Source of the DNA: a virus
Taxonomy: Duplodnaviria > Caudoviricetes
IMG/VR virus record: IMGVR_UViG_3300049979_000170
Location: 11,027 to 75,026 of that record
Length of the DNA stretch: 64,000 nt
Reading direction: 5' to 3' (one strand)
The notes under the pieces were generated by a model that had not been told where the DNA came from, made no database searches, and was given only the letters and a program-made list of their open reading frames with translations. Positions within the stretch are counted from its first letter, which is position 1, and each line of letters starts with the position of its first letter. Positions 1 through 64,000 of this stretch are shown here, piece by piece. The position numbers were made by a program, and so were the translations under genes.

Positions 1-246
1 TTCGATTTCTGATTTCTTTCTTGTCTTCCATAAGTAAAGCCATTGGCACTGATTGGAGCAATACATTTTTCCAGATGACAGATACGCTTTGAATGGCTTG
101 CTGCATTCTAAGCAAGAATAATCTAAGCGACTATTCCTTCGACTTCCTGGCGCATATGCTCCACCTTCAGAGTTATGGACTCTGAGATGCGCATTTACGG
201 CTTGAATTGATTTGAATTCTTTGGAGCAAACTGAACAATTGAACAC
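1..246 (-). CDS. Zinc-finger protein, probably the N-terminal part of an HNH homing endonuclease (runs off the window start)
   Basis: Manual translation from GTG at 246 gives VFNCSVCSKEFKSIQAVNAHLRVH (C2H2 finger), then CLEC...YCSNQC. AT-rich, and the architecture resembles the HNH ORF at 12412. Not in the ORF track because there is no stop in the window. Confidence 0.6.
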   Translation of the reverse strand, partial: MFNCSVCSKEFKSIQAVNAHLRVHNSEGGAYAPGSRRNSRLDYSCLECSKPFKAYLSSGKMYCSNQCQWLYLWKTRKKSEIE

Positions 247-306
247 TGGAATATCTGCAATTAATATGCAGATATTATCTCACTACTGTTTCAATTATTC
301 AATAAA

Positions 307-381
307 TGGTGCGCACGGCTGGGTTCGAACCAGCGGCTTCAACCATGTCAAGATTGCACTCTACCACTGAGTTACGCGCGC
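307..381 (-). tRNA. trnV: tRNA-Val(GAC)
   Basis: Cloverleaf on the minus strand: acceptor GCGCGCG/CGTGCGC, anticodon loop TT-GAC-AT, T-loop TTCGAAC, encoded CCA. Confidence 0.93.
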
Positions 382-387
382 ATTCGT

Positions 388-464
388 TGGTTGGCCTGAC
401 TGGATTCGAACCAGTGACCTCAGTCTTATCAGGACTGCGCTACTACCAACTGAGCTACAGGCCA
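388..464 (-). tRNA. trnI: tRNA-Ile(GAT)
   Basis: Acceptor TGGCCTG/CAGGCCA, anticodon stem CAGTC/GACTG with loop CT-GAT-AA, T-loop TTCGAAT, encoded CCA. Confidence 0.93.
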
Positions 465-518
465 TCACAACGAGATTCTATTTACGCACACTCTCGAATT
501 TCGTGCAACAAAAATCTT

Positions 519-1289
519 TCAGCGATCCACAGAATGCCAGGACACGTACCGGTGGATAGCGGCGAGCCATGCTGGGAACGCAGCGAGGAACGCCACATCC
601 TGATCCAGCGGGGCATCGGACTTGCGTGCGATCACCTGGGGATACTTCTCAAAGTGTCCACCCACGTACAGAACCTCGACCGAACTCCATCCCTGTTCGA
701 CCGCGAGGATCACGTCGGACTTCTGGAGGTCGCCGTTGTGGACAAATCCCTCGATCATTCCCTGGAGGGTTTCCATCGTCCCGGTCACGTCGTCGAGGTG
801 TTCGATTGGCGGGGCCTGACGCTTGCTTGCACCGCCTGGGAGGCCCTTGGTCTCGGCCGGAGCCGTGTACACGTACAGGTGGGTGACCGTGTGGTCGTTG
901 CGGCGCGCTCTGTCTCCGGTCGGCCATGTCCGCTTCGGAGCGGGTGGGCGATCTCCGGCCATCTTCGAGCGCATCCAGTCGCGACCACCCTGGGCCATAT
1001 CGGCGCCTGAGGGGGCGGAATCACCGTTGGTGATCGATCCGGAGAATCCGGCCTTGATCACGTCGTAGGCTGCGTTAACTTCTGCTGCGGCGTTTCCGTC
1101 GCCCCCTGCATCGGGGTGATTCGCCTTGTTCACGGACAGGCGGAACTGCTTTAGGTAGGATGGGTCGCCCATCCGCTCGGCGTCCGCACCATGCGCGGTG
1201 AACACCGCTGCGGCCTGCTGCGGAGTAAGGGCTTCGGCCAGCTTGAGGCGGCCGGACAGTTCAAGCAGACGTAGGAGCGAAAAGGACAT
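519..1289 (-). CDS. J-domain (DnaJ-like) protein, late expressed
   Basis: KANHPDAGGDGNAAAEVNAAYDVIK contains the HPD motif and helix IV of a J-domain; TAAATA late promoter at 1294-1299. Confidence 0.7.
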   Translation of the reverse strand: MSFSLLRLLELSGRLKLAEALTPQQAAAVFTAHGADAERMGDPSYLKQFRLSVNKANHPDAGGDGNAAAEVNAAYDVIKAGFSGSITNGDSAPSGADMAQGGRDWMRSKMAGDRPPAPKRTWPTGDRARRNDHTVTHLYVYTAPAETKGLPGGASKRQAPPIEHLDDVTGTMETLQGMIEGFVHNGDLQKSDVILAVEQGWSSVEVLYVGGHFEKYPQVIARKSDAPLDQDVAFLAAFPAWLAAIHRYVSWHSVDR

Positions 1290-1388
1290 GCGTTATTTAT
1301 GTTTTTGGTTCCATGATTCGTGAGACGAAATTCGTTTGACCTTCTCACGGAACATGGCACGATCGATGGTCATTTAAAGGTAGAACCC

Positions 1389-2357
1389 ATGATCCCCGCC
1401 GTCGTCTACACGTCCGACAACGCGTGCCACCAGCATGTTCGAAGGCTGATCGAGGAGCATGCGGGGGATTACACCAACCCGATGCAGCACCTGATCAAGA
1501 TGGTGAGGCCGCTGATCCGTCAGTATGCGAGCCGCAAGAAGGCGAGGCGGGGTGAGGTGTTCCCGGCGATGCGGGAGCTACACGAGAAGCTTCAGGCGTC
1601 GCCCAGCGTGATTCACGCGGATTTTCACACTCACATGCAGAGCCGCCTCAGCGCGAACGAGTCGTTCGAAATTGGATTCCTTCAGACGGCCAGACCAGAA
1701 CATAGGCTTGCCCTGGAAGTGATGTATGGGCGGATCAAGACCAGTCGCACCGCCATGAGCATGGCGACGGGATCAACCAAATTTATTGTGACCGAGCATG
1801 TTTTGAATCGCTACATGCGTCGTGAGCGAAAGCCGCCCTCGGAGTTCTTCGCGCAGCTACAGCCTGCCCTTCACATGGCGTATACGATGGGCCTTGGCGC
1901 GTTGAGCAAGGATCGGAACGAGATCATCCTACCTCATGGGGATGGTCTTCTTCTTGGGTATGCCTATTGGTCGAAGGCTGAACAGGGAGAAGAAATTACC
2001 GAGGTGCTGTTTTCAGTAGATAACGCCGAGCTTCGTGGGGCCAAGTGCGTGAAGCGCCAAGGACCAATCAGCAAATGTGTGCCACAGTTTGAAATCAGCA
2101 CATATTTGAGTTCTGACGATCTTCTTGCGGCCAAAGAAGCGGTTCGAGACATGTTAAAAAAATACTACGCTGAATATCAGATGACCTTACAAGAGGCTTT
2201 TGACGGAATTCTGTTGCAACGTGGTGCTCATGCGAGTTCTGAGGAGTTGATCGCCTGTATCCGCGCGGGAAAAGCTTTGCTTGATACTCCACAGTGGGAC
2301 CGCTACCTGAACCTGCGTGAGCGAAATTCATGGTCTGAGTATGCGGAGAGCGCTTGA
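1389..2357 (+). CDS. hypothetical protein
   Basis: Long ORF with phage-like codon usage; ATG at 1389 (track start 1320). Confidence 0.6.
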   Translation: MIPAVVYTSDNACHQHVRRLIEEHAGDYTNPMQHLIKMVRPLIRQYASRKKARRGEVFPAMRELHEKLQASPSVIHADFHTHMQSRLSANESFEIGFLQTARPEHRLALEVMYGRIKTSRTAMSMATGSTKFIVTEHVLNRYMRRERKPPSEFFAQLQPALHMAYTMGLGALSKDRNEIILPHGDGLLLGYAYWSKAEQGEEITEVLFSVDNAELRGAKCVKRQGPISKCVPQFEISTYLSSDDLLAAKEAVRDMLKKYYAEYQMTLQEAFDGILLQRGAHASSEELIACIRAGKALLDTPQWDRYLNLRERNSWSEYAESA

Positions 2358-2407
2358 CGTTCTCACGAATAGGTGTATGGTGGGTCCATCAGTTAAGGGG
2401 ACCCGCC

Positions 2408-2734
2408 ATGCAGCTTCGCCTCGAACAGTACAACGACAACACCACTAGCATTCGTGAGGCGATTGCCTCGCTGATCGGTTGCCGGGACAACGAGGTGGCC
2501 AACGAGGCGCAAATCCTGCGCCGGGTTCTGCACACGCATCGCAACGACACGTTGCTGCGTCGGAAGCCGGAGGCGATCGAGCGCCGCGCCGCCATGGTGG
2601 CCCGTGCGGAAGAGGCCCTGAGCGCTCGGACGATTGCGGCGGCGAACGCCCTCGTCAACGCGACGCAGAAACATTTTCAGGCGGTCGGTGATGCGTCGGC
2701 CAAGTCTCTCCTCGAAATGATGAAGAGGGCCTAA
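2408..2734 (+). CDS. hypothetical protein
   Basis: ATG with AAGGGG RBS; helical protein in an operon. Confidence 0.6.
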   Translation: MQLRLEQYNDNTTSIREAIASLIGCRDNEVANEAQILRRVLHTHRNDTLLRRKPEAIERRAAMVARAEEALSARTIAAANALVNATQKHFQAVGDASAKSLLEMMKRA

Positions 2735-2737
2735 GCG

Positions 2738-2893
2738 ATGCGCTGCGTGATCGCGTACAAATGGTCCGAGACCGACCGGGGTATCTGCTCGGTCGAGTTC
2801 GCTGTCACCTCGGAGACCGACGTGCATATCGAGGCGGAGCGGACGCGCCTGATCGAAAAAGGCATGCACATCGTCCACGTTCGATTTTGGTGA
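2738..2893 (+). CDS. small hypothetical protein (51 aa)
   Basis: MRCVIAYKWSETDRG...; fills the gap between co-oriented ORFs. Confidence 0.45.
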   Translation: MRCVIAYKWSETDRGICSVEFAVTSETDVHIEAERTRLIEKGMHIVHVRFW

Positions 2894-2897
2894 CCTG

Positions 2898-3281
2898 ATG
2901 AAACCGCAACCCGTCTCGGTCGAGCAATTCCACGCCCTCCTGAAGGGTGAGACCACCGTGGAAGATATCCGCCAAAAGCGGATCGAGCGGCAGCAGCGGC
3001 GTGCGGCGGCCAAGCTCCAGCAGGCGTTCGAGGAATTCTACCGACATCGCTCGACCCCGTACTTGCTCAACGCGCTTCGGCGGAATCGTCTCGAACGGAT
3101 GCGCGACATGGAATGGGAAAGTCTTTCCCTGACCGCGAAACAGGAGTCCGATGCGCGATGGTGGGCGGTGAAGAAGATTCTCGCGACCCGCCCGCATCAT
3201 CTGAAAAAGCCTGAGCGTCTGGCGCTACGGCGAGCGAATGCGCTGGCCAATCGCGGCTTGGGGAAGGCCAAGAACCGATGA
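2898..3281 (+). CDS. hypothetical protein
   Basis: ORF overlapping the next gene by ATGA. Confidence 0.6.
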   Translation: MKPQPVSVEQFHALLKGETTVEDIRQKRIERQQRRAAAKLQQAFEEFYRHRSTPYLLNALRRNRLERMRDMEWESLSLTAKQESDARWWAVKKILATRPHHLKKPERLALRRANALANRGLGKAKNR

Positions 3282-3580
3282 GCGGGGCGGAGCGAATCTT
3301 CCCCGATCAATTCACTGAGCTTTTCCCAGGGTTTGATGTGAATCGACAGAACATCGAGGCGACCAGTTGGTCCGTCCTGCATGTGCGGGGCAAGCTTCTG
3401 GACGAGGCGTTCGACAGTCGGTCTCTGACTAGGGGGTTTGACGCCTGGGTGAGCGAACACTGTACGGGGCGATACTTCGTCTCGTATTGGCTCCCTGATC
3501 TGAACAACGATCAGGCCACCCTAGTGGTGTGCTTCGAAGACGCAACCTCGGCGATGAACGTGCGCATGCGTTGGACCTGA
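3278..3580 (+). CDS. RW-motif family small protein (divergent)
   Basis: Ends CFEDATSAMNVRMRWT. Confidence 0.7.
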   Translation: MSGAERIFPDQFTELFPGFDVNRQNIEATSWSVLHVRGKLLDEAFDSRSLTRGFDAWVSEHCTGRYFVSYWLPDLNNDQATLVVCFEDATSAMNVRMRWT

Positions 3581-3678
3581 ATACAACAATGGAGAGTTCC
3601 AATGGTAGAAATCAAGAACCGCTCCACTCTGGTCAAGATTGAGGATCACCCGACAACCCTGGGCGGCGGGCTCCTCGT

Positions 3679-4002
3679 ATGACCGCTCAGGCTCTGACGA
3701 AACAGCAGATGAAGCAGCAGAAGAGGAGACGAGGCCGCCCTATGGTGCGCGCGGTGATCCCATCGGACCCGATCGAGCGTCAGTCAACCGCATACATGTG
3801 CCAACTCGCCAAAATTCCGGCGGGGCAGGATTTTGTGGCATCGATGCGTTTTGCCCTGAAACAGCGCAGGCTCGAATTGCTCCAGCAGATCGAGCAAATC
3901 GATGAGGCGGACGCGGTGCTCCAGAAGAACCTGTTTTGGATGATCCGTGCCCGTGCTCGATCGAAACAAGTGCGCGAGAAGATCATGAGGGCACGGCCAT
4001 GA
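3679..4002 (+). CDS. hypothetical protein
   Basis: Basic, helical ORF with ATGA overlap to the next gene. Confidence 0.55.
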   Translation: MTAQALTKQQMKQQKRRRGRPMVRAVIPSDPIERQSTAYMCQLAKIPAGQDFVASMRFALKQRRLELLQQIEQIDEADAVLQKNLFWMIRARARSKQVREKIMRARP

Positions 4003-4340
4003 GAATCGCCCGTACAGCCCCGGATAGAGAAATTCTGGCCACGCGTCGCTGGGTATGGCTCAACGGCGCCCTGAGCCACGTGGTGAGGCTGGAGAGGCCA
4101 TCCAAGGACACCTACGAGCCGGACTTCGCCGCGCCCCGCTCCAATTGGTGCCGTGAGGAGTTCGGTGAGTCCTGCCTATCCTCGGAGTACGCGTTCGACC
4201 ACGTCGCTCTGAAGACCTCTCGGATGAACACCGAGGGAGTCTGGGCGTACGTCGAAGGGGTGTGGCGGTTCAAACACGCGACTGCCGCGTTCGTGTTCAA
4301 GATGCGCTGGTGGGGCGACAACCAACTGGATCGGTCCTGA
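3999..4340 (+). CDS. RW-motif family small protein
   Basis: WCREEFG internal motif; ends WRFKHATAAFVFKMRWWGDNQLDRS. Confidence 0.75.
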   Translation: MRIARTAPDREILATRRWVWLNGALSHVVRLERPSKDTYEPDFAAPRSNWCREEFGESCLSSEYAFDHVALKTSRMNTEGVWAYVEGVWRFKHATAAFVFKMRWWGDNQLDRS

Positions 4341-4594
4341 TGGGGTATTCGGTCCAGTTTCCTCCGGCGATCTGTTTCGATCACTCCGTTCGGTGGCGGA
4401 AACGCCCAAAGTTCGTGGACGATCTCGCCCGCCGGGATGCGAAGCTTTGGTGCACCGAACGATTCGGTCCGGAACTATCCAAGGAAGAAGTTCGGCAGGG
4501 CGCGCTCGTTACCGCGATATGGCGGGCGACGTGGCAGGGCTTCCATTTTCTCCGCCCCGAACACGCTTTCGAATTCAAAATGGTCTGGGGCTGA
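4340..4594 (+). CDS. RW-motif family small protein
   Basis: WCTERFG; ends FHFLRPEHAFEFKMVWG; TGATG overlaps on both sides. Confidence 0.75.
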   Translation: MGYSVQFPPAICFDHSVRWRKRPKFVDDLARRDAKLWCTERFGPELSKEEVRQGALVTAIWRATWQGFHFLRPEHAFEFKMVWG

Positions 4595-4824
4595 TGGCGA
4601 TCGATCTGAATCGAAATCCTACGATGCGAAGGATCGACAATCCGCATGTCGTTGTGATTCTCCATGCGATATCAAACACGGAAATCAGAGATATGCGCGA
4701 ATGGTGCACTGAGTCGAAAAATGCCGGTTTCTTTCTGTACTACTTCGACAAATCTCGTCAAGGCATGGTGTTTGTGTTCAGCCATGAGAACGTCGCGTTC
4801 GAATTCAAGATGAGGTGGGGTTGA
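4594..4824 (+). CDS. RW-motif family small protein
   Basis: Ends FVFSHENVAFEFKMRWG. Confidence 0.75.
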   Translation: MAIDLNRNPTMRRIDNPHVVVILHAISNTEIRDMREWCTESKNAGFFLYYFDKSRQGMVFVFSHENVAFEFKMRWG

Positions 4825-5042
4825 TGGCTACGCAATCGAGTGAACTCACCCTGAAGCTCGACCTCGGTCGGGACGCCTATCCGTTGGTCATCCGCAACGC
4901 TCTGGATTGGCTCGATGCCTTGCACTGGATTCTTGATTCGTCACGCCCAGGTCGATTCTCGTATGAACGCCACGTTGCCGGATGGACTTTCTACGTGACT
5001 GACCCCGATACAGCGGTTGAGTTCCGCATGCGGTGGTGCTGA
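4824..5042 (+). CDS. RW-motif family small protein
   Basis: Ends FYVTDPDTAVEFRMRWC. Confidence 0.75.
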   Translation: MATQSSELTLKLDLGRDAYPLVIRNALDWLDALHWILDSSRPGRFSYERHVAGWTFYVTDPDTAVEFRMRWC

Positions 5043-5120
5043 TTAAAGACTCTCGCTTGGAGTAAGACTTCCCGATCCATTAGGTATCCCACGTAGAACC
5101 TTTATTGCATAAATAAGGCC

Positions 5121-6011
5121 ATGTCAGACATGCGCCATATCATCAACATCTTGAATGAGAGCCAAGTGCTCGACGAGATGCCGATCGCTCACCACCAGAC
5201 CGTGGGCAACTTCGACAAGAATTCGTCCTTCCGTCACCCGGAGGATCGCAAGATTGTCACCTCGCCCAAAGCCGTGGCCAAGCTTCACAAGAAGTTCGCC
5301 AATAACGAGTTCGACTTCGGCATGTTCTTCGTGAACTCGCCGGAAGCGAACCGCCACACTGAGGTCGGCCGGGTCGATGCCGCCTGGATGGAGCAGAACA
5401 TGCCCAAGGCATGGACAGAGATCGCTCCGAACGTGAACCCGAATTCGATCAACATCGTCTTCACCAACAATAAGGGCTCAGAGCGCTACCCGATGACCCC
5501 CTGGATCATCGCGCATCGCCTTGGCCACGTGTTCTACGCGGCAGGCCGCCGATCGCCTGGGGCGGTCCTCTGGGCTGAAGCGGAGAAGACCGCGAACGAA
5601 TACACGGAATCCCTGCTGAAGCTGTTTGGCGTGACTTCGCCCCGTTCGCGTGGATACGGTGGCGGATACGGCGGATATGGTCGCGACGACTACAAGCAGA
5701 CCCAGGCGTACGATCAGTACAAGCGCCGCCTCTATCACGGCATCGGCACGATGAAGTCGGCCCGCGACAACAACCTGCGCAACCCACACGAATTCCTGCA
5801 CGAGATGCTTGCGCAGTACCTGACCACGGGCTCGATCAAGTTCCAGCCGATCAACCAGATCATCGACGGATACGCCTGGGGCAAGCCGCAGTACCGTGGC
5901 ACGCGCGATGCCGAGGAAGTCGCCCATCTGCTTCAGTCGTTCGAGAACGACATGAACTACCACATCGAGAACATCCTGCATCAGGCTGTTGGCTCGCTGT
6001 TCGTGATGTGA
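5121..6011 (+). CDS. late hypothetical protein, candidate virion/internal protein
   Basis: TAAATA at 5110-5115; N-terminus MSDMRHIINILNES. Confidence 0.7.
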   Translation: MSDMRHIINILNESQVLDEMPIAHHQTVGNFDKNSSFRHPEDRKIVTSPKAVAKLHKKFANNEFDFGMFFVNSPEANRHTEVGRVDAAWMEQNMPKAWTEIAPNVNPNSINIVFTNNKGSERYPMTPWIIAHRLGHVFYAAGRRSPGAVLWAEAEKTANEYTESLLKLFGVTSPRSRGYGGGYGGYGRDDYKQTQAYDQYKRRLYHGIGTMKSARDNNLRNPHEFLHEMLAQYLTTGSIKFQPINQIIDGYAWGKPQYRGTRDAEEVAHLLQSFENDMNYHIENILHQAVGSLFVM

Positions 6012-6442
6012 TGCGGTACCGCGAGCTTCTAGAAGGTCGAATCTTCCCCCTCGGCAAATCCGAGGAACAACTCATAGAGATGTTCATGGAAGGCCAGTGC
6101 TGGTCCCTGGCCATCGCTCACCACCGCCGCTACGGCTGGCCAATCTTCGTCCTGGGCGGGTACGAGGACGAGAACGAGCGGGACAATTGGGAGACTATCA
6201 CGTTCTACCACGTGATGATTCGCCATCCCTCGGGTCCTGCGCTCGATATCAAAGGACCGCAGGACGTATCTGAGTTGATGCAAGAATGGCCCGACGCGGA
6301 ATTCCTCCCCCTGACGGAGAATCAGTTGGTCAAGCTGTTCCGGAACCCCGAGATGGCACCTAAACCGGCAGAGATCGACTTCGCCGGAAAGGTGATCGAC
6401 TACTACATGAAGAAGAAGTACCCATCCTTATACCAGGGATAG
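6011..6442 (+). CDS. late hypothetical protein
   Basis: TGATG-coupled to the previous gene; N-terminus MRYRELLE; GQCWSLA...HVMI motif. Confidence 0.65.
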   Translation: MRYRELLEGRIFPLGKSEEQLIEMFMEGQCWSLAIAHHRRYGWPIFVLGGYEDENERDNWETITFYHVMIRHPSGPALDIKGPQDVSELMQEWPDAEFLPLTENQLVKLFRNPEMAPKPAEIDFAGKVIDYYMKKKYPSLYQG

Positions 6443-6946
6443 GGCACCACGAAGCTCGGTGGCCTGCGCCTCGACCATCTTGAGCAGGTCTTCCATGAAG
6501 GCGCGATCATGCAGACGAGGCCCACCGTGGTCGGTACCAACGTACTTGATCTCGCCATCGTGGCGGATCACCGCGTACTCGTTGTCCATCTCCCAGCCCA
6601 CGTGGGCGACCGAAATGATCTTGATCAGTTCGAATTCCGAATTTCTATTCAGAACGCGGCGAATCAGTTTCAGCATACGCTCGTTCGCAATATCTTTCTG
6701 CTCGCGATCGATGAACGCGTCGCGATGCTCGTAGTAGGCGTCATGGAACTCCTGCCCCATCACGTGGCAGAAGTCGTCTCCGACAGGCACGGCGTCGTAG
6801 AACGCCTGGGCGAACTCGATGCACGCGGTATAGTCGGTGAACTCGGTCGGACTGAATGACCGGAGCGGACGCCCCAGCACGAGAAAGTCACCGAGGGCGA
6901 CGCCATTGATCTGATGTTCCAGGCCGTAGACGGTGTTGTCGGGCAT
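6428..6946 (-). CDS. early hypothetical protein
   Basis: ATG at 6946 with CAGGAG RBS; promoter at 6972-6999. Confidence 0.65.
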   Translation of the reverse strand: MPDNTVYGLEHQINGVALGDFLVLGRPLRSFSPTEFTDYTACIEFAQAFYDAVPVGDDFCHVMGQEFHDAYYEHRDAFIDREQKDIANERMLKLIRRVLNRNSEFELIKIISVAHVGWEMDNEYAVIRHDGEIKYVGTDHGGPRLHDRAFMEDLLKMVEAQATELRGALSLV

Positions 6947-6971
6947 CGGAATGTCTCCTGATAATTTCACT

Positions 6972-6999
6972 AATATACACCGATACGGTACAACGTCAA
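6972..6999 (-). promoter_or_regulatory. sigma70-like early promoter TTGACG-N16-TATATT
   Basis: Direct sequence match upstream of an RBS and ATG. Confidence 0.65.
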
Positions 7000-7005
7000 C
7001 ACGGT

Positions 7006-7233
7006 TCAACCGAATGCGAGCTTGAACGCCACGGTGATGTCAGGATCGGAAAACTTGAAGGTCAGGAATTGCTCGCAATCCGAGACCCGCGTGTGCCAGT
7101 ATGCTCGGGTGTCCGGATGCTGATCGAGCCATAGACTGATCTGACGCTCCTGTCCCAAAGCTTTCTTCATCGTAATGGTGAATTCGGCCCAAGGAAAATC
7201 CACTTCCTTCGGCATACAATTGGCATGGTCCAT
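7006..7233 (-). CDS. RW-motif family small protein (divergent)
   Basis: Ends FKFSDPDITVAFKLAFG. Confidence 0.7.
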   Translation of the reverse strand: MDHANCMPKEVDFPWAEFTITMKKALGQERQISLWLDQHPDTRAYWHTRVSDCEQFLTFKFSDPDITVAFKLAFG

Positions 7234-7248
7234 AAAATATAGCCCGAA

Positions 7249-7650
7249 TCAACCCCAGCGCATCTTAAATTCAAATGCGTCGTCTGGTCTGGTAAAAAAC
7301 CCGTGGACCCTCTGATAACCGTACTGACTGTCTTCGTCCATTATGTAAACCGGAACTATGACGAACCGACCGAGCCGCCCGGTCCCGATCTGGATCATCG
7401 GACCCTTGCTGATCCAATTCGTACCAACCGAGAACCCGTCATCCCCAAATCGCTCCAGGCACCAGTCTCGAACCGCCAGAACAAGAACCTCGTCACGATC
7501 CGCCGCGATGACTTGATAGCAGTATTTGTCCGTGATCAGATTGAGATGGGTGATCTGATCCTCGTATGCGAGTCGCCGCAGATTCCCAAATTGCGCAACG
7601 ACGGCGTCACGAATCTTGCGGTTCGAGCGCCGCCGCTTGGCTGGATTCAT
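7249..7650 (-). CDS. RW-motif family protein
   Basis: WCLERFG; ends FFTRPDDAFEFKMRWG. Confidence 0.75.
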   Translation of the reverse strand: MNPAKRRRSNRKIRDAVVAQFGNLRRLAYEDQITHLNLITDKYCYQVIAADRDEVLVLAVRDWCLERFGDDGFSVGTNWISKGPMIQIGTGRLGRFVIVPVYIMDEDSQYGYQRVHGFFTRPDDAFEFKMRWG

Positions 7651-8072
7651 GGGCCGGGTGGCTTTACTTTGCTGAACTGGCCGAACGTGGCAACCTTCAC
7701 GTTCGGACCCGTCATCACCCTGTTGATGACCAAGGCGTCTTCGGAGTCGCCCATCATTTCCTTCGGATCAGGCTCCGGCTCCTTCACCGGAACCCCGTCA
7801 ATGAACTTCCTGTAGATTCGGGAGGTCTGATAGTACGACGGCACAGGAGTCATCGCAGCACGAGCGCGCTGCATCATGAGGATCATCTCGTCCATCATCT
7901 CGATGTCGTTCACCGGGATTTGTACGGCCTGCCTCACTCCGTAGTGGGAAAGCTCATGCACCAGATGATACGAGGCATCCTGCCCGTACGAATCCCGGAC
8001 GATCTCGAACGTCATCCCACCGTTGCCGGTGCTGAAGTGCGTGGATTCGAGCGTTTCGGTCTTCTTGCTCAT
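7647..8072 (-). CDS. hypothetical protein
   Basis: MSKKTETL start with ATGA overlaps. Confidence 0.6.
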   Translation of the reverse strand: MSKKTETLESTHFSTGNGGMTFEIVRDSYGQDASYHLVHELSHYGVRQAVQIPVNDIEMMDEMILMMQRARAAMTPVPSYYQTSRIYRKFIDGVPVKEPEPDPKEMMGDSEDALVINRVMTGPNVKVATFGQFSKVKPPGP

Positions 8073-8251
8073 GGGAATTTCCGTTCGGTGAACAACTTCT
8101 TCAGGTTGACCGGAAGAGATTCGTACTGTGCCTGACTGATCATCCCCGGACCAGGGAACGGAAGCGTCTGAAGGATCAGGAGCAAATCGAAAAGCTCGTC
8201 CGGCGTGGGGGCGGCCACATTGGTCGCACGAATGTATGTCGAGGGGAGCAT
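8069..8251 (-). CDS. small hypothetical protein
   Basis: Fills the operon gap; start uncertain. Confidence 0.4.
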   Translation of the reverse strand: MLPSTYIRATNVAAPTPDELFDLLLILQTLPFPGPGMISQAQYESLPVNLKKLFTERKFP

Positions 8252-8259
8252 ATCTGACC

Positions 8260-8499
8260 TTATGACCAACGCATGCGGAATTCAAAAGCGGCAGTCTCGT
8301 CATAGATGACGAATAGAGCGGTCGCAACAACCGGACGACGGCTGGGTGAGCCAAACCACGAGGGTGTGGTTTTCATCCACGTGTCGCTGGGCATCGACCC
8401 GTATCGCTCCTCACAGTACGCCGTGGCCTCATCGATCTGATCCTGCTCTTGGATGACGAACTCAGCCTCCCCATCCCACACCTCAAATTTCTCAGACAT
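8260..8499 (-). CDS. RW-motif family small protein
   Basis: YCEERYG; ends FVIYDETAAFEFRMRWS. Confidence 0.75.
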   Translation of the reverse strand: MSEKFEVWDGEAEFVIQEQDQIDEATAYCEERYGSMPSDTWMKTTPSWFGSPSRRPVVATALFVIYDETAAFEFRMRWS

Positions 8500-8550
8500 T
8501 GACTTCCTCCCAAATTGACGTATTTTCTATCATACAGGAGAGGGCAATCA

Positions 8551-8697
8551 ATGCGCAATTTTATCACGCGGGAAGCCGCAGCGATGCACGAACGTCTTCA
8601 GATGGCGAAAGCGCTTGGGATCGACGTGAGCCGGATCAAGAAGGTCCACGTCAGCGGTAAGACCCGGCTCGGGGTGATCGATGGATGTAAGCGTTGA
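8551..8697 (+). CDS. small hypothetical protein
   Basis: AGGAGAGG RBS then ATG; TTGA overlap with the next gene. Confidence 0.55.
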   Translation: MRNFITREAAAMHERLQMAKALGIDVSRIKKVHVSGKTRLGVIDGCKR

Positions 8698-8939
8698 TCA
8701 GCTTCGAATACCTCTTCCTGCCGGAGGACGACGAAGGGTTCTTGCACGAATTCAGTCTTCGTGGACCACTGTTCGAGGCCGATGACGCCGAGGTAGAAGC
8801 TGCGGATGCGTGGTGTCACGAGCATTTCGGCCCACCGGGGTTCGGCGAAGAATGCCGCTGGGTCGCGAACAGTACGCTGAACGCGTACTGGTTTCGCAAC
8901 GAGTTGGATGCGTTTACGTTTCGAATCAGGTGGGGATGA
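8694..8939 (+). CDS. RW-motif family small protein
   Basis: WCHEHFG; ends YWFRNELDAFTFRIRWG. Confidence 0.75.
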   Translation: MISFEYLFLPEDDEGFLHEFSLRGPLFEADDAEVEAADAWCHEHFGPPGFGEECRWVANSTLNAYWFRNELDAFTFRIRWG

Positions 8940-9178
8940 ACATGGCAAAGGACGCGAACAGAGGATCACACGGGCACATAACTCTAGTGCCCTTGGCTTA
9001 CCCCGCTGAGGTGCGCCGAGACATCTCGAACGCCGAGATCGGACGGATGCTCGAATGGGCCAAAGACCCGGAGATTCCCGGCCTCTTCCGTCACCGCTAC
9101 GATCATCAAAAGAAGGCGATGGTCGTCTCGTTCACGGACGAGAATGCCGCGTTCCAGTTCAAGGTCCGGTGGGGATGA
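8936..9178 (+). CDS. RW-motif family small protein
   Basis: Ends SFTDENAAFQFKVRWG; ATGA overlaps. Confidence 0.75.
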   Translation: MNMAKDANRGSHGHITLVPLAYPAEVRRDISNAEIGRMLEWAKDPEIPGLFRHRYDHQKKAMVVSFTDENAAFQFKVRWG

Positions 9179-9354
9179 ACGCACAACTCGACACCCTCCT
9201 CGACGCGCTCGATCGGGCCATCCAAACGCGGGAAGCAGCCGAAACCACTGGATGGACCAATCGCTCGCCCGAGGAAGCCCGCAAGATGGTTGCGGATGCC
9301 CGCCACGCCATCCATGACTTCGTCGCGGCACTCGCCACAGGGAAGCTACCATGA
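9175..9354 (+). CDS. small helical hypothetical protein
   Basis: ATGA-coupled ORF. Confidence 0.5.
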   Translation: MNAQLDTLLDALDRAIQTREAAETTGWTNRSPEEARKMVADARHAIHDFVAALATGKLP

Positions 9355-9542
9355 CCCCGGAAGAGAAGCGGGCTCGCTACGTCGAAGAGTTGATCTTCGG
9401 TCTCAAGACGGCCCTGGAATGCGCCGAGATCGTCCAGAAAGACCCGAGCAATCGAACCGCCCTTCGAACGCTCGACCGACACATCAAGATGTCAGCCGCG
9501 ATACATCAGGACATCGTCAAAACGGCCGAGGCGGATCGATGA
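9351..9542 (+). CDS. small helical hypothetical protein
   Basis: ATGA-coupled ORF. Confidence 0.5.
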   Translation: MTPEEKRARYVEELIFGLKTALECAEIVQKDPSNRTALRTLDRHIKMSAAIHQDIVKTAEADR

Positions 9543-9843
9543 AGTCCTCGCGCCGGATGTGCTTGCGAGCGTTGTTGTAACGCTCGCAATCCTCCCCGGT
9601 CATCGCCCGTGATCCAGTCCGGGCGTAGACCTCGTCCTCGATCGTCCGCTGAGCCGCGTATACGGCTGCGCCCCAGCGGCTGTCGATCTCCTTATCCCGC
9701 TTCCACTGGCGGTTCTCCCGGAGCGTCCTTGGGAGCCGAATCGTGTAGGCATATCCAAGCACCAGAAACGTGTACGTGTAGATGTACGCTCCGGCCCAGA
9801 ATCCCCGCGCGTGCAGGTTCGGCGTGAAGTCTTCGAGCTTCAT
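9517..9843 (-). CDS. hypothetical membrane protein
   Basis: Hydrophobic segment FWAGAYIYTYTFLVLGYAY. Confidence 0.55.
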   Translation of the reverse strand: MKLEDFTPNLHARGFWAGAYIYTYTFLVLGYAYTIRLPRTLRENRQWKRDKEIDSRWGAAVYAAQRTIEDEVYARTGSRAMTGEDCERYNNARKHIRREDFIDPPRPF

Positions 9844-10058
9844 CGGAAACACGCTACCAGTTGGGTGAGCCCGCCGATCAGGCCCACGGCGAAGAACAGG
9901 GTCGCCAGAATGACCCCGTCATGAACCCGCATGATCCGATTGTGCATATGGTCGTGCGCCGACGACCAGACGCGCAACTCCCTGCCACGCCGATAATGCC
10001 ATAGATTCCATAGAAATGACCGCCTGGGATCGACCATTCCACGTTCAAGTACACTCAT
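9840..10058 (-). CDS. hypothetical membrane protein
   Basis: C-terminal TM segment VILATLFFAVGLIGGL. Confidence 0.55.
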   Translation of the reverse strand: MSVLERGMVDPRRSFLWNLWHYRRGRELRVWSSAHDHMHNRIMRVHDGVILATLFFAVGLIGGLTQLVACFR

Positions 10059-10720
10059 CACAGCATCCCGTATTTCTTCAATTCGACATCGATCTCGCGA
10101 ATGCGAGCATGTAGTTCATTATTGTCGTCGTACCGCACCAGCCTATCGGGATAGTCTGGTACCTGCTGAGACGAATACTTCGTCTCGACCCGATCGCGGT
10201 ATCGGTCCGGAGACGAGACACGCCCGAACCGCGTGGTCACCGAACTCCCGTAACCGACAAGCTCCATCGATCGCTCCTGCCAGCAGCCGGTCACGACGCT
10301 CTTAGTGCGACGACCCTCCCTGGCATCGTCCCACTGCCGATGATACTCGGCCTCGCGTACGGCGAACCGCGCGTCGTTTTGGGCGATCTTGGCCAGAAGC
10401 ACGGTCTTCTCGTTGAGCAGCTTGAACGCGCCAGGACCGCGCATGTCGAGGACCCGGCGCTCGAACGCGTCATACGCCTTCAGAATCTCATCCCGATTTC
10501 GCTCTGTCCACAGCCGGACATGCTTGCGTGTTTCGTTAAGGTTTAACCCGTACCCGCCATCACGGAATCGAATGCCCTTCCACTTCTCATGATGCCCGTC
10601 GAAATCGAAGTGGACGCGGAATCGATCGTACCTATTCTGGTAGTGATTGAACAGCTTGATCTGGACACCCCGAAAAGGACTTGCGCGATTGTCCTTCCAA
10701 TTCATCACGAGATTGGCCAT
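10058..10720 (-). CDS. hypothetical protein
   Basis: 220-aa ORF, TGATG-coupled. Confidence 0.6.
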   Translation of the reverse strand: MANLVMNWKDNRASPFRGVQIKLFNHYQNRYDRFRVHFDFDGHHEKWKGIRFRDGGYGLNLNETRKHVRLWTERNRDEILKAYDAFERRVLDMRGPGAFKLLNEKTVLLAKIAQNDARFAVREAEYHRQWDDAREGRRTKSVVTGCWQERSMELVGYGSSVTTRFGRVSSPDRYRDRVETKYSSQQVPDYPDRLVRYDDNNELHARIREIDVELKKYGML

Positions 10721-10729
10721 CACGCCCCC

Positions 10730-11107
10730 TCAGGAAAACTTCATCCGGAACATAAACGCGGTTGCCGGATCAGTAAACGTGTACGTGTATATATCTCCGA
10801 TTTTCGTCGGCTCTTCGACCATCCCACCCTCAGGCGGAAACGTGACGAACGCAAAGTCCGGAAGAACCTCCATCAGAGGCTCCTCCCGGATGTGGACGAA
10901 CCCCTGGGCCTCCGACGACGAGACCCATTCATGCGCGGCCATAGCCACCATATGGGCGTCGATCCCATAGAGTAAGACAGAAGGGAGATGAACATTCAAG
11001 AAGTACAACGGCACCTTCAGAACCACCTGGGGGTGCTTGCGCCGGATGAACCCGCCGCCGAAACGCTCACGGTCCTCCCACTCTTCGTCGTTCAACAGGA
11101 TCGCCAT
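10730..11107 (-). CDS. RW-motif family protein
   Basis: Ends YTFTDPATAFMFRMKFS. Confidence 0.7.
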   Translation of the reverse strand: MAILLNDEEWEDRERFGGGFIRRKHPQVVLKVPLYFLNVHLPSVLLYGIDAHMVAMAAHEWVSSSEAQGFVHIREEPLMEVLPDFAFVTFPPEGGMVEEPTKIGDIYTYTFTDPATAFMFRMKFS

Positions 11108-11352
11108 CAGCACCACCGGAGGCGGAATTCAAACGCATCGCACTCGTGCTTGAAACAAAATACGAAATCGGTCCGATTAATCATGTGAGAAAGCAAATCG
11201 ACGAAGTGCCGGTCTTCGCACCACTTGCGAACTTCCGCCAGAAACGCATTGGAAGTCACGACCGTAGCGGGGCTGTCATTCTGCGGCCACGGAATCCAAC
11301 CGAATATGTGCGGATACGTGCGGTCCGGAAACGAATGGTAGCTCATGCTCAT
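11107..11352 (-). CDS. RW-motif family small protein
   Basis: WCEDRHF; ends FCFKHECDAFEFRLRWC. Confidence 0.75.
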   Translation of the reverse strand: MSMSYHSFPDRTYPHIFGWIPWPQNDSPATVVTSNAFLAEVRKWCEDRHFVDLLSHMINRTDFVFCFKHECDAFEFRLRWC

Positions 11353-11361
11353 GATTCGATC

Positions 11362-11577
11362 TTACCCGAATCTCAAGACGAACGCGAACGCCTCTTCGTA
11401 ATTTTTGAAGAAGGCGCAGTACTCAGACATCCTTGGAGTCAACTCGAAAGAATCGCATGTGCCGGACGAGCCTTGCTGCTCGAACCACTCATTGGCCTCG
11501 TGGAACCGTGTGAACTGAAGAGGGACACGATAGAGGTACGTCTGCCCAAGAGAGATGAAGCTGCATTCGATAATCAT
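11362..11577 (-). CDS. RW-motif family small protein (YEDAF subfamily)
   Basis: Ends FFKNYEEAFAFVLRFG. Confidence 0.75.
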   Translation of the reverse strand: MIIECSFISLGQTYLYRVPLQFTRFHEANEWFEQQGSSGTCDSFELTPRMSEYCAFFKNYEEAFAFVLRFG

Positions 11578-11586
11578 CTCGCGATC

Positions 11587-11862
11587 CTAACCGAATCGCA
11601 TCTGGAAGGCGAACGCGTCCTCATAGGAGGTGAAGCCAAACGAGCACTCCTGCTGCTCGAACAGGTTTTCCTCCACAAACAACTTGTAAATGGCGATCGG
11701 GAAAACGCCCGGCGTATGCTGGGCCAGCCATACCTCAGCGTCAGCGATCCTCTCCAGCATGCGCGTATCATCCTGATCACCCGAACTGTCCCGCAGAATC
11801 GGAAGTTCGACGCTATGCGTCAGGTGGACCCCGTAACGGGATAGGGAGATCGGCTTGATCAT
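11587..11862 (-). CDS. RW-motif family small protein (YEDAF subfamily)
   Basis: Ends FGFTSYEDAFAFQMRFG. Confidence 0.75.
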   Translation of the reverse strand: MIKPISLSRYGVHLTHSVELPILRDSSGDQDDTRMLERIADAEVWLAQHTPGVFPIAIYKLFVEENLFEQQECSFGFTSYEDAFAFQMRFG

Positions 11863-12063
11863 GCAAATTTCATCACGTACGAGAAGGCGTCCTCATACCG
11901 GACGAAATACATGTGTGTAATGATCCGTGGATACTTCAATTTCACAAACCGCCGCAATGCCCTGTTGAGAAACCCACCCCCTCGAAGGCTCAAGCTGGCC
12001 GTATACGGGAACGCGGAAGCTGTAGACACGGCCTCTGAGCGGTAAAGAAACGGTTTCGATCAT
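11859..12063 (-). pseudogene. Frameshifted RW-motif family gene (YEDAF subfamily)
   Basis: The ATG at 12063 frame (MIETVSL...RVPV...WVSQQG...) stops at 11893. The family C-terminus YFVRYEDAFSYVMKFA lies in the +1 frame, ending at 11859. Total span 205 nt = 3n+1. Confidence 0.65.
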
Positions 12064-12353
12064 CCGAATCTCATCAGAAACGCGAACGCATCCTCATAGC
12101 AGGTGAAGCCGATCCAGTACTCCTGCGCGGTCGCCCAGCTTTCAATCGCCGGGTTGAAGTCGAGGTTGATCACGATCGGATAGGCCGTGCCCATGCCGAC
12201 CTTGCGCTTCGACACCCCAGGGGTGTTCTTCTTGATCCACGCCCAAGCCTCGTCGATGAGGTCCCAAGTCTGCTCACCGTCGTCGAGATCGGGAAGGAGG
12301 ACCCGATGGGTGAAGAGGACGCCGTCGTGGGTCTCGTTGATGGGTACGATCAT
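12060..12353 (-). CDS. RW-motif family small protein (YEDAF subfamily)
   Basis: Ends IGFTCYEDAFAFLMRFG. Confidence 0.75.
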   Translation of the reverse strand: MIVPINETHDGVLFTHRVLLPDLDDGEQTWDLIDEAWAWIKKNTPGVSKRKVGMGTAYPIVINLDFNPAIESWATAQEYWIGFTCYEDAFAFLMRFG

Positions 12354-12411
12354 GGAGAGCGCCGAAATCGGTCCTAAATGCGATGAATGGCGACTCCATG
12401 ATAAATAAAGG

Positions 12412-12957
12412 ATGTGGTCATGTAAACATTGCAAACAAGAATTCGACTATTCATCGACAAGCCAGAAGGCCAACCATTCTCGGTGGTGCATTGCCAAGCC
12501 GGGTAGCCGCGACACTACGGTGTTGAAGGCGGCACAAATGCGCGTTCAAAACGAGAAGCTTGGACTGATGACCAAGTTTATCGTTAAGTGCGATCGATGT
12601 GAATCAGATGTAGAAGTTACTGAGAGAAAAAACCTTCATCCCGTAAAAGAAAAATACTTCTGTGGTAGGAAATGCAGCAATTTTCGCGGCAGCGGTCTCG
12701 AATGGCACAAAGGGAAGCGTGAACTTACCAGATATACAACCATATGCTTTGCGCATCATGAAAAGAAATGCGTTGTATGTGGCGAGAACAAAATCGTGGC
12801 TGTTCACCACCTTGACGAGAATCATAAGAACAACGATCCATCGAATCTCGTTCCAATGTGTCCGACTCATCATCAATACTGGCACAGTCCACATAGAGCG
12901 GACGTAGAACAGTCTGTGCAGGAATATATCGGTAATTGGATCAATAAAAACAACTAA
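12412..12957 (+). CDS. Zinc-finger HNH endonuclease (free-standing homing endonuclease-like)
   Basis: CKHC..., CDRC...FCGRKC and CVVCG...VHHLDENHKNNDPSNLVPMCPTHH HNH core; TAAATA at 12402-12407; AT-rich. Confidence 0.8.
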   Translation: MWSCKHCKQEFDYSSTSQKANHSRWCIAKPGSRDTTVLKAAQMRVQNEKLGLMTKFIVKCDRCESDVEVTERKNLHPVKEKYFCGRKCSNFRGSGLEWHKGKRELTRYTTICFAHHEKKCVVCGENKIVAVHHLDENHKNNDPSNLVPMCPTHHQYWHSPHRADVEQSVQEYIGNWINKNN

Positions 12958-12966
12958 TACAACCTG

Positions 12967-13042
12967 TGGTGGAGTACTAGGGAATCGAACCCTACGAAAA
13001 CTGCTTGCAAAACAGCCGGTGTCCCCAGCTACCTCGTACCCC
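12967..13042 (-). tRNA. trnA: tRNA-Ala(TGC)
   Basis: Acceptor GGGGTAC/GTACTCC with the G3:U70 Ala identity pair, discriminator A, anticodon loop TT-TGC-AA, encoded CCA; wobble-rich anticodon stem. Confidence 0.8.
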
Positions 13043-13055
13043 AAGCCACAGTTGT

Positions 13056-13220
13056 AAAAACTCTCCCTTAGCAGGGGAGAGGCCGTCTTAGTACAACATC
13101 TAAGTCCGGATGCAACCCCGGAATCCCTTCGCGTGGATCGCTCCACGTTACTTTGCCTAACCATCGCGATGGGCAGGCGCGTGAGGAAGCCGTTCTCACC
13201 TCAGTAGACGTTGGTAGTCT
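13056..13220 (-). ncRNA. Candidate multi-hairpin structured RNA between tRNA-Met and tRNA-Ala
   Basis: About seven consecutive hairpins (including CGTGGA-GCGA-TCCACG with a GNRA loop), ending in CTCTCCC/GGGAGAG plus TTTTT; no credible ORF. Confidence 0.45.
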
Positions 13221-13226
13221 CGTTGT

Positions 13227-13303
13227 TGGTTGCGGAGCTTGGATTTGAACCAAGGACCTCTAGGTTATGAGCCTAGCAAGCTACCAGACTGCTCCACCCC
13301 GCA
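13227..13303 (-). tRNA. trnM: tRNA-Met(CAT), initiator-like
   Basis: Closely resembles bacterial tRNA-fMet (GGGGTGGAGCAGTCTGGTAGC..CTCATAA..GGTTCAAATCC); encoded CCA. Confidence 0.9.
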
Positions 13304-13326
13304 ACAGCCAACAACGTTGAGATATT

Positions 13327-13401
13327 TGGAGCGGGCGATCGGGATCGAACCGACGACAGCCACATTGGCAATGTGGTACTCTACCGCTGAGTTACACCCG
13401 C
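13327..13401 (-). tRNA. trnG: tRNA-Gly(GCC)
   Basis: GCGGGTG acceptor, anticodon stem CCACA/TGTGG with loop TT-GCC-AA, discriminator U, encoded CCA. Confidence 0.93.
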
Positions 13402-13439
13402 GCACCAAATAACGAATCTATTTAGTAACAGACTCGATT

Positions 13440-13682
13440 ATCGTAGGCGAGCAAGGTCAAAACCTTCGGGAACGGCCGGTTCAAATGGCCTGGGGTCCGT
13501 GTTGGAACCCTTCCGAGGGGGAATCGAACCCCCGTAGCATGACCAGGGCTAGAGCTATGCTCCCTACCGCGATCCTTCCGCTACCCCAAACCTGGGACGC
13601 AGTGATTACATAGTAGCGCCCCTGATGACGCCTCGAATGACTACCACTGCCGGGGCGCCTTGACGCCCAACTCGCCTTCGAT
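13440..13682 (-). ncRNA. Candidate ~245-nt structured ncRNA with a T-loop, upstream of the tRNA operon
   Basis: Own promoter TTGACA-N17-TATATT (13689-13717). The 5' ATCGAAGGCGAG pairs with the 3' CTCGCCTACGAT (11 of 12 bp). Internal GGGGG-TTCGATT-CCCCC T-arm and several hairpins. Confidence 0.55.
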
Positions 13683-13756
13683 TCACCCAATATAGGGATT
13701 CCTAGCGAGGCTGTCAACTAATTCGTCGAACAATTTCTACGAAAATAAATACCCCT

Positions 13757-14290
13757 ATGAGGTACCATGAAATTGTGTCCGAGGGACGCACGATCGAAAT
13801 TGACGGCAAGAGTCCATACGAGAAAGAAAGTAAGATGATGAGGTTCTTTGAGAATCCATCACTATCTCAGATAATTTCCCTGGCTGCTAGGTTTGATCTT
13901 CGTGGCAGCGCTGATGGTGAATCTGTTTTCGTATGGGACGCAAGGCAGATCATTCATCACAATGCGCGTTATCATTTAAGGCACGAATCTCAATTCGGCG
14001 AGGATAATGTGCCTTATGCGTTCAATTTCTACGTCATAAACAAGAATACGAAGTCGGATAGACAGACTCGTGAGGAATGGGCTTCGTCGAAGCGGTGCGA
14101 CTTTTACTTGGTTAATCCTCTAACGGTCATCAGCGTGATGAAAAATTGGGGTCCAAAACTTGAGTTGATTCCAAGTTTCTCCCGGCTCGTTCAGGGCGCG
14201 TCGATGATTCCTACGATTCGGTCCAAACCCTCGGCTCCGGATCAGTCGTCTTCTTCGTCCTCGCCTGTTCCTGGGTCGATCACCGCGTAA
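13757..14290 (+). CDS. late hypothetical protein, candidate internal protein
   Basis: TAAATA at 13746-13751; N-terminus MRYHEIVSE. Confidence 0.6.
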   Translation: MRYHEIVSEGRTIEIDGKSPYEKESKMMRFFENPSLSQIISLAARFDLRGSADGESVFVWDARQIIHHNARYHLRHESQFGEDNVPYAFNFYVINKNTKSDRQTREEWASSKRCDFYLVNPLTVISVMKNWGPKLELIPSFSRLVQGASMIPTIRSKPSAPDQSSSSSSPVPGSITA

Positions 14291-14865
14291 TCGCTGATTC
14301 GGACCTGGGTGAATCCCGCCTTCACGAGAGCGCGTTCTGACGCGTTTACGCACCCGAAGTTCTCACCGGGGCAGTGCCACGCGCCCGTGACGACGATCGG
14401 GTTGTCTGGCTGAAGCTTCATCGCCTTGACTGCTTTGGCTACTTTCGGGGGCCAGTTTGGTGTGAGGTTATCACAGGCGAAGATTCGCCCTGCGATGAGC
14501 CCGGCATTCTTCGCACGGTGCAGGGCTCCTTCGAGTGCCCGACTGTAGGTCATGTACATGGGGATTTCGTCGCTCAGTTCCCCATCGACCACGAGGATAT
14601 GACCGGTCCAGTGGTTGAGTTCGATGATCAATCCGTCGCGTGATGCACGGGCATCGTATCGCCCAAGAAGGTTGTCGGCTGAGCCGCAGGCTGACCCCGG
14701 ATGGGTGAGCACCAACAGGGGCACCACGGGCTGTTCCGGAACAGGCTTTGCCTTCGCCGCCTTGGCGGGCTTCATAGGCGCTGGTGGGGCTGCTGGGGCG
14801 TGCGGGGCGGTGGTGGGTTCGTTCTGCGCGGCTTCGAGCAGATTGATGATCGAGCGAATATCCAT
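14242..14865 (-). CDS. late protein, possibly isochorismatase/cysteine-hydrolase-like fold
   Basis: TAAATA at 14871-14876; MDIRSIINLLE; Pro/Ala linker; LLVLTHPGS...IVVTGAW...GCV pattern. Confidence 0.55.
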   Translation of the reverse strand: MDIRSIINLLEAAQNEPTTAPHAPAAPPAPMKPAKAAKAKPVPEQPVVPLLVLTHPGSACGSADNLLGRYDARASRDGLIIELNHWTGHILVVDGELSDEIPMYMTYSRALEGALHRAKNAGLIAGRIFACDNLTPNWPPKVAKAVKAMKLQPDNPIVVTGAWHCPGENFGCVNASERALVKAGFTQVRISDYAVIDPGTGEDEEDD

Positions 14866-14970
14866 ACTCGTATTTAGAAAAAAATATTGACCGCCGATTC
14901 GCCCGATTCGTACAACGCAGGCATTCCACGGCACCCAATTTTTCCATGCATATTTTTAGGCATTTTTCTC

Positions 14971-15585
14971 ATGGCCCGTCATCATTACCAGAAGTGCAAT
15001 CCGGAATCTGATTTTGGCTACCGCGACCTCATCTACAAGGTGATGGTCGAGGTTGGTACGCCGATGTTTTCCAACGACGTGTGGGCGTACGCGGTCGAGA
15101 AGGGTTACGACAAGCTTCTCTATCGGAACGGTGAGACCTTGGCGAAGACCCCGCATGCGACCGTGTATGCGCGGATGTCTGAGGAGGCCAAGCGCGGCGG
15201 CTTCCTGAAGCGGACCGAGGTGACTGGTCGAGCCTACCTGTACGAGCTTGTGCCGGGCAAGACGCCCAAGAAAGGGCGCAAGCTCGATTACAAGTCGAAG
15301 AACGTCTACGTGTATGCGTTGTACGAGGCGGAGACGGAGATTCCGTTCTACGTCGGCATGGGTGTTGGTCAGCGCAAGGACGTTCATCTGGTTGGTGAGT
15401 CGCACAGCCCGGTGGTGAACAAGGTGGTCTCGCACCTTCGTTCCCAGGGTCGGACTCCGGTGGCGAAGATTCTGGAGCAGCGTTTGGACCGCCACACTGC
15501 TCGGAAGTTTGAGGCCGCTTATATCAAGGAATGGGGGCGTCGCAGTTACGATCTAACTGGCGTTCTGTTTAACCAAAAAGCTTGA
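14971..15585 (+). CDS. HARE-HTH-like plus GIY-YIG (LEM-3-like) nuclease
   Basis: N-terminal YRDLIYKVM...KTPHATVYARM winged-helix pattern; C-terminal YVYALY...PFYVGMG...R...H...E GIY-YIG pattern. Confidence 0.65.
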   Translation: MARHHYQKCNPESDFGYRDLIYKVMVEVGTPMFSNDVWAYAVEKGYDKLLYRNGETLAKTPHATVYARMSEEAKRGGFLKRTEVTGRAYLYELVPGKTPKKGRKLDYKSKNVYVYALYEAETEIPFYVGMGVGQRKDVHLVGESHSPVVNKVVSHLRSQGRTPVAKILEQRLDRHTARKFEAAYIKEWGRRSYDLTGVLFNQKA

Positions 15586-15627
15586 TATGCATTGACCTGA
15601 CGAATCCGCAGCCATATCCCACGGGGT

Positions 15628-15927
15628 ATGGCCGCGTTCGTTCGAACTCCTGCGTTGCAGTTCCCCATCGACCCCTCTTGGGTCGCGGTGATTCTTCGCC
15701 TGAGCAACATGCAGTTGTTCGAGGGTCGCCACGAGGACATCGTGGCGTGGATCGAGACGGACGAGGTTCCTGGGACGGTATTTTTCTATCACCGGGAGTG
15801 GACTGAGCCTTCGCAAAAGCCGCTCCCCAAGTTCTTCGACCCCAACATGCCCCATAAGGGTCGGGACCACGTTTACGTGTTCGACAATCCGGACGCGGCG
15901 TTCGAATTCAAGCTTCGGTGGGCCTGA
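15628..15927 (+). CDS. RW-motif family small protein
   Basis: Ends YVFDNPDAAFEFKLRWA. Confidence 0.75.
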   Translation: MAAFVRTPALQFPIDPSWVAVILRLSNMQLFEGRHEDIVAWIETDEVPGTVFFYHREWTEPSQKPLPKFFDPNMPHKGRDHVYVFDNPDAAFEFKLRWA

Positions 15928-16193
15928 TGAATTGGAGATTCAAGCTCTACCCTTCTGAGAAGTGGAATTTTCTGAAACAGCACAATCCGGGAATGGCTCA
16001 TGCGTTCTGTCCGGATGACAACGAGTTTTGGAAGCACGAGATCGGAGAACGTGAGGACTTGGTGAGTCCCGCCATCGCATGGTGCCACGAGCATTTCGGA
16101 AAGCCGTTCACCGGGGTGTGGGCGCATTCGAGTTCATGGATTATGTTCGGCGATGACAACCGAGCGTTCGAATTCAAGCTTCGGTGGGCTTGA
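15927..16193 (+). CDS. RW-motif family small protein
   Basis: WCHEHFG; ends IMFGDDNRAFEFKLRWA. Confidence 0.75.
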   Translation: MNWRFKLYPSEKWNFLKQHNPGMAHAFCPDDNEFWKHEIGEREDLVSPAIAWCHEHFGKPFTGVWAHSSSWIMFGDDNRAFEFKLRWA

Positions 16194-16450
16194 TGGCTAA
16201 GTGGGTGACTACGGCGGCGACCGCCGACCATCATACCGGGTCCGTTCATGTTCGGATCGAGCGATCGATGTTTTCGAACGACCTATTGGTTGAGATGGTT
16301 TCTTGGTTGGCCAGACACGATCGCCCTGGTAGCTTCTCTTATCGGGACGCCCGGCGAGAACTTAACTTCAACAAAAAGAAAAATCAGGTTGTGAGTTTCC
16401 ACATTACCGATCCGGATGTGGCGATGGAATTCAAGATGCGGTGGTTCTGA
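16193..16450 (+). CDS. RW-motif family small protein
   Basis: Ends FHITDPDVAMEFKMRWF. Confidence 0.75.
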   Translation: MAKWVTTAATADHHTGSVHVRIERSMFSNDLLVEMVSWLARHDRPGSFSYRDARRELNFNKKKNQVVSFHITDPDVAMEFKMRWF

Positions 16451-16680
16451 TGGCACGGCGGATTGTTCCGAGCGACGGCATCGATTTACCTGCGGGGTGC
16501 ACGAACGTTCGTATACCCCGAGGTCCCGGACGGCCGGGTCGTGCGGAGATGGTCAACTGGTTGATGGAGAATGATCGCCCAGGGGTGTTCCGGTACACCC
16601 GTATAAACGGCTTCAGCGCGATCTACTTCTATATCTCAGACCCTGGCGTGGCGTTCGAATTCAAGATGCGGTTTGGCTGA
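16450..16680 (+). CDS. RW-motif family small protein
   Basis: Ends FYISDPGVAFEFKMRFG. Confidence 0.75.
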   Translation: MARRIVPSDGIDLPAGCTNVRIPRGPGRPGRAEMVNWLMENDRPGVFRYTRINGFSAIYFYISDPGVAFEFKMRFG

Positions 16681-16931
16681 TGGCGACACAATGCCAAGTC
16701 CTGCCTGAAGTGCACCGGACGAGCTTCCATTTCCTCCAGGTGGTGGGGCCGCGCTTTTCGTTGTCGAAGGAGCCGATCCGAGAGTGGCTGAGTAATCCAT
16801 CTCGGCCGGGCTTCTGGACGTGGGGTGGATGGTGGCTGGCGAGCGAGGGTAACTTCAGCCCGAACGACTGTATCGAGGTTGCGATCACTGATTCTCAAGT
16901 GGCATTCGAGTTTAAAATCCGATGGGTATAA
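16680..16931 (+). CDS. RW-motif family small protein
   Basis: Ends VAITDSQVAFEFKIRWV. Confidence 0.75.
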   Translation: MATQCQVLPEVHRTSFHFLQVVGPRFSLSKEPIREWLSNPSRPGFWTWGGWWLASEGNFSPNDCIEVAITDSQVAFEFKIRWV

Positions 16932-17170
16932 AAGTCCGCCAGATCAAGGTTGATGAGCCCGAGGTGGCCGGTATGTACCCGTTTGGTTTCTTTTACATGC
17001 ACGAGAATCAACGGTGTGACGAGATTATCAAATGGTGTGAGGATCAGTTCGGGGAGTTTTCCTTCAAACACGCGCGCGGCCGGATGGCCTGTGATATCGG
17101 ACCGATCCTCCGCTACGTGCTGTTTCGCGATCAATTGGACGCGATTGCGTTCAAGCTCCGGTGGATGTGA
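16922..17170 (+). CDS. RW-motif family small protein
   Basis: WCEDQFG; ends VLFRDQLDAIAFKLRWM; start ATG lies inside the upstream Arg-Trp codons (CGATGG). Confidence 0.75.
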   Translation: MGIKVRQIKVDEPEVAGMYPFGFFYMHENQRCDEIIKWCEDQFGEFSFKHARGRMACDIGPILRYVLFRDQLDAIAFKLRWM

Positions 17171-17436
17171 TGGCAGCGATCGTGAGAGATCAGGGGAAGT
17201 TAGGCCCCGGTGCAATCCCGGTCTGGTTCGACTGTTTGAGCCGAGTGGTGTGCCCGATCGACGAGATGATCACTCCAATGGGCAGCATACTGAGTTGGTG
17301 TGTAGATAATTTAGACGGACTTGTTTATTTTGAACTCGATCCCTTCTCCAATAATGATGAACACTATGGGACCAAATACGTCTTGTGGTTCTCTGACGAA
17401 AATGCGGCGTTTGCGTTCAAGATGAGGTGGAAATAA
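17170..17436 (+). CDS. RW-motif family small protein
   Basis: Ends LWFSDENAAFAFKMRWK. Confidence 0.75.
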   Translation: MAAIVRDQGKLGPGAIPVWFDCLSRVVCPIDEMITPMGSILSWCVDNLDGLVYFELDPFSNNDEHYGTKYVLWFSDENAAFAFKMRWK

Positions 17437-17762
17437 TGTCGAATAAAAGTATGAGGAGATTTAGCGGATTTATCGGCGAGAAAAAGCTCTCTAAGTTATC
17501 GAGGAAAACCGATTTTACATCGGTAACTCTTTACCACGACCTCAAGAATCCGAAAAAGAGTCCGATTCCGGAGATTGAAGATTGGTGCAGGACATACGCG
17601 GTTGGCCGTATCTGTTATCAGGTGTTTGAGAATTGGGAACCGTATGCGGTATACACACCGGATGGTTCTCAACGGACTGAATACCGAATAACCGGCCATC
17701 GTCATTGTGTGACATTCGAGAATTCGAATGTGGCATTTGCGTTTAAGATGCAATGGGCCTGA
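17436..17762 (+). CDS. RW-motif family protein
   Basis: Ends VTFENSNVAFAFKMQWA. Confidence 0.75.
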   Translation: MSNKSMRRFSGFIGEKKLSKLSRKTDFTSVTLYHDLKNPKKSPIPEIEDWCRTYAVGRICYQVFENWEPYAVYTPDGSQRTEYRITGHRHCVTFENSNVAFAFKMQWA

Positions 17763-18214
17763 TGGGTTGGCTGAAGCGGGCTTGGGAATGGCTCCCGCGC
17801 ATCACGATCCAAAAGAAGCCGTTGTCGCCGGGAAGTCCATCCATTCTGAGGCGGCGAGCGGCCGAGGCCGCCGCGATGCTCAAGGCCGGTTGCTGGCTCG
17901 ATCGCGCATCCTACGACGCCCGTGGCCTGCATGTCCCTCTTACGGTGGTGAAGATTCATCGCCGCCAAGAGGATGGATTGCTGATCCCCGACTTCATCTC
18001 GCTGATCGCCTGGACCGGGGAAAACGTAGAGGGGGAAATCGTCTACGAGGTCATTGACGAGCATGTCGAGGCGGGCAGCAGCACGATACGTGTCCCTCAC
18101 AACGGCGGACTTCATACTATCCGAACACCCCGTTATGTCCGGATCGGGTGCTGGCATTCGTTCTCGTTCACCAATCCGGATTCGGCGTTCGCGTTCAAGA
18201 TGCGGTGGGCTTGA
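17762..18214 (+). CDS. RW-motif family protein with an extended N-terminus
   Basis: Ends FSFTNPDSAFAFKMRWA. Confidence 0.75.
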   Translation: MGWLKRAWEWLPRITIQKKPLSPGSPSILRRRAAEAAAMLKAGCWLDRASYDARGLHVPLTVVKIHRRQEDGLLIPDFISLIAWTGENVEGEIVYEVIDEHVEAGSSTIRVPHNGGLHTIRTPRYVRIGCWHSFSFTNPDSAFAFKMRWA

Positions 18215-18264
18215 TTTATTATAGAATACGCGTACATTAGGGGGATCAGCGCAGGAGATTCCCG

Positions 18265-18681
18265 ATGTCCAGTGTTCCCGAGTTCATCGCCCGCCGCGTC
18301 TCCAGCCGGATTTACCCCGGTGGGTTCTACTGGTCGCTGCGCCTCCGTCCGATTCACCCGACCTCGCATTTCGAGTGGGCTCAGCTTGCCTGGATCAACG
18401 GAGAGTGGCGCGCTTGGGGCGACGACGAGGACATGGGTCGGGTCCTGCGGGCGAGCCTGTATGATGTCCGTCGCGGCACCCTGGAACAGGCTCTGGCGGC
18501 ATGCCGCACCGCCTACATGCGGTACTGGCACACCGAGACGCCCCCGACAGAGCTTGACGACGAGAACGCCGCGATGTCCGCCGAGGAGGCGCGTCACGAC
18601 TATGAACTCCGCATGGAAGGCCATTTCGATGCAACCGGTCCGGGACAGGATTGGGATGCCAATCACGGGTTCGATTGCTGA
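18265..18681 (+). CDS. hypothetical protein
   Basis: ATG with AGGAG RBS. Confidence 0.6.
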   Translation: MSSVPEFIARRVSSRIYPGGFYWSLRLRPIHPTSHFEWAQLAWINGEWRAWGDDEDMGRVLRASLYDVRRGTLEQALAACRTAYMRYWHTETPPTELDDENAAMSAEEARHDYELRMEGHFDATGPGQDWDANHGFDC

Positions 18682-18692
18682 TGAGGTGGCGC

Positions 18693-19103
18693 ATGGATAA
18701 AAAACAGATACTGGCCGCCCGTAAGGCGGCCTTGGACGCGAAGGCTGCACCGAAACCTACGATCATCCACGTTAAGGCGGGATTGTTCTGGCGCGGGGTT
18801 GATCTTGAAACGCTTCCGTTCTTTCAGGAGATCAGATCGGATGATTACGTGGTCCTCGATCACCATTCCTCTGAGATTCATCGGTGGTGTCTTGCAAATG
18901 ACCTATTGATTGCGGTCGATTCCGTTAACAAAAAGCAGCGCATTCTCGCCGAAGCAAGGCGACGGTGGAGCCTCGGGCAAATCACAGCGAATGATGTCGA
19001 GCATGAATTCGTTCTCGCTCAGCGGATGTATCCTAACTCGGGATGGTTCATTCGATTCCGTCAAGAAGGTGCCGACATGGCCTTAAAGATGCGATGGTTT
19101 TAG
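18693..19103 (+). CDS. RW-motif family protein (divergent)
   Basis: GAGGTG RBS; ends IRFRQEGADMALKMRWF. Confidence 0.7.
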   Translation: MDKKQILAARKAALDAKAAPKPTIIHVKAGLFWRGVDLETLPFFQEIRSDDYVVLDHHSSEIHRWCLANDLLIAVDSVNKKQRILAEARRRWSLGQITANDVEHEFVLAQRMYPNSGWFIRFRQEGADMALKMRWF

Positions 19104-19226
19104 GGAACCTCGGTCGCAACCAATACGTTTTTGCCCGTGCCTGATCTCAAGCATCCGGCACAACAGGGACTCTCGCCGCTCATCCAAGCTCCCCCTCAAG
19201 CCTGAGCGTGCGAGAGTCCTTTCTTT

Positions 19227-20603
19227 TTAGAGCGTTAGGCGCCAATAGCCGGGTGGGTATACCCCCTCGATCGTCTTGACCCAATCCGTGCCGTTCCAGC
19301 GAAGCTGATTACCCGAGTTGGTATTCAGGACGAAGTCGGCGGTCGTTGAACCGTGGACGGGTGAGAACACCACGGTCCAGGCGCCGGACCGATACTCGAT
19401 AATGTCGTTGTGCTTTGCCGTCAGGGCGCCCCAGGCTTGGCTTGGGCCAAGGTCGTGTAGGATGAGATAGCGCTGGCCGTTGACCTGCCCTGGCAGGCCC
19501 TTTCCGGGATAGGTTCGGATCGGATCAATGACGCCGTCAATCGTCCCCTGGGAGTTTGCCGGGAGCGTATCCAGATCGACCTGCCAATGGATGATGTTGG
19601 GATTCGTCGCATCGTACTGAAGCGTCCCGATGATGTCGTGGCTCCAATCATCGATCTGGTCCGGGCTCGTCTTCAGGTGAATCTTTGACAGGCCGGGGCG
19701 TAGCGTCCCATAGAGGTCGATAAGCTTCTTCCACGGGAAGAAATCTCCTCCCACGTCGGTCTCCGCCCCATCGGGTCCGAGAAGGCGAATGAGCCCATCG
19801 TGCACCTCGATCAGGTTGTTGCCCGGCGTGGTGATATGCTGGAACATGAAGGTCTGATCGGTGATCGCGCCATCTTCCTCGCGACCGTCATAGACGTTCG
19901 TGATGATCTGCTCGATGATGCGCTGCTGCATGACCTTCGCGGGCGGCGAGAGCCAGAATGGGAGGCGGAACGTCAGCGTGGTCACGTCGATATCTGAATC
20001 CACGCCCACGGGGATCGAGCGGGACGACCACTGGATGTCGGTGAGTTCCATCATGGTCATGGCGGTCCAGTCCAGAGCGTTGTCTGAGTTCTGAATCTGG
20101 AAGTCCGGGTACACGACCACGAGAATCTGCTCCATGATCTGGTATTTCTGCTGCTGATTCGATGTCCAGATGTCCACGTTGACGGTCATCTCGAACGGGC
20201 GGGGCATCATGCGCTCGACCGTGTAGGAGCGACCTGGGCGGATACCGGCGGCATCCGTGTACTGTCCCGTGGCTTCGTCGAAATCACGCTCCAGTACCTG
20301 TCTGGTGTCCACGTGTCCGGTATGCTGGAGATCACCGCGTCGTCCAGCTAGACCGACATGCGCGATCGTGATCCGAGGGGCCGCCATCGCGGTGTTCTCG
20401 GAGTTGTTCCGAAGGATATGGCCCACGGTGCGATCCTGAATGGCCATCGAGCAGGGGACCACCTTTAGCTGGGGTTCAATCACGATTCCGTTCACGACGC
20501 GGCGACCGGTCATGTACTGGAACCCTGAGAACGCACGCATCATCTGCTGAAGGAATCGCTCCTGCTGATTATCGTACCAATAGTCGAGTTGCTGAAGTGC
20601 CAC
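19227..20603 (-). CDS. gp15: Tail sheath stabilizer/tail completion protein (T4 gp15-like) with a C-terminal extension
   Basis: DYWYDNQQERFLQQMMRAFSG...VPCSMA...PRPFEMTVNVDIWTSNQQQKYQIMEQILVVVYP pattern typical of T4-like gp15; TAAATA at 20631-20636. Confidence 0.65.
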   Translation of the reverse strand: MALQQLDYWYDNQQERFLQQMMRAFSGFQYMTGRRVVNGIVIEPQLKVVPCSMAIQDRTVGHILRNNSENTAMAAPRITIAHVGLAGRRGDLQHTGHVDTRQVLERDFDEATGQYTDAAGIRPGRSYTVERMMPRPFEMTVNVDIWTSNQQQKYQIMEQILVVVYPDFQIQNSDNALDWTAMTMMELTDIQWSSRSIPVGVDSDIDVTTLTFRLPFWLSPPAKVMQQRIIEQIITNVYDGREEDGAITDQTFMFQHITTPGNNLIEVHDGLIRLLGPDGAETDVGGDFFPWKKLIDLYGTLRPGLSKIHLKTSPDQIDDWSHDIIGTLQYDATNPNIIHWQVDLDTLPANSQGTIDGVIDPIRTYPGKGLPGQVNGQRYLILHDLGPSQAWGALTAKHNDIIEYRSGAWTVVFSPVHGSTTADFVLNTNSGNQLRWNGTDWVKTIEGVYPPGYWRLTL

Positions 20604-20690
20604 TTTTAAATCCTCGTTCGGTTATGTGCTTATTTATTGACGCAAACGAGGCGTGATCCTTAATTGGACTGGTTGATTAAGGAATTTTTC

Positions 20691-21383
20691 ATGTCTTTCG
20701 GAATCAGAGTGAGCAATTCAGGTATAACGGTTGGCGCGGCTGTTAGTGTGAAGTCCGCCAAAGCATCGTCAGGCAGTTGGAATCATCATGCTCCGGCCCC
20801 GGCTATCTCTCTGTCGGGCACGCTTGGCAAGAAGGTTCAAAACCGAGTGAAGGCGCTCAAGCGCTCTAAGGTGAAGGCGGGTGGGGTCGGTGAGCCGATC
20901 CAGACGGTGATTCCGGCGGGCTTTGCCTTCATCATGCTGGTTGGTGAGACCATGGAGACCGCGAACTGGCAGTTCGTGACGTTTGAGTACGGGCGCACCC
21001 TTGGTACATCGACGCAGCCCTTCATGGTGTTCAAGGAGATCACCAACGAGATGCACCGATTCTGGAAGCGCGTCGTCATCGACGGGTCTTTCCAGGCGAA
21101 CGAGCGCGGCATGTGGATGCGTTCGATGAAGCTGGTTGAGGTCCATCAGTCGGCCAAGGACGTGACCGAACGGCTGTTCGGCGAGGAGGAGGCGTTCAAG
21201 GATTCGATGCGGCTCGGCGCAATGGCCAAGCTCTCTCCCCAGGAGGCGAAGCTGCTCGGCCTAGAGACGGAATACACGATGCTCCGGCTTATCCAGACCG
21301 GACCCCGCGAAACGGAGGATGACAACCTCGCCAGCACACTTCGGGACTCACTATGCGCGCTTGGACTTGATAAATCCATTTGA
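20691..21383 (+). CDS. hypothetical protein
   Basis: AAGGA RBS; TTGACG-N16-CTTAAT promoter at 20637-20664. Confidence 0.65.
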   Translation: MSFGIRVSNSGITVGAAVSVKSAKASSGSWNHHAPAPAISLSGTLGKKVQNRVKALKRSKVKAGGVGEPIQTVIPAGFAFIMLVGETMETANWQFVTFEYGRTLGTSTQPFMVFKEITNEMHRFWKRVVIDGSFQANERGMWMRSMKLVEVHQSAKDVTERLFGEEEAFKDSMRLGAMAKLSPQEAKLLGLETEYTMLRLIQTGPRETEDDNLASTLRDSLCALGLDKSI

Positions 21384-21407
21384 CGGTCTCTCGATTCGGT
21401 GTATAGT
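21380..21407 (+). promoter_or_regulatory. sigma70-like early promoter TTGACG-N16-TATAGT
   Basis: Direct match upstream of the GGGAG RBS of the 21428 ORF. Confidence 0.65.
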
Positions 21408-21427
21408 AATGGCATCAGCAACGGGAG

Positions 21428-21907
21428 ATGCACATGCTCGCAAAGGATCAGCCCCTCAGCGCTCAGTCGGATGCCGCCAAGGCGTATCTGCCGCTGATCA
21501 CTAACGGCAAGGGGCTGATCCGGGCATCGAAGCCCAAGGATGGCAACGCTGCCTACGTCTGGCGGATGGTGGCGTTCTCGGTGTCCACGGACCGTCGTCA
21601 GCAGTGCATGCCGATGACGGCGGATTTCGGCGTCACCGTTCCCGAGGACTGGCGGGTGAACGCTCCGGCGGATTGGATCGAGGCGCGGGTCGCGAGCACC
21701 TACGAGCGGCCGGACGACGTGGCATTCTGCCAGCGGCAGAACGGTTCGGTCCGCGCCTATCACGTTGCCCAATGGGAGAAGTACGATCGTCGCCGCGCCT
21801 ACATCAAGGACGTGCTCGACCCGATCGTGAAAGAGATCGTGGACAGCGTCCATGTGACGAAGCAAGCTGGCACGATGCGTTGGGCTCGCGCGTTCGGAGT
21901 TGCATAA
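21428..21907 (+). CDS. early hypothetical protein
   Basis: ORF following a promoter and RBS. Confidence 0.65.
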   Translation: MHMLAKDQPLSAQSDAAKAYLPLITNGKGLIRASKPKDGNAAYVWRMVAFSVSTDRRQQCMPMTADFGVTVPEDWRVNAPADWIEARVASTYERPDDVAFCQRQNGSVRAYHVAQWEKYDRRRAYIKDVLDPIVKEIVDSVHVTKQAGTMRWARAFGVA

Positions 21908-21916
21908 TTGTTTCAC

Positions 21917-22069
21917 ATGACGGTCGAGACGTACTTCATGTTCGTCCTGCCAGGGATGATCCTGGCCTTATCAATGACCATGGTTGGGATCATGCAATTC
22001 CAACTTTGGTTGCGACGCCGTCGCAAGCGCTACCTGAAAAAGCAAAACATGGATGGTGACGGAATCTAA
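21917..22069 (+). CDS. small membrane protein (50 aa)
   Basis: MTVETYFMFVLPGMILALSMTMVGIMQFQLWLRRRRKR: a TM segment with a basic cytoplasmic tail. Confidence 0.5.
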   Translation: MTVETYFMFVLPGMILALSMTMVGIMQFQLWLRRRRKRYLKKQNMDGDGI

Positions 22070-22091
22070 GTAGTTCGCTATCGAGGCACCC

Positions 22092-22322
22092 ATGCAGGAG
22101 GAACCCATGCGCAAGGCATTCATCGTTTTCGAAGAGTCGTGGACCGGTCGGCAGTCCGCCCATATCGTGTGGGACGAGGTGAATGCCCCGATGGAGTCGA
22201 AACTCTCACGGCAGATCGGCCCGGCGATCGAACTCACCGGACAGCTTCTCGAACTGGCCAATGGAACCCGTGAGAACCGGATCAGCCTGATCGTCGCGGG
22301 CCTGTCGAGAAACGCCGCCTAA
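22092..22322 (+). CDS. hypothetical protein
   Basis: Short ORF; GGAGG RBS near the second Met. Confidence 0.5.
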   Translation: MQEEPMRKAFIVFEESWTGRQSAHIVWDEVNAPMESKLSRQIGPAIELTGQLLELANGTRENRISLIVAGLSRNAA

Positions 22323-22396
22323 TTGGCTCTCTGCGGCGCCAGCGCCTAAATACTCCTGCCCCCTCCCAGGGGGATGGTTGCACTCTTCCCGCGATT

Positions 22397-22432
22397 ACGG
22401 CCCCCGTGAGACATCTCCGGGGGCCGTTTTCG
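22397..22432 (+). terminator. Rho-independent terminator
   Basis: ACGGCCCCCG...CGGGGGCCGT stem followed by TTT. Confidence 0.6.
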
Positions 22433-22433
22433 T

Positions 22434-22910
22434 TCAGGGGACGATCTCGAACTTCAGATCGAAATTGGTCGTGTAGTAGACCTGCTCGCCCGCACAGAAC
22501 GACACGGTCTTGCGGACGAACCGGTATACCCCCGGTGTGATCCCCTGGGGGAGGATAAGAGATTCGGAAATCTCAAACGTGTCCGCGCGCACCCAGGTGA
22601 GATAGGATTCTCCGCGATAGAGAATCTTGGTCTGCTCGTTCACGAACACGTTCGACGTGGTGGTGTGGCAGGACTGATTCTTACGGAAGTTCTCGTGCGT
22701 GAAGACGGGCTCCAGCATCTTGAAGGTGCTTTTGCGGACTCCGTTCACGTCGTGCAGGTAGGCGGGCTCGATCTGCTCATGCGCGGAGACGGACGTTTTC
22801 GCACGAAGTGATCCGGCCGAACGTTGGGCGATGTCCACGAGGTAAAGGATGCTCACGACAACCGCGAACACCAGGGCGATAACGCTTAGAATCTTTTTAA
22901 ACTTAGTCAA
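22434..22910 (-). CDS. N-terminally anchored membrane/periplasmic protein
   Basis: KKILSVIALVFAVVVSILYLV TM segment followed by a beta-rich domain with two Cys. Confidence 0.6.
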   Translation of the reverse strand: MTKFKKILSVIALVFAVVVSILYLVDIAQRSAGSLRAKTSVSAHEQIEPAYLHDVNGVRKSTFKMLEPVFTHENFRKNQSCHTTTSNVFVNEQTKILYRGESYLTWVRADTFEISESLILPQGITPGVYRFVRKTVSFCAGEQVYYTTNFDLKFEIVP

Positions 22911-22980
22911 GATATTTCCCCTTTTAACAACAAAGAATCAACGTTTTCATGAACCATAAGTTCATTTTTTTAATATTGCG

Positions 22981-23826
22981 ATGGAAATCTCGGCTGGTTA
23001 TGGTTGGCACATATTCCATTCAAGGATTTTATCAGTGCTTTCAGTCGAACAACTCAAGGGCGTCCACATTGCTGTAGCTACGCCGTGCTATGGTGGGCAG
23101 GTATTTCAGAATTACTTCATGAGTATTCTGAAACTCGTGTTCAATGCGCACTCGAACAACGTTGCGCTGAGCTTCCTCATCCGTGGTGGCGATTCGCTGA
23201 TCCCGCGAATCCGCAACTCGATGGTGGCGGAATTCCTTGCGACAGACCACTACACCCACCTGCTCTGGATCGACGCCGATCTTGGATTCGAGCCCGAGGC
23301 GGTGTTCCGTCTGATTAAGGCGGATCGCGATGTCGCGGCTGGCGTCTACCCGATGAAGACCCAGGCATGGCCGGACAAGATTCCCGAGGGCATGACCAAG
23401 AAGGATTTCGAGGCCAAGTATGGTCGCTATCCGTTCAACCCGATTGGCGGCAAGGTCAAGATCGATGAGGACGGCTTCATTGAAGTACTTGACGCGCCGA
23501 CCGGTCTGATGCTGATCAAGCGGGAAGCGCTCCTGCGGATGGTCGAAGCCTATCCTGACCATAAGATCATCGCCGACCATATGCCGGGCCTGGAGCATAT
23601 CGCTGAGAAGATCGAGAAATTTAACTATCGCCTCTTCGACGTGATGACAGAACCGAACGGTCGATACCTCTCTGAGGATTATGCGTTCTGTCGCCGCTGG
23701 CAGGCGATCGGTGGACGCATCTTCGTGGATGCGGCCTCGAACATGACCCACCAGGGCGGTATGCTGTACGGGGGCAACTTCCTAGAACACATTCGGGTGA
23801 CATATGCGAAGCCGCCGGTCGGCTAA
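22981..23826 (+). CDS. GT-A fold glycosyltransferase (family 2-like)
   Basis: IAVATPCYGG...LLWIDADLGF (DxD)...TGLMLIKR...SEDYAFCRRW motifs. Confidence 0.75.
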   Translation: MEISAGYGWHIFHSRILSVLSVEQLKGVHIAVATPCYGGQVFQNYFMSILKLVFNAHSNNVALSFLIRGGDSLIPRIRNSMVAEFLATDHYTHLLWIDADLGFEPEAVFRLIKADRDVAAGVYPMKTQAWPDKIPEGMTKKDFEAKYGRYPFNPIGGKVKIDEDGFIEVLDAPTGLMLIKREALLRMVEAYPDHKIIADHMPGLEHIAEKIEKFNYRLFDVMTEPNGRYLSEDYAFCRRWQAIGGRIFVDAASNMTHQGGMLYGGNFLEHIRVTYAKPPVG

Positions 23827-24070
23827 AATTTCGTGTGGCGATACGGCGATCTCCCTAAGGGAGCGCCGATCCCTGTTGAGCCAGACCTCTAAATCATACG
23901 AGTTCAGTTCCGACGTGCTCGAATGGATCAGAGGGACAGGTCTCGGTCGGTATACGATCGGAACCGAGTTCGAGGATGTGGAGCATGCGCCTGGATACGT
24001 CCTGGCGTACCCGGTGGCGCACTTCGAATCTCCCAGCGACGCATTGGCGTTCAAGATGAGATGGCTATGA
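23804..24070 (+). CDS. RW-motif family small protein
   Basis: Ends AHFESPSDALAFKMRWL; start uncertain. Confidence 0.7.
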   Translation: MRSRRSAKISCGDTAISLRERRSLLSQTSKSYEFSSDVLEWIRGTGLGRYTIGTEFEDVEHAPGYVLAYPVAHFESPSDALAFKMRWL

Positions 24071-24342
24071 CGGCGATTCCCCTGGATTGGAACACGCACA
24101 AACATCTACTCTGGGGACGTAAGCCAGTCTTTGCGACACCGAATGGCCTGATCGGCGGGGGATGGGAGGTACCACGGTTCATTGAGGAATGGCGCCGGGA
24201 GGCTGGGATCGGGCCGATCGAGTTTCGAATGCGAACCGGTGACTCTGAAGTGATCACGTTCGAGGTGTTTCATCGGAAAGAGGCCGAGGCGGTATTCTGT
24301 TCAGAAAATGATGCATTTATGTTTAAAATGAAATGGCTATGA
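24067..24342 (+). CDS. RW-motif family small protein
   Basis: Ends AVFCSENDAFMFKMKWL. Confidence 0.75.
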   Translation: MTAIPLDWNTHKHLLWGRKPVFATPNGLIGGGWEVPRFIEEWRREAGIGPIEFRMRTGDSEVITFEVFHRKEAEAVFCSENDAFMFKMKWL

Positions 24343-24502
24343 AAGATACTCCTCAGATTTCGGATAACAGCAAGAAGATCGCCAGCCTCATTGTTTTATG
24401 GCTGCTCGTGGCGGGATCGTGGAAGTCGATCGAGGTTATTGCCACTTTGTTCAAGTGGGTATTCCATTAACGAAAAAGGCCGCCCAATGGGCGGCCTTTG
24501 TC

Positions 24503-25066
24503 TTAGGAGAACCAGCCCTTCTTGACTGGTGCGGCGAAGATCAACGGCATCGCTTTAGCAGCGTTCTCCGTGCGCAGGATACGATCGTCGAGACCGTTGT
24601 AGCCTCCGTTGATCCGCTTGGTGATCGAACGAATATCATCCACGTCCGCGTAAGTGGAAAGTTTACGCGAGTTCCAATACTCACAAGCAGTTAGCACTGC
24701 ATACTTGGGATCGCACGCAAGTTCAGGATTTGAAACAAGGTCAACACCGAGTCTGCTACCAAAGACTTTGTAATTTGCCTTGCCGGTTAGCTGAAAAATT
24801 CCGCGACCCTTGTACCGGACTCCATCTCCGGCAGACAGGTTACCGAGGTCTTTACGGCCTTCATAGGCGCGCCCTGAGGCATACTCAGTTAGCGTGGCGA
24901 ATCCATCAGTTTCGTGTGACGCCTGTCCGAGGAAGTGCTTCACACGCAGAGGGGTGTTGATCTCGTACTTCTCCAGAGCGTCGGCCATAAATCCGGCGAG
25001 ACCGTCGATGACCGACTTCTTGCCACGAGGGGCGACCTTTAAAAGAATTTCCGATGTAATGATCAT
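24503..25066 (-). CDS. Glycoside hydrolase family 19 endolysin
   Basis: HFLGQASHETDGF..LTE...YKGRGIFQLTGKANY...ITKRINGGYNGLDDR GH19 motifs; TAAATA at 25092-25097. Confidence 0.88.
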   Translation of the reverse strand: MIITSEILLKVAPRGKKSVIDGLAGFMADALEKYEINTPLRVKHFLGQASHETDGFATLTEYASGRAYEGRKDLGNLSAGDGVRYKGRGIFQLTGKANYKVFGSRLGVDLVSNPELACDPKYAVLTACEYWNSRKLSTYADVDDIRSITKRINGGYNGLDDRILRTENAAKAMPLIFAAPVKKGWFS

Positions 25067-25148
25067 GAAATAACTCCACAATGAGCAGAGTTATTTACGG
25101 CTACTTACATTCGAATTATCCGCTGGTTAACCATCCTCCTGAGAAGCC

Positions 25149-25176
25149 TTGACAGGCTCGCAAATCGTGCTACTTT
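25149..25176 (+). promoter_or_regulatory. sigma70-like early promoter TTGACA-N16-TACTTT
   Basis: Direct match upstream of an AAGGAG RBS. Confidence 0.6.
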
Positions 25177-25199
25177 GTCGAGAAGGAGTGGAACCAGCT

Positions 25200-25583
25200 A
25201 TGGAAGACAACGGTGGGCTTGGCCCGTCCCCAGGGAATCGGACGGTCATCGCACGCATGTATGCGGCGCAGGTGACAACGGACGATCGCGGTGGTCGCGG
25301 CGACATGATCGGCATTTACGAGAAAGAAGCCGATGCCACGACGGCCTCCAAAGGCCGAGGCTGGTATGGAGGCGATGCGGATGTCTATCCGGTCAGCACG
25401 ATCACGCTGCCCTCGGGACAGACCTACCTGCTGAGAGACCCCAGCCCGATCACGGTGAACGTTGATCTGATCCAACGGAACAAGGACGTTCGTGAGCAGG
25501 CCCGACAGAAGCTCGCCGCCCTCGGGCTCACGGAAGAGGAGCGCAAACTCCTCGGTATCACCGACAGAATGATCGCGCCATGA
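25200..25583 (+). CDS. early hypothetical protein
   Basis: AAGGAG RBS; basic helical C-terminus. Confidence 0.65.
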   Translation: MEDNGGLGPSPGNRTVIARMYAAQVTTDDRGGRGDMIGIYEKEADATTASKGRGWYGGDADVYPVSTITLPSGQTYLLRDPSPITVNVDLIQRNKDVREQARQKLAALGLTEEERKLLGITDRMIAP

Positions 25584-26287
25584 TGGATACGGGATTCAAT
25601 GAGGGAAATCTGCAAGTGACAAGCGAGACTCACGCTCCGGACGACACCCCAGATGACGGCGCCGGTCGCGTTGACCGCGACGCCCTCCGACGAATGCATG
25701 CGCAGAAAATGACGCTCCGTGCGATGTCGGAAGAACTCGGGGTGTCGCGTGAGAGAGTTCGGCAGGTCATCCGGAAAATGGGGCTGAAGTCGAAGCTTCA
25801 GATGATTAAGGAGCGAAATACCGCAATCCTTGAAGAGTCCGCTTCTGGAAATGCCACGGATGAGGAACTGGCCGCCAAATACGACGTATCACCGGCAAGC
25901 ATCGCTCTAATTCGGCGGCAGCACGGCTTTGGAGCAACCGAGTATCGCTCGGAGCGACTTCTCTCTGCCATTCAGGCGGTAATGGACGGTATGTCCATTC
26001 GAATGGCCGCGTCCGAGTATGGTGTCTCTCCAGGGACCCTTGCGGGCCGCCTGGACAAGACCGGAGTGAAATCCACATACGGGCGGTGGGGCGCGCTCAA
26101 GCATCGCTACGACGTGATCCCGGAAATGCTGAGAGACGGGAAAACGTGGCATCAGATTATCGATCGGCTATCGGAGATCGAAAGGCGAAAGATTCGCTAC
26201 GAAACTCTCCGTATCTGGATCGCGAATCACCTTGTCGATATCGACATGCCCGGATCAGACGATTCGAAGGATCATTCCGCGACCTGA
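25580..26287 (+). CDS. Multi-HTH DNA-binding protein
   Basis: MTLRAMSEELGVSRERVRQVI (sigma region-4-like HTH), ELAAKYDVSPASI and MSIRMAASEYGVSPGTL. Confidence 0.7.
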   Translation: MMDTGFNEGNLQVTSETHAPDDTPDDGAGRVDRDALRRMHAQKMTLRAMSEELGVSRERVRQVIRKMGLKSKLQMIKERNTAILEESASGNATDEELAAKYDVSPASIALIRRQHGFGATEYRSERLLSAIQAVMDGMSIRMAASEYGVSPGTLAGRLDKTGVKSTYGRWGALKHRYDVIPEMLRDGKTWHQIIDRLSEIERRKIRYETLRIWIANHLVDIDMPGSDDSKDHSAT

Positions 26288-26646
26288 CCCTTCAAAACAC
26301 GGAGATTCAGAATCTCGGCGGCCTGTCCTGGCTTGATTGCCCCTTTCGGGAGTGGGCCGCCGTAGGTCCACGCGAGAACATCGCGTAGGTAGACTTCGTG
26401 GTAGTCGATCGTATCGCACCGCCCGTATTGGTGAAGGCGATACTCACGTCTTCCAGACGGATACTGCATGAGAAAGAATGTGATTTCTTCGTCATACGTG
26501 GCGAAGTCGGCCGCGTCCTGAGGGTCTTCGAAGGGCCAGTCCACTTTGTGATCGACCATTGCAACCAGGGTTGGTGCAATCAGCCCGAGACGTTCGAGTG
26601 CAATCAGGGCTGGGTTGAAAATTGGATACATAGGAATGGCCTTCAA
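26272..26646 (-). CDS. hypothetical protein
   Basis: ORF track; plausible globular sequence. Confidence 0.55.
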   Translation of the reverse strand: MKAIPMYPIFNPALIALERLGLIAPTLVAMVDHKVDWPFEDPQDAADFATYDEEITFFLMQYPSGRREYRLHQYGRCDTIDYHEVYLRDVLAWTYGGPLPKGAIKPGQAAEILNLRVLKGQVAE

Positions 26647-26715
26647 AATACCGCTTCACTGTAAAGCGGCAACCCGTTAAGAGCAAAATTAATCAACAAG
26701 ATTCGGAAGGAATCG

Positions 26716-26970
26716 ATGGCCTACGCTCTGAACGAAGTTCTCGACTACGTCGCTTACGCGCACGCGCGGAACCAGTCGTTCCCCTACGTGGATTTCGTCG
26801 CAGATGGCCTCAAAGTGCCCCAGAAGCTCCGTGATGGAGCCGTGGTGTTCCCGAACGGGTGGGCGGATGCGAAGCGTCTGAATTGGCGGCGCCGCCACAA
26901 GCTAACCATTCCGGACAAGGTCGTACGGGACCGCCGGGCTCCGTACGAACACGCCCCGGTGATGGATTAG
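26716..26970 (+). CDS. hypothetical protein
   Basis: GGAAGGA RBS. Confidence 0.55.
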   Translation: MAYALNEVLDYVAYAHARNQSFPYVDFVADGLKVPQKLRDGAVVFPNGWADAKRLNWRRRHKLTIPDKVVRDRRAPYEHAPVMD

Positions 26971-27329
26971 CCTTTTGGTGCAGCGAATCGCATCTTGAAG
27001 GCGAATCCTACCAAACACTGAGAGAATCGGAACGTCGCCATCCGACTGTTGCGCCGGTACATGAACCGGGAGAGCTTCCCGCTTTCGGGTGAGCGCATGT
27101 TATCGGGGTCATTGATCCACGCGACCACGTCATCCCAATCGCCCCCGTCGATTACGATTTTCGGTCCCGGAATGCCCGATTGCCTGTTCTGGGTATGGAA
27201 GAGTGTCTTATTGCGCGGGGGAAGCCGTAGGCGGGCAGGCTGCTTGCTCAGCCACTCCGCAAACTCCGAAGGGTGTGTGGCCATCCAGCGCCGTGTGGCG
27301 GCGATCTGCGCGGCACTCCGTTCAGCCAT
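26967..27329 (-). CDS. RW-motif family protein (divergent)
   Basis: Ends FRFSQCLVGFAFKMRFAAPKG. Confidence 0.65.
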   Translation of the reverse strand: MAERSAAQIAATRRWMATHPSEFAEWLSKQPARLRLPPRNKTLFHTQNRQSGIPGPKIVIDGGDWDDVVAWINDPDNMRSPESGKLSRFMYRRNSRMATFRFSQCLVGFAFKMRFAAPKG

Positions 27330-27336
27330 CCAAGCC

Positions 27337-27561
27337 TCAGTGTGTTGGTGTACCTTCGAGCTTTGCCTCCAGAGCCCTACAAAGATCAAGTAGGTTCTGC
27401 GGAAGCTCGGCTGTGGCGGTCTCCTCCCACGCGCGAACGAGAGTGTCGGTCACCGGCAGGTATTGCTGTGATCCGGACGGGCATAGACCCTTGGCTAGCT
27501 TCTTGGACATTTCTCGCTGACGGATAAATTCCGCACGGTCTAGCTTAACAGTAGATGACAT
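27337..27561 (-). CDS. hypothetical protein
   Basis: CAGGGG RBS; short ORF. Confidence 0.5.
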   Translation of the reverse strand: MSSTVKLDRAEFIRQREMSKKLAKGLCPSGSQQYLPVTDTLVRAWEETATAELPQNLLDLCRALEAKLEGTPTH

Positions 27562-27655
27562 GATAACCCCTGAATTCGTAGCCAAATGACCACATTCCAC
27601 CCTTTTAGGTCAAGCTACCATGACCTCACAAAACCCGATTGATATTATACTGTAC

Positions 27656-28744
27656 TTAGAAGTCCGTTTCGGGTTTAACTGCCTTGAACAGCGGTACCTT
27701 TTCAGCCCTCTTTCGTCCGTCCTTAAACACAGACACCTTATCGTTGTTGATAAAGTCTTCGAGTAGACGGTGCGCAACACTCCAATGCCCTCGGCGATAG
27801 TCAAGCTCCTGAACGTACCAATTACGTCCTTCCAGTCGGAAAAGAGTTTCAGGAGAATAATCCGTTCGGAGATAGTAATCGCCTTCATTGGCTTCTAGCG
27901 GAAACTTGGAGCCCGACCCGAGGGACTTCGCGCCATTAGGCGGCGTACCATCGCCCGCATAGACCCACGGATTCTGCCTACCGGTGATGCCACCCTCACC
28001 TTCGATGATATAGAAGTGCCGAGTCTCGAAATTGCGCGCCTTGACGTTCTGCTTTGCAAGCTCGACAACCTCTTCGTTCAACTGAAGTTCCACCGCTACC
28101 GCCGAGAGAGTCTGTCCAAGAATCGTCCCATCATCGACGCCGAAGGGATTCGTACCCGCACCCTCCAGAATATCCGCATATGCCTGAGTTGCGGTCATCG
28201 GCTCGCACTTTAACCGCCACACGTGGGGGAACCACGTCGCCGAATACCCACTCGATGCCCGACTCGTATCGGTGATTGAGTAGAATTTGTTAATTGCAGG
28301 GGCATCCGGATCAAGTAGCGCGTCATCGCGCTGGTGAGGGAGTTCGATAACGTCGCCCGCCATAAGCTTACGCCCAATCTGGGCAATCATATCGTTTAGA
28401 TGCACCTCAATGAAGAGCGTATCCCCGGTCAGAAATAGTCCAAACTGTTTAAGGTCGAAATCATTATCTTGTACGTTGTAAGTACCACGCATCTCATAGA
28501 CTGTGGTATCGTACTTTCGATCTCTATTCTCTAAGAATAGAGGGTCCTGAATCGACCGTTCAGTAATTGCCTTGACAGGGTCTCCAGGCTTAGCCGTGGA
28601 CGGGTCTGTCTGATCATGCGGCCCAAGATACTTGTGCACGTACAGAGCAGTTCCAGACGCGAAGAAGTAACCAGAAATCTGGCGATCAATGAACTTGTAG
28701 TCGGCACCCTTTTTGCCGCTATTCCAAAGGCTAAGTCTAGGCAT
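27656..28744 (-). CDS. gp14: Neck/head-tail joining protein (T4 gp14-like)
   Basis: MPRLSLW...DYKFIDRQI...LYVHKYLG...QDPLFLENRDRKYD...DLKQFGLF pattern; perfect TATAAATA at 28750-28757. Confidence 0.75.
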   Translation of the reverse strand: MPRLSLWNSGKKGADYKFIDRQISGYFFASGTALYVHKYLGPHDQTDPSTAKPGDPVKAITERSIQDPLFLENRDRKYDTTVYEMRGTYNVQDNDFDLKQFGLFLTGDTLFIEVHLNDMIAQIGRKLMAGDVIELPHQRDDALLDPDAPAINKFYSITDTSRASSGYSATWFPHVWRLKCEPMTATQAYADILEGAGTNPFGVDDGTILGQTLSAVAVELQLNEEVVELAKQNVKARNFETRHFYIIEGEGGITGRQNPWVYAGDGTPPNGAKSLGSGSKFPLEANEGDYYLRTDYSPETLFRLEGRNWYVQELDYRRGHWSVAHRLLEDFINNDKVSVFKDGRKRAEKVPLFKAVKPETDF

Positions 28745-28868
28745 AGTGCTATTTATAGATAAATTATTTTATGAGATATCTTCATGATGGAGATAGAGAA
28801 TGGTATTGATCATAGGCTTTATCATTATTTTTCTGATTGTTATTACATCTACATAACAAAATTTGAAG

Positions 28869-29432
28869 CTATCTATCAGGCGTATCTTGAGAAATACGCC
28901 AGACTTGCTTTGGACTAAAAATTGCGTAGCTTAAAGAACCGCTATCCTCGACCCGATTGACATAATGAATGCCGTCGAAGCCTTCGCTCATGAAAAATTT
29001 AATAATTGGCGCCCACGACCTGACTCGTTTGACCTTAAGCTGACGAAGTTTGTCGAAAATAACACCTTCGTCCGAAATACCCTCGTCAAACAATTGCGTA
29101 CAATAGCCAATGTCATTTAAGAAAGCTTCAATGTTATGGTTCCAGCCGTTGTCAACAAAACGGCAGGGGTTTTGTATAGATAGATGTACACCTATAACGT
29201 GACCTTCAGCGTCTAAGTGCTTTAATCGATCTTGTGCTGCACCTTCTGTACCAAAGTGGCTCATGGGCTTAAATGAATTGAACGTTGCGCTTGTGCCGTG
29301 AAACATGATTGCTGGAGTACCGTCACTGTTCACTGCTTTAGATTTACTAAACCATTGTCCGAATGCTGGTGAGCTTGATGCAATGGTCTCGCGCTGTACT
29401 CGCTCTATAAGATTTATGTAGGACCTGATCAT
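28869..29432 (-). CDS. ART-PolyVal-like ADP-ribosyltransferase domain protein
   Basis: FGQWFSKSKAVNSDGTP.IMFHGT...HFGT...VHLSIQNP...GFDGI...YAIFSPKQV, as in polyvalent-protein ART domains; TAAATA at 29469-29474. Confidence 0.6.
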   Translation of the reverse strand: MIRSYINLIERVQRETIASSSPAFGQWFSKSKAVNSDGTPAIMFHGTSATFNSFKPMSHFGTEGAAQDRLKHLDAEGHVIGVHLSIQNPCRFVDNGWNHNIEAFLNDIGYCTQLFDEGISDEGVIFDKLRQLKVKRVRSWAPIIKFFMSEGFDGIHYVNRVEDSGSLSYAIFSPKQVWRISQDTPDR

Positions 29433-29510
29433 CAATATGTCTTCCTTGCGAATTAGCAATCATGAACGTATTTACCCGACTTCAACAATGGCTTTGGCCT
29501 AAATAGTTTT

Positions 29511-30281
29511 ATGAGTATCCCAGCCCGCCAGAAACTGATTCGAGAAGTCCAACTCCGCCTTGGTGGCGGAATGGTAGATATCGAACTCGATCCCGCCCAC
29601 TACGATCTGGCTGTCGATCTTGCCCTCGACACGTATCGTCAGCGTTCTCAGAACGCTATGGAGGAGTCCTTCCTGTTCCTCGACGTCCAACCGGACGTGG
29701 CCGTGTACACTCTCCCCCGCGAGGTTCAGGAGGTCCGCGACATCTATCGGCGCAATATGGGTGGAACCTCGGCCGGGTCCGGCGCCACCATCGATCCATT
29801 TGGTCTCGCCTACACCTCCAGCCTGTACCAGCTTGGCGCAGGCGGCTCGAATACCGGCGGCATGGGCGGGATGAGTTTGGCTACATACGAGCTTGGTATG
29901 CAGTATCAGGAACTCTTGGGCCGTATGTTCGGGCGAGAGGTTCAGTTCAATTGGAATCCAGCAACGAAGAAAATCGTGATTCAGCGCCGCTTCCAGGCGA
30001 CCGAAGAGATCGCCCTTCAGGTCTACAACACGAAGCCGGAGGAAGTCCTCCTCGAAGACCCCTATGGCCGCCCATGGCTTCGCTCCTATACGACCGCGCA
30101 ATGCAAGCTTATGCTCGGCGAAGCCTATTCCAAGTACTCAGGTCTCGCCGGTCCCCAGGGCGGGATTACCCTCAAAGGCGACGCACTTAAGGCTGAGGGA
30201 CAAGCCGAGATCGAAAAGCTTGAAAAAGAAATCTACGATCTCGTTGATGGCCATGTTGGCTATCACTTCATCGTCGGTTAA
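29511..30281 (+). CDS. gp13: Neck protein (T4 gp13-like)
   Basis: LRLGGGMVDIELD..HYDLAVDLAL...WLRSYTTAQCKLMLGEAYSKY...GGITLKG..LKAEGQAEIEKLE; TAAATA at 29500-29505. Confidence 0.8.
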   Translation: MSIPARQKLIREVQLRLGGGMVDIELDPAHYDLAVDLALDTYRQRSQNAMEESFLFLDVQPDVAVYTLPREVQEVRDIYRRNMGGTSAGSGATIDPFGLAYTSSLYQLGAGGSNTGGMGGMSLATYELGMQYQELLGRMFGREVQFNWNPATKKIVIQRRFQATEEIALQVYNTKPEEVLLEDPYGRPWLRSYTTAQCKLMLGEAYSKYSGLAGPQGGITLKGDALKAEGQAEIEKLEKEIYDLVDGHVGYHFIVG

Positions 30282-30286
30282 CCACG

Positions 30287-30652
30287 ATGACACGTCGTGT
30301 CACTCTTTCTGATATTGAACTACGGAGTGTGCGACAAAGAATGTTGCTTGATGATGTGATCCTTCACATCCCCTTGGATAAGCTCAGCATACTACTTTGG
30401 TGGGTTGATTGTGAAGAAATCAACCCCGAGTCAGCTAACGCGCGTTACAAATACTCTGCCCATGTCGAGCTTCTACCAGAAATATCGGATTGGTGTGAAA
30501 GATATCTTACTGGATTCCCAACTTTTACAGTGTGCGATTTCCCCCAACCTGATTACGAACAGTATTTGAAACCATATGTGGAGGCTCCAAGTCTTGAGCT
30601 TCACTTTCTATCACATTCGGACGCGATGCTTTTTAAGCTTCGATGGTTTTAA
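30287..30652 (+). CDS. RW-motif family protein
   Basis: WCERYL; ends LHFLSHSDAMLFKLRWF. Confidence 0.7.
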   Translation: MTRRVTLSDIELRSVRQRMLLDDVILHIPLDKLSILLWWVDCEEINPESANARYKYSAHVELLPEISDWCERYLTGFPTFTVCDFPQPDYEQYLKPYVEAPSLELHFLSHSDAMLFKLRWF

Positions 30653-30658
30653 GTATAC

Positions 30659-30934
30659 ATGTGGACATCTTTAAATACTTTGATGTCAGAGCGAAAAAGT
30701 CCCTTTGAATTTCATCTGATGCTCCCCCTGCATCTTGTTTCCACCCTCGGGCTGTTTTGGTGCTCCGACAATCCCCTGTTGATTCTGCGCGAAGATGTGC
30801 TCGAATGGCTGGAAGCTAATGACATTTGCTACTCGATCTCGTACGACGAAACTGACCTTGAGGACGAGTGCGATCATTTTATCTCGTTTCAAAGTCACTA
30901 CGATTCGTTCGCATTTAAGATGCGTTGGTTCTAG
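30659..30934 (+). CDS. RW-motif family small protein
   Basis: Ends ISFQSHYDSFAFKMRWF. Confidence 0.7.
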   Translation: MWTSLNTLMSERKSPFEFHLMLPLHLVSTLGLFWCSDNPLLILREDVLEWLEANDICYSISYDETDLEDECDHFISFQSHYDSFAFKMRWF

Positions 30935-30945
30935 GAGAGGGACGT

Positions 30946-31341
30946 TTGGATCAAATCTATTTGTACATCCTGATGCGCCAGGATTTGGCGTCGATGAACG
31001 CCGGTAAAGCGGTCGCCCAGGGCGCCCACGCGGCGAACCAGATGGTCTACGAGATGGACCCCGGCAATCCCGACCATAACGCATGGCTGACCGCATGGCA
31101 GGGCGAAACCGGCAAGGGGTTCGGTACCACCATCACCTTGGATGTTCCCGGTCGCAAGCTCACCACGGTGGTCGAATGGGCCAAGCTGCTGAACCTCCAC
31201 GCAGGCGTCACCCACGACCCCACGTATCCGTTGAAGGACGGTGACTCGTTCCACCTGATCCCCCTGGATACGTGCGCGTACGTGTTCGGCCCCAAGGGTC
31301 TGTGCCAGTTCGCGGTACGCGACTTCAAATTAATGGACTAG
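30946..31341 (+). CDS. Peptidyl-tRNA hydrolase 2 (Pth2)-like protein
   Basis: YILMRQDL.SMNAGKAVAQGAHA...DPT...TCAYVFGP; TTG start with GGAGAGG RBS. Confidence 0.7.
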   Translation: MDQIYLYILMRQDLASMNAGKAVAQGAHAANQMVYEMDPGNPDHNAWLTAWQGETGKGFGTTITLDVPGRKLTTVVEWAKLLNLHAGVTHDPTYPLKDGDSFHLIPLDTCAYVFGPKGLCQFAVRDFKLMD

Positions 31342-32429
31342 ATCGCGCCAAGGGGTGCTTCCAACGAATAGACCAGCCCGGACGCCTCATAGGTCGAGGT
31401 GCCCTGGCTCCCTGGTACGGACAGCCCCATCCCGATCAAGGTTGACCCAAAACCACGTTGAGAAGGTTCCATGGCAATACTTGGTCCACCAGTCTCGATC
31501 CATTTGAAATGGAACATCGTTGGGGTTGTCCACCATGTAATAGACACCTGACCACTGTCCGTTGAGAGGGCGCCATACTTGATTGAATTCGTTGAAAGCT
31601 CATGCAGGATCAAGCTAAGTGATACCGCAGACCGAGCCGAAATTGTGATATCCGGACCCTCTTCGCTGATCTGCTCTCCATCGTAAAGATCGATCATGGC
31701 GTAAACGATTTGCTTGATCGTCGAGGAATTTGTCTTACGAATCAGGATATCGTTAGCGCGACTCAAGGCATGGAATCGCGCGTACATCACCGTCTTGGCT
31801 TCCTCCAGATTGCACCCCTTTCGAAGAGTTGCCCCGACGATCGACTGGATCAACGAGAACATGTTCTTCATTCGATGAGCAATCTCGGTCTTCAAGATAG
31901 CTTGGCGATGCGTAAAATCACGAGTCTCGATCGATTTTACGACCTGACGAGACAGTGCCCACAAACACGTGGTCTGACGCTCGTTAAGACCCTGCGGCCT
32001 GGGGTTGAAGTCCACAACGCACAAAGCGCCATAAACAAAATTACTTTTTCCTATAAGGGGAACCCCTGCATAGAACTTATAGTACGGAGATGTTTGAATG
32101 TAAGGTAAGTTCTTAGTCAAATCTTCGGTTGAAAGGTCTTTGACAACGTAGATATCTTTACGCTCTACCGTGATAGAGCATACTGCATTGTGCCTCTCAA
32201 TGAATTCAACCTCTTTGAATCCAACGCTACCTTTGAAGATAGCATCATTTTCAGAGATGATATTGACCATAGCCGTATGAGAGTCGCAAATTTCTTTTGC
32301 AACCAAACAAATATCATTGAAATCGTCTTCGAACCCAACGCTCAAGAGTTCGAGATTATTCAAAATATTTTGGCGGTTTGGCATTATCTCGGTCTCGGTT
32401 TCGCTGATATTATCCCGAACGGATGTCAC
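31338..32429 (-). CDS. GAF-domain HWE-family sensor histidine kinase
   Basis: GAF (FYAGVPL...GALCVVD), H-box EIAHRMKN, N-box ELSTNSIKYGALS, WIETGGP and GFGSTLI. Confidence 0.88.
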   Translation of the reverse strand: MTSVRDNISETETEIMPNRQNILNNLELLSVGFEDDFNDICLVAKEICDSHTAMVNIISENDAIFKGSVGFKEVEFIERHNAVCSITVERKDIYVVKDLSTEDLTKNLPYIQTSPYYKFYAGVPLIGKSNFVYGALCVVDFNPRPQGLNERQTTCLWALSRQVVKSIETRDFTHRQAILKTEIAHRMKNMFSLIQSIVGATLRKGCNLEEAKTVMYARFHALSRANDILIRKTNSSTIKQIVYAMIDLYDGEQISEEGPDITISARSAVSLSLILHELSTNSIKYGALSTDSGQVSITWWTTPTMFHFKWIETGGPSIAMEPSQRGFGSTLIGMGLSVPGSQGTSTYEASGLVYSLEAPLGAI

Positions 32430-32445
32430 AGCGCAATCGGAGTCG

Positions 32446-32643
32446 TTATCCGTAGATGCTAGATTGGCCCTCTTTTACAACTTGGCCGATCGAAAGATCA
32501 ACCACCTGCCACAAATCATAATCAAAGCGTTCGCTCGACCCATGGGATTCGGCATCTTCGATCGTGTCAAAGCTCCCGATGAAATCTCGAAATCCGCCGC
32601 TTGGATAGTAGCGCGATCCGGCGAAGAGCAGGTAGCGGTTCAT
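32446..32643 (-). CDS. small hypothetical protein
   Basis: YLLFAGSRYYPSGGFRDFIGSFDT, a common phage hypothetical pattern. Confidence 0.6.
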   Translation of the reverse strand: MNRYLLFAGSRYYPSGGFRDFIGSFDTIEDAESHGSSERFDYDLWQVVDLSIGQVVKEGQSSIYG

Positions 32644-32906
32644 CGGATGAGTCCGAGTTCGAGCGCGGTACGGCGCATGTGGTCGATCCCCGTGGGGATC
32701 GACATCTCGACCCCGCCACGGTTGACCCAGGTATCCACGTCGTAACCCGCCGCCAGCGCCTTCCGGTACGCCTCAGGGAGCGAGTATGCGTTCAACTCGA
32801 CGATCTCGACGCTGGTCGGAGTGGTCTCCACACGAAGCCAGAACGGGCACATCGTGCTGGTACGGCTGATCTCGGCGTTGTCGAACACGATCGTGGTTTT
32901 GGTCAT
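32640..32906 (-). CDS. early hypothetical protein
   Basis: AGGAGAGG RBS; promoter at 32935-32962. Confidence 0.65.
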   Translation of the reverse strand: MTKTTIVFDNAEISRTSTMCPFWLRVETTPTSVEIVELNAYSLPEAYRKALAAGYDVDTWVNRGGVEMSIPTGIDHMRRTALELGLIR

Positions 32907-32934
32907 TCGGGGAACCTCTCCTGTTGATTCCCCG

Positions 32935-32962
32935 AATGTACATCATTTAAAAAATAAGTCAA
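32935..32962 (-). promoter_or_regulatory. sigma70-like early promoter TTGACT-N16-TACATT
   Basis: Direct match. Confidence 0.65.
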
Positions 32963-33282
32963 CTGTAGACGCCCTGACCCCCACCGGAGTGGCGGCGCTC
33001 GAAATCGTCCCAGAACTCGCTCTGACGTTTTAGTGCGGCCTCAGCCTCGGCGCGCTCCCGTGCTTGCTTGCGCATGCGCTCTGCATAGCGCTCCGGATAG
33101 TGTCTGCGCTCGAAGTCGTCCTCGATCTCTTGATCGTATCGTCCACTCCCGTAGGGCATTGCGGCCCTCCTTTCGTAAAATTCGTAGCAGGTTCGCATCT
33201 CTTTGCAACGAAGTACGGACGAATCTGTGGATAAGCCCTGACATGCCATTTGCATTGTCATTTGCATCTCATTTGCATTCAC
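32959..33282 (-). CDS. hypothetical protein (start uncertain)
   Basis: Charged helical C-terminal part looks coding; the N-terminus overlaps the TTTGCAT repeats. Confidence 0.4.
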   Translation of the reverse strand: MNANEMQMTMQMACQGLSTDSSVLRCKEMRTCYEFYERRAAMPYGSGRYDQEIEDDFERRHYPERYAERMRKQARERAEAEAALKRQSEFWDDFERRHSGGGQGVYS

Positions 33283-33340
33283 GCAAGTCTAGTCTAAGTG
33301 TCTGGTCCAATTGTGTCGTCGTTTGCATTCTCGTTTGCAT
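33249..33340 (+). repeat. Five direct TTTGCAT repeats (operator/iteron-like)
   Basis: Copies start at 33249, 33261, 33272, 33322 and 33334 (spacings 12, 11, 50, 12). Confidence 0.7.
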
Positions 33341-33418
33341 TTGAAAATCATGCAATACTTGACTGAATCACTTTAAAAAGAGATTCATGCTTCGGTACAA
33401 AAGCATAGAGGCGAGCAA

Positions 33419-33688
33419 ATGAACAAGCTTTGGAAACCAGTCGAGCCTTGGCTGCGGCAGATCATGGAAGAACGCGGCTGGAAGATCAGCGATTGGGTCG
33501 ATCGCGCTGGGATGCCGCACAGCACGCTTTCGCGTCCCATGAATAACAAAAATCACAAATCTGGCCCATCCCTGCAAACGTTGACCCGTCTCGCCGACGC
33601 CGCTGGAGTTCCGATCCCGTATGAACTGCTCGCGCGCGCCCGTCCGGGGGTCAAGCAGGTTGGCCGTCGCGCATGGCGGAACACATAA
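33419..33688 (+). CDS. XRE-family HTH transcriptional regulator
   Basis: LRQIMEERGWKISDWVDRAGMPHSTLSR...PSLQTLTRLADAAGV. Confidence 0.75.
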   Translation: MNKLWKPVEPWLRQIMEERGWKISDWVDRAGMPHSTLSRPMNNKNHKSGPSLQTLTRLADAAGVPIPYELLARARPGVKQVGRRAWRNT

Positions 33689-33713
33689 ATCGACTTTGAT
33701 GAATAGTTCCTGT

Positions 33714-33742
33714 AACATCTCAAGTATATTACTTGAGATGTT
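33714..33742 (+). repeat. Perfect 13-bp inverted repeat just upstream of the dNMP kinase start
   Basis: AACATCTCAAGTA-TAT-TACTTGAGATGTT. Confidence 0.7.
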
Positions 33743-33744
33743 TT

Positions 33745-34386
33745 ATGAAACTCGTTGCTTTAGTCGGATTTATTGGCTCTGGAAAAGATACGGTCGGTCG
33801 CCATCTGGTTGAAACCCATGGTTTTTATGACATGGCCTTTGCGGATGCCTTGAAGGATTCGGTCGCGGCGATGTTCTGCTGGGACCGGGTAATGCTCGAC
33901 GGTAAGAATCCCCAGAGCCGGGATTGGCGCAATCAGGTCGATCCTTGGTGGGCCAAGAAATTGGGAATTTCCCAATTTACCCCTCGCTGGGCTCTGCAAA
34001 ATATCGGTACCGAAACACTTCGACGCCACTTCAAAGACGACCTGTGGATTCTGAACGTTGAGCGCCGAATCATGAATCTGCGCGAGGAGCATGGCGAGGG
34101 CGTCAGGATCGTCCTCACCGATGGGAGATTCCCCAACGAACTCAAGATGGTCCATAACCTCGGCGGAAAGGTTGCCCGTGTTCGTCGCGGCGCCGATCCG
34201 GACTGGTATGGACAGGCGCAACTGTTCAACAACCCGGCTCTACGCTCGATCGATGTGATTCCGGCTCCACTGCGTGCGATTCATGAATCCGAATGGGCTT
34301 GGATCGGCTATCCTATGGATCAGACCATCGAGAACGACGCCCTCCTCGACACCCTCTTTGCTCAAGCGGATAATCTTGCACTATGA
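33745..34386 (+). CDS. Deoxynucleoside monophosphate kinase (T4 gp1-like)
   Basis: GFIGSGKDT P-loop, AFADALKD, TPRWALQNIGTE, IVLTDGRFPNE, HESE. Confidence 0.88.
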   Translation: MKLVALVGFIGSGKDTVGRHLVETHGFYDMAFADALKDSVAAMFCWDRVMLDGKNPQSRDWRNQVDPWWAKKLGISQFTPRWALQNIGTETLRRHFKDDLWILNVERRIMNLREEHGEGVRIVLTDGRFPNELKMVHNLGGKVARVRRGADPDWYGQAQLFNNPALRSIDVIPAPLRAIHESEWAWIGYPMDQTIENDALLDTLFAQADNLAL

Positions 34387-34607
34387 TCGACGAACCCGAA
34401 CACGAAATCGATGTGAAAATGTTCATCGAGCGGCTGGACAGAAGCGCGTCCGTGCTTAAGGAACAGGTTGCCTCGGTGATCGACTATCACATGATGGCCA
34501 TTGCGGACGAACAGGGCCTGACCAGCATCCTTCAGCACATCGGAACGATCGTTCAGGCGAGCACCGGGGACCCGCGACCGCTCAAGGTGACCGTGGAATT
34601 CATATGA
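34383..34607 (+). CDS. hypothetical protein
   Basis: ATGA-coupled ORF. Confidence 0.55.
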   Translation: MIDEPEHEIDVKMFIERLDRSASVLKEQVASVIDYHMMAIADEQGLTSILQHIGTIVQASTGDPRPLKVTVEFI

Positions 34608-35224
34608 ACGTGGGCGAACAGCCGATCTGCCTCTCCGGAGGCGCTGACGGATCAGATTTGTTGTGGGGAATGTGTGCGGGCACGGCCGGGCATCAGGTTA
34701 TCCATTTCGGATTTCCCGGACACGGTTCGAAGGCTCCGAAGGTGGAGCAGGTCATTCTCACGCATGCCCAACTGTCCGAGGCCGATCCGTTCCTGATTCG
34801 CGCAAACATCACGCTAGAGCGGACGTTTCCCGGCCAGGGGGAGTACTCCAATAATCTGCTGCGGCGGAATTACTTCCAGCAGCGAGACACCCAGAGCATG
34901 TACGGGGTCGTACTGAAGCTCGACAGTAAGGGGCGTCTGGACGGCGGTACTGCCTGGGCGTTCCAGATGTTCATCGACCGCCACGAGGGAGCCGCGTGTG
35001 CGGCCTTCGTGTTCGACCAGACCCAGGACACGTGGCTGACCTGGGATGGCACTCAGTGGGTCAGGATTGAGACGAGCGACGTACCCAAGCCCACAGGCGT
35101 ATGGACGGGCATCGGGTGCCGCGCCCGCAATCTTGGAGTCAATGGGAAGAACGCCATTCGAGGGCTTCTCGACTACCCACTGCTGCCGGTCTACGAATCC
35201 CCGCAGTTGGGTCTTCCCCTGTAG
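34604..35224 (+). CDS. SLOG/YspA-like nucleotide-binding hypothetical protein
   Basis: CLSGGADGSDLLWG...LLRRNYFQ...GGTAWA...GIG pattern. Confidence 0.5.
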   Translation: MNVGEQPICLSGGADGSDLLWGMCAGTAGHQVIHFGFPGHGSKAPKVEQVILTHAQLSEADPFLIRANITLERTFPGQGEYSNNLLRRNYFQQRDTQSMYGVVLKLDSKGRLDGGTAWAFQMFIDRHEGAACAAFVFDQTQDTWLTWDGTQWVRIETSDVPKPTGVWTGIGCRARNLGVNGKNAIRGLLDYPLLPVYESPQLGLPL

Positions 35225-35412
35225 ATCAGGGGTGACCGTGTAGGGCGAGGAGTTCAGCGAGCTTCGCCTTCTCCGCTGCAACCCTGGCGGCCTGAGCGGC
35301 GGCGGCACGCTGATCCTCGACCTTCTTCTTTGCCTCGGCACGCTTCTGCGCCGCGTCGTCTGCCTCGGCTTGTGCAGGGGTGACCGACCCCGAAGGGCCG
35401 GTCCGTTTCGGA

Positions 35413-35694
35413 TCAAGCGGCGAGGGCCGTCGCTGTGGTGATCTCCTTCAGTCGCGCCTTGGCGAGCTTCAGGGTTTCGAGTTCTTCCGTGGCCTCGCTC
35501 TGAAGATAGCGAAGGTTGTTCTGGTGCATTCCCGCGAGGGACGAGTTGGAACGCATGGCGTTCTTCACGTCCAGCTTGAGAGCACGAATCTTGGTGGTAA
35601 GTTCTTTGTAGTAGGTCTTCCACTGACCACGGAACGCAACGTAGGTGTCACGGTCGAGATTCGGCAGGTCGAGGGTGATGATGTTCTTGGACAT
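35413..35694 (-). CDS. hypothetical coiled-coil protein
   Basis: GAAGGA RBS; helical. Confidence 0.6.
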   Translation of the reverse strand: MSKNIITLDLPNLDRDTYVAFRGQWKTYYKELTTKIRALKLDVKNAMRSNSSLAGMHQNNLRYLQSEATEELETLKLAKARLKEITTATALAA

Positions 35695-35722
35695 AACTTG
35701 GGTATCCTTCTGAATGATGCTG

Positions 35723-36154
35723 TTACTGGAGGAGAGAAAAGCGCTTCGTGATGTGGCGAATCTCATCGCGCCGCGCCGGACCGATGCCGAGCGCAGTAAT
35801 GATGGGAGAGCCGTCGAAGTGCGGGGGCAGGACGTGATGCTGATCGATGATCAGCGAGCACGGGAGACCAGCAGCCATTGCGTCCTCATAGGCACGCATG
35901 AGCTTGTATTCGCTGGTCGCGCGCAGACAGACCTTCGTCCCTAAGCCATCAGCCTGATAGGCGGCGGCCTCTTCGGGGCGGTCCACGAGCGCTTTGAGGT
36001 AGGTGTTGAGGTAGGCATGTCCGCTCTGGGCAGAGAGCTTGCCGGGGGACATGAAAAGATCGCCGCGCACAATCGCGTACAGGCGATACGGATCGGGATC
36101 ATCGACCGATCGAGCGTCATTCAGAAGTTCGGCGACAGACAGCTACAGAGACAT
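35723..36154 (-). CDS. Second Pth2-like peptidyl-tRNA hydrolase, with an in-frame TAG at codon 4
   Basis: YRLYAIVRGDLFMSPGKLSAQSGHA...TKVCL...IID...TALGIGP Pth2 motifs. AAGGA RBS plus ATG at 36154 is in frame, but codon 4 (36143-36145) is TAG. Confidence 0.65.
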
Positions 36155-36448
36155 TTTGCGGTTCCTTCGGTTGGGTCGGTTTCGTCCGACCAATTCAACA
36201 TAGGGAGGATTCGGAAGCGACGCAATATCCGCGTCGCACATTTCCACACGCCTCCAAAAGATAGTTAACAGAGTGTTAAACTACATTATATCAGAAGTTA
36301 ATTCTCAACATAAATTGGCGATCACGAAAAACCAGCAAGTATAATATCTGTACTTAATGTTTTTCAATAAATTACAGGGTCAGGGAACACCCCTTGGGAC
36401 GGTCAGAGCTAAATATTGCAAAGACCCTCTACCAAGGAGTATTTCAAA

Positions 36449-39325
36449 ATGGCAACACTCGTCAGCCCTGGCGTGTCAGTTTCTATTACCGATGAAAGTT
36501 TTTACGGCACCGCTGGTGCAGGTACGATTCCTCTCATCGTTATGGCAACTGCCTCGAACAAGGCTTCGCCTTCAGGTTCGGGGTACGCTCCGTTCACTAC
36601 GCCTGCTCAGGCAGGAAAGCTCTTTCTGGCTACCAGCCAGCTTGAATTGATCCAGAACTTCGGCACTCCGAAGTTCCACTCCATTCAGGGCACGCAAATT
36701 CATGGTCACGAACTGAACGAGTACGGTCTCCACGCCGCGTTCCAGTACCTGTCCGTCTCGAACCGCGCCTACGTGATCCGTGCCGACATCGATCTTGCAC
36801 AGCTTGAGTCCTCGACGACTGCTCCCAAGGGTGAGCCGATCTCCGGGCAGTACTGGCTCGATTTGGCCAATACCACATGGGGTGTTTTCCAGTCGAACGG
36901 CAATGACATTGCTGGTTTGGCATGGGCGTCTCAGCCGGTCATTATTGCCGTCGATGGCGACACCACCCCGGACGCGAACGGACGTGAAGTCCCCAAGACG
37001 ACCGTTGGTGAGAACGGTGACTTCGCCGTCGTTGTTGTCTCGGGCGACAACCGTATGTTCGAGAAGATTTCTGGCCGCTGGGTCGAGATCGGCACCTCGG
37101 AATGGCGTCGTGCGCGCCCGACCACCGTTGCTGGTTCGCCTGCCCCGGACGCGGTCAGCGCAAACTCCTCGTTTAGCATCAATGGCGCGGTCATCACGAT
37201 CGGTGCTGATGGTACGGTTCCTGGCATTCAGGCGCTGATCAATGCTGCCACGATCCCGAACATCCAGGCTTCGGTCGAAAACTTCTCGCTTGTCATTCGC
37301 AACACCGCTGGTGGTTTTATCACACTCGGCGAGATCGTCGGTGAGCCCCTGAAGGCTCTCGGAATCACCTCGGGTGAGTACAAGGGTCCGCGCGTCACAC
37401 GTACCGCTGACGCTCAGTATCCCGCTGGTTCGAACGATGGCGACGTATGGGTCAAGGGCACTAAGCCGAATAATGGTGCGAACTGGACGGTCAAGATTTA
37501 CGACGCCGGTACGCAGTCCTACTCACTTCTTACGGCTTCTTTCTACGCATTCGACGCGCTCAAGGGTGATGAGGATGTAACCAAGGACGCCGCCGCTCGC
37601 GCCATCATGGGACCGAAGCCGTCTGTCGGCGTCGTCTACGTGGGATACGATGCAAACACGGGCGTCCAGATGCTCCGTCGTTGGAACGGTGCGTACTTCG
37701 AGCCGCTTGCTTACGTTGCTTCGTACGAGGCTCCCTCGGAGGCTCCTGAAGCGGGTACACGCTGGTTCAATTCTGACCTTCGCGTTGACGTCATGGTCGG
37801 TAACGGCTCGTCCTGGGAAGGTTACGGCAATCGTTTCCCCGATGCCGATCCGAAGGGCGTCATCCTGTCCGGCTCCATCCCGGTGGTTCAGACCGGCGGA
37901 AAGCCGCTTGTGCAGGGCGATCTCTGGATCGACACCACGGACAAGGAGAATTACCCGGCTCTCTACCGTTTCGACGAATCCGTTCGTCGCTGGAAGCGCG
38001 TCGTTACCTCCGATCAGACCACCCCGTTCGGTATCGTCTTCCGCGACGCCCGTCAGAACTCCGGTCCGTCCTACGGTGTCCAGGGTGGCTACGCTCTGAA
38101 GTCCGAGAAGATCGTTGACATGCTGAAGTCGAACTACGTCGATCCGGATGCCCCGGATGCTCGTGCGTATCCAGCCGGTATGATGCTGTTCAATACCCGT
38201 TATTCGAACAACAACGTCAAGATGTGGCAGCCGAATTTCTTCGAGGCAGGTCAGTTCGACCCGGAGACAGACTTCCGCTATAACTCTTACAACGTTGGAT
38301 CGACTGTATTCCCGGCTCTCCAGGCCGACGATATCGGTCGCTGGGTTACAGACTCCGGTCTGAAGCTCGATGGCACCCCGTACATGGGCCGCAAGGCTCA
38401 GCGTGCAGTCGTCGTCAAGGCAATGCAGGCAGCGGTCAATGCGAATCAGGACCTTCGTTCAGAACTGATCTACTTCAACCTGATGGCCGCTCCTGGCTAT
38501 CCGGAACTCATGGACGAGATGCAGAATCTCAACCTTGAGCAGAAGGAAGTCTCGTTCATCGTCGGTGACACCCCGATCCGTCTGCTTCCGCAGGCTGCAA
38601 CGCTCCAGTCCTGGGCTCGTAACACCTCGGGCTCCCCGAACGGCGAAGACGGCATGGTCGTCGGCAACGTCTACACGGGCGTCTACTACCCGTGGGGTCT
38701 CGGCAATAACATCGACGGTTCGGAAATCATGATTCCGCCGTCCACCATCGCTCTCTGCACGCTGGCCTACAACGATCAGGTCGCCTACCCGTGGTTCGCC
38801 CCGGCTGGTTACTCGCGCGGTCTGGTGACGGCAGCTTCCACGGTCGGTTACCTGACCACGGAAGGTGAGTTCAAGGCGGTTCTTCTCAATCAGGGCCAGC
38901 GTGACACGCTGTACCAGAACAAGATCAACCCGATCGCCTTCATCCCCGGACGCGGCCTCGTCGTGTACGGTCAGAAGACTCTCTCGTCCCTCGATTCGGC
39001 CCTCGACAGAATCAACGTTGCACGTCTGGCTAACTACCTGAAGTTCAACCTCGATAACCTGATGAAGCCGTTCCTGTTCGAGCAGAACGATCAGCAGACC
39101 CGTGATTCCGCTAAGCTCACCGTCCAGCGCTTCCTTGCTGGTCTCGTTACCCTCCGCGCGCTCGAAGACTTCGCGGTCCTGTGTGACGAAACCAACAACA
39201 CGCCTGAGCGTCGTGATCGCAACGAACTCTGGGTCGATATCCTGATCAAGCCGATCAAGGCCATCGAATTCATCTACGTTCCGGTCCGTATCCGCAACTC
39301 GGGCGACTCGCTCAAGTTCGTATAA
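36449..39325 (+). CDS. gp18: Tail sheath protein (T4 gp18-like) with large insertion domains
   Basis: MATLVSPGVSVSITDES...FG.P...YPWFAPAG..RG...QRDTLYQNKINPI...GQKTL...LDRINVARL...FEQND; TAAATA at 36410-36415. Confidence 0.95.
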   Translation: MATLVSPGVSVSITDESFYGTAGAGTIPLIVMATASNKASPSGSGYAPFTTPAQAGKLFLATSQLELIQNFGTPKFHSIQGTQIHGHELNEYGLHAAFQYLSVSNRAYVIRADIDLAQLESSTTAPKGEPISGQYWLDLANTTWGVFQSNGNDIAGLAWASQPVIIAVDGDTTPDANGREVPKTTVGENGDFAVVVVSGDNRMFEKISGRWVEIGTSEWRRARPTTVAGSPAPDAVSANSSFSINGAVITIGADGTVPGIQALINAATIPNIQASVENFSLVIRNTAGGFITLGEIVGEPLKALGITSGEYKGPRVTRTADAQYPAGSNDGDVWVKGTKPNNGANWTVKIYDAGTQSYSLLTASFYAFDALKGDEDVTKDAAARAIMGPKPSVGVVYVGYDANTGVQMLRRWNGAYFEPLAYVASYEAPSEAPEAGTRWFNSDLRVDVMVGNGSSWEGYGNRFPDADPKGVILSGSIPVVQTGGKPLVQGDLWIDTTDKENYPALYRFDESVRRWKRVVTSDQTTPFGIVFRDARQNSGPSYGVQGGYALKSEKIVDMLKSNYVDPDAPDARAYPAGMMLFNTRYSNNNVKMWQPNFFEAGQFDPETDFRYNSYNVGSTVFPALQADDIGRWVTDSGLKLDGTPYMGRKAQRAVVVKAMQAAVNANQDLRSELIYFNLMAAPGYPELMDEMQNLNLEQKEVSFIVGDTPIRLLPQAATLQSWARNTSGSPNGEDGMVVGNVYTGVYYPWGLGNNIDGSEIMIPPSTIALCTLAYNDQVAYPWFAPAGYSRGLVTAASTVGYLTTEGEFKAVLLNQGQRDTLYQNKINPIAFIPGRGLVVYGQKTLSSLDSALDRINVARLANYLKFNLDNLMKPFLFEQNDQQTRDSAKLTVQRFLAGLVTLRALEDFAVLCDETNNTPERRDRNELWVDILIKPIKAIEFIYVPVRIRNSGDSLKFV

Positions 39326-39342
39326 GAGATCAAATTCCGAAA

Positions 39343-39369
39343 GAGGGAGGCTTCGGCCTCCCTTTTTTT
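39343..39369 (+). terminator. Rho-independent terminator after the tail sheath gene
   Basis: AGGGAGGC-TTCG-GCCTCCCT followed by a T run. Confidence 0.85.
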
Positions 39370-39595
39370 ATGCCGCCTCGGAAGCTTCTCGCTCGGCCCG
39401 GCGCTTTTCCATGAACGCGGTATCCGCCTTGGCCGCCTGTCGGAAGCACCAGTAGACGAACGGGAGATCGCCCACCTTCTTGTGATAGATGCGGGCGCGC
39501 TTCTCGACACTTGCCTTAACCGAAACCTGAAACATCATCGAGGCGAATTGCAGACTCTCCTCCAGCAGGGAGACGGCCTGCCGGAACTCGAACAC
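39368..39595 (-). CDS. small hypothetical protein (start uncertain)
   Basis: Downstream of the promoter at 39634-39661; the ATG nearest the RBS (39609) is out of frame. Confidence 0.35.
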   Translation of the reverse strand: MFEFRQAVSLLEESLQFASMMFQVSVKASVEKRARIYHKKVGDLPFVYWCFRQAAKADTAFMEKRRAEREASEAA

Positions 39596-39633
39596 GTCTG
39601 GAACGACATGCCGGAATCCCCCTTGATGTCCTC

Positions 39634-39661
39634 AATGTACCTCGAATCGATTATATGTCAA
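39634..39661 (-). promoter_or_regulatory. sigma70-like early promoter TTGACA-N16-TACATT
   Basis: Direct match. Confidence 0.65.
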
Positions 39662-39740
39662 ACGTAGTCCACCCTCTGGCGCTGGGTGTCGATATTCGTT
39701 AGACCAATCTCGCGGGTTTAAGCCGCTCGGAGAAGATAAC

Positions 39741-40034
39741 GTGAAGAATATTGGTAAGTTGGCTATCATTGCCGTGCTCTCGGCTGGGCTCGTTGCCTGC
39801 GGCAGCGGCAACAACATCTCGAACAGCGAGTCGGCAATCGCCAACTCAGGCGGCAAGGACTTTGCCACCAACCTGGGTGGGAAGTTCCTCTCCTGCTCGG
39901 GCGAGGACAGTGACAAGGACGGGTACGTGTCCTGCACGGTGCAGCCCGCCGCGTCGGGCGGTGTGACCCCGCCGCCGATGGAAATCCTCTGCGGCTACAA
40001 GACCGCCGGATGCAAACTCGCCAAGAAAGCGTAA
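39741..40034 (+). CDS. Small lipoprotein
   Basis: Signal peptide MKNIGKLAIIAVLSAGLVA-C lipobox, followed by four further Cys. Confidence 0.75.
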   Translation: MKNIGKLAIIAVLSAGLVACGSGNNISNSESAIANSGGKDFATNLGGKFLSCSGEDSDKDGYVSCTVQPAASGGVTPPPMEILCGYKTAGCKLAKKA

Positions 40035-40373
40035 TTATCGGGGCGGCCTACGGGCCGCCCCGACCCTATGGTCTGCACGCATCAAATGACGACTATGCTT
40101 CATTAATTCCCGAACGATCACGGAGCGACGGTCATTCCTCCGCTCAAGGAAGTCGCACCAGTCCGCAAGCGTACGATTCCTTTTATCGAGGTTGCATGTC
40201 CGACAAACAATCAAGAAGCCCTGACCCGGCATAAAGCTTTTTGGAATGACGTGGTCTCTCGTCGGAAACAGAGGCGTATTCTGCGCTCCCTTGGTCGTTG
40301 GGACACGCATTACCTCTCCACAATATGGACAAGGCCGACCGTGGTGACAAAGAAGGGCAATAGAAAATCGCAT
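40035..40373 (-). CDS. HNH endonuclease
   Basis: CPYCG...TRDHVIPKS...IVCRTCNLDKRN. Confidence 0.8.
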   Translation of the reverse strand: MRFSIALLCHHGRPCPYCGEVMRVPTTKGAQNTPLFPTRDHVIPKSFMPGQGFLIVCRTCNLDKRNRTLADWCDFLERRNDRRSVIVRELMKHSRHLMRADHRVGAARRPPR

Positions 40374-40403
40374 CCTTCCAGTCTATTCATGACACTCTCA
40401 AAG

Positions 40404-41045
40404 TCAACGCTGAATCTGAACTCGGAGGTGGGCGAGCGGCTGAGACGAATTGATAGATTCCGCGCCCAGGCAGACCGTCTGCGGAGCGTTCGGATGGTAC
40501 CGCTGTAGGCGCTGCTGGATCAGAATGCGGTACTCCTGTTTGGTTGCTGCCTGCACTCGAACGCAATTACCAAGAAGGCGCCGATCAAGAACGCAGGACA
40601 CGGTCTCCACCCACAGCGTGTGCGGCTGAGCGGGATTCGACATTCCCCGCTGCTTCACCTCGACCGCCGAGAACTCCGGCTGGTCCATGACGAGGAACAG
40701 CTTCCCCGTGGGAACCTGAAGCTCACTCCCGTTTCCAGAATCTTTTACGAAGATGGTGTCCCCGGTGTACTCATACACCACGCCGGACAGGTCTGGGGTG
40801 AGCCCATCGACAACGTTCGCCGCAACCGCCTCAGATACGGTCGCGGTAACCTTGGCCGAACGTTGCTGCGCGGCAAGGAGCTTCAACGCGCTACGAATCC
40901 ACGGCAGGTACGGGAGGTAGTCGATATCAGAGTCCTCAAGGATTCCAACCTTCTCGCATAGATTGGCCAGGGCAGGCTGACGGCTCGCCTCATAACGGAG
41001 CAAGCTTAGCGGATCACGCCCACGGATGTGTACTGAATCTGTCAT
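40404..41045 (-). CDS. late hypothetical protein
   Basis: TAAATA at 41052-41057 immediately upstream. Confidence 0.6.
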   Translation of the reverse strand: MTDSVHIRGRDPLSLLRYEASRQPALANLCEKVGILEDSDIDYLPYLPWIRSALKLLAAQQRSAKVTATVSEAVAANVVDGLTPDLSGVVYEYTGDTIFVKDSGNGSELQVPTGKLFLVMDQPEFSAVEVKQRGMSNPAQPHTLWVETVSCVLDRRLLGNCVRVQAATKQEYRILIQQRLQRYHPNAPQTVCLGAESINSSQPLAHLRVQIQR

Positions 41046-41067
41046 AAAAACTATTTACAATTGATAT

Positions 41068-41098
41068 AAAAAAAGGCCACCCCAAAGGGGCGGCCCGA
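41068..41098 (-). terminator. Rho-independent terminator
   Basis: GGCCGCCCC-TTT-GGGGTGGCC followed by a T run on the minus strand. Confidence 0.75.
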
Positions 41099-41132
41099 GT
41101 CTTTGGGAGAAGAAGTCCGATGAAGATCGGAT
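41068..41132 (-). ncRNA. Candidate ~65-nt small RNA
   Basis: TTGACA (41161-41166) with a weak -10 element, hairpin TCCGAT/ATCGGA, pyrimidine tract CTTCTTCTCCC, then a terminator; no ORF. Confidence 0.4.
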
Positions 41133-41188
41133 GACGACGTGTACGAAGAACCCCAGAGGGTGTCAACCTGAAAATGGTTTAACGAATC

Positions 41189-41392
41189 TTAGATCGGGCG
41201 AATCACAATAAGAAATCCCTGCGCATCGATCAGCAGGGTATCGCCTCGCATCACGGTGATTTTCTTGTCACCCTCTTGAATCAGAAGGCGAAAATCATCA
41301 GGCACAAAATTGGGGTTTTTCTTGACCAGCCACTGCGGCCAACGTTTAGGATTTCCGCTTCCTTCCCAAATATAACTATTACTATCAGGCAT
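41189..41392 (-). CDS. small hypothetical protein
   Basis: ORF track; beta-rich sequence. Confidence 0.5.
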   Translation of the reverse strand: MPDSNSYIWEGSGNPKRWPQWLVKKNPNFVPDDFRLLIQEGDKKITVMRGDTLLIDAQGFLIVIRPI

Positions 41393-41693
41393 AAAATATC
41401 CAACTATCTAAATGGTGGTTCGTGAAGTTGATCGGAATTCAAGATCAAGCAAGGGATACCATCCCTCACAGGGTAGGCTCCCCTCCGCGAACCGTCCTAC
41501 TAAATCACACGCGCGTGTTAGTTCACGCTCTCTTATTCGTCTCCCATGCCAATGGGCGTATACTTTTTCGCGCTTGGCAAAGCGCACCCTAATCACCACG
41601 AATAAGCTTATAGGTTCAGGACACTGAAGCCCCTGGTGAGCCGGACATCTCCGACCTGTTCAACATAATTGGGTGATTCAGCTAGCGCAATAT

Positions 41694-41936
41694 TTAAAAC
41701 CAAGCTACTTTAAAGAATAACGCATCATCTGCATCACCGAAGTGCACTTTGGCGTCGATCGAGGAAAGGTGAACGCGATATTTGGGAATCCACTTATGTT
41801 CCTGAATCACCTCTAGCCGGGGAACGTAGGTGAGGTTGCTGGCAATCCAAGCCGCGACATCCTCCCGGAACACCCATTCATCATCGAACAACCTTGCGAG
41901 CGCGGGTGTAATATCAAGTGTAGTGGGTTCATTCAT
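41694..41936 (-). CDS. RW-motif family small protein, late expressed
   Basis: Ends VHFGDADDALFFKVAWF; TAAATA at 41942-41947. Confidence 0.7.
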   Translation of the reverse strand: MNEPTTLDITPALARLFDDEWVFREDVAAWIASNLTYVPRLEVIQEHKWIPKYRVHLSSIDAKVHFGDADDALFFKVAWF

Positions 41937-42041
41937 AAACGTATTTAGTCGATCAAATAATCCTTTAGCTTCAAAGTAAACACAGCACTTATTGCAATCG
42001 AATAAATACTTCGTAGCTCATTATACGGAGTATTTTTAAAT

Positions 42042-42623
42042 ATGACCACGCTCCAGAATTTCGGCGTCCCGCTTGGCGGTGGCTCCGGCCGTGGCGGCAT
42101 TCTCATGCCGAAGCCGAAGCACCGCTTCCGCGTCCGCGTCATCAACTTCGGACCCATCGCTGGTGGTCTCGAACTGACTCAGCAGGTTGTTAGCGTTTCG
42201 CGCCCGACAGTCCAGCAGAGCCCGGTTGAAGTCCATTCGTACAACTCGGTTGCCTACTACGCTGGCAAGCATGCCTGGAACTCGATCGACCTCACGGTTC
42301 GTGACGACGTTACCAACGCGGTTTCCAAGCTTGTTGGTCACCAAGAACAGAAGCAGATGAACCACTTCGAGCAGACCTCTGCTCTGGCGGGCTCTAACTA
42401 CAAGTTCGAAGCTTACATCGAGACGCTTGACGGCGGTAACGACGGAATGCTTGAGCAGTGGTACCTTGAGGGCTGCTTCCTTGAGCAGATCAACTACGGC
42501 GAATTCGACTATTCCACTGCTGACGCGATGACGATCCAGATGACGGTTCGTTACGATAACGCCACGCAGTCTGGTGGTCTGATGCCGGAGAACCCGGAAC
42601 TCAAGACCGGACCGATGATCTAA
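42042..42623 (+). CDS. gp19: Tail tube protein (T4 gp19-like)
   Basis: PKPKHRFRV...VSRPTV...YNSVAYYAGKHAWNSIDLTVRDD...WYLEGCF...LTVRYD-type motifs; TAAATA at 42003-42008. Confidence 0.85.
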   Translation: MTTLQNFGVPLGGGSGRGGILMPKPKHRFRVRVINFGPIAGGLELTQQVVSVSRPTVQQSPVEVHSYNSVAYYAGKHAWNSIDLTVRDDVTNAVSKLVGHQEQKQMNHFEQTSALAGSNYKFEAYIETLDGGNDGMLEQWYLEGCFLEQINYGEFDYSTADAMTIQMTVRYDNATQSGGLMPENPELKTGPMI

Positions 42624-42627
42624 TCAC

Positions 42628-44223
42628 ATGTCCAGTGGCATCACATTTGATTCTGGCGACGAGATTCTTCGGTCGCCGCGTCAGGCGTCGAGCATCTTCG
42701 GCCTGGGGGGCGCTCGCCCTCCCCGGCAGAAGAATCTGTTCGTCGTCAACTTTCGTAAGAATGGCGACGCGACGACTACTTCTGGATCGAACTCAGCATC
42801 AAGTCTTGGCACTGGAACATGGAACAAAGATTTGGGCTTCTTGGTCAAATCGGTTGATCGACCATCGGTCGAGCCGAAGACCGAGGAGCTTAATCAGTAC
42901 AACAAGAAAAGAATCATTCATACTGGCTATAAAATTGGCCAGACACGTCTGACTCTTTACGATACCGCCGACTCTATGGCTATGAGAATGTGGGCAGAAT
43001 ATTCGAAGTATTACTTCGGAGATTTCCGTCATCAAAGCACTACGTCTGGTACCTCGAATACTGACTTTCAGTTCGACACGGTTCTTCCTGAGTTCAAGGA
43101 CACCAATAAGGCTGGATTCGGATTTTCACCACAGTCCTCCACCAGCACGGCTGCGACAACCACTTCAGATTACACAGTCCCGTATTTCTTTGACTCGATT
43201 TCCGTCTATCAGGTTTTCGGAAAGAAATACGTACGGTTCGATCTCGTCAATCCAAAGATTACGTCATTCGATCCGGACGAACTCGACTACAGCAACTCAG
43301 AAGTGGCGTCATTCTCCATGCAGATCGCATGTGAGGCCGTTATCTACCAGAACGATTTTCAGCCACAGGATATCAGCAGCGACTCCTTCCTCAAGGAAGC
43401 GTTCGGCGACATCTCACGCTTCAACGGCGACGTTCACAACTATCCGGGAAACGATTCGACTTCGGCGATCTCCTATCCAAGCTCGACCCTGGCCGCGACG
43501 GTTTCTCAGCCGGTCTATCAGAATCCAGTGGTCAATGCACCCGTGGAGCTTCAAAGCTACTCATCCTCGATCTCCAGTGGGTCGTTAAACGCGTATGGGC
43601 AGTACAATTTTGGATCGACCTCATCCGGTGGAACTGCCGTACGATCACTTTCCACGGATATAGCACTCTCGGCGACCAACAATCCCGCTCTGGCGTCCGT
43701 CCTCGGACTGGCAGATCGAACCTCCTATGCGGATTCCAGCGTACGTAGCCTTATTTCCCCGTACGCGGCGCCGACGTACATTTCGCAGTCAACCTACGAC
43801 GACGCATCCGCTGCCGTTGCTGCCCTCAGTGGGCTCGATCAGAACGGTGGCGCCGGTTCGCGTGACCTCATGAACGCCCTCACGTATGGCGCGATCTCGG
43901 CCGCCCTGGCGACCGGTCTGACCTCGCGCGACCATCTCTACAACCGGAAGCCTCCCATCGAGGTGGAGCCGCCGAATTCGTGGTCCTCAACCACCTCTCC
44001 CGGCATGGCCCTGACGAATGAGGCTTACGGAATCATGAACGCTCAGCGGCCCGCATCATCCCAGATTGGATTCAACATGCAGAGCGCGGCTCCATATAGC
44101 CCGCCGCAACGGGCGGTCTCTGTGGGCGTTGGCGGCACAAATAGCGGTATTTCGGTGATCGAAGGAGGCTCTTCCATTCCAGGCTTCGTGAAGCCGTCGC
44201 CTTTCATTGGGCCTCTCGGCTGA
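42628..44223 (+). CDS. Tail-tube-fold baseplate protein (gp48/gp54-like) with a Ser/Thr-rich C-terminal extension
   Basis: VKSVDRPSVE...LNQYNKKRIIHTG...LTLYD...L.NPKITSFDPDELDYS tube-like motifs; adjacent to the tail tube gene. Confidence 0.55.
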   Translation: MSSGITFDSGDEILRSPRQASSIFGLGGARPPRQKNLFVVNFRKNGDATTTSGSNSASSLGTGTWNKDLGFLVKSVDRPSVEPKTEELNQYNKKRIIHTGYKIGQTRLTLYDTADSMAMRMWAEYSKYYFGDFRHQSTTSGTSNTDFQFDTVLPEFKDTNKAGFGFSPQSSTSTAATTTSDYTVPYFFDSISVYQVFGKKYVRFDLVNPKITSFDPDELDYSNSEVASFSMQIACEAVIYQNDFQPQDISSDSFLKEAFGDISRFNGDVHNYPGNDSTSAISYPSSTLAATVSQPVYQNPVVNAPVELQSYSSSISSGSLNAYGQYNFGSTSSGGTAVRSLSTDIALSATNNPALASVLGLADRTSYADSSVRSLISPYAAPTYISQSTYDDASAAVAALSGLDQNGGAGSRDLMNALTYGAISAALATGLTSRDHLYNRKPPIEVEPPNSWSSTTSPGMALTNEAYGIMNAQRPASSQIGFNMQSAAPYSPPQRAVSVGVGGTNSGISVIEGGSSIPGFVKPSPFIGPLG

Positions 44224-44690
44224 TGGGAAATTTCAAAACCGCCAAAGACTTCTTCATCCCGAAGAATCCGAGCAAATACATCGGCAAGCACCCGATCATG
44301 TATCGCTCTGGTTGGGAACTCACCATGATGATGTGGCTGGACAAGCACCCGTTCGTGCTCCAGTGGGCATCCGAGTCCACGCAGATTCAGTACAAGAATC
44401 CGCTCACCAATCGCTGGTCCATCTACATTCCCGACTTCGTCATCATATACGCGGACGGTTCAGGAAATGGAAACACCCATTGCGAGATGGTCGAAGTTAA
44501 GCCGAAGAAGGAATGCCCCGGTCATCAGCCTGTCTCCAAGCGGACCGGTCGGAATCTCAAAGTCTCCCAGGAAACCCGCATGGCACAGGCGGTAAACCAA
44601 GCAAAATGGGAAGCTGCTCTCCAGTATTGTCAAAAGATGGGCTGGAAGTTTCGTGTCATCACGGAAGAAAGTTTGTATAACTATAAGTAA
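44223..44690 (+). CDS. gp4: Head completion nuclease (T4 gp4, TnsA endonuclease-like)
   Basis: PKNPSKYIG...YRSGWE...WASE...Y.PDF...EVKP...N.AKWEAA..YC...F.VITE. Confidence 0.85.
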   Translation: MGNFKTAKDFFIPKNPSKYIGKHPIMYRSGWELTMMMWLDKHPFVLQWASESTQIQYKNPLTNRWSIYIPDFVIIYADGSGNGNTHCEMVEVKPKKECPGHQPVSKRTGRNLKVSQETRMAQAVNQAKWEAALQYCQKMGWKFRVITEESLYNYK

Positions 44691-45205
44691 TGACTATTCA
44701 TTTGGATAACGCGTTCGGCCTTCCTCACCTTGATGATCTCATGAAGGATGAAGGAGTCGTTCCGACGCAACCTTCGGAGGCCGTGGTCACGGACGCCGAT
44801 GCGAATCAGATTGTGGCGGGCCTGACCGCTGCGCAGAACAATGCGGTTGCCGTTTCAGGCGTAGATACGGCCGATCACGGTCGGTCCATGGACCTTCTCT
44901 ACGATGAGACCCTGGACTATGCCCAGAAGGTCATGGACCTCGGATTCAACATCGACCCGGCTCGCGCGCCCCGCATGTTCGAAGTCGCCACTGGTCTGTA
45001 CAAGGCCGCGATGGATGCGAAGAATTCCAAGATGGACGCCCAGCTTAAGGCGCAGCAGTTGATGCTCAATCGCGCCAAATTCGAGCACGAGAAGAACGGC
45101 TCTCAGGGCGAATCTGGCGGCGAGGCGATCGAAACCCGTGGGGTGATGGTCGAGGACCGCAACGAGCTTCTGAAGCGCCTACGCGCCCAGATGAAGGGCG
45201 ACTGA
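44690..45205 (+). CDS. Conserved helical protein, possibly small-terminase-like
   Basis: Coupled to gp4; helical with DRNELLKRL C-terminus; function uncertain. Confidence 0.5.
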   Translation: MTIHLDNAFGLPHLDDLMKDEGVVPTQPSEAVVTDADANQIVAGLTAAQNNAVAVSGVDTADHGRSMDLLYDETLDYAQKVMDLGFNIDPARAPRMFEVATGLYKAAMDAKNSKMDAQLKAQQLMLNRAKFEHEKNGSQGESGGEAIETRGVMVEDRNELLKRLRAQMKGD

Positions 45206-45222
45206 GATGCGCGCTGAAATGT

Positions 45223-45250
45223 AAAAAGCCCGACGTGCACGCCGGGCTTC
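45223..45250. terminator. Bidirectional Rho-independent terminator
   Basis: AAAAAGCCCG..CGGGCTTCT. Confidence 0.6.
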
Positions 45251-45366
45251 TCTGTCGAACCGTACCAGTACATCCGTGGCCAACGATTCGCTCTGATGGT
45301 GACTTAATCCAGCGTTGGGGCGCCTGTCAATATCTATTTATCAAAAATCGCAAAAAAAGGTGCGTT

Positions 45367-45600
45367 TTAACACCAGCGCATTCGAAACGCGGTTGCGTAG
45401 GTCGGGTGGATGATCAGGATGGATGAAAGGCAAGCCGAGCTAGACCGATTGATCGTCAAGTAGCAAAACGGTACATTCTCTTCCGCCCAGGTTCGGGCGG
45501 CCTCCCATACGCCTTCTCCATTTCGCCATGTTTCTTCATCGATAATTCTTGGTCTGAACCAGTATTCTCCGTTCCGTGGCGGAGCCATCTCGAATCCCAT
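45367..45600 (-). CDS. RW-motif family small protein
   Basis: Ends LIIHPTYATAFRMRWC; TAATG overlap. Confidence 0.7.
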   Translation of the reverse strand: MGFEMAPPRNGEYWFRPRIIDEETWRNGEGVWEAARTWAEENVPFCYLTINRSSSACLSSILIIHPTYATAFRMRWC

Positions 45601-45863
45601 TAGCACCACCGCATTTTGAACTCGAACCCGAACGTCGAGTCTTCAAAATAGAAAACCCCCATCTTGGAATAGTCCCACGGCTTCGTAACCCCGCTCGGGC
45701 CGAACCGCTCCTCGCACCACGCGACGATTTCCTCGACGAACGGCGCGAACTGAGACCGCTGCCCTGGATGGTTCGACATGGTCTCGCTGAAGCTGGCACG
45801 AAACAGCCACATGCCCTCACAGGGGGTATTCTGCTCGATCTCGAAAGTGAAAGGCTGATCCAT
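45600..45863 (-). CDS. RW-motif family small protein
   Basis: WCEERFG; ends FYFEDSTFGFEFKMRWC. Confidence 0.75.
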   Translation of the reverse strand: MDQPFTFEIEQNTPCEGMWLFRASFSETMSNHPGQRSQFAPFVEEIVAWCEERFGPSGVTKPWDYSKMGVFYFEDSTFGFEFKMRWC

Positions 45864-46264
45864 CAGTCCACCTTCCCGGAAATTTTTTGGGCGACCCACA
45901 TCGCAGGGAAGTCCTTGGAGAGCATCGTAACCTTCTGGTTAACGACAACTGTTCGACCGGTCCGACTGCGGATGGTAAGCGGCGAGAGCGTGAACATATC
46001 AAACGCCTCGATGAGATCGCGTGCCGACCAGATCGTATCGTCCGGGACCTTCCATTCCATAGAGGCGGTCCAGCCATGGCAGAGGTCTTTCGAACCCCGA
46101 TCGTACCATGTATTGTCAATCTCACCATCTGGTCCCACCGGAATCGTCTCGGACCGGAGAATGTTCGAAAAGACCACACTGGACATCGGAGTATTCTGGA
46201 CCAGCCACGCAGCGATGCCGCTGAATGAGCACTGCCTACGAAGAGAGTCCCCAAGGTCTTCCAT
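45863..46264 (-). CDS. hypothetical protein
   Basis: TGATG-coupled to the RW gene. Confidence 0.5.
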   Translation of the reverse strand: MEDLGDSLRRQCSFSGIAAWLVQNTPMSSVVFSNILRSETIPVGPDGEIDNTWYDRGSKDLCHGWTASMEWKVPDDTIWSARDLIEAFDMFTLSPLTIRSRTGRTVVVNQKVTMLSKDFPAMWVAQKISGKVD

Positions 46265-46366
46265 GAACGCTCCATAAAATGGTAGAATCAATCCTATGAG
46301 TTTGCCACAGAACGATTTTCGGTCTACTAAAATCTGACTCCAACCCTACGGCATAGTTAACGCGTC

Positions 46367-46630
46367 ATGACGAGCACGAACCCCGACCGCGAAGTCACCC
46401 CCGACATCGCCATGCCGATCGTCTCCAAGCTGATCGACGAGGCAATCGGAATTCTGCGCCAGAACCCCTCGGCTGATCCGAACGTGCATCAGCAGGTGAT
46501 CACGCGTGTCCTGGGTCAGTACAACGACACCCAGGGGCATTATCACGCCGAGATCGCTCACCTCGAAGTCGGAGAGACCGATGGCCAGTTCAACCTGGGG
46601 GTCGCCCTGAGCCACCGGTACCTGCATTAA
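46367..46630 (+). CDS. hypothetical protein
   Basis: ORF track. Confidence 0.55.
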   Translation: MTSTNPDREVTPDIAMPIVSKLIDEAIGILRQNPSADPNVHQQVITRVLGQYNDTQGHYHAEIAHLEVGETDGQFNLGVALSHRYLH

Positions 46631-46920
46631 TCAAAATTATCGACGGCCATCACAAACTTAACTTTCTCGGGCGGGATTTTAATTCCTTCGTGGAACAAGA
46701 TGATCGCCGAGACTGCTTCTCGTAGAAATCCGTCGCGCTCGTCATCCGTAAATATACCGTCGCCCCGAGGTGAGGCTGCAAACATCTCGATTCCTCTTGA
46801 GTCAGGGCAATTTACCCGGAAATGGCCATGTCGGAGACGAAGGTATCCGACCTGCTCCCCGTTCCTGTACGCGTCGTACTGCTCCGGGCAGGCGCCGCAG
46901 GTCATGACGAGCTTGATCAT
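46627..46920 (-). CDS. hypothetical protein
   Basis: TCGACPEQYDAY...VGYLRLRHG, a common phage hypothetical pattern. Confidence 0.6.
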   Translation of the reverse strand: MIKLVMTCGACPEQYDAYRNGEQVGYLRLRHGHFRVNCPDSRGIEMFAASPRGDGIFTDDERDGFLREAVSAIILFHEGIKIPPEKVKFVMAVDNFD

Positions 46921-47177
46921 CGGCTGAACCCCTCGCAGTAATGGCGCTGTTGCAGGTTGGTGATCGAGGCGCACTCGCCCGGTCGGCCTGTCTGGGCACC
47001 ACAGATTCTACGCTTCGTCGGGTCCTGAATCGACGCGCAGTAGCCGGGCTTTCCCTCGTCGCGCGCGCGGCAGAGCCAGCGATCGTCCGTGTCCCGAATG
47101 AGCGCGCACGACGACGGTTGGGCATGGGCGGCGCTAGCGGCGACGAGCACACCCAGGGCGAGGATCACGCGAATCAT
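46917..47177 (-). CDS. Secreted Cys-rich small protein
   Basis: Signal peptide MIRVILALGVLVAASAAHA; three C-x-x-I...R-x-x-C repeats. Confidence 0.7.
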   Translation of the reverse strand: MIRVILALGVLVAASAAHAQPSSCALIRDTDDRWLCRARDEGKPGYCASIQDPTKRRICGAQTGRPGECASITNLQQRHYCEGFSR

Positions 47178-47329
47178 TCGCGGAACGCCGTGAGTGACGC
47201 GCCGAAAAAGAAGAATCCAGCGCCCCTCAGATTGGGGTCATCGAACGCGTTTCCAGCCCCATAGAAGAGGACCCCCACCCCGAGGATAAACAGAAACGTC
47301 TTGATCGACGGATCGAGTAATTTTGTCAT
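47174..47329 (-). CDS. small two-TM membrane protein
   Basis: MTKLLDPSIKTFLFILGVGVLFYG...GFFFFGASL; ATGA overlaps on both sides. Confidence 0.55.
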   Translation of the reverse strand: MTKLLDPSIKTFLFILGVGVLFYGAGNAFDDPNLRGAGFFFFGASLTAFRE

Positions 47330-47667
47330 TCCGAAGCTCCCCGGCGGGCAAATTCCCGCTCCGCTATGATGGACGAGTAGTGGCGAGTTTCCCCGGTCGG
47401 ACCGCGCACGATGAACGGCTGAGGGTCCATCGCTGACGTATAAACTAAGGTAACCTCACCCTTCCGGGCGAGGACCCCTCCGTTCTTCTGGTGACACACC
47501 CACTGGAGAACCGCGTTGGCCTTGTCAGTGGCTTCCTTTTCCGCCTTCACGGGTTCGGCCCAGCCGCTGCGGGCGGTAAAGTCGCTGACCAACTGGCGGT
47601 AATGGGACTGGAAGTATTTGGCGTCAGGATTCACAGCGGGGTCAAGCAACTTCTGGATCGTCCACAT
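47326..47667 (-). CDS. hypothetical protein
   Basis: ORF in an early operon. Confidence 0.6.
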   Translation of the reverse strand: MWTIQKLLDPAVNPDAKYFQSHYRQLVSDFTARSGWAEPVKAEKEATDKANAVLQWVCHQKNGGVLARKGEVTLVYTSAMDPQPFIVRGPTGETRHYSSIIAEREFARRGASE

Positions 47668-47976
47668 TTATTTGAATCCACTGTTCTCGGCCACGTTGAG
47701 ACTGAGCTTGAGCAGCATCATATCGATCTCGAACGCTTCGCAATCGCCCATGACATATGCGCGCGTAGCGGTACCGGGCTCGTACTTGACCGGGCAGTCA
47801 CATGACCAGCCCTCGCCTTTGAACCGGACCTTCTGGTTCATCGGTAGCATCGTAAACCGCTTACCGCTCATCTCGATCTGCGCTCCATCACCACCGCCCT
47901 CCTTGGCCGCGACAATTGCGGCCTGGAGCGCCTTGAGAGTACGAACATCGGGGCGCTTCAGTTCACGAGGCTGCAT
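47668..47976 (-). CDS. early hypothetical protein
   Basis: AGGAG RBS; promoter at 48003-48030. Confidence 0.65.
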   Translation of the reverse strand: MQPRELKRPDVRTLKALQAAIVAAKEGGGDGAQIEMSGKRFTMLPMNQKVRFKGEGWSCDCPVKYEPGTATRAYVMGDCEAFEIDMMLLKLSLNVAENSGFK

Positions 47977-48002
47977 AGGTGTAAACTCCTTCTATTACCA
48001 TC

Positions 48003-48030
48003 ATAATACGCTATTTCGAAAGTACGTCAA
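48003..48030 (-). promoter_or_regulatory. sigma70-like early promoter TTGACG-N16-TATTAT
   Basis: Direct match; the spacer shares CGAAATAGCG with the 56289 promoter. Confidence 0.65.
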
Positions 48031-48047
48031 CCGGTATCCTTAGATGG

Positions 48048-48055
48048 TATAAATA
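48048..48055 (+). promoter_or_regulatory. T4-type late promoter TATAAATA
   Basis: Exact T4 late consensus upstream of the 48086 ORF. Confidence 0.75.
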
Positions 48056-48085
48056 CAGTTAATTCACTTACCGCACGGGGATCAG

Positions 48086-48838
48086 ATGGACATCCGCCAC
48101 TATATTTCGCAGGTCGAGAAGACTTATAACTACCGCATCAAGACTGTTGTCCCATTGAACGATGATTCGATGGGTCGAATCGAGCGGGTTATTCTAAAGT
48201 ACCAGCCACAGAATCTTTCCGACCCCCGCCGCACGATGTTCCAGAAGAATCCACTGGATTTCCCGACTGTTCCGGGAGCCGAAGTGTACATCGTGGATGT
48301 CGAACTCGGGCTTCCTGCGTCATCGTTCAACCTCGCCCGCGAGATCAAGGACGCTCTCGGTATTCCGGACAAGTTCGTAGTCGTCCGTGGCGAGAACGAC
48401 CCGACCGAGCTTGAGACCCAGGCGCTGGTGACCAAGGCCGAAATGGACGAAGTTGCCGAGAAGGCAGGAATGGTTCCGGGCGCGCTGCTCGACCACCCGA
48501 CTTACGACGAGTCCGACATGAAAGACGGCGCCGAGTTCTACGGCGACACCTACAACAAGCGCTTCCTCGGATACCTGTCCAAGGTCGAGGGCGAGCGTAA
48601 GGAGAAGACCAAGCGTGATCCGGTCAACGCACCGTTCGGCTGGCTCGAAACGCCGAAGTCCGACGTTCCGCAGGACGATGGTCCGACCATTGGTACCGAG
48701 CAGGGCACGCAGAGCGACGTGATCTCCGGAAAGGGCAATATCGACGGCGACAAGCGTTCGTACAGCCGCGTCTACCAGAAGCAGGGCAAGACCTTCGTCA
48801 AGACCGACGCAGGCGACCCGATTCGAAAGGGAAAGTAA
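48086..48838 (+). CDS. late conserved structural/hypothetical protein
   Basis: Late promoter; MDIRHYISQVE...YNYRIK...PLDFP pattern. Confidence 0.7.
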   Translation: MDIRHYISQVEKTYNYRIKTVVPLNDDSMGRIERVILKYQPQNLSDPRRTMFQKNPLDFPTVPGAEVYIVDVELGLPASSFNLAREIKDALGIPDKFVVVRGENDPTELETQALVTKAEMDEVAEKAGMVPGALLDHPTYDESDMKDGAEFYGDTYNKRFLGYLSKVEGERKEKTKRDPVNAPFGWLETPKSDVPQDDGPTIGTEQGTQSDVISGKGNIDGDKRSYSRVYQKQGKTFVKTDAGDPIRKGK

Positions 48839-49486
48839 GTGTCTGACCTGATCTCGCAGCTTCACAAAATGGTTTCAAAGGTTATTTCGGACGAGAATCT
48901 GATCGGTGGCGTTCGCCTCAGCCAGAGTGGTTGTGAGAAGGTCGCCAATCGCCTTGGTATCTCGGCGGGCGAAGTGAATTCGCTCCTGCAAAGTCTTGCC
49001 GGACGACTACGAGACGATCGCGTAGTCGAAACTGAGATGACCGAAGCCCTAGGATCGAACGAGCGCTTCAGCTTTGAGCGGGACCTCATGAAAAACGTGA
49101 TGGTGCGCGATAATCGGACGGGTAAATCGGCTTTCCTACGTGGATCAGAGGCGGCGGCGCTTCTGAATAAGCTCTCGGCAGGTGCAGACGAGCAGGCCGT
49201 GCTCAGCGCATACGCGCCGCTGATGGAAGGTCGCAAGACAATCGTCGATGAGGACGAGGATTCTTTTCATAACGAAATTCACTCCTCCCATGGTGCGTAT
49301 AACTTCCCCTGGCGAGTCGGTGATCTGCGTGGCCATGCAACGGCGCGCTTCAAGGGACGCGGACCTCAAATGAGCGTCAGCCTGTTGTCGGTTCGTGACG
49401 ATGATGGTGAAGAGATTGAAAACGTGAACGAGCAACTGAAGCAGGCCATTCAAGAAAGAGCCGTGGCGTTCATCGGGCAGGAATAA
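48839..49486 (+). CDS. late hypothetical protein
   Basis: Co-transcribed with the 48086 ORF. Confidence 0.6.
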   Translation: MSDLISQLHKMVSKVISDENLIGGVRLSQSGCEKVANRLGISAGEVNSLLQSLAGRLRDDRVVETEMTEALGSNERFSFERDLMKNVMVRDNRTGKSAFLRGSEAAALLNKLSAGADEQAVLSAYAPLMEGRKTIVDEDEDSFHNEIHSSHGAYNFPWRVGDLRGHATARFKGRGPQMSVSLLSVRDDDGEEIENVNEQLKQAIQERAVAFIGQE

Positions 49487-49530
49487 CGCTCTTCTTGACA
49501 AACGCTCGAATCCGGTCATAGGGTTGGCGC

Positions 49531-49761
49531 ATGTTTTGGGAAAACCCTAAAGAGAAGCTGGCGGCCCTGAAGGATTTGGCTACTGCCAATCCCTCACTGC
49601 CGTGGCAACGGATACACGAGGTCATGGAATCCAGATTCCGTGAGCCCTATAAGATTGAGGTGCTTCAACGTATCGCGCACACTTACGGGTATCGGCCCCG
49701 AGAAGTGACAAGGCGATATGGGTCGCGAAAGCGACAAGACACTCAATCGGTCAACCAATAG
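49531..49761 (+). CDS. small hypothetical protein
   Basis: TTGACA-N16-CATAGG promoter at 49495-49522. Confidence 0.5.
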   Translation: MFWENPKEKLAALKDLATANPSLPWQRIHEVMESRFREPYKIEVLQRIAHTYGYRPREVTRRYGSRKRQDTQSVNQ

Positions 49762-49793
49762 AAAAGGGCGCGGATTACTCCGCGCCCTTCTTC
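49762..49793. terminator. Bidirectional Rho-independent terminator
   Basis: AAAAGGGCGCGG-ATTACT-CCGCGCCCTTCTT. Confidence 0.7.
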
Positions 49794-49813
49794 ATATCGG
49801 GTATTTGGGACGA

Positions 49814-50053
49814 TCAGGTGTTAGAGGACTGCTGCCCCTGACCCGACTGGTTGCCCTGGTTGCCAGCGCCTTGTCCGGACTGGTTGCCCGACTGATTCCC
49901 TGATTGGTTGCCCTGCTGTCCGGACTGCTGTCCTTCGGTGCCGGTCTGCGTACCGGTCTGACCCGACTGTCCTGACTTCTGGCCTGACTGATTCCCCGTC
50001 TGGCCCTGCTGATTCTGGTTCTTCTGGTCCATATTGCCTGTAGACTGGCTCAT
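49814..50053 (-). CDS. Q/G/S/N-rich low-complexity small protein
   Basis: CAGGAG RBS; repeats such as GNQSGQ and QSGQQG; almost no hydrophobic residues. Confidence 0.7.
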   Translation of the reverse strand: MSQSTGNMDQKNQNQQGQTGNQSGQKSGQSGQTGTQTGTEGQQSGQQGNQSGNQSGNQSGQGAGNQGNQSGQGQQSSNT

Positions 50054-50173
50054 GTGAAGGTCTCCTGAATCTAGTCCAACCAAATCGTTGGACACGGCGC
50101 TAAGTTAGACAACACAAGAGATGACGCAAGCCCATCTTTACGTTAAAATTTTGGGAACGAATCGTCGAATACC

Positions 50174-50419
50174 ATGATTGCGCCCATACTGGAGATACCC
50201 ATGACGGCGATGCGAACCCTTGATCTCGCTGATATTACAGCGACGTTCGACCAAATGCTGGATGATCTCGATTGTCTGAATCTGGACGCGCGGTCACGGC
50301 GACACCCACACGCGACCGAAACCCCGCGCAGTTCTCGGGCCGAACCCGAGATGGAAATTGGCGTCGGAACCTCGCGCGTCCGCCGCCTTCCCACACAGGA
50401 AGCCTCACAGGCCCATTAG
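50174..50419 (+). CDS. hypothetical protein
   Basis: ORF track; weak support. Confidence 0.4.
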   Translation: MIAPILEIPMTAMRTLDLADITATFDQMLDDLDCLNLDARSRRHPHATETPRSSRAEPEMEIGVGTSRVRRLPTQEASQAH

Positions 50420-51762
50420 GAGCGCCACCAGAGCGTTCCATCGACCATGTCCTTCACACGGATGCCATGGCCAGCCAGAACGTCCCTGAGGGCGTCTGAG
50501 CGCGCGTAATCGCCTGTCTTACGGGCCTCTCGGCGCTGATCAAGCAGTTCCTGCTCTTCCTGGCTCGCGGACGGTCGCTTCTGCGCGAAGCCAAGCCGAT
50601 CGAGCGCGAACATCATCCCCTGGGCAACAGTGGGATTCTTCGTCGTATTGAGTAGGTTGGTGGCCTCGTGAAGCTCGGTGATCGCCTGCGGGGTGTTCAG
50701 GTCTTTTGCCAACGCCCCGATGATGGTCTGGGAGACCATGTTGTTGACCGGCTCTAGGGACGTGTACGGAAGCAGCGCGTCACGCCACCGGGCAAGCGCC
50801 AGCCGAGCAGATTCCAGCGTCGCGTCGGTGAAGTCGAGCGGTGACCGATAATGGGTCTGGAGCAGGGCCAGACGAATCTCCGGCCCCGTGAAGCCACGCG
50901 CGACCACGTCGGGCACGGTGAAAAAGTTACCGGCGGACTTCGCCATCTTCTCCCGGCCGACCAGCACCATCCCGTTGTGGACCCAGAAGTTTGCGAGTTT
51001 CCGACCCGGCGTGTGGTGGGAGCACGCGTACTGGCTGATCTCGCAATCGTGGTGGGGAAAACGCAGGTCACCACCACCCGCATGAACGTCGATGGTCTGG
51101 TCCGCGAAAATGCTCTCGATCATCGCGGAGCATTCGATATGCCAGCCCGGCCGACCTCGACCGAACGAGGCGTCCCAACCGGGCTGATCCGGCGTTGACG
51201 GCTTCCATAGGACAAAGTCGGCCTGATTCCGCTTGTAGCTGGCCTCGCTGATCCGGTGCTGACCCGCTTGGAGATCGGACTGGATATGGCGGGAAAGCGC
51301 GCCATGCTCGGGATATGAGGCGACATCGAACAGCACATGGCCTTCCGACTCGTAGGCATGGCAGTTCAAAAGGAGTGCTGCGATCTGCCCGATGATGGGT
51401 GCGATATTCCCCGTGGCGCGCGGCTCATGATTGGGGCGTAGGCATCCGAGGGAATCCACCACCTCGTGGTACTGGACGATCACCCGCTCGGTCAGCGCGT
51501 GAATGGGCTCGCCGTTCTGGGCGGCCCGGTCCATGATCTTGTCGTCGATGTCGGTGAAGTTTCGCGCGTACTTTACCGTGTCTGCCCCGTAGGCGAGCCG
51601 GAGCAGCCGGTAGAGCACATCGAAGACCACCGCCGGGCGAGCGTTCCCCAGGTGGGGAACGTCGTACACGGTCGGCCCGCACGCATACATGGTCACGTAG
51701 TTGGGGTCCTGCGGGGTGAACCGCTCCACGCTACGGGACAATGAATTGTACAGGTCGATCAT
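50416..51762 (-). CDS. cysS: Cysteinyl-tRNA synthetase
   Basis: YACGPTVYD.PHLGNAR (HIGH), NFTDIDDKI, DFVLWK, GRPGWHIECSAM, DLRFPHH, KMAKS (KMSKS), anticodon-binding C-terminus. Confidence 0.95.
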   Translation of the reverse strand: MIDLYNSLSRSVERFTPQDPNYVTMYACGPTVYDVPHLGNARPAVVFDVLYRLLRLAYGADTVKYARNFTDIDDKIMDRAAQNGEPIHALTERVIVQYHEVVDSLGCLRPNHEPRATGNIAPIIGQIAALLLNCHAYESEGHVLFDVASYPEHGALSRHIQSDLQAGQHRISEASYKRNQADFVLWKPSTPDQPGWDASFGRGRPGWHIECSAMIESIFADQTIDVHAGGGDLRFPHHDCEISQYACSHHTPGRKLANFWVHNGMVLVGREKMAKSAGNFFTVPDVVARGFTGPEIRLALLQTHYRSPLDFTDATLESARLALARWRDALLPYTSLEPVNNMVSQTIIGALAKDLNTPQAITELHEATNLLNTTKNPTVAQGMMFALDRLGFAQKRPSASQEEQELLDQRREARKTGDYARSDALRDVLAGHGIRVKDMVDGTLWWRS

Positions 51763-51774
51763 CACGATGCCTTG

Positions 51775-52353
51775 TCAGTTGTCGAAGAAGAACACCAGCC
51801 GTGTCTTCTCGGGATTCTCAATGTTCTTGAGAAGCCATTTATGCTGTTGCGGGAACCGTTGCACGCCAGGATTGGCCAACATCTCGTCAACCATGAGCCA
51901 GGAATGGGAATGGCCGTCGTCGCCCATCGTCTCGATCTCCCGCGCCACCTCCGGGCTGGCATCGTCGGGTATCCCGCGCTGCTCGAACGAGTCCGGGTGA
52001 TCTGAACGGACGCCCTTCGCGGCCCAGCCGAAGAAGCCGTAGTCCCGGACCCGGAACCGCTCCGTGTATTCCGTGCCTGGGAGGTTGAAGTCCCACTGCA
52101 TCAGCGGATCGTGCCCGTACTTGGCCTCGGCCTCCTCGATCGACATCGCCTCGAAGTATGCGCTGACCTTCTTGTATCGGGCCATGCTGTTGTCCTCGGG
52201 CTCGAAGGTGAACGCTAGATCGGCCGCGCCATTGTCGAGCTTCTTCTCGACAATCAACTCGTACCAGTATTCGACGTTCGGAGTTGGCTTCCACGTGGGA
52301 ACCCATTTGCCATCAATAAGCGTTTCGAAATACGTATGTATGTCACAACCCAC
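51775..52353 (-). CDS. conserved phage hypothetical protein
   Basis: MGCDIH...RDYGFFG...RG.PDDAS...HSHSWL...RLVFFFDN; GTG start with GGAGG RBS. Confidence 0.7.
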   Translation of the reverse strand: MGCDIHTYFETLIDGKWVPTWKPTPNVEYWYELIVEKKLDNGAADLAFTFEPEDNSMARYKKVSAYFEAMSIEEAEAKYGHDPLMQWDFNLPGTEYTERFRVRDYGFFGWAAKGVRSDHPDSFEQRGIPDDASPEVAREIETMGDDGHSHSWLMVDEMLANPGVQRFPQQHKWLLKNIENPEKTRLVFFFDN

Positions 52354-52417
52354 TTTTATTCCCTCCCTTTGGAGTGCTCTAAGAAACTGCCGCACGTTTA
52401 GTGGCATTAAAGCTCAC

Positions 52418-52669
52418 TTAGAAAAATCTAAGCTTGAATTCAAGCGCCACATTGGGGTCTGAGAACGTATATTCGTAATGCATATACTCTCCCCAATTGT
52501 CGAATCGACTTCCTTTTCCATCGCAAGGGAACGAGTAAGCGGAAAAAAGACCTGGAACATCGTCCGAGGCCGCCCATTTGAATGGCTCTGAATCGAAGCA
52601 AAAATCGACGGAAATCGGGCGAATGACCCGGACCTCGTGTGCCTGACGCAGAACAATGCGTACGGCCAT
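52418..52669 (-). CDS. RW-motif family small protein
   Basis: Ends YTFSDPNVALEFKLRFF. Confidence 0.7.
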   Translation of the reverse strand: MAVRIVLRQAHEVRVIRPISVDFCFDSEPFKWAASDDVPGLFSAYSFPCDGKGSRFDNWGEYMHYEYTFSDPNVALEFKLRFF

Positions 52670-52671
52670 TG

Positions 52672-52983
52672 CTACTCGGCGCGCCCGAGTAAGATCATCT
52701 GCTCGACCTCGGTGAGCTTACCGAGAACCTTCTTTCGGGCCTCCCCGGTGTTGTACGCCTTGGCGGCCTTCGCCGTGGCGAACGTGAGCATCGGCGTGGC
52801 CTTCATCCGGGAGTCGCTGCCGACGTACTTCTCGGCCTCCGACTTGCCGAGGATCACCGTGTTGCAGGTCTCGTTCCGACCGTCCTCGTCGGACACCCAG
52901 ATCAAATAGACCACACCGACCGGATCGTTGCTTTCCAGCGGCATCCCGCTGCTCATACCGGGGGTGATTCTACGGTCGGACAT
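52672..52983 (-). CDS. early hypothetical protein
   Basis: GGGAG RBS; promoter TTGACA-N16-TACGCT at 53011-53038. Confidence 0.65.
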   Translation of the reverse strand: MSDRRITPGMSSGMPLESNDPVGVVYLIWVSDEDGRNETCNTVILGKSEAEKYVGSDSRMKATPMLTFATAKAAKAYNTGEARKKVLGKLTEVEQMILLGRAE

Positions 52984-53108
52984 TTTGGTCTCCCAATTTT
53001 GAATGTACGCAGCGTACATTGATTTGAAAGCCTGTCAAGCGATGAACGACCCTTTATCAAGGTATTATTCCTAAATACGTATATAGTTAACGGATTTTGC
53101 CTCAATTT

Positions 53109-54704
53109 ATGTCCAAATCTAGCGAGGATGATATCCTCAAGAAGCCTCATAGTAAGTCGAATTATACGGAAGACTCACTTACAGATTTGGTGAGGTGTGC
53201 CGACGATCCGCTGTTCTTTATGCGCAACTTCGTCAAGATTCAGCATCCTCTGAAGGGCGCGGTTCCTTTCCATCTGTTTCCGTTTCAGGTCGATCTCGTC
53301 AAGGGATTCCACGAGAATCGCTTCGCTATCGCGCTCACCGCCCGCCAGATGGGCAAGACCACGTGTGCTGCCGCCTACCTGCTGTGGAAGGCGATGTTCA
53401 CCGACGACACCACGATTCTAATCACCGCGAACAAGCTCTCGCAGGCGCTCGAAATCATGGACCGCGTACGCTACGCGTATGAGAACCTTCCCAACCACAT
53501 CCGCGCGGGCATCACCGAGTACAACAAGGGTACGGTGACGTTCGACAACGGGTCGAAGATCACCTCGCGCGCGACCTCTTCGGACGCCGGTCGTGGTCTC
53601 TCGATCACCCTGCTATACTGCGACGAGTTCGCGTTCGTGCCGCCGAACAAGGCGACCGAGTTCTGGACCTCAATCCAGCCGGTGCTCTCGACCGGTGGTT
53701 CGTGCATCATCACGAGCACTCCTAAGTCGGACGAAGACCAGTTTGCTCAAATTTGGAAGGGTGCGAACGATCGCACCGACGAATACGGCAATCCCACCGA
53801 GGGCACGGTAGGCAAGAACGGATTCCATCCGATCGAAGTGCCGTGGCACAAGCACCCGGAGCGGGACGAGAAGTGGGCCAAGCCATTCCGGGAGTCCCTG
53901 GGCGAAGCGCGCTTTCGCCAGGAGTTCGAATGCAACTTCGTGACCGACGATCTCACACTGATCAATCCGCTCACCCTGGTTCGTCTGACCAGCAAGGACC
54001 CCGCGTTCTATACGGGCACGGTCCGCTGGTTCAAGGAGCCGGAGCCGAACAAGACCTATCTGATCGGATTGGACCCCTCGATCGGCTCAGGAGGGGACTA
54101 CGCGGCCATTCAGGTGTTCGAGATGCCCGGCATGGTCCACGTCGCCGAGTGGCAGCACAACATGACTGTGGCCAAGATTCAGGTGAAGGTGCTCATGCAG
54201 ATTCTTCACTTCATCGACACCACGCTGCGGGATAACGTGGCGCAACGCGGTGAACCGGAAATCTACTGGACTGTGGAGAACAACACGATCGGCGAGCATA
54301 TTCTCGGCGTTATCGAAGACACCGGGGAGGATCGATTCCCCGGCGTGTTCATCTCGGAAAAGAAGCGTAAGGGCCAGTCGCGCCGCTTCCGCAAGGGTCT
54401 GAACACCGACAATACGAAGAAGCGTTCCGCCTGTGCCCGCTACAAGTCGCTTGTCGAATCCGACCGCATGGTGCTGAACTCGCGCAACCTGATCAAGCAG
54501 TTGAAGGCGTTCGTCGGCACGGAAGGAGGCATCACGTTCAAGGCCAAGCCGGGCGAGCACGACGACCTCGTGATGGCGTCGCTGCTCTGCGTGCGCATGT
54601 TGGACATGGTGGCCCTGTGGGGTCAGGGCGAGCTTGGAAACTTCAACGAGTACATCGCAGAAGAGGAGTTGTTCGAACAAGGTCCGATGCCGGTGATGTT
54701 CTAA
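53109..54704 (+). CDS. gp17: Terminase large subunit (T4 gp17-like)
   Basis: RQMGKTT Walker A, LYCDEFAF Walker B, IITSTP, FRQEFEC, IGLDPSIG, HDDLVMA nuclease motif; TAAATA at 53072-53077. Confidence 0.95.
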   Translation: MSKSSEDDILKKPHSKSNYTEDSLTDLVRCADDPLFFMRNFVKIQHPLKGAVPFHLFPFQVDLVKGFHENRFAIALTARQMGKTTCAAAYLLWKAMFTDDTTILITANKLSQALEIMDRVRYAYENLPNHIRAGITEYNKGTVTFDNGSKITSRATSSDAGRGLSITLLYCDEFAFVPPNKATEFWTSIQPVLSTGGSCIITSTPKSDEDQFAQIWKGANDRTDEYGNPTEGTVGKNGFHPIEVPWHKHPERDEKWAKPFRESLGEARFRQEFECNFVTDDLTLINPLTLVRLTSKDPAFYTGTVRWFKEPEPNKTYLIGLDPSIGSGGDYAAIQVFEMPGMVHVAEWQHNMTVAKIQVKVLMQILHFIDTTLRDNVAQRGEPEIYWTVENNTIGEHILGVIEDTGEDRFPGVFISEKKRKGQSRRFRKGLNTDNTKKRSACARYKSLVESDRMVLNSRNLIKQLKAFVGTEGGITFKAKPGEHDDLVMASLLCVRMLDMVALWGQGELGNFNEYIAEEELFEQGPMPVMF

Positions 54705-54711
54705 ACCCCTC

Positions 54712-55257
54712 TTAGATAATCTCGCTGATCTTCAAAAATTCGACGCCTGCCATTTTGGCGTGGAATGCTTGTGCAGTCATCTTGACAAGATACCCCATCG
54801 GATCGTCCGACATGAATTCGTCTTTGTCTACGCGAATGATATCGCTGGGGCTAATTTCGTACTTCATAAGCTCGTCCCAGGCGGTCCTATATCCGAAGTC
54901 GGTTATGATTTTTTTCTGCTCTTCGTGGTCCCCCGTATGCTTGAAAAACCGAGTTCCAAACTTTCGAGCGTATTCACGGCACGAGAGGAAAACCCATTCC
55001 GACAGCACCCCACCATTCGAGGTGATCTTGTCACAAAGGTAATTCCTTCGTTGGGCGACCAACGTCCTTCTATTTTCCTCCTCCATCCTCTTCGATTCCG
55101 GTGTGCTTGCATCGGCAGCTTTGATCATTTCTTGGAACGCGGGCGGGGAAATCCCCCGCAGAGGAGCGACTTCCACGAGAAACCGATCACGGAGCGCCGC
55201 GCCCTCCTCCAAGGTCACCGGAACAATTTCCCAGCGATTGTTCGCGAAGGTTAGCAT
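54712..55257 (-). CDS. hypothetical protein
   Basis: ORF in an early operon. Confidence 0.55.
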   Translation of the reverse strand: MLTFANNRWEIVPVTLEEGAALRDRFLVEVAPLRGISPPAFQEMIKAADASTPESKRMEEENRRTLVAQRRNYLCDKITSNGGVLSEWVFLSCREYARKFGTRFFKHTGDHEEQKKIITDFGYRTAWDELMKYEISPSDIIRVDKDEFMSDDPMGYLVKMTAQAFHAKMAGVEFLKISEII

Positions 55258-55547
55258 ACGACGATCCCTCCATTGATCGCGTCGTTCCACGCCTCCAGCG
55301 TCACCTTGCGATGGGACTCGTACTCCTGAAGAAACTCGGCCGCGCCGAGCGCGATCATCGCGAGATCGTCCCGGCGGTTGCGCATCTTATCGAAGCGCGC
55401 CGCCTGGAGCACCGTGCCGTTCTGCTGGCACAGCGCCGGATACAGCCGCGTCAGACGATCCAGCTTCTCCTGCGAGAGGTTCCGGATGATCGCCATGTCT
55501 GCGGTCAGTGCCTCGTCCTCTGCCATGATCTCCGCGAACGTACGCAT
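55251..55547 (-). CDS. hypothetical protein
   Basis: AGGAG RBS. Confidence 0.55.
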   Translation of the reverse strand: MRTFAEIMAEDEALTADMAIIRNLSQEKLDRLTRLYPALCQQNGTVLQAARFDKMRNRRDDLAMIALGAAEFLQEYESHRKVTLEAWNDAINGGIVVC

Positions 55548-55582
55548 CAGTAGTCGATCTCCTCGCCCATCCGCCTGACTCG

Positions 55583-55606
55583 AAAAGCCCGGCATTTCTG
55601 CCGGGC
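55583..55606 (-). terminator. Rho-independent terminator
   Basis: GCCCGGCA-GAAA-TGCCGGGC-TTTT on the minus strand. Confidence 0.75.
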
Positions 55607-55615
55607 CGGTTCGTC

Positions 55616-56260
55616 TTACTCTTCGTCGCCGAGGAGGGCGCCGACCACCTTGAACGCCTCGGCCACGTCGTCGGTGTCCAGCTTGGGCTTCACCGCGAGG
55701 GTGCCGACGATCGGAAGCAGGTCACGGGCCTTCTCGGCAGGGAGCGTGAAGAGAACGTCGAGGGCGTCGTCGGCGGCAACGGTCTTCGACACGCCCTCTT
55801 GGAACATGATGAAGTCCTCGGGGATGCCCTTGATCCCCTTGAGCTTCTTCTCGACCAGGGCGAGGAGGTCACCGTTGTCCTTGTACTCGGGATTGATCAC
55901 GTAGGTCTCGATCGTGGAGACGACCGTCTTGGTGCCGATCCCGGCCTCGGCGTAGAGCTTCTGCTCGTCCTCGGAGAGGGCCGACGCGGAAGAGCGGATG
56001 CGAAGCTCGCAGGAGGCGGAGGCACCCTCATCGGTGCCACGGAAGTTCTCGGGGCGCTTCTTGATCGCGCAGCCGGTGGTCACGAACTCGACGGCCATGG
56101 CGGACTTCACGTCGCTCTCGACGGTGGCCTTGAGAGCGGCCAGGGACTTCATCACCGCGTCGATCGAGGCCAGGGTGGCGAGACCGTCGATGGCGACCTG
56201 AGCCTTGGTGTCCTTCTTGGGGGCCTTCGGAGCGGCGATCTTCTTGGCGGTGCTGAACAT
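55616..56260 (-). CDS. Highly expressed early protein (unknown function)
   Basis: Own promoter, RBS and terminator; extreme C/G3 codon bias; Lys/Ala-rich N-terminus. Confidence 0.75.
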   Translation of the reverse strand: MFSTAKKIAAPKAPKKDTKAQVAIDGLATLASIDAVMKSLAALKATVESDVKSAMAVEFVTTGCAIKKRPENFRGTDEGASASCELRIRSSASALSEDEQKLYAEAGIGTKTVVSTIETYVINPEYKDNGDLLALVEKKLKGIKGIPEDFIMFQEGVSKTVAADDALDVLFTLPAEKARDLLPIVGTLAVKPKLDTDDVAEAFKVVGALLGDEE

Positions 56261-56288
56261 TTGGTGTCTCCCGTTCGCTGATGTCCCT

Positions 56289-56316
56289 AATGTACGCTAT
56301 TTCGTGAGTATGTCAA
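56289..56316 (-). promoter_or_regulatory. sigma70-like early promoter TTGACA-N16-TACATT
   Basis: Direct match. Confidence 0.7.
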
Positions 56317-56351
56317 ATGGGTTTCCGCCCATGTATGCGGGATGGTTAATT

Positions 56352-56639
56352 ATGGACCCACCAATTTTTCCCAGGTACGGTCGAGGCATGCCTGCGATCT
56401 CTCATGTCACATATGAAAAACTGCCAGACAATCTTCATCACGTGAGGATCGGGCCGATTGACTGGACAACCGTCAAACAGCTATTGGCCGGTCACAACGA
56501 GTGGATTCACGACGACAAGAGTTCGACCGAGGGGTCGTACACGATCATCCAGTCGTCCAATTACGACGGCGTCCGGTATCTGAACTACTACTTCTCGGAT
56601 CAGGTCACGGCGTTCAATTTCAAGATCAGATGGGGATGA
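56352..56639 (+). CDS. RW-motif family small protein
   Basis: Ends YYFSDQVTAFNFKIRWG. Confidence 0.7.
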   Translation: MDPPIFPRYGRGMPAISHVTYEKLPDNLHHVRIGPIDWTTVKQLLAGHNEWIHDDKSSTEGSYTIIQSSNYDGVRYLNYYFSDQVTAFNFKIRWG

Positions 56640-56642
56640 GAG

Positions 56643-57482
56643 ATGCGACCGGACGTATCATGGGTCGTCGATACGCTACTGACCGATCGGAATCGTGGTA
56701 ACACGGGATTTCCCACCATGGCGGAGGCGGCGGCGAATCTCGGCTATCCCGTGTACCAGACCGTGTACGAGCCGGGATCGAAGGCGCCTGACCCAAACAT
56801 CCCGTTCGGCCCCGGCTGCGTCATGACGTACGGGACCCATCAGTTTGTCCGGCAGGCCAGCATGGCGAATGCCGGGAAGTGGTCTCCTGGGGCGTTCTCG
56901 CGGATCGAGCGGCTATCCTACTCCGCCTATGCCCCGTACATCGGCGACATCCTGCTGAACGACGATTTCATTCTCCTTCCCTACGGGGAGGTGCTTCGTC
57001 GTGGCTTCGACGCGTTCGGGGACGCCTACTTCCTGAAGCCCGACGCGGTGACCAAGGCGTTCACCGGATTTGTGATGACGCGGGACAAGTATCAGACCGA
57101 GGTGGAGACGCTGAAGAAGTCCGTCTACCCGGAGATGATCTGCGTGGTTGCCAAGCCCCGCTCGATCGAGGCTGAGTTCCGATTCGTCATTGCCGATCGG
57201 CAAGTCGTGGCGGGATCGCAGTACCGCTGGGAAGATCGCCTGGACGTTCGCCTGGACGTTCTACCGATCTGCCGTGAACTGGCCCAGGAGGTCGCCCAGA
57301 GGGAATGGCAGGCCGATCGCTGCTACACCTGCGATGTTGCGCTGCTGGACGGGCGCAGTAAGGCACGGATCGTCGAACTCAACACGTTCTCGTCGTCCGG
57401 GCTGTACGCGTGCGACACCGAGGCGGTGGTCGATGCGGTCAGCCGCGCGGCATGGCGCGAGTACCTGGGCGAGGACGACTAG
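56643..57482 (+). CDS. ATP-grasp domain protein (DUF4343/R2K-like)
   Basis: FLKPD..K.FTG...E.RFVIAD..VVAGSQY...DVAL...IVELNTFSSSGLY.CD ATP-grasp motifs. Confidence 0.7.
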   Translation: MRPDVSWVVDTLLTDRNRGNTGFPTMAEAAANLGYPVYQTVYEPGSKAPDPNIPFGPGCVMTYGTHQFVRQASMANAGKWSPGAFSRIERLSYSAYAPYIGDILLNDDFILLPYGEVLRRGFDAFGDAYFLKPDAVTKAFTGFVMTRDKYQTEVETLKKSVYPEMICVVAKPRSIEAEFRFVIADRQVVAGSQYRWEDRLDVRLDVLPICRELAQEVAQREWQADRCYTCDVALLDGRSKARIVELNTFSSSGLYACDTEAVVDAVSRAAWREYLGEDD

Positions 57483-57955
57483 AACGGCTTGTTGAATCGC
57501 GCCTTGAGAACCTTCCGGGCCAGACTCCCGGAAGGCATCTCGAACATCGCCCACCACATGAGGCGCTTGAATCCGATGCGCCGGTCTGCCGCCCGAAGGA
57601 TATCGCACAGGTCGTGGTCATCGTCTCGGATCGGCTCGAACAGTTCGGCCACCGGGGTATTGATATAGCGCTCGACTACCTCGATAGGGGGCGGATAGTA
57701 CCAAGAGCCGTAATTCTTTTGAATCGTCGTGCCGCGCGGCGATGGGTTGAGCCCACTGCCGAAAAAGTCCGAGGGGAAGTCCCAGAACGAGACCCCATCG
57801 ATCCGCAGGATCATGCGAGACCCACCGACGCCTTCGCTCGGATGCATCATCGTTTCGCAAGTCATGCGGGACCGCAAAGATGGTGCCCAAAGGTCCTCCA
57901 TCCGCGTCTGCACGCCTTTCCAACGAACCGCAGGTCTGTTTCGCATTATCCCCAC
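57479..57955 (-). CDS. hypothetical protein
   Basis: ORF downstream of the ClpP-like gene. Confidence 0.6.
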   Translation of the reverse strand: MGIMRNRPAVRWKGVQTRMEDLWAPSLRSRMTCETMMHPSEGVGGSRMILRIDGVSFWDFPSDFFGSGLNPSPRGTTIQKNYGSWYYPPPIEVVERYINTPVAELFEPIRDDDHDLCDILRAADRRIGFKRLMWWAMFEMPSGSLARKVLKARFNKPF

Positions 57956-57961
57956 ACTGGC

Positions 57962-58513
57962 TTAGTAAGTCGTCACAACGTGATCTGCAACCCCGAGATC
58001 AACAGCTTCCTTCGTGGTCAACCAAACGTCCTCCGGGGGGAGTAGGAATTCCTTGATCTTCTTCTCAGATAGACCAGTGCACTTCTTGTAGTGGTTGAGG
58101 ATGCGCTCCTGCGTCAGGGTGAATTCCTTCACCGTGGCGAACAGTTCGTGCTCCTTGCCGAAGCTACCCCAGGAAAACTGGTGCGAGAGGATCGCGGTGT
58201 TCGGGGTGATGAAGCGCCGACCCTTCGAACCGGCCAGGAACAGCATGAGCCCGCATGAGGCGATCTGGCCAAGGCCGATCGTCCGGACGGGAATCTTCGA
58301 ACCCTTGATCGTATCGACAAGGCCGAACATCGCACCCACGTCGCCACCCGGCGAGTTGATCACAAAGGTAAGCTCATCGGGGCGGTCAGCCTTTGGCAGC
58401 AGATTCTTCTCAAGGACGAAGCGAATCGCCTTTGCGCACGAGTTCAGCGAGAACCCTTCCATGAAAAGATACGTCCCGGTCTCTTCGAGAGTCGGGGTTG
58501 ATTTGTCAGCCAT
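57962..58513 (-). CDS. clpP: ClpP-like serine protease (Clp protease proteolytic subunit)
   Basis: FVINSPGGDV, GQIASCG (catalytic Ser), ILSHQ (His), DVWLTTKEAVDLGVAD. Confidence 0.85.
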   Translation of the reverse strand: MADKSTPTLEETGTYLFMEGFSLNSCAKAIRFVLEKNLLPKADRPDELTFVINSPGGDVGAMFGLVDTIKGSKIPVRTIGLGQIASCGLMLFLAGSKGRRFITPNTAILSHQFSWGSFGKEHELFATVKEFTLTQERILNHYKKCTGLSEKKIKEFLLPPEDVWLTTKEAVDLGVADHVVTTY

Positions 58514-58620
58514 AAAATACCCTCGTGAAATGAAGAAATTAACCAATGGGAACACTTCACCACGTTGGGGTACCTGAAGTCGATATTTCGTTTGACCAAA
58601 CCGTTAGAATCTCGTACCAA

Positions 58621-58711
58621 CCCTTACCTCCGTAGGCGAAGGTCGTGGGGTTCGAGTCCCTGCCGGACGTAGTCCGAAGCTGAAGGGCGAAGCAGCGTCG
58701 AAGGTGGGAGG
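58621..58711 (+). ncRNA. YrlA/Y-RNA-like tRNA-mimic ncRNA candidate
   Basis: 5' CCCTTACCT pairs with 3' AGGTGGG(A)GG. Inside are a variable-loop-like AGGTC, a T-arm GGGG-TTCGAGT-CCCT, an acceptor-like hairpin CGGAC-GTA-GTCCG and a D-like arm GCT-GAAGGGCGA-AGC, in the permuted T-AS-D order. TTGACC lies upstream at 58592. Confidence 0.6.
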
Positions 58712-58825
58712 GGGGAGATGGTACGGCGGGGCCTCGCCGGAAGCTCCTCCCGCCGGTATAGGGTTAAACATGATCGAGATTCTGAGAAAGCTCTGGAATC
58801 GATTCTGGATACGGCGGCATCGCTG

Positions 58826-59074
58826 ATGTTCGGCCCGTACGTCTACCATTATTTTGAGCGTAGCTCTCACGGGTTTCCCTTCGTGTTTACGGTCCGGAAG
58901 CCCAATGGGTCTCGCTCGTTTGAGGACCGTATGGCGTTGGTCCGTGAATGCCGAGAATACGCTGAGGCACAATTCGGCATAGACCCGAAACGGTGGACCT
59001 ACGACGGTGCCACCGATATGATCCGATTCAGCCGCCAGCAGGATGCATTTCTATTTCGGATGCGTTGGGCATGA
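58826..59074 (+). CDS. RW-motif family small protein
   Basis: YAEAQFG; ends IRFSRQQDAFLFRMRWA; alternative start at 58718. Confidence 0.7.
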   Translation: MFGPYVYHYFERSSHGFPFVFTVRKPNGSRSFEDRMALVRECREYAEAQFGIDPKRWTYDGATDMIRFSRQQDAFLFRMRWA

Positions 59075-59379
59075 CATTTCGCTTCAAACAGTTCCACGTT
59101 CCACCAACGTGGCCCTCACACTGGCCGTACCGGTTCGACATGTTCTGGGATGGTGATTTTGGCGATCACACGCGGGTCCTGCGCCAGTCCATGCAGACGC
59201 TTTATGAGCGCCTGTCACTGCTGGATGAGGTCGATTCGTGGTGTCTGCGCGAGATCGGAAAGGGCGGACCGGAATCACAGAGATGGAACCGACTGAAGGG
59301 TCAGGATCATACGCCCGGTCAGATGGTTTTTATCCACGACGCGGACCATGCCGTAGCGTTCAAGCTCAGATTTTGCTGA
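59071..59379 (+). CDS. RW-motif family protein
   Basis: WCLREIG; ends VFIHDADHAVAFKLRFC. Confidence 0.75.
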   Translation: MTFRFKQFHVPPTWPSHWPYRFDMFWDGDFGDHTRVLRQSMQTLYERLSLLDEVDSWCLREIGKGGPESQRWNRLKGQDHTPGQMVFIHDADHAVAFKLRFC

Positions 59380-59648
59380 TGCGATTCCGCTTCACCCACA
59401 CGTATCGCCCACACAGCCAATGGGCGCATCGTTTCGATCTCTATGAGATGGGACCGCGAGGCTGCTCGATGGAATGGCGCCGCCTACGCAACACCTTGAT
59501 TCATGACGCGCGGGTCTGGTGCGGAGTGAATCTCGGCCATGCCGGACCGAAGGGGTCCGACGCGCACTGGTACTATTCTATCTCCGGAGAAGTCCTCTGG
59601 ATTCGAACGGACGCCGATGCGTTCGCGTTCAAGCTGATGTTCGGCTAA
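59379..59648 (+). CDS. RW-motif family small protein
   Basis: WCGVNLG; ends LWIRTDADAFAFKLMFG. Confidence 0.75.
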   Translation: MRFRFTHTYRPHSQWAHRFDLYEMGPRGCSMEWRRLRNTLIHDARVWCGVNLGHAGPKGSDAHWYYSISGEVLWIRTDADAFAFKLMFG

Positions 59649-59863
59649 AACCAGCGCATCTTGAACGCAAAGGCGTGCTCGGGCTTCTCGAAGAATATGA
59701 CCGGCCCCATCCCGCTCGAATTCGCCCGGAGCGCATAGATGATATCGTTCTCCATAAGCCAGACACGCGCCTCCCAGCGCAGATCACAATAGCCTGCGGG
59801 GCCTCGGGCGCTGGTGGAGACGACCAGTTTTTGAGGCAGTATCAGTGGGGGCGTCAGAACCAT
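59645..59863 (-). CDS. RW-motif family small protein
   Basis: Ends IFFEKPEHAFAFKMRWF; start ATG within the upstream RW codons. Confidence 0.75.
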   Translation of the reverse strand: MVLTPPLILPQKLVVSTSARGPAGYCDLRWEARVWLMENDIIYALRANSSGMGPVIFFEKPEHAFAFKMRWF

Positions 59864-60078
59864 CGCATCTTGAACGCGAATGCGTCCTCCGGGTTGGTGA
59901 AGAAGAGCTTGAACCCCTCGTACTTAGTAGCTCTCACTTCTGACTTGATTTCGTTTTGTTTCAGCCATTCCGAGATATCTCTCCTCATAATATATTTGGT
60001 AACAGACCAATTGATAACATGATCGTTATCGATCATTGAATACGGAATCTTCAATTCGACGTTGTAGATGAATCTCAT
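59854..60078 (-). CDS. RW-motif family small protein
   Basis: Ends LFFTNPEDAFAFKMRWF. Confidence 0.75.
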   Translation of the reverse strand: MRFIYNVELKIPYSMIDNDHVINWSVTKYIMRRDISEWLKQNEIKSEVRATKYEGFKLFFTNPEDAFAFKMRWF

Positions 60079-60305
60079 AGCCATCTCATCTTAAACGCGA
60101 AGGCGTCATCCGTGCTCCGGAATTTTACCACGATATACTGGTCGTATTCACAGACATGAGCCATAAAAGGCTCGGAAGTCTGTTCGTTCAGCCAGCGAAG
60201 TGTTTCCACCCACACCTCTTCGCTGGCCTGTCGTTTACGAAGGACGAACTTCGTCCAGGCGGGGCCGACCCAATGCTTGTGGGCAACCCAATCAACCTTG
60301 GGCAT
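60075..60305 (-). CDS. RW-motif family small protein
   Basis: Ends VKFRSTDDAFAFKMRWL. Confidence 0.75.
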   Translation of the reverse strand: MPKVDWVAHKHWVGPAWTKFVLRKRQASEEVWVETLRWLNEQTSEPFMAHVCEYDQYIVVKFRSTDDAFAFKMRWL

Positions 60306-60513
60306 CGCGATCCTGCTGGCGTTCCTTCCAGAGAATCGCCGGGTCGAGACGTGACGGCAGCGCCACCAACCCGGTACAGACCAGCCACCCCGAGGCGCCC
60401 CAGAAATCGCCCTCGTACACGCACCACCCGACGATCCCCAGCATGGCCAGGATGATCACACCGAACACCACGAGCATCGCCCGCATGAACGGTTGGTCGA
60501 TCGGTCGAGACAT
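60292..60513 (-). CDS. small two-TM membrane protein
   Basis: AMLVVFGVIILAMLGIVGWCVY...FWGASGWLVCTGLVAL. Confidence 0.65.
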   Translation of the reverse strand: MSRPIDQPFMRAMLVVFGVIILAMLGIVGWCVYEGDFWGASGWLVCTGLVALPSRLDPAILWKERQQDRDAQG

Positions 60514-60779
60514 CAGCACCACCTCAGACGGAAAGCCGTGGCATCCGTCGCGTTTCGGAACGTGTACTCACCCAGACCCAGATAGACCCAGCGGCCTTGG
60601 TCGTCCGAACGGAAACGATCGGCTTGTTCACCAAATTGATCCGCGCACCATTCGAGGACCGACTTGTTTTGCTGCGACGCCACACCATCGACGAAGCTCA
60701 CGTCGGGCAGGCCAAACATGTGGAGCCAGTCATGGTTAAGACTGTCACCCTCATAGTGAACAAATTTCAGCGCAATCAT
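60513..60779 (-). CDS. RW-motif family small protein
   Basis: WCADQFG; ends YTFRNATDATAFRLRWC. Confidence 0.75.
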   Translation of the reverse strand: MIALKFVHYEGDSLNHDWLHMFGLPDVSFVDGVASQQNKSVLEWCADQFGEQADRFRSDDQGRWVYLGLGEYTFRNATDATAFRLRWC

Positions 60780-60991
60780 GCCCACCTCATCTTGAACTCC
60801 AACGCCACGTTGGGGTCCTTGAACGCAAATTCGGCCGTATACAGTTCTGTAGTGGGACAGTAGCAGTAATCGTTTCGGTCGATCCGCTCCTTGATCCAGG
60901 CGACTGCCTCCTGTCGGAGAAGGCTCATGACCACACCGTGTTGGCGAAGGATCGTAACACGGTGTGGGAATCGAAGTGATACGTTGTCCAC
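60776..60991 (-). CDS. RW-motif family small protein
   Basis: Ends FAFKDPNVALEFKMRWA. Confidence 0.75.
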   Translation of the reverse strand: MDNVSLRFPHRVTILRQHGVVMSLLRQEAVAWIKERIDRNDYCYCPTTELYTAEFAFKDPNVALEFKMRWA

Positions 60992-62124
60992 TACACCCAC
61001 CTCATCTTGAATTCCATTCCCTGATCCATCAGCAGGGTGCCGGTGAGAATGGCATCTCCGCTGCCGCTGACGTTTTCCACCGCGATCTTGCGTACGGCAA
61101 GCCAGTCGGTGAATTCCGTCATAGAAGCCTTCTGGCTCTCCCCGGCGGGGAAGATTGCCTCGAAGCTCTCCGTCGCCGTAGGCGGCTCGTATCGGACCGA
61201 GAAATGATCGTTCCAGCCGTCGAGGTGCGTGATACCGAACTGGCGGGGGGCTTCGCCCGGCTCCGGCTCGATCGGGTAGAGGTTCATCACCGGCTTGGTC
61301 AGTTTCAGCGAAGCCGCGACACCCGATTGCATGCCCTTACCGACCGAACCGATCGCGCTCGGCGCCCAGCCGTCCTCGATCATCGCCATCCACGAGGCGA
61401 ACGACGCGGTCGAGTCGCCGAACGAGGATGCCCGGTTCCGAACGAGCCACGCGGCAAGCTTCGTCGGCGTGTCGAACACCGGGGACATCGGCGAACCCTC
61501 GGAGGTGTTCTCCCACATCTGGTATCCCGGACCCTCGGGGACCGGCGTCTCCTCCCACCCGTCATAGGCGGCGCGGTGTGCCTCGTCCCGGTAGATGAAG
61601 CCCTCGCCTCCGCAGCACTGGCATTCTCCCCAGATACCGAGGCGCTTGGCCCGAAATTCTACCATGAGGTAGCGATTGATCCCGTCGTGGCCTAAGCCGT
61701 ACTGCATCTGACGGTTTACCTGCGCGGCGGTCGGCCAGGGCTTGGCCGGATCGCGCTTCCATTCGCGTGCCACCGAGTCCCACGAGTTAACCAGATCGTT
61801 TAGGCGACCCTCCGAGATGAGGTGATCGACCTCCTCCTGGGTCAGGTCATGCGCCCACGAGCGGGAGTTCCCGAACACCTTCCAGGGCGGACGCTCGGCG
61901 GGCTCCCCGTCGATGCCGGTCTTGTAGTCGTACCGCCACCGCGTCTGGAACCCCGCGTGGTCGTACCAGTCATCGGCGAGTTGCTTCGTCTCGGGGTTCT
62001 GCCCGGTGCCATCGCAGGAAACGCACTTGACCGGCTCGTCTGATTCCGGCCGGATGAACCCGCCCCAGACCTTATGCATCGGCCAGTTAAAATCGAGCGG
62101 CACACGTCTGACTTCGCGACCCAT
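60991..62124 (-). CDS. 377-aa fusion: CxxC-containing phage hypothetical domain plus a C-terminal RW module
   Basis: MGREVRRVPLDFNWP...CVSCDGTG...CQCCGGEG...YQMWENTSEGSPMSPVF; ends LLMDQGMEFKMRWV. Confidence 0.75.
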   Translation of the reverse strand: MGREVRRVPLDFNWPMHKVWGGFIRPESDEPVKCVSCDGTGQNPETKQLADDWYDHAGFQTRWRYDYKTGIDGEPAERPPWKVFGNSRSWAHDLTQEEVDHLISEGRLNDLVNSWDSVAREWKRDPAKPWPTAAQVNRQMQYGLGHDGINRYLMVEFRAKRLGIWGECQCCGGEGFIYRDEAHRAAYDGWEETPVPEGPGYQMWENTSEGSPMSPVFDTPTKLAAWLVRNRASSFGDSTASFASWMAMIEDGWAPSAIGSVGKGMQSGVAASLKLTKPVMNLYPIEPEPGEAPRQFGITHLDGWNDHFSVRYEPPTATESFEAIFPAGESQKASMTEFTDWLAVRKIAVENVSGSGDAILTGTLLMDQGMEFKMRWV

Positions 62125-62381
62125 CACAACCCCCCAAAGCGCATCTTGAAAGCGAAAGCGGCGTTCTTGTTCTCAAGCGCAACCGTCATATATTCGTCCC
62201 ATTTCGGAAGAAATCCGAAGATGTAGTAGCCGTCGAAGTCGGCTTCCTTGAGCCAATCTAGGATTTCGAAGCGATCCAGATCGTAGCGGCCCGTACGCAT
62301 CTTCACGCATGGCCAGGATTCCGACTCCGTGTAGAGATCAGACCACGACCGTCCGGGAGATAAATCGTTAAGGTTCTTCAT
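62124..62381 (-). CDS. RW-motif family small protein
   Basis: Ends VALENKNAAFAFKMRFGGL. Confidence 0.75.
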   Translation of the reverse strand: MKNLNDLSPGRSWSDLYTESESWPCVKMRTGRYDLDRFEILDWLKEADFDGYYIFGFLPKWDEYMTVALENKNAAFAFKMRFGGL

Positions 62382-62635
62382 CCCCATCGCATCTTGAACT
62401 CCAGAGCGATGGTCGCCCTCTGGATACCCACGCCAATATGAGGAACAGATTGGTCCTCGTGTTTGTACATGTCGTGGAACGTCCGGTACAGACCCTTACG
62501 GGTCGGACTTTCGAGCCAGTCGATGATCTCGACGATATTGATCTTGTACTTGTGCCAAGACATCTTGATGATCGTATATCTCGGCGTGCCAAGGCGCGAA
62601 ATCTTGTGGGCGCTCAGCATATCGAAATTCCGCAT
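62378..62635 (-). CDS. RW-motif family small protein
   Basis: Ends VGIQRATIALEFKMRWG. Confidence 0.75.
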   Translation of the reverse strand: MRNFDMLSAHKISRLGTPRYTIIKMSWHKYKINIVEIIDWLESPTRKGLYRTFHDMYKHEDQSVPHIGVGIQRATIALEFKMRWG

Positions 62636-62862
62636 CAGCCCCACCTCATCTTGAATGCGAAAGCATCGCTGTCATATTTGATCCTGATCTTCGGCGTTAG
62701 ATCAGCATCGATCAAGTAGCCATAGCGATGATTCTTGTATACGTTTCCCCACTCGGCCTCGCACCACCTGAGAATTTCAATGCGGGTCTCACGGGTATTG
62801 CGTCGTTCGAATTGAACGATCCACCATATCCCACACTTCGTGAGGGTGAATTCCCGTTTCAC
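62635..62862 (-). CDS. RW-motif family small protein
   Basis: GTG start (GTGA overlap); WCEAEWG; ends IRIKYDSDAFAFKMRWG. Confidence 0.75.
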   Translation of the reverse strand: MKREFTLTKCGIWWIVQFERRNTRETRIEILRWCEAEWGNVYKNHRYGYLIDADLTPKIRIKYDSDAFAFKMRWG

Positions 62863-63092
62863 GATTCGCTCTGAAGCTGCGAGACGATCGTGGCGATCAT
62901 GTCGATGTCGTATCCATCGACTCCGTAGGCGGCCGGAACCCGCATCAGACGCTCGTGCAAGTCGGTTAGATAGGCGATCTTGCCCTCGCGCGTCCTGATA
63001 TCGATCGCGGCCTCTTCGGGCTTGGAGATGGCGAGCGTTTTTGCCGGAATCTGCAAGTCTCCCACCACGGTCTTCGTATACGGCTCGCTCAT
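62859..63092 (-). CDS. early hypothetical protein heading the minus-strand array
   Basis: GGGGG RBS; promoter TTGACA-N16-CATATT at 63120-63147. Confidence 0.6.
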   Translation of the reverse strand: MSEPYTKTVVGDLQIPAKTLAISKPEEAAIDIRTREGKIAYLTDLHERLMRVPAAYGVDGYDIDMIATIVSQLQSES

Positions 63093-63119
63093 GTTGCCCC
63101 CATGGAATCAACCCACCCC

Positions 63120-63200
63120 AATATGCGTGAATCTGGAAGCATGTCAACCTAAAAATCGTCAAACCAAATCAGTTGACTAATTCCGATTCAAAGGTATATT
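63120..63200. promoter_or_regulatory. Divergent pair of sigma70-like promoters
   Basis: Minus strand: TTGACA-N16-CATATT (63147-63120). Plus strand: TTGACT-N16-TATATT (63173-63200). Confidence 0.6.
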
Positions 63201-63224
63201 GATGGTATCAGCAGTGGGGGTTCC

Positions 63225-63851
63225 ATGCGTTACGATAGCTTCGAGTACCTTTGGCCCCCGCGTCCGGAGAAGCCAATCCCGCGCAACTTCTTCGGCTTTT
63301 ATGTGAAGAAGGGCTGGTTCGCTCAAGCCAAGAAGAACGGCACCTGCAACGTTATCGCGGTGTCGCCGGACAAGAAGCTCACCTGCATGAACCGCCATAA
63401 CGAGCCGCACAAACTGTGGGAGCCCACCAGGGCATCGTCGGCAGCATTCCAAAGCCTTCCCGGCACCGGATGGAACGTGATCGTCGCCGAACTTCTGCAC
63501 TCCAAAGTGACCGGCGGCGTACGGGACACCAATTTCATCAACGACATCCTCGTTCAGGACGGGCACTATCTAGTCGGCGAGACCTACGCGCAGCGACAAA
63601 TTCGTCTGCGCAGGCTTTTCCCGGACATCCAGGGGGAGACCGCGTCCCACTACATCATCAACGAGAACACGTGGCTGGCCAAAAACGTCCAGCAGGGCTT
63701 TGCCGCGTTCTTCGACAGCCTCGACAAGCCCGAGGACGAGGGGATCGTCCTGAAGGACCCTGGTTCGGTCCTGGCGATCTGTTCGCGAGAAAAGGCAAAC
63801 GTCACATGGTCGGTGAAGAGCCGCCGCCAGCACAAGAATTTTGGATTCTGA
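63225..63851 (+). CDS. ATP-dependent ligase-like nucleotidyltransferase (adenylation domain only)
   Basis: Motif I AKKNGT, AELL, DIL, EGIVLK (motif IV), VKSR (motif V); no OB domain. Confidence 0.7.
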   Translation: MRYDSFEYLWPPRPEKPIPRNFFGFYVKKGWFAQAKKNGTCNVIAVSPDKKLTCMNRHNEPHKLWEPTRASSAAFQSLPGTGWNVIVAELLHSKVTGGVRDTNFINDILVQDGHYLVGETYAQRQIRLRRLFPDIQGETASHYIINENTWLAKNVQQGFAAFFDSLDKPEDEGIVLKDPGSVLAICSREKANVTWSVKSRRQHKNFGF

Positions 63852-63852
63852 T

Positions 63853-64000
63853 ATGCGGGAAATTCTCGATCGTTCATTCTGGGACGAGCGCGTTCCGCTT
63901 ATGCGGGACCTCGATGCGCTGGGTGGATTTCAGACTAGCGGCACCCGATGGGATCGGATGTTGGCGTCCGGCCCAGGCTACTTCACCAAGTCGTTCGAGA
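63853..64000 (+). CDS. hypothetical protein (partial, runs off the window)
   Basis: ATG two bases after the ligase stop; open to the window end. Confidence 0.4.
   Translation, partial: MREILDRSFWDERVPLMRDLDALGGFQTSGTRWDRMLASGPGYFTKSFE

Follow-up and report, generated by a model that had tools for sequence, protein, structure and literature searches.

Family Members and Their Arrangement in the Window

The 64,000-nucleotide stretch of DNA analysed here (the window), from an uncultured giant phage, carries a large family of small genes whose products share a C-terminal A-x-x-F-K-M-R-W block (Table 1). An iterated HMM built from the motif-bearing ORFs assigned 61 ORFs of the 75,026-bp contig to this family, 47 of them in the window between positions 3278 and 63162. 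An HMM from alignment A2 re-found 58 of the 61 contig members; as A2 is made of database matches, mostly from other metagenomes, with a few rows being proteins of the window's own contig, this profile is not wholly independent. The preliminary description had counted about 48 such ORFs at a minimum of 12 loci on both strands, interspersed among core virion genes and with highly divergent N-terminal halves. This picture holds: the 47 members form 15 same-strand clusters (25 members on the plus and 22 on the minus strand), lie among sheath, tube, terminase and virion protein genes, and differ in their N-terminal parts from copy to copy. Apart from a single 378-aa protein they measure 71–175 aa, and the family accounts for about 36–39% of the genes predicted in the window and for as much as 22.8% of its bases. 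Because the coordinates take the longest possible start for each ORF, the true genes may begin further downstream and overlap less than listed.

Table 1. Family members in the window, all from the family HMM search (rows with an E-value), and surrounding genes (last six rows).
Feature	Coordinates	Strand	HMM E
100 aa	3278..3580	+	9.9e-11
134 aa; 10-residue extension after motif	3936..4340	+	9.7e-14
up to 110 aa	4262..4594	+	4.7e-14
up to 143 aa	4393..4824	+	9.3e-18
75 aa	4815..5042	+	2.3e-13
75 aa, degenerate tail	7006..7233	-	2.1e-7
up to 133 aa	7249..7650	-	3.4e-13
79 aa	8260..8499	-	3.9e-12
81 aa	8694..8939	+	7.2e-15
up to 122 aa	8810..9178	+	6.9e-15
up to 128 aa	10730..11116	-	2.7e-8
81 aa	11107..11352	-	1.4e-15
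71 aa	11362..11577	-	1.5e-9
91 aa	11587..11862	-	2.2e-10
up to 124 aa	12060..12434	-	1.6e-11
99 aa; opens 10-gene run	15628..15927	+	3.2e-13
91 aa	15918..16193	+	2.1e-13
88 aa	16184..16450	+	9e-16
79 aa	16441..16680	+	4.3e-13
83 aa	16680..16931	+	2.1e-10
82 aa	16922..17170	+	2e-13
91 aa	17161..17436	+	2.5e-14
111 aa	17427..17762	+	8.1e-12
up to 153 aa	17753..18214	+	7.1e-11
up to 150 aa, divergent	18651..19103	+	1.8e-6
88 aa	23804..24070	+	2e-10
up to 139 aa	23923..24342	+	7.4e-10
up to 140 aa	26967..27389	-	1e-10
up to 121 aa	30287..30652	+	5.7e-10
91 aa	30659..30934	+	7.1e-14
80 aa; late-promoter-like CTAAATA just upstream	41694..41936	-	1.4e-7
80 aa	45367..45609	-	1.1e-10
99 aa	45600..45899	-	1.9e-14
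83 aa; singleton in operon upstream of Cys-tRNA synthetase gene	52418..52669	-	1.7e-10
up to 144 aa; L009 ortholog 80% identical	56205..56639	+	1.1e-8
118 aa; L009 ortholog	58718..59074	+	5.9e-12
up to 128 aa; L009 ortholog	58993..59379	+	1.4e-10
up to 136 aa; L009 ortholog	59238..59648	+	3.3e-11
72 aa; L009 ortholog 72% identical	59645..59863	-	1e-13
76 aa; first AlphaFold model; ortholog P0007 71% identical	59854..60084	-	1.4e-15
76 aa; L009 ortholog	60075..60305	-	4.3e-15
90 aa	60513..60785	-	3.2e-12
74 aa; L009 ortholog	60776..61000	-	3e-15
378-aa fusion, C-terminal family domain at residues ~305-377	60991..62127	-	2.8e-6
87 aa; L009 ortholog	62124..62387	-	3.6e-14
88 aa; L009 ortholog	62378..62644	-	2e-13
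up to 175 aa, domain = last 70 residues; L009 ortholog	62635..63162	-	3.5e-11
tail sheath	36416-39325		
sheath-like protein	19227-20603		
tube	42628-44223		
large terminase	53097-54704		
virion protein	27656-28744		
ClpP	57962-58555		

The motif tail is far from a chance product, with the expression F-[KR]-[MLIV]-[RK]-[WFY]-x(0-3)-stop matching 35 stop-to-stop frames in the window against none in 50 shuffles, and a looser version matching 40 where shuffles averaged 2.3. The exact A-x-x-F-K-M-R-W pattern fits 32 of the 47 window members, and codon-usage log-likelihood per codon is +0.10 for members compared with -0.10 for other short ORFs.

Some members lie in operons of late structural genes. 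Given this placement and the one late-promoter-like CTAAATA, the family is not obviously 'early'. Virion-packaged or ejected internal proteins, delivered along with the DNA, would suit both this promoter-like motif and the position of many members among structural and packaging genes, but such a role is highly improbable: neither processing nor targeting motifs turned up, and in GenBank the three homologs in phage PA5oct (EST35_0247, _0274 and _0275) are not flagged as virion proteins by ESI-MS/MS, as the structural genes around them are, a weak argument because the homology is distant.

Members would be expressed as closely packed arrays with coupled translation, where the motif's Arg-Trp codons appear, from their sequence, to double as the Shine-Dalgarno element of the next gene. 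Where the stop overlaps the start of a gene downstream, 22 of 33 members use AGG or CGG for the motif Arg, compared with 2 of 16 without such overlap (Fisher p 6e-4), AGG being 5.9% of Arg codons genome-wide. This bias towards Shine-Dalgarno-like GGTGG before a coupled gene, together with the observation that the window showed no DNA repeats other than the family tails, could be taken to mean that the tail is a nucleotide-level signal (a ribosome-binding site or recombination microhomology) within incidental ORFs. That reading, of nearly negligible probability, was rejected at the sequence level, since the motif is kept by synonymous codons (all six for Arg, all four for Ala), also at uncoupled singletons, the orthologs are under purifying selection, and homology and fold span about 70 residues.

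Domain Architecture and Predicted Fold

After the second helix had been stripped from both the profile and its targets, 27 of the 61 members still scored at E ≤ 0.01, with no non-family match among 677 ORFs; alignment is thus not confined to the last ~8 residues. AlphaFold2 models of the member at 59857-60084 (minus strand; core pLDDT 87–94) and of P0049 (115 sequences; pLDDT 87.5, pTM 0.72) displayed an identical order of strands and helices, a compact sheet with two helices in which the motif is the last helix. Together with the HMM alignment, this agreement bears out the single small alpha/beta domain with a conserved C-terminal element that had been proposed, and it is virtually certain that the motif-bearing ORFs represent a real family sharing one fold.

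Briefly, each member would be a stand-alone cytoplasmic domain of ~70 residues with a modelled strand-strand-helix-strand-strand-helix topology, a four-stranded sheet lying under two helices, whose core most likely comprises the E-x-x-x-W-C-x-E-x-F-G helix, a G-R-W turn, an F-x-F strand and the final D-A-F-x-F-K-M-R-W helix. Copies vary in the N-terminal segment, the helix-1/strand loop of variable length and the net charge; the spacing from the Trp of the first helix to the Ala of the second ranges from 15 to 58 residues. Two elements of the preliminary description have to be amended. The internal W-C-x-[ED]-x-F-G motif, ascribed to many members, is overstated for the window (complete in 8 of 47, W-C-x-[ED] in 12 of 47) but is consensus in the wider family, where the Trp is found in 114 and the Cys in 91 of 115 sequences. 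The fixed aromatic/basic C-terminus is indeed strongly conserved, but the A-x-x-F-K-M-R-W block is predicted as an integral helix with pLDDT above 90 and, by helical periodicity, a broad hydrophobic face, so that a core helix fits better than a free aromatic/basic tail.

Structure searches returned only a generic two-layer sandwich, with a best Z of 6.1, under the tool's own noise level of 7–8. The weak neighbours (Z 4–6) include RRM, KH, ACT and DCoH domains, which would fit a large set of gene-specific regulators built on a small RRM-, ACT- or DCoH-like module binding RNA or DNA. For the zinc-ribbon family of phage G, expanded to ~35 copies, Iyer et al. (2021, PMC7824862) proposed a transcription-factor or DNA-binding role. 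Such regulators are nevertheless quite unlikely here: every structural match is within the noise range, no conserved RNP-like or other nucleic-acid motif was seen, and most members are acidic (pI 4.2–10.3, median 5.7), several carrying a net charge of -8 to -12 per 75 residues.

Distribution Beyond the Window

In metagenomes, clustering at 50% identity divides the family into at least 1,540 groups (representative proteins, E ≤ 1e-3), nearly all of 60–180 aa, and its ESM Atlas clusters are 90–100% viral. The cultured, 469-kb Sinorhizobium phage Phosso (PV764938.1), whose tail sheath is ~50% identical to that of the window phage, yielded 37 profile matches, most of them with a shifted motif, A-M-L-F-K-L-T/R-W-S. 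Six copies are present in a complete 52-kb provirus and 91 in a 266-kb fragment, and only 2–3 weak members in Atu_ph07 and PA5oct, whose tail sheaths mark them as related to the window phage. The only cellular-genome match is Methylobacterium carpenticola, with four members. A spread over metagenome clusters, Phosso, a provirus and this bacterium contradicts the lineage-specific expansion first suggested. No family match was found in Pfam, PHROG, NCBIfam or the PDB, and no characterised Pfam or PHROG entry thus accounts for these proteins; the family is previously undescribed and essentially phage-restricted.

Divergence and Selection

Comparison with the related contig L009 revealed that 12 of its 13 members have their best match in the window, in conserved order, and that 11 are clear 1:1 orthologs with 43–80% identity, whereas the median identity to the nearest in-genome paralog is 33%. 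As syntenic orthologs resemble each other more than paralogs do, the copies are read as old and individually maintained. The dN/dS values of these orthologs range from 0.11 to 0.53 (pooled 0.28), compared with 0.02–0.06 for the terminase, ClpP, an R2K ATP-grasp gene and one further conserved gene, which are 94–99% identical. The family copies are very probably individually maintained, non-redundant genes, and the expansion is, as judged from the sequences, one of old duplications and not a recent burst; the family would have grown by such duplications, with separate purifying selection then acting on each copy.

An opposite view would regard the copies as mostly dispensable filler, leftovers of tandem duplication that enlarge the genome through a capsid-size ratchet and have little individual function. 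Hua et al. (2017, PMC5646251) so read arrays of >30 genes in phages G and 121Q, and copy number does climb with genome size from the provirus (6) to Phosso (37) and the 266-kb fragment (91). This is decidedly unlikely for the present family, in which the paralogs, at ~33% identity, are old, the 15 clusters are dispersed among core genes and syntenic orthologs have been retained with dN/dS of 0.1–0.5.

Possible Functions

Host-targeting, anti-defence, decoy and adaptor roles are all plausible. Tentatively, and with slightly less than even confidence, the members may have diversified to bind host or defence factors inside the cell: during infection the copies would form a set of small binders, each perhaps addressing a separate host or host-defence protein in the service of takeover or counter-defence. 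Counting against this reading, more than 100 non-redundant binders per phage would lack precedent.

Alternatively, the conserved C-terminal helix or a whole conserved face could dock all members on one shared partner, such as a ClpX/ClpP machine, whether of phage or host, or some other hub, with the variable part picking the cargo. Constraint is strongest over the last 14 residues, in paralogs and orthologs alike (82% ortholog identity, falling to 63% over the next 30 residues and 56% further upstream), and nearly every protein stops one residue after the motif Trp. The domain has also been appended to an unrelated phage protein in the fusion at 60991-62127, whose N-terminal domain of ~300 aa has 44 homologs, and among these the family domain occurs only in the closest (352–387 aa, and a single fragment of 224 aa); this fusion fits a role in docking or regulation no less well than one as a free inhibitor. 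ClpP is encoded in the window, and full ClpX in both large family-rich records, G001 and Phosso. This adaptor repertoire is still unlikely. The motif is predicted as a well-packed helix with a broad hydrophobic arc, unlike a flexible docking peptide, and the conserved Glu, Lys and Arg could do no more than join the two helices by salt bridges. No ClpX is encoded by the complete 52-kb provirus, and the co-occurrence with Clp is not specific, because PA5oct encodes ClpX, ClpP and ClpS and yet, like Atu_ph07, has few and weak members. The shifted motif of Phosso, which could mean co-evolution with one partner, is equally explained by independent expansion of one founder.

Taken together, the best overall explanation, held with moderate confidence, is an undescribed phage family of old, separately kept copies that are likely intracellular binding modules.

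Comparison with Known Systems

At the level of topology, the predicted domain resembles the DCoH (pterin-4a-carbinolamine dehydratase) fold (1uso, 3jst, 2ebb) and the RuBisCO assembly factor acRAF (4low), which is related to that fold and was the top Foldseek row: strand/helix order, two-layer sandwich and length of ~75 residues are shared. VIA-align to 1uso_B gave a Z of 6.0 and an rmsd of 2.5 over 64 residues, under the tool noise level of 7–8, and sequence identity is 3–18%, with no Pfam match. True homologs include the Phosso proteins XYS97177, XYS97193, XYS97194 and XYS97294-97296, all annotated as hypothetical proteins; Phosso differs from the window phage in its motif variant and in having fewer copies.

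Among phages, paralog arrays of >30 genes have been reported for G and 121Q (Hua et al. 2017), and the zinc-ribbon family of phage G was called 'unprecedented' (Iyer et al. 2021). As in those expansions, a small protein has been multiplied in a genome of >200 kb, with the copies partly in tandem arrays. Family and fold are unrelated, however, and the present copies are ~33% identical where those of G and 121Q are 'very similar'; they are scattered on both strands among core genes, constitute more than one third of the local genes, and belong to a family that is also found at low copy in ordinary-sized temperate phages.

Large eukaryotic DNA viruses also carry multigene families, for example MGF360/505/110 of ASFV and the ankyrin/PRANC proteins of poxviruses. 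The phage family differs from these in its bacterial hosts and in its ~70-aa domain, which is not a repeat protein. By analogy, these viral families would nonetheless be its closest counterpart, as diverged sets of paralogs that combine a conserved module with a variable part and are retained between related strains.

Extent of the Family in the Window

The preliminary description had reported about 48 paralogous small ORFs that end in a conserved A-x-x-F-K-M-R-W module and occupy at least 12 loci on both strands, and both parts of this claim hold. A regular expression for the tail matches 35 reading frames in the window versus none in 50 shuffles, and an iterated HMM on the contig ORFs converges at 61 members in 75 kb, 47 of them inside the window; the contig is a genome fragment, and the figure of 61 counts these 75 kb alone rather than the whole phage. 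A second HMM, built from an alignment of database matches, recovers 58 of the 61, a check that is not fully independent because a few rows of this alignment, which comes mostly from other metagenomes, are the contig's own proteins. The 47 window members lie in 15 same-strand clusters (25 members on the plus and 22 on the minus strand; the two largest runs are listed in the table). With gene starts taken from longest-ORF models, they make up 36-39% of the window genes returned by a crude codon-usage gene caller and cover up to 22.8% of the window's bases. Their coding potential per codon (log-likelihood) is +0.10, versus -0.10 for other short ORFs.

The Source Phage and Its Gene Surroundings

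The source is a T4-related jumbo phage. Its contig is 17% complete according to CheckV, corresponding to a genome of ~440 kb, which falls in the jumbo size class (>200 kb). Its 969-aa tail sheath shares 48% identity with the sheaths of the cultured Sinorhizobium phage Phosso (PV764938.1, 469 kb) and of Agrobacterium phage Atu_ph07 (490 kb), and 45% with the sheath of Pseudomonas phage PA5oct. Judged from these relatives, the host is probably an alphaproteobacterium. The GC content of the window is 50-58%.

Features of the window (window positions)
Feature	Position	Strand	Remarks
Five tRNA genes in two clusters	307-464 and 12967-13401	-	Val-GAC, Ile-GAT, Ala-TGC, Met-CAT, Gly-GCC
Largest family run	15628-19103		10 genes
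Second sheath-like protein	19227-20603		
Late-promoter-like motif sites	20604-20663, 28745-28760, 29495-29510, 36395-36415, 42000-42041, 48040-48060, 53065-53080		
Virion protein	27656-28744		
Tail sheath	36416-39325		969 aa
Tail tube protein	42628-44223		
Cysteinyl-tRNA synthetase	50416-51765	-	Full-length; Pfam tRNA-synt_1e E 1e-101, plus DALR and CysS_C
Large terminase	53097-54704		
R2K ATP-grasp protein	56643-57482	+	
SF0329-family protein	57479-57955	-	
ClpP	57962-58555	-	
Second large family run	59645-63162		9 genes
Fusion protein	60991-62127	-	378 aa, family domain at C-terminal end; ortholog in related contig L009 79% identical

For ortholog comparison, the 65.7-kb Logan contig L009 was used; it was found via P0007, the ortholog of window member 59854-60084 (minus strand), and is syntenic with the window at 51-63 kb. 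The window ClpP, whose gene adjoins those for the R2K-clade ATP-grasp and SF0329-family proteins, is 99% identical to its L009 ortholog. Between its own R2K ATP-grasp and SF0329-family genes, L009 has an extra histidine-kinase-like gene (12572-13474) that is absent from the window. Inside the array at 59.6-63.2 kb lies a 76-aa non-member (60292-60522, minus strand) with two hydrophobic, possibly membrane-spanning, segments discernible by eye, and its counterpart in L009 is 83% identical, with a dN/dS of 0.11.

A T4-late-promoter-like motif, (C/T)TAAATA or ATAAATA, was the only product of an intergenic k-mer analysis. It precedes most structural and packaging genes by 5-40 nt and also occurs upstream of family member 41694-41936. 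Promoter and terminator scans of two family arrays gave sites no commoner than in shuffles.

Predicted Fold and Conserved Residues

Similarity among the members is not confined to the last ~8 residues; such confinement would have undone the claim of a family. When helix 2, the final 14-residue helix that corresponds to the conserved C-terminal motif, was trimmed off the profile as well as off all 677 ORFs, the trimmed profile still found 27 members at E≤0.01 with no false positives, and 45 of the 47 matches at E≤1 belonged to the family. Conserved in a 115-sequence alignment of relatives are a strand, [FY]-P-[HY]-x-[FV]; helix 1, E-x-x-x-W-C-x-E-x-F-G-P, with its Trp in 114 and its Cys in 91 of the sequences; a G-R-W turn followed by an F-x-F-x-D strand; and the C-terminal block D-A-F-x-F-K-M-R-W, in which Ala and Phe are invariant.

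A single fold, with the C-terminal motif as its last helix, is predicted for the family by two AlphaFold2 models that agree with each other. The model of window member 59857-60084 (minus strand), based on an alignment of 47 paralogs, has a core pLDDT of 87-94 and consists of strand 8-11, helix 35-43, strands 48-53 and 57-62, and helix 65-75. That of the database family protein P0049, based on the 115 sequences (pLDDT 87.5, pTM 0.72), consists of strands 3-8 and 16-21, helix 27-45, strands 53-56 and 59-62, and helix 65-75. In both, the C-terminal block is an ordered helix with a pLDDT of 91-95. Its helical periodicity would place Ala, Phe, Phe, Met, and Trp on a broad hydrophobic arc, an arrangement more in keeping with a core helix than with a free tail.

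Within the alignment of database matches used for the second HMM, a Cys right after the terminal Trp occurs nearly always together with the helix-1 Cys of the W-C pair (27 of 28 cases; P0049 positions 41 and 76). This hints that the co-occurring cysteines of the two helices may lie close together, possibly as a disulfide or metal site.

Selection and Variation Among the Copies

The Arg and Ala residues of the motif are encoded by all six and all four of their synonymous codons, respectively, and the motif is therefore conserved at the protein level. Twelve of the 13 L009 members have a window member as best match, in conserved order, and 11 are clear orthologs with 43-80% identity, whereas the median identity to the nearest paralog in the contig is 33%. 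Ortholog dN/dS values between the window and L009 range from 0.11 to 0.53 (pooled 0.28). These values point to old, individually kept copies under purifying selection. For the terminase, ClpP, the R2K ATP-grasp protein and one more conserved gene, the same comparison gives a dN/dS of 0.02-0.06 and 94-99% identity; by this measure, the member proteins are evolving several-fold faster than the compared core genes, though under constraint.

Among orthologs, identity is 82% over the last 14 residues and falls to 56% in the N-terminal parts; among members, the two helices lie 15 to 58 residues apart, and the pI ranges from 4.2 to 10.3 (median 5.7). The picture is thus of a constant scaffold on which the loops, the N-terminus, and the charge vary.

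Two other readings of the repeated tails were rejected. A pure nucleotide signal is effectively refuted by the synonymous motif codons, the purifying selection on orthologs, and the homology that extends beyond helix 2. As for a mobile element, no flanking repeats were found, and the coding tails are the sole DNA repeats in the window.

One member differs in architecture. The N-terminal ~300 residues of the fusion protein are unrelated to the small family. They form an unannotated, mostly viral family of their own, whose 44 homologs measure 221-387 aa and include one labelled Nocardia farcinica; the small-family domain is attached in the closest of these homologs only (352-387 aa, plus one 224-aa fragment). 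An earlier search for longer fused forms of the family had found none, and later analysis gave this one fusion in the closest relatives. The family domain can therefore serve as an add-on module.

Codon Usage and Translational Coupling

Neighbouring family genes commonly overlap as TGATG, TAATG, or ATGA. The Arg codon before the terminal Trp is AGG or CGG, creating GGTGG or GAGGTGG, in 22 of the 33 members with a stop codon that overlaps the start of a downstream gene, versus 2 of the 16 without such overlap (Fisher p 6e-4); with 'coupled' defined simply as an overlapping start codon, this test is supportive rather than definitive. AGG alone accounts for 11 of the 33 coupled and none of the 16 uncoupled members, versus 5.9% of Arg codons genome-wide. 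On this codon pattern, the protein motif is primary, but its synonymous sites appear tuned for translational coupling, so that Arg-Trp codons may double as the ribosome-binding site of the next gene, with coding and expression constraints overlapping in the arrays.

Distribution Among Phages and Prokaryotes

A HMMER scan of 1.84 billion representative proteins returned 1,540 at E≤1e-3, nearly all of them 60-180 aa long with the motif at the end, and the share of viral sequences in the nearest clusters of the ESM Atlas is 90-100%, the biggest of these clusters having 2,631 members. For locus searches, a degenerate 24-nt DNA pattern of the motif was used, which yielded 13 true loci on six contigs in IMG/VR; in prokaryote genomes, 8 of its 10 matches were due to chance. 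Among 185,579 prokaryote species, represented by one genome each, true members occur in Methylobacterium carpenticola only (four), presumably in a prophage.

Profile matches number 91 in the IMG/VR fragment G001 (266 kb, 57% complete), 20 in G003 (38 kb), 14 in G005 (54 kb), and 6 in the complete provirus G004 (52 kb), where they form a tandem group at one end, immediately upstream of a PAPS-reductase-like gene and the terminase, portal, and capsid genes. Phosso has 37, while Atu_ph07 and PA5oct (287 kb) have two and three weak matches, respectively, low-scoring yet recognisable by eye. Every Phosso copy bears the annotation 'hypothetical protein'; these copies surfaced by profile search, a tblastn search of P0022 against 50,697 cultured phage records having given no match. 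Nearly all of them carry a shifted tail, A-M-L-F-K-L-[RT]-W-S instead of A-F-x-F-K-M-R-W, and they mostly best-match one another (11 of 18), whereas window, G001, and G003 copies are intermixed. The shifted tail points to one of two histories: the copies expanded independently, or they co-evolved with a shared partner.

Proposed Role

By what is shown or predicted here, the family consists of real, selected, phage-restricted, stand-alone small proteins of one fold in translationally coupled arrays. We tentatively suggest, with slightly less than even confidence, that inside the infected cell the members would serve as a repertoire of binding modules, with a different host or defence factor as the target of each. 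This suggestion draws on the fixed core with its variable surface, the wide charge range, the constrained yet faster-than-core evolution, the 1:1 retention of each copy, and the lack of cellular-genome copies other than in prophages. The charge range also argues against a uniform nucleic-acid-binding role.

The main alternative, which we consider unlikely, is that the conserved face docks every member onto one partner. Such adaptors would be compatible with the extreme constraint on the tail, with the fusion protein, with the lineage-wide motif shift in Phosso, and with the presence of ClpP in the window and of ClpX in G001 and Phosso. Evidence against them is that the predicted tail is ordered, that the 52-kb provirus lacks ClpX, and that PA5oct, despite having ClpX, ClpP, and ClpS, carries only three weak members. 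SspB-type ClpX adaptors, moreover, bind ClpX with a flexible C-terminal peptide, unlike the predicted helix of this family. It is very improbable that the members are substrate adaptors or tags whose invariant C-terminal helix docks them and the 378-aa fusion on one hub, most attractively the phage or host ClpXP, while the variable half captures different host or defence proteins so that these are destroyed or sequestered. If true, the family would parallel, in a bacterial virus, the ankyrin/F-box families of poxviruses, with more than 100 specificities per genome. The remaining rival accounts, in which the copies would be regulators, filler left by duplication, or contents of the virion, are rated as improbable too.

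Returning to the binding repertoire, since each copy is separately conserved and under purifying selection, the phage appears to need many versions, a sign of an extensive and unexplored interface with its host. The scale is considerable, since one family accounts for more than a third of the genes in 64 kb of a ~440-kb phage, with at least 91 copies in a related fragment and 37 in a cultured phage. As Phosso has been cultured on S. meliloti, the family is open to direct study.

Comparison with Known Families and Folds

None of 162 members (47 from the window and 115 from outside) matches a model in Pfam-A, PHROGs v4, or NCBIfam 20, or a PDB sequence, and the possibility that the family maps to an already characterised one is thereby set aside; at E≤10 no Pfam family recurs, and the best PDB sequence match has an E of 0.41. 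With at least 1,540 metagenome sequence clusters absent from these collections, the family represents a sizeable piece of viral 'dark matter'. Foldseek searches of PDB and BFVD yielded no match at E≤0.001 (best E 0.08), and the top rows were uncharacterised proteins of uncultured phages. Two runs of a wide VIA-align search reached best Z scores of 5.3 and 6.1, indicating a generic two-layer alpha/beta sandwich, and the scores of 6.0-6.1 for a urea-carboxylase subdomain and DCoH are under the tool's stated noise level. No function can be transferred from these matches.

The DCoH/PCD fold has the same element order as the P0049 model (strand, strand, helix, strand, strand, helix), with Z scores of 6.0 (1uso_B), 5.4 (3jst_B), and 5.1 (4low_B) and a Foldseek E of 0.46 for 4low, whereas the best Z of unmatched models is typically 7-8; the sequence traits of DCoH/PCD proteins are absent, as there is no Pfam Pterin_4a match and, in the 115 sequences, no conserved His column that would correspond to the catalytic histidines. 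A relationship to LAGLIDADG homing endonucleases was set aside, the Foldseek rows to I-DmoI being at noise level (E 0.5-2, probability 0.08-0.18) with no Pfam LAGLIDADG match; the endonuclease domain, which has ~100 aa arranged as helix, two strands, helix, two strands, helix and a catalytic acidic residue in its LAGLIDADG helix, is twice the size of the family domain. Acr-like anti-defence proteins are resembled in small size and phage restriction only.

Literature searches on the motif, Phosso, and phage multigene families returned no description of the family. Paralog expansion in jumbo phages is already known: for phages G and 121Q, Hua et al. (2017, PMC5646251) reported arrays exceeding 30 genes, and a ~35-copy zinc-ribbon family was termed 'unprecedented' by Iyer et al. 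(2021, PMC7824862), a copy number well exceeded here. The present family shares with these expansions the tens of paralogs per genome (61 in 75 kb, and 91 in 266 kb of the related fragment), but instead of a single tandem array of very similar genes it forms 15 clusters, with a longest run of 10 and a median nearest-paralog identity of 33%. The family is unusual in how densely its copies occur, in how diverged and dispersed they are, in having spread into small temperate phages, and in the dual use of its tail codons.

Follow-up and report, generated by a model that had tools for sequence, protein, structure and literature searches.

The same-strand arrays of small genes in this phage genome raise the question of whether the codons for a conserved protein C-terminus also start the translation of the next gene, so that each copy carries a built-in translational coupler, as the first-pass annotation proposed. 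The window analysed, a stretch of 64,000 nucleotides, belongs to a 75-kb contig from a jumbo myovirus whose relatives include Atu_ph07, Phosso and PA5oct. Encoded on the contig are about 60 diverged paralogs of an unnamed small-protein gene, which share only 17-38% identity and end in DAFxFK[ML]RW-x-stop. In public data the family comprises 1187 clusters; up to 89 profile matches occur on one 266-kb IMG/VR contig, G004, and the cultured Sinorhizobium phage Phosso also encodes the family, with 31 profile matches.

Searches with ten family members gave no Pfam match at or near the curated cut-offs and no PHROGs match at E<=0.01, while fold searches returned only generic two-layer alpha/beta matches (Z<7); Pfam, PHROGs, Foldseek/PDB, VIA-align and the ESM Atlas provided no name or function, and a full-text literature search with the motif strings found no paper. 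Megablast of 8 kb against the phage collection gave no match, and the Rfam search identified only tRNAs. For the 458-aa neighbouring tail protein, IMG/VR and the JGI metagenomes contained only distant relatives (35-53% identity), which are useless for breakpoint mapping, and a 138-aa neighbour protein retrieved a single Logan relative. Since two-domain fusions exist in databases, a frameshift fusion of neighbouring family genes was also considered, and no slippery site was seen.

Across the whole contig, the stop codon is overlapped by the next start at 34 of the 53 canonical family copies, in agreement with the first-pass annotation, which had placed such overlaps at most junctions. TGATG or TAATG accounts for 20 of them, ATGA or GTGA for 12, and an ATG inside CGATGG, 10 nt before the end of the stop, for two; the co-directional overlap that characterises coupled gene pairs is thus found, as ATGA/GTGA or TGATG/TAATG, at 32 of 53. 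Overlap is commoner here than among the other predicted genes, for which admittedly crude gene calls gave 22/78 (p=6.5e-5). Between 4790 and 17765, 14 of the 21 family 3' ends have a stop-overlapping start (8 TGATG, 1 TAATG, 4 ATGA and 1 ATG inside CGATGG). The two junctions originally singled out, ATGAGGTGGGGTTGATG at 4810-4826 and GATGAGGTGGAAATAATG at 17421-17438, were both found where described (Table 1). It had also been claimed that the ATG of CGATGG is the sole start of two genes. This is true at 59863 on the minus strand, where it is the only in-frame ATG, GTG or TTG for at least 28 codons, but is not exact at 16922, where GTG 16964 and ATG 16973, the latter preceded by GAGGTGG, are also in frame. 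The ortholog of this gene in a related phage lacks the internal Met and is conserved from its first Met, which makes 16922 the likelier start.

Table 1. Positions of family arrays, junctions and recombination-related features in the window.
Feature	Coordinates	Strand	Remark
Three family genes (4340-4594, 4594-4824, 4824-5042), TGATG overlaps	4340..5042	+	L044 orthologs keep the junction type
Junction within the 4340..5042 array (first example of the first-pass annotation)	4810..4826	+	Stop TGA 4822-4824, ATG 4824-4826
Two family genes, ATGA overlap (AGG TGG GGA TGA)	8694..9178	+	
59-aa non-family ORF after the second gene of 8694..9178, again via ATGA		+	
Six-gene family array, mostly the ..RF-G variant	10730..12434	-	Junctions mixed: TGATG, two 9-nt spacers, two ATGA
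Block of three family genes	11111..11865	-	213 nt of unrelated sequence instead in L001; homology beyond the block resumes exactly at the next gene's TGATG
Nine-gene family array, 8 overlapping junctions	15628..18214	+	Syntenic L001 array has 10 genes
26-nt exact repeat, copy 1	15898..15923	+	3' end of gene 15628-15927
26-nt exact repeat, copy 2	16164..16189	+	3' end of gene 15927-16193
Chimeric 3' end of gene 16680-16931	16902..16931	+	ATG 16922-16924 inside CGA TGG
GATGAGGTGG, then AAA, TAA and overlapping ATG (second example)	17421..17438	+	
Family cassette absent from L001	18681..19103	+	Begins with ATGAGGTGG; sits exactly between the stop of non-family gene 18265-18681 and the conserved GGGAACCTCGG
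Three family genes	59645..60305	-	Gene 59645-59863 starts inside the upstream gene's CGA TGG
Start of gene 59645-59863	59863-59861	-	ATG without alternative canonical start
Family array, TGATG, ATGA and TAGTG junctions	60513..63168	-	Includes a 377-aa protein with the family C-terminus

We consider it likely that the codons of the motif tail double as the Shine-Dalgarno (SD) sequence and overlapping start of the next gene, and that neighbouring genes are thereby coupled. The same-strand arrays would probably be read as polycistronic mRNAs; within the 15628..18214 array, promoter- or terminator-like sites did not exceed chance. In such an mRNA, each gene would end in ..AAG AUG AGG/CGG UGG NNN UGA, where the Met-Arg-Trp codons spell GAGGUG or GGUGG and could pair with the 3' end of 16S rRNA, and the next AUG would overlap the stop as UGAUG, or as AUGA through the last codon. 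A finishing ribosome might then be held at the next start or a new 30S subunit recruited there, that is, coupling would be of the termination-reinitiation or SD-assisted type. The amino acids of the motif would be kept for the protein, while the synonymous Arg codon and the third base of the last codon would be tuned for the downstream gene.

The choice of Arg codon supports this proposal. The first-pass annotation had called for a comparison of Arg codons with and without a coupled downstream gene, and the choice does differ, with AGG or CGG at 22 of 29 overlapping but 2 of 14 non-overlapping junctions. At the former we counted 11 AGG, 11 CGG, 4 AGA and 3 others, and at the latter no AGG, 2 CGG, 6 CGY, 3 CGA and 3 AGA (Fisher tests, p=2e-4 for NGG and p=0.009 for CGY). 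Against a background of 4-5% AGG and 53-58% CGY, AGG is enriched about 8-fold at overlapping junctions (p=7e-8) and CGG only about 1.5-fold. In G004, AGG occurs at 13/33 overlapping junctions and 3/25 elsewhere, and CGY at 3/33 and 14/25, respectively (p=1.4e-4). The bias recurs in three unrelated viral contigs, G004 among them. Pooling these with the present contig, four in all, which share no significant DNA similarity except for two short, low-identity matches of G004 to G001/G002, gave NGG at 52/72 overlapping junctions versus 13/45 (p=8e-6). Orthologous coupled junctions in L001 show flips between AGG and CGG, never to CGY, and paralogs are so diverged that their shared codons cannot be explained by inheritance. 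The last codon is enriched in GGA where ATGA is used.

Modelled pairing with the anti-SD, which may differ in the host itself, points in the same direction. The mean duplex energy upstream of TGATG starts is -7.7 kcal/mol, compared with -4.1 for random ATGs and -5.0 for non-family overlapping junctions, and exchanging the Arg codon alone changes the modelled value from -9.6 (AGG) to -7.0 (CGG) and -3.7 kcal/mol (CGY), an effect replicated in the G004 models. The modelled SD is weaker at ATGA junctions (-5.8 kcal/mol), and the two CGATGG junctions have none (-1.65 kcal/mol). In 20 junction windows of 71 nt, we found no common hairpin and no consistent structural signal, including SD masking; folding z-scores averaged near 0 (range -3.4 to +1.9). 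A mild GAA bias is present in the motif. The bias towards GCG before Phe was rejected as a motif-specific signal, since codon context has this effect genome-wide (67% GCG in the background). Selection at the RNA level, which had been suggested for some of the motif conservation, is thus limited to two sites, the Arg codon and the last codon's third base.

In one alternative, the motif is conserved for the protein only, the overlaps come from the usual compaction of phage genomes, and nothing selects for the SD-like look of AGG/CGG-TGG. Uncoupled copies keep the motif, there with CGC or CGT for Arg, and it forms a predicted C-terminal helix, so its amino acids are in all probability conserved mainly at the protein level; moreover, non-family genes also overlap, and most synonymous sites of the motif have no motif-specific bias. 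A pure by-product is nevertheless improbable, because the Arg codon differs strongly between overlapping and non-overlapping junctions, towards a codon that is rare genome-wide, and does so in the four largely dissimilar contigs. As a second alternative, the third-position G of the Arg codon could be selected for an in-frame GTG start at -10 (N-GG-TGG). At most junctions this GTG is indeed in frame with the ATG at -1 or -4, and we counted two genes with -10 as their only start, 16922 among them despite its in-frame alternatives. However, AGG and CGG create the GTG equally, and the preference for AGG fits GAGGUG pairing rather than start creation; an ATG is already available at -1 or -4, and a selected -10 start would favour CGA or AGA, which give ATG. 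We regard this explanation as highly improbable.

The coupled-junction proposal further implies that a unit reaching from mid-motif to mid-motif would carry its own SD and start, so that recombination between motif copies could remove one gene, or add a second copy of it, in register and without disrupting expression. Comparison with the related phage L001 and with L044 revealed four single-cassette differences and one difference of a three-gene block, all in register with the repeat unit, as in accordion-like arrays. In two of these whole-cassette indels the 3' end is chimeric and the crossover falls within the final 4-10 codons of the motif, as had been predicted for comparisons of related phages, and the others end at stop codons, all breakpoints being placed against a single close relative. 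In the chimera at 16902..16931, the final 30 nt match the end of the extra L001 gene (11301-11531) at 87% identity and that of the true ortholog at 63%, while for the preceding 36 nt the order is reversed, with 50% and 78%, respectively (identities counted by hand). The surrounding region contains many non-family indels as well, so this plasticity is not specific to the family.

The 26-nt identity between two adjacent gene ends, emphasised in the first-pass annotation, is real but not an outlier. It tops a continuous distribution that also includes exact matches of 24, 23 and 21 nt between copies that are distant and not adjacent. Because the L001 orthologs of the two genes differ from each other at this position, local gene conversion is possible there, and tandem duplicates in L001 have near-identical 3' ends. 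Nevertheless, synonymous identity at same-residue sites is not in excess in adjacent over distant copies (0.52 against 0.47 and 0.50 against 0.49; no significant difference). Given this result and the ordinary rank of the 26-nt repeat, recombination at the motif appears to be occasional or rare rather than pervasive: the accordion-like array is supported by the in-register indels but not by a general conversion signal between neighbours. A third alternative, in which the 3' ends within arrays are kept alike by gene conversion or unequal crossing-over and the codon bias merely hitch-hikes, is extremely improbable, since the 26-nt tract and the L001 duplicates would fit it but the adjacent copies show no such excess and the bias has the same direction in contigs almost devoid of DNA similarity.

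Overall, the built-in coupler is favoured by the codon bias and the cassette indels, and is narrower than first proposed in that RNA-level selection is restricted and the motif is mainly protein-conserved. A stronger version, that the Arg-Trp-x-stop ending makes each copy a self-expressing unit of SD, start and body between stretches of recombination-prone motif DNA and so allowed the family to reach 60-90 or more copies in a jumbo-phage genome, the one-residue tail after Trp being held by SD-to-start spacing, seems to us rather unlikely; if true, it would be the translation-level counterpart of a gene-cassette system. The motif is also an unusually clean natural experiment in dual coding: it occurs about 120 times across unrelated contigs, with or without an overlapping downstream gene, and its synonymous Arg codon changes accordingly, so that selection for an SD within coding sequence can be read out quantitatively. 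For annotation, the rule in these arrays is to place starts at the stop overlap and not at the upstream GTG. Understanding the expression and turnover of this unnamed family is a first step to studying its members.

The mechanism itself would be ordinary, and the junction sequences suggest a clear textbook case of translational coupling. In most prokaryote groups, an SD lies inside the upstream gene in 50-70% of overlapping ATGA/TGATG pairs, and 13 of 14 tested overlapping pairs were strictly coupled (Huber et al. 2019, PMC6728339). The junctions described here resemble these termination-reinitiation pairs in that the genes are co-directional, overlap by 1 or 4 nt, and have an SD-like tract within the final codons of the upstream member. 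They differ in that the SD derives from a conserved Arg-Trp protein motif in about 60 paralogs, the coupler recurs at dozens of junctions, and coupling is deduced from sequence. In E. coli, the ribosome-binding site of a neighbour imposes a synonymous codon constraint at gene 3' ends. Similarly, the preference for a rare, purine-rich Arg codon is seen only at gene ends that have to supply an SD for a downstream start, but here a single codon in a single family motif bears the constraint, which is thus unusually easy to measure. Tandem gene families of poxviruses expand and contract by unequal recombination as "genomic accordions", with which our arrays share tandem paralogs, differences in copy number among close relatives and, in two of the events, breakpoints within shared sequence; in contrast, the copies here are old and far apart in sequence (20-30% identity), only about 20-30 nt of the 3' motif are homologous between them, and events are few. 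Finally, like the gene cassettes of integrons, the arrays consist of promoterless small genes whose expression depends on context, although their junctions contain no structured recombination site and the coupling of expression would occur during translation.

About 60 ORFs in the contig match a family profile built on the C-terminal 16 residues, with the consensus ending h-x-F-x(4)-D-A-F-x-F-K-[ML]-R-W-x-stop. They encode 56-150 aa, with one protein of 377 aa, and pairwise identity among the copies in the contig is only 17-38%. Searching 1.84 billion representative proteins with a profile returned 1187 clusters at E<=0.001, and in nearly all of them the match reaches the last residue of the protein. 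There are 89 matches in the 266-kb IMG/VR contig G004, 31 in the cultured Sinorhizobium phage Phosso, all annotated as hypothetical, and 2-3 in Atu_ph07 and PA5oct. Family members have no match in Pfam or PHROG, and a full-text search for the motif found no paper that mentions it. In the AlphaFold model of a family member (pLDDT 74), the order is beta-beta-alpha-beta-beta-alpha and the motif is a confident C-terminal helix; fold searches gave generic matches only. Two-domain fusions with the first motif internal are present in public data (P0009, P0010).

The window covers bases 11027-75026 of a viral contig of 75,026 nt. It also encodes a 969-aa tail sheath, with 44-48% identity to the sheaths of the jumbo phages Atu_ph07, Phosso and PA5oct, together with a large terminase, a tail tube protein and five tRNAs; judging from these genes, it is a fragment of a jumbo myovirus. 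A promoter-like repeat of the TTGAyn..N..ATAGCGTACATTAGGG type is located directly 3′ of the nine-gene array, as well as upstream of two other genes, and may represent a phage promoter class.

Coordinates of features (window positions unless another contig is named)
Feature	Position	Strand	Remark
TTC GAA TTC at family 3′ ends	4796-4807, 15901-15912, 16167-16178		examples
TGATGGC/Met-Ala junctions	4594, 4824, 11107, 16193, 16450, 16680, 17170		
Cys/His-rich ORF	12412-12957	+	181 aa; HNH-like HH..N..H pattern; between family array and tRNA cluster; 68% identity in L001
tRNA cluster	12967-13401		
Promoter-like repeat	18211-18258	+	post-array copy; kept in L001
Promoter-like repeat	56269-56316	-	
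Promoter-like repeat	48007-48030		
377-aa protein	60991-62127	-	carries family C-terminus
Event 1	16680-16931 / 16922-17170		extra L001 gene between the orthologs
Event 2	-4179..-3961 (contig-relative window coordinates)		72-aa gene, absent from L044
Event 3	12060-12353		ortholog tandemly duplicated in L001
Event 4	18681-19103		cassette missing in L001
Event 5	11111-11865		three family genes; 213 unrelated nt in L001
Non-family genes in relative, absent from contig	L044 7724-8827, 10271-12061; L001 3750-4514, 5693-5983		

The first-pass annotation observed that the motif codons double as the RBS or start sequence of the next gene, and this was confirmed. Both junctions quoted as examples lie where it placed them. 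The contig has 53 canonical family ends. In 20 of these copies the junction is TGATG or TAATG, where the final base of the stop also opens the next start codon (ATG, or GTG in one case); 12 copies have ATGA or GTGA, and in 2 the ATG lies inside CGA-TGG. The next start follows the stop by 2-25 nt in 9 copies, while 10 have no close downstream gene. Overlap is rarer among non-family predicted genes (22/78, p=6.5e-5), whose gene calls are crude, and arrays favour overlap. An ATG inside the Arg-Trp codons had been proposed as the only available start at two sites. At 59863 the next 28 codons indeed offer no alternative canonical start, whereas at 16922 two alternatives exist, GTG 16964 and ATG 16973 (behind GAGGTGG). 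Nevertheless, 16922 is the likelier start, because its ortholog in L001, a contig of a close relative, lacks a Met corresponding to 16973 and is conserved from the first Met. Genes downstream of TGATG very often start with ATG GCN (Met-Ala), giving a recurrent TGATGGC junction.

As predicted, the Arg codon of the motif depends on whether a coupled gene follows the copy (AGG/CGG, p=2e-4). Overlapping junctions carry AGG 11, CGG 11, AGA 4, CGA 1, CGC 1 and CGT 1, versus AGG 0, CGG 2, AGA 3, CGA 3, CGC 3 and CGT 3 at non-overlapping ends; background usage is CGC 33-37%, CGT 20-21%, CGG 22%, AGG 4-5% and AGA 3-5%, and AGG in the motif is enriched over it with p=7e-8. G004 has the same pattern, overlapping versus not, with AGG in 13/33 versus 3/25 and CGC/CGT in 3/33 versus 14/25 (p=1.4e-4). 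In four pooled contigs, which share no significant DNA similarity except two short, low-identity matches of G004 to G001 and G002, AGG/CGG accounts for 52/72 versus 13/45 (p=8e-6) and CGC/CGT for 6/72 versus 23/45 (p=3e-7). The paralogs are too diverged for shared Arg codons to be inherited. At orthologous coupled junctions in L001, AGG and CGG replace each other, and a change to CGC/CGT never occurs. In the model, the duplex with the 16S 3′ end has a mean energy of -7.7 kcal/mol at TGATG starts, compared with -4.1 for random ATGs and -5.0 where non-family genes overlap; swapping the Arg codon alone gives -9.6 (AGG), -7.0 (CGG) and -3.7 (CGC/CGT). Additionally, ATGA junctions are enriched in GGA as the final codon. 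The Arg codon therefore sets the Shine-Dalgarno (SD) sequence and is under selection where the start overlaps.

The suggestion that motif conservation is partly selected at the RNA level holds insofar as the Arg codon depends on coupling; however, uncoupled copies with CGC/CGT still keep the protein motif. Arg is retained in 72/75 coupled versus 45/57 uncoupled copies (p=0.004), a gap that may be inflated by weak or decayed copies. The use of GCG before Phe reflects a general context effect (67% genome-wide), and the enrichment of GAA at position -7 is mild (15/20 copies versus a 37-46% background). Folding of 20 junction windows was no better than that of shuffles (mean z about 0), and thus does not point to masking of the SD. 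Family ends in Phosso (L045, 95000-100000) read ..LFKL-[TAS]-W-x, with Thr, Ala or Ser before Trp and without Arg, and the SD-like GGAG is formed by the Trp codon together with the following one. Phe-Glu-Phe is usually encoded by TTC GAA TTC, so that many copies contain an EcoRI site (GAATTC) as well as the palindrome TTCGAA.

The close relative is one phage represented by two Logan contigs (L001 and L044, sample ERR11040811). Its predicted proteins in syntenic regions are 28-97% identical to their counterparts in the contig, conserved structural genes reaching 92-97% and family members 28-92%. Five family-gene differences were found (events 1-5), each of which may be a gain or a loss. In event 1, the last 30 nt of the upstream gene match the end of the extra L001 gene at 26/30 versus 19/30 for its own ortholog, and the preceding 36 nt show the reverse (28/36 own ortholog versus 18/36). 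At the event 2 junction in L044, parentage switches within the Arg-Trp-x codons. Both fit recombination between motif copies. The two boundaries of event 4 lie exactly at stop codons. The 26-nt tract shared by two adjacent genes is real and is the top of a continuum, with distant copies sharing runs of 24, 23 and 21 nt; no excess synonymous identity was found between neighbouring family copies. Non-family genes near the arrays also come and go between the contig and the relative, and therefore the whole early region is highly plastic, not the family arrays alone.

The proposed interpretation appears largely borne out by the tests that it named, and actual coupling is probable. The mechanism is ordinary: ATGA/TGATG pairs with the SD inside the upstream gene, strictly coupled, are documented across prokaryotes (PMC6728339), and by its junction sequences this locus belongs among such overlapping pairs coupled through an internal SD. 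What is peculiar here is that one coupler recurs dozens of times, each time provided by a conserved protein motif.

What the first reader, a model, noticed from the sequence alone, without database searches (positions are those of the whole stretch)
58592..58720. YrlA/Y-RNA-like tRNA mimic upstream of an RW operon
Seen in sequence: an intergenic ~90-nt element with terminal pairing (CCCTTACCT / AGGTGGG-A-GG) enclosing a tRNA variable-loop-like AGGTC, a canonical T-loop TTCGAGT, a closed acceptor-like hairpin (CGGAC-GTA-GTCCG), two linker nucleotides, a GG-containing D-like loop, and a CGTC/GGCG helix. Established knowledge: bacterial and phage YrlA RNAs have this permuted T-AS-D tRNA mimicry and partner with Ro60 (Rsr). 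No Ro60/TROVE gene is seen in this window. Inference: a phage decoy for tRNA-targeting defence nucleases or for the host Ro/PNPase. Alternatively it is a leader, since its 5' CCTCC-like strand can sequester the G-rich RBS of the ATG at 58718.
Basis: partly seen in the sequence, partly recalled or inferred. Interest (0 to 1): 0.72.

Follow-up and report, generated by a model that had tools for sequence, protein, structure and literature searches.

The report
Phage sealed tRNA-mimic small RNA
A giant phage of root-associated bacteria carries a gene for a ~135-base RNA that imitates the upper half of a tRNA but can be neither charged nor decoded; it is built like the bacterial YrlA "Y RNAs", yet it has its own scaffold and no Ro60 partner gene in the DNA available.

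Summary

It is real and under selection. Related phage contigs carry the same design at the same place, upstream of clpP on the opposite strand, with different helix sequences: 12 of 22 pairs show changes on both sides. A model built without the window still finds it (25.7 bits). In a near-identical phage, every substitution inside the RNA keeps the fold, while both flanks diverge.

Rfam YrlA hits stay below threshold (17.9 bits here, 30-36 in relatives). No TROVE or DUF2828 gene lies in the 75-kb record. The slot where the two cultured relatives (Phosso, Atu_ph07) keep their Ro60 gene holds other genes here.

The leader/RBS alternative fails, because ATG 58718 is not conserved.

Verdict: a stand-alone YrlA-class tRNA mimic on a new scaffold, partner unknown. 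This scan has already found other tRNA-mimic RNA families, with different handles, on other DNA.

The parts
58554..58596 (.). Conserved divergent-promoter block shared with clpP (ACTTCACCACG ... TTTCGTTTGAC). It includes the inverted repeat GTCGAT(58579-58584)/TTTGAC(58591-58596), which reads GTCAAA-N7-TTTGAC in relatives.
   Evidence: Invariant columns in alignments A1 and A5. The pattern occurs once in the window and 0 times in 100 shuffles.
58592..58620 (+). Predicted promoter of the RNA: -35 TTGACC 58592-58597, 17-nt spacer, -10 TACCAA 58615-58620.
   Evidence: TTGAC(C/G)-N17-TAnnnn lies at the same place in seven loci. In four of them the conserved 5' AUGCG/AUACGC begins 7 nt after the -10. 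The simple sigma-70 scan does not call it, because it lacks T at position 6. This is a prediction only.
58625..58760 (+). Whole predicted small RNA, about 135 nt. Ends are inferred from where conservation starts and stops.
   Evidence: Near-identical to L204 from 58625 to 58757, with five fold-neutral substitution events, while both flanks diverge. Family members were found with models R1 and R2.
58626..58629 (+). Basal stem, 5' strand ACCU, pairing with AGGU 58702-58705.
   Evidence: The basal helix has changes on both sides in all 4 modelled pairs across the family. A58702G in L204 turns U-A into U.G.
58635..58641 (+). GGCGAAG. GGCG pairs with CGUC 58696-58699 (an anticodon-stem-like helix). 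The 7-mer also matches the YrlA motif GNCGAAN0-1G.
   Evidence: Sequence. Motif definition from PMC4201824. L019 has UGCGAAG at the same position, but the motif is not conserved in the other members.
58640..58644 (+). Variable-loop-like AGGUC.
   Evidence: aligned with the variable region of YrlA and of tRNAs.
58645..58663 (+). T-arm: 6-bp stem GUGGGG/CCCUGC, loop UUCGAGU.
   Evidence: Three of five T-stem pairs show changes on both sides across the family.
58664..58676 (+). Sealed acceptor-like hairpin CGGAC-GUA-GUCCG.
   Evidence: A different sequence at the same position in every member; 5 of 7 pairs changed on both sides; 94.7% of cells paired.
58677..58693 (+). Linker AA (relatives have UA or UG) and D-arm GCU(G)-AAGGGCG-(A)AGC, with GGG at 58685-58687.
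   Evidence: D-stem 95.7% paired. The window copy departs from relatives at the equivalents of tRNA positions 8 and 15.
58696..58705 (+). 3' strands of the GGCG/CGUC helix (58696-58699) and of the basal stem (58702-58705).
58710..58751 (+). 3' hairpin domain: outer stem 58710-58717 with 58744-58751, internal loops 58718-58723 and 58740-58743, inner hairpin 58724-58729 with 58734-58739.
   Evidence: RNAalifold on 8 homologous units: 10 of 12 pairs kept through changes on both sides. L204 carries G58713U together with U58748A (compensatory) and C58746U (G-C becomes G.U).
58752..58760 (+). Conserved tail GCCGGUA. Relatives L204, L016 and L027 units B and C follow it with a U-run, so it is probably the 3' end or a terminator.
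58826..59074 (+). First downstream gene (RW-family protein, 82 aa). This is the likely true start. It is a neighbour, not part of the RNA.
   Evidence: Orthologues in L019 and L021 begin at the equivalent residues. ATG 58718 is not conserved.

Best explanation
This is a stand-alone small-RNA gene of the YrlA class, a Y-RNA-like sealed tRNA mimic, in an Atu_ph07/Phosso-like jumbo phage of Rhizobiales. It is transcribed from a conserved promoter that sits back to back with the clpP promoter. The RNA of about 135 nt folds into a short basal stem carrying a circularly permuted tRNA 'top half': variable loop, T-arm, an acceptor stem closed by a loop, and a D-arm. A separate GC-rich 3' hairpin follows and probably ends and stabilises the transcript. 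The mimic keeps the T-loop and the D-loop GG, so it should form a tRNA elbow. It has no anticodon arm and no free CCA end, so it can be neither decoded nor aminoacylated. I infer that it acts in trans by occupying or tethering a protein that recognises the tRNA elbow or the acceptor-T helix. The partner is unresolved. My odds are about 30% for a Ro60-type ring protein (the host's Rsr, or a phage copy outside this fragment) and about 45% for another tRNA-binding factor, such as a tRNA-directed defence or processing enzyme or the neighbouring RNA-repair-type enzymes. Shown here: the structure, its conservation, its boundaries, and that it stands alone. Inferred: transcription, action in trans, and the partner.
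For: Structure and covariation: six members, 88.5% of cells paired against 41-54% when the partner columns are slid, 12 of 22 pairs changed on both sides, 0 of 500 shuffles as high. Leave-one-out detection at 25.7 bits. Untrained members L020 (45.9 bits) and L027 unit A (about 30 bits) are found. Rfam YrlA hits at the syntenic site in L019 (36.1 bits, full length), L020 (33.4) and L027 unit C (29.7), with no tRNA called there by ARAGORN. Near-identical phage L204: all five substitution events inside the RNA keep the fold, including one compensatory pair, while the flanks diverge. Stand-alone status: in L016/L017 the unit is followed by a U-run and a convergent gene; L027 carries three tandem units; downstream genes differ between loci. 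A conserved promoter is present. Precedent: YrlA RNAs are handled by tRNA-recognising enzymes and bind Rsr (PMC4201824).
Against: There is no expression data. The predicted -10 box is weak by E. coli rules. Every Rfam YrlA score is far below the gathering score, and the same model scores 23-26 bits on junctions of adjacent tRNA genes. No candidate partner gene is linked to the RNA. The window copy has non-canonical bases at the equivalents of tRNA positions 8 and 15, so it may be a weakened member. In the window the 3' hairpin has no U-run, so read-through into the downstream genes is possible. The covariation count was made on an alignment fitted to the model.
Confidence: 0.62

Rival explanations
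1. It is a true Y RNA in the strict sense: it binds a Ro60/Rsr ring (the host's, or a phage copy encoded outside this 17%-complete fragment) and tethers it to an RNA-decay or RNA-repair enzyme, as YrlA does.
For: The tRNA-like module has the YrlA layout. GGCGAAG at 58635-58641 matches the proposed Rsr-contact motif GNCGAAN0-1G, and L019 has UGCGAAG at the same place. The two closest cultured phages, Phosso and Atu_ph07, both encode a TROVE protein (115-116 bits) plus dispersed Y-like RNAs far from that gene, so distance from Ro60 is no obstacle in this lineage. A Rhizobium species is reported to have Rsr and YrlA. A ligase-like gene lies 4.5 kb downstream, and in L022 an end-healing kinase also follows the RNA, which recalls the rsr-yrlBA-rtcBA operon.
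Against: There is no TROVE or DUF2828 gene in the 75-kb record, and no Pfam hit to them in the five largest ORFs of the 4.5 kb beyond it. In Phosso and Atu_ph07 the Ro gene sits between the tail sheath and tail tube genes; that slot in the window (39326-42041) holds an HNH-like gene and unknown genes instead. The Y-like RNAs of those Ro-encoding phages share a handle (CCGAU-N5-9-GGUUAUC ... CACUUGC) that is absent from the window and from this family. The GNCGAA motif is not conserved across the family and lies next to the variable loop rather than in a terminal stem.
Confidence: 0.28
2. It is a cis-acting 5' leader of the downstream RW-gene operon. Its C-rich 5' strand masks a G-rich ribosome-binding site, or the fold serves as an mRNA stabiliser or processing signal.
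For: GGGAGG lies 6 nt upstream of ATG 58718 and can pair with CCUCC 58627-58631. In the window the 3' hairpin has no U-run, so transcription may continue into the genes from 58826. In most loci, genes on the same strand follow the RNA.
Against: ATG 58718 reads CAA in L204. Orthologous RW genes start at the equivalent of 58826. The first downstream gene differs between loci: an RW gene, a non-RW gene, or a membrane-like gene. In L016/L017 the next gene is convergent. Tandem triplication in L027 is not how a leader behaves.
Confidence: 0.07
3. It is a decaying remnant of phage tRNA genes, for example a collapsed pair of adjacent tRNAs, with no present function.
For: Parts resemble the 3' halves of phage tRNAs (83-93% over 27-42 nt). 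Models of this kind also hit junctions of adjacent tRNA genes. The window copy has degenerate bases at the equivalents of positions 8 and 15. The element is absent or replaced in close relatives (L021, L016/L017).
Against: A junction between two tRNA genes has no reason to form a closed acceptor hairpin, yet all six members have one, with compensatory changes. Between the window and L204 the RNA is far more conserved than its flanks. It has its own conserved promoter and 3' hairpin.
Confidence: 0.05

Closest known systems
YrlA (Y RNA-like A; Rfam RF02553; Chen et al. 2014, PMC4201824; structure preprint 10.1101/312249)
   Same: The module order is the same on one strand: variable region, T-arm with a canonical T-loop, acceptor-like stem closed by a loop, two linker bases, D-arm with GG. 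The module sits on a stem through what would be the anticodon stem. YrlA also occurs in large tRNA-rich phages and as tandem copies (YrlA/YrlB).
   Different: Scores are 17.9-36 bits against a gathering score of 69. YrlA's three stacked basal stems with the conserved GNCGAAUGC region are replaced by a short stem with a 5' AUGCG, an AGYAG linker, and a separate 3' hairpin ending in GCCGGU. No Ro60 gene lies within 4 kb, which was the criterion used to define YrlA sets, or anywhere in the 75 kb available.
Y-like RNAs of the cultured relatives Sinorhizobium phage Phosso and Agrobacterium phage Atu_ph07 (unannotated; found here)
   Same: The phage lineage is the same (TerL 55-58% identical). They are stand-alone units with promoter and terminator, carry sealed T / acceptor / D modules, and are dispersed in the genome.
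   Different: Their closing handle (6-bp stem, CCGAU-N5-9-GGUUAUC ... CACUUGC) resembles, from my memory of human Y1 RNA, the classical Ro-binding stem. Those phages encode Ro60. The window's family lacks that handle, and the window lacks the Ro gene at the syntenic slot.
Handle-tagged tRNA-mimic RNAs beside DUF2828 (Ro60-like) genes, noted by earlier agents of this scan on other phages (unpublished AI notes)
   Same: The idea is the same: one conserved scaffold carrying interchangeable tRNA-like cargo, often in arrays, in large phages.
   Different: Their handle (stem plus ACAGCAA) is not enriched in the window: 4 matches against 4.5 expected, none near the element. No DUF2828 gene is present.
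tRNA genes and tmRNA
   Same: T-arm, D-arm and a predicted elbow.
   Different: There is no anticodon arm, no free acceptor end and no CCA. ARAGORN and the Rfam tRNA model do not call it.

Membership tests
YrlA (RF02553 / Chen et al. 2014) | Permuted tRNA-like domain: T-arm, closed acceptor-like stem-loop, two linker bases, D-arm | tested here: met
   Full-length alignment to the model. The same layout holds in six family members with covariation.
YrlA (RF02553 / Chen et al. 2014) | Score at or above Rfam's gathering threshold (69 bits) | tested here: not met
   17.9 bits for the window; 36.1, 33.4 and 29.7 bits for relatives. The model also gives 23-26 bits on junctions of adjacent tRNA genes.
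YrlA (RF02553 / Chen et al. 2014) | GNCGAAN0-1G motif near the 5' end (proposed Rsr contact) | tested here: inconclusive
   There is an exact GGCGAAG at 58635-58641 and a near match in L019. The motif is not conserved in L022, L027 unit A or L020, and it lies next to the variable loop, not in a terminal stem. A six-specified-base motif like this is expected by chance in roughly 5% of 100-nt stretches (my own estimate).
YrlA (RF02553 / Chen et al. 2014) | Encoded within about 4 kb of a Ro60/TROVE gene | tested here: not met
   No PF05731 match in the whole 75-kb record. No hit in the five largest ORFs of the 4.5 kb beyond the window end in L204. None in five further relatives.
YrlA (RF02553 / Chen et al. 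2014) | Binds Rsr; carries tRNA-type modifications | not testable with these tools
   Needs pull-down or gel-shift assays and modification mapping.
Classical Y RNA handle as in Phosso/Atu_ph07 Y-like RNAs | Closing stem followed by CCGAU-N5-9-GGUUAUC, with CACUUGC on the 3' strand | tested here: not met
   0 matches in the window. 4 in Phosso and 1 in Atu_ph07, with 0 in the reversed-pattern control.
ACAGCAA-handle RNAs with DUF2828 partner (earlier notes of this scan) | Closing stem plus ACAGCAA; DUF2828 gene nearby | tested here: not met
   ACAGCAA occurs at chance level and not near the element. No PF11443 match in the record.
tRNA (RF00005) | Cloverleaf with anticodon arm and an open acceptor stem | tested here: not met
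   No ARAGORN or Rfam tRNA call at 58600-58770. The acceptor stem is closed by a 3-nt loop.
Translational leader (RBS sequestration) | Conserved start codon and RBS inside the structure | tested here: not met
   ATG 58718 reads CAA in L204. No equivalent start exists in other members.
Intrinsic terminator (3' hairpin 58710-58751) | GC-rich stem directly followed by a U-run | tested here: inconclusive
   The scan does not call it in the window. U-runs follow GCCGG in L204, L016 and L027 units B and C, but not in the window, L019, L020 or L022.

The most novel reading that the evidence does not exclude
This is a Ro60-independent 'display scaffold' RNA family of Rhizobiales jumbo phages. A fixed frame (promoter, 5' AUGCG, basal stem, AGYAG linker, 3' hairpin with GCCGGU) carries swappable cargo: a sealed permuted tRNA top half, a normal-topology tRNA-like body, a double body, or a plain hairpin. 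The unit is gained, lost and multiplied between phages whose ClpP is 77-99% identical. That turnover suggests an arms-race element that decoys tRNA-directed host defences or steers the adjacent end-healing and sealing enzymes.
Probability: 0.3. Interest if true: 0.75.

Novelty: new variant of a known kind. Interest (0 to 1): 0.55.

Why it matters
YrlA-type RNAs were defined by lying next to Ro60, and what their tRNA-like half does is still unknown. Here the same sealed tRNA mimic sits on a different scaffold, with no Ro60 gene in the DNA available and the ancestral Ro60 slot holding other genes. The cargo changes, multiplies and disappears among very close relatives. If the RNA works without Ro60, the tRNA-mimic module has a function of its own, such as acting as a decoy or a platform for tRNA-binding proteins. 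That function could be tested in culturable relatives of Agrobacterium and Sinorhizobium phages. If it binds host Rsr, it would be a phage RNA that takes over a host RNA-quality-control particle. Either way it adds an unannotated RNA gene family to jumbo-phage genomes.

Tried and rejected
1. Exact and degenerate DNA patterns for the element and its promoter found nothing in viral contigs or metagenome contigs.
2. Viral-contig relatives found through ClpP (27-61% identical) have no member. The one YrlA hit among them (25.6 bits) was the junction of tRNA-Arg and tRNA-Met.
3. Eighty metagenome loci with ClpP 54-67% identical gave no hit with model R1, so the family is confined to the close clade, at least at this locus.
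4. A 3'-hairpin pattern gave 91 viral hits. All were chance matches with no tRNA-like module. A co-occurring 'handle' match in some of them lies inside coding sequence.
5. The MFE fold and z-score of the region are uninformative (z = +2.0). The MFE misses the T-arm, as often happens with tRNA-like RNAs.
6. The Rfam outer stem GUACCA/UGGUAC (58614-58619 with 58720-58725) is rejected. It overlaps the -10 box, and its changes in L204 are only half compensated.
7. No RtcB, RNA_ligase (PF09414) or convincing AAA_33 gene is in the record.
8. The large unknown ORFs in the window are structural proteins (tail tube, virion protein, sheath, gp15, terminase), not Ro-like.
9. RW proteins have no Pfam or PHROG family and are not consistently the first gene downstream, so I did not pursue them as partners.
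10. Whole-contig searches of the Logan and JGI relatives were not possible.
11. Paper searches found no description of a Ro-less phage YrlA-like RNA.

Full report
**What the window is.** The window is 64 kb of a 75-kb IMG/VR virus record that CheckV rates 17% complete. It carries T4-type structural genes: tail sheath, gp15, tail tube and large terminase. It also carries five tRNA genes. The closest cultured phages by terminase are Sinorhizobium phage Phosso (469 kb, 57.5% identity) and Agrobacterium phage Atu_ph07 (490 kb, 54.8%). This is therefore a fragment of a jumbo phage of Rhizobiales.

**The observation.**
- a GGCG/CGUC helix (58635-58638 with 58696-58699);
- the variable-loop-like AGGUC (58640-58644);
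- a T-arm with a 6-bp stem and loop UUCGAGU (58645-58663);
- a sealed hairpin CGGAC-GUA-GUCCG (58664-58676);
- linker AA, then a D-arm with GGG (58679-58693).

ARAGORN and Rfam's tRNA model call no tRNA there. Rfam's YrlA model aligns over its full length, but at only 17.9 bits against a gathering score of 69.

**Why the YrlA score alone proves nothing.** The YrlA model also scores 23 bits on the junction of the adjacent tRNA-Ile and tRNA-Val genes at window 327-443, and 25.6 bits on a tRNA-Arg/tRNA-Met junction in a relative. Chen et al. warned of this artefact. I therefore looked for homologues.

**Homologues.** Close ClpP homologues (77-99% identical) were traced to their contigs. In all of them the region upstream of clpP starts with a conserved block containing TTGAC(C/G)-N17-TAnnnn and an inverted repeat GTCAAA-N7-TTTGAC. 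Downstream of that promoter, on the strand opposite clpP, the contigs differ:
- L019 and L022 each carry one unit of the same design as the window.
- L020 carries a double tRNA-like array.
- L027/L028 carry three tandem units within a 628-nt gap. Unit A has a ~40-nt insertion in the D-arm. Unit B is a normal-topology cloverleaf-like body with a tetraloop in place of the anticodon loop. Unit C is a clean permuted unit with a 7-bp sealed acceptor.
- L016/L017 keep the frame, but a plain hairpin replaces the tRNA-like part.
- L021 has lost the body, so GAUGCG is joined almost directly to CGCCGGUA.

ARAGORN finds no tRNA in any of these loci. Rfam YrlA hits L019 at 36.1 bits over the full length, L020 at 33.4 bits and L027 unit C at 29.7 bits. 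Unit B hits the tRNA model at 26.5 bits, just under that model's threshold.

**Covariation.**
- A covariance model built from four members (R1) found the untrained L020 (45.9 bits) and L027 unit A (about 30 bits).
- On the six-member alignment, 88.5% of cells are paired, against 41-54% when the 3' partners are slid by 1-3 columns.
- Twelve of 22 pairs show changes on both sides, and no shuffle out of 500 reached the observed values.
- The sealed acceptor hairpin has a different sequence in every member (5 of 7 pairs changed on both sides). T-stem position 51:63 appears as G-C, C-G, U-A and A-U.
- One caveat: this alignment was fitted to the model.
- As an independent test, a model built without the window (R2) finds the window element at 25.7 bits, E about 8e-6. 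Only the tRNA junction artefact scores higher in the window.

**A second domain and the boundaries.** After the tRNA-like domain, every unit has a GC-rich hairpin with an internal loop and an inner stem-loop, followed by GCCGGU. Ten of its 12 pairs are kept through changes on both sides. In the window the outer stem is 58710-58717 with 58744-58751, and the inner stem is 58724-58729 with 58734-58739.

L204, a contig from another sample whose ClpP is 99% identical, fixes the boundaries. The two sequences are near-identical from 58625 to 58757. The eleven bases just upstream and the sequence after GCCGGUA differ heavily. Inside the RNA there are only five changes, and all are neutral for the fold:
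- A58702G turns U-A into U.G in the basal stem.
- G58713U together with U58748A turns G.U into U-A, a compensatory change.
- C58746U turns G-C into G.U.
- AUG becomes CAA in an internal loop.

Three conclusions follow:
- The RNA is under purifying selection.
- ATG 58718 is not conserved.

**Stand-alone gene or leader?**
- In four loci the conserved 5' AUGCG/AUACGC begins 7 nt after the -10 hexamer, which is where transcription would be expected to start.
- In L016/L017 the unit ends in a U-run and meets a convergent RW-family gene.
- L027 has three units in tandem.
- The first downstream gene differs from locus to locus.
- Orthologous RW genes start at the equivalent of ATG 58826, not 58718.

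These points favour a trans-acting small RNA and refute the RBS-sequestration idea. In the window, read-through into the downstream genes remains possible, because no U-run follows the hairpin.

**Is it a Y RNA with a Ro60 partner?**

Evidence for:
- The module layout is that of YrlA.
- GGCGAAG (58635-58641) matches the proposed Rsr-contact motif GNCGAAN0-1G.
- Phosso and Atu_ph07 both encode a TROVE protein at 115-116 bits. Phosso's is annotated 'Ro-like RNA binding protein'; Atu_ph07's is annotated 'Clp protease-like protein'.
- Phosso also has unannotated stand-alone RNAs with sealed T / acceptor / D modules, far from its Ro gene.

Evidence against:
- The 75-kb record has no TROVE or DUF2828 gene.
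- The five largest ORFs in the 4.5 kb beyond the window in L204 have no such hit.
- In both cultured relatives the Ro gene sits between the tail sheath and tail tube genes. In the window that slot (39326-42041) holds an HNH-like gene, unknown genes and an RW-like gene instead.
- The Y-like RNAs of those phages share a handle (CCGAU-N5-9-GGUUAUC ... CACUUGC) that is absent from the window and from this family.
- The GNCGAA motif is not conserved across the family.

I put a Ro60-type partner at roughly 30%.

**Other context.** A 208-aa minimal ATP-dependent ligase-like gene lies 4.5 kb downstream on the same strand (63225-63851). Its orthologue in L022 (64% identical to the L204 copy) sits 1.7 kb downstream of the RNA, next to a protein with an HD(IG) domain and a kinase domain that resembles bacterial Pnkp and tRNA kinases. 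This looks like an RNA end-healing and sealing set. It recalls the link between YrlA and RtcB in Salmonella, but it rests on few loci and is only a lead.

**Comparison and novelty.**
- The element works like YrlA, as a sealed permuted tRNA mimic on a stem.
- It fails three membership tests: the gathering score, adjacency to Ro60, and the conserved basal region. It also has a frame of its own.
- Earlier agents of this scan described other scaffold-plus-cargo tRNA-mimic RNAs in phages, with an ACAGCAA handle and a DUF2828 partner. I tested for both here, and neither applies.
- I found no paper describing a Ro-less phage YrlA-like RNA.
- I file it as a new variant of a known kind.
- The window copy is a somewhat divergent member: it has A where relatives have U at the equivalent of tRNA position 8, and A where they have G at position 15.

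**From memory, not tested.** The Caulobacter-type sigma-70 consensus (TTGACGS ... GCTANAWC) would fit the weak -10 boxes. The Phosso handle resembles the human Y1 RNA stem.

Noticed in passing
L027:151-650 (minus strand), the same in L028: Three tandem units of the family lie in one 628-nt gap upstream of clpP. Unit A has a ~40-nt hairpin inserted in its D-arm. Unit B is a normal-topology tRNA-like body (Rfam tRNA 26.5 bits, not called by ARAGORN) whose anticodon arm is a 4-bp tetraloop hairpin. Unit C is a permuted unit with a 7-bp sealed acceptor, the length that allowed RNase P cleavage of M. smegmatis YrlA.
   Followed up: partly
L020:2657-2879 (minus strand): A double tRNA-like array lies inside one frame: D-arm, short stem-loop, T-arm, sealed acceptor, D-arm, short stem, second T-arm. 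It is enclosed by a 7-bp outer stem ACGUGAG/CUCACGU.
   Followed up: partly
L016:2751-2889 and L017 (minus strand); L021:1185-1206: Promoter, 5' end and 3' hairpin are the same, but a long plain hairpin replaces the tRNA-like part (L016/L017), or the whole body is deleted (L021). The cargo turns over between phages whose ClpP is 83-87% identical to the window's.
   Followed up: partly
window 58554-58596: An invariant block lies between clpP and the RNA gene. It contains the inverted repeat GTCAAA-N7-TTTGAC (GTCGAT in the window). This could be two back-to-back -35 boxes or an operator for a dimeric regulator. On the clpP strand a conserved TGGTGAAGT follows 17-18 nt after TTGACA.
   Followed up: partly
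window 63225-63851 (+); L022:459-1097 and L022:1314-2405 (minus strand): A minimal 208-aa ATP-dependent ligase-like protein (KxNG motif, weak DNA_ligase_A_M hit, no solved relative by sequence). In L022 it sits beside an HD(IG) plus Pnkp/PSTK-like kinase protein. This may be an RNA end-healing and sealing pair downstream of the tRNA mimic.
   Followed up: partly
L219 (Phosso PV764938.1) 19150-19340, 24180-24400, 24420-24620; also 420671; Atu_ph07 MF403008.1 10964: Unannotated stand-alone RNA genes with promoter and terminator. They carry sealed T / acceptor / D modules on a shared handle (covarying 6-bp stem, CCGAU-N5-9-GGUUAUC, 3' CACUUGC) that looks like the classical Y RNA stem. Both phages encode Ro60, but 80-270 kb away from these RNAs.
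   Followed up: partly
L226 (Atu_ph07 MF403008.1) 93591-95246: The gene annotated 'Clp protease-like protein' matches the TROVE (Ro60) family at 116 bits. It sits between the tail sheath and tail tube genes, as does Phosso's 'Ro-like RNA binding protein'. A 650-nt unannotated gap follows it.
   Followed up: partly
window 39326-42041: This is the slot between the tail sheath and tail tube genes that holds Ro60 in Phosso and Atu_ph07. Here it holds an HNH-like endonuclease (40035-40373, minus strand), a 213-aa unknown protein, small ORFs and an RW-like gene (41694-41936). First-stage notes also flag structured non-coding stretches at 41068-41166 and 41414-41664. I did not examine them beyond finding no hit with my models.
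   Followed up: no
window 56205-62644, both strands: At least a dozen paralogous small 'RW' genes end in (A/E)FKMRW(x), some fused to longer N-terminal parts. They have no Pfam or PHROG family. The same family flanks the RNA locus in the relatives.
   Followed up: partly
window 327-443 (minus strand): The Rfam YrlA model and my own models score 23-37 bits on the junction of tRNA-Ile and tRNA-Val, which lie 6 nt apart. This is a concrete example of the tandem-tRNA false positive for permuted tRNA-mimic models.
   Followed up: yes
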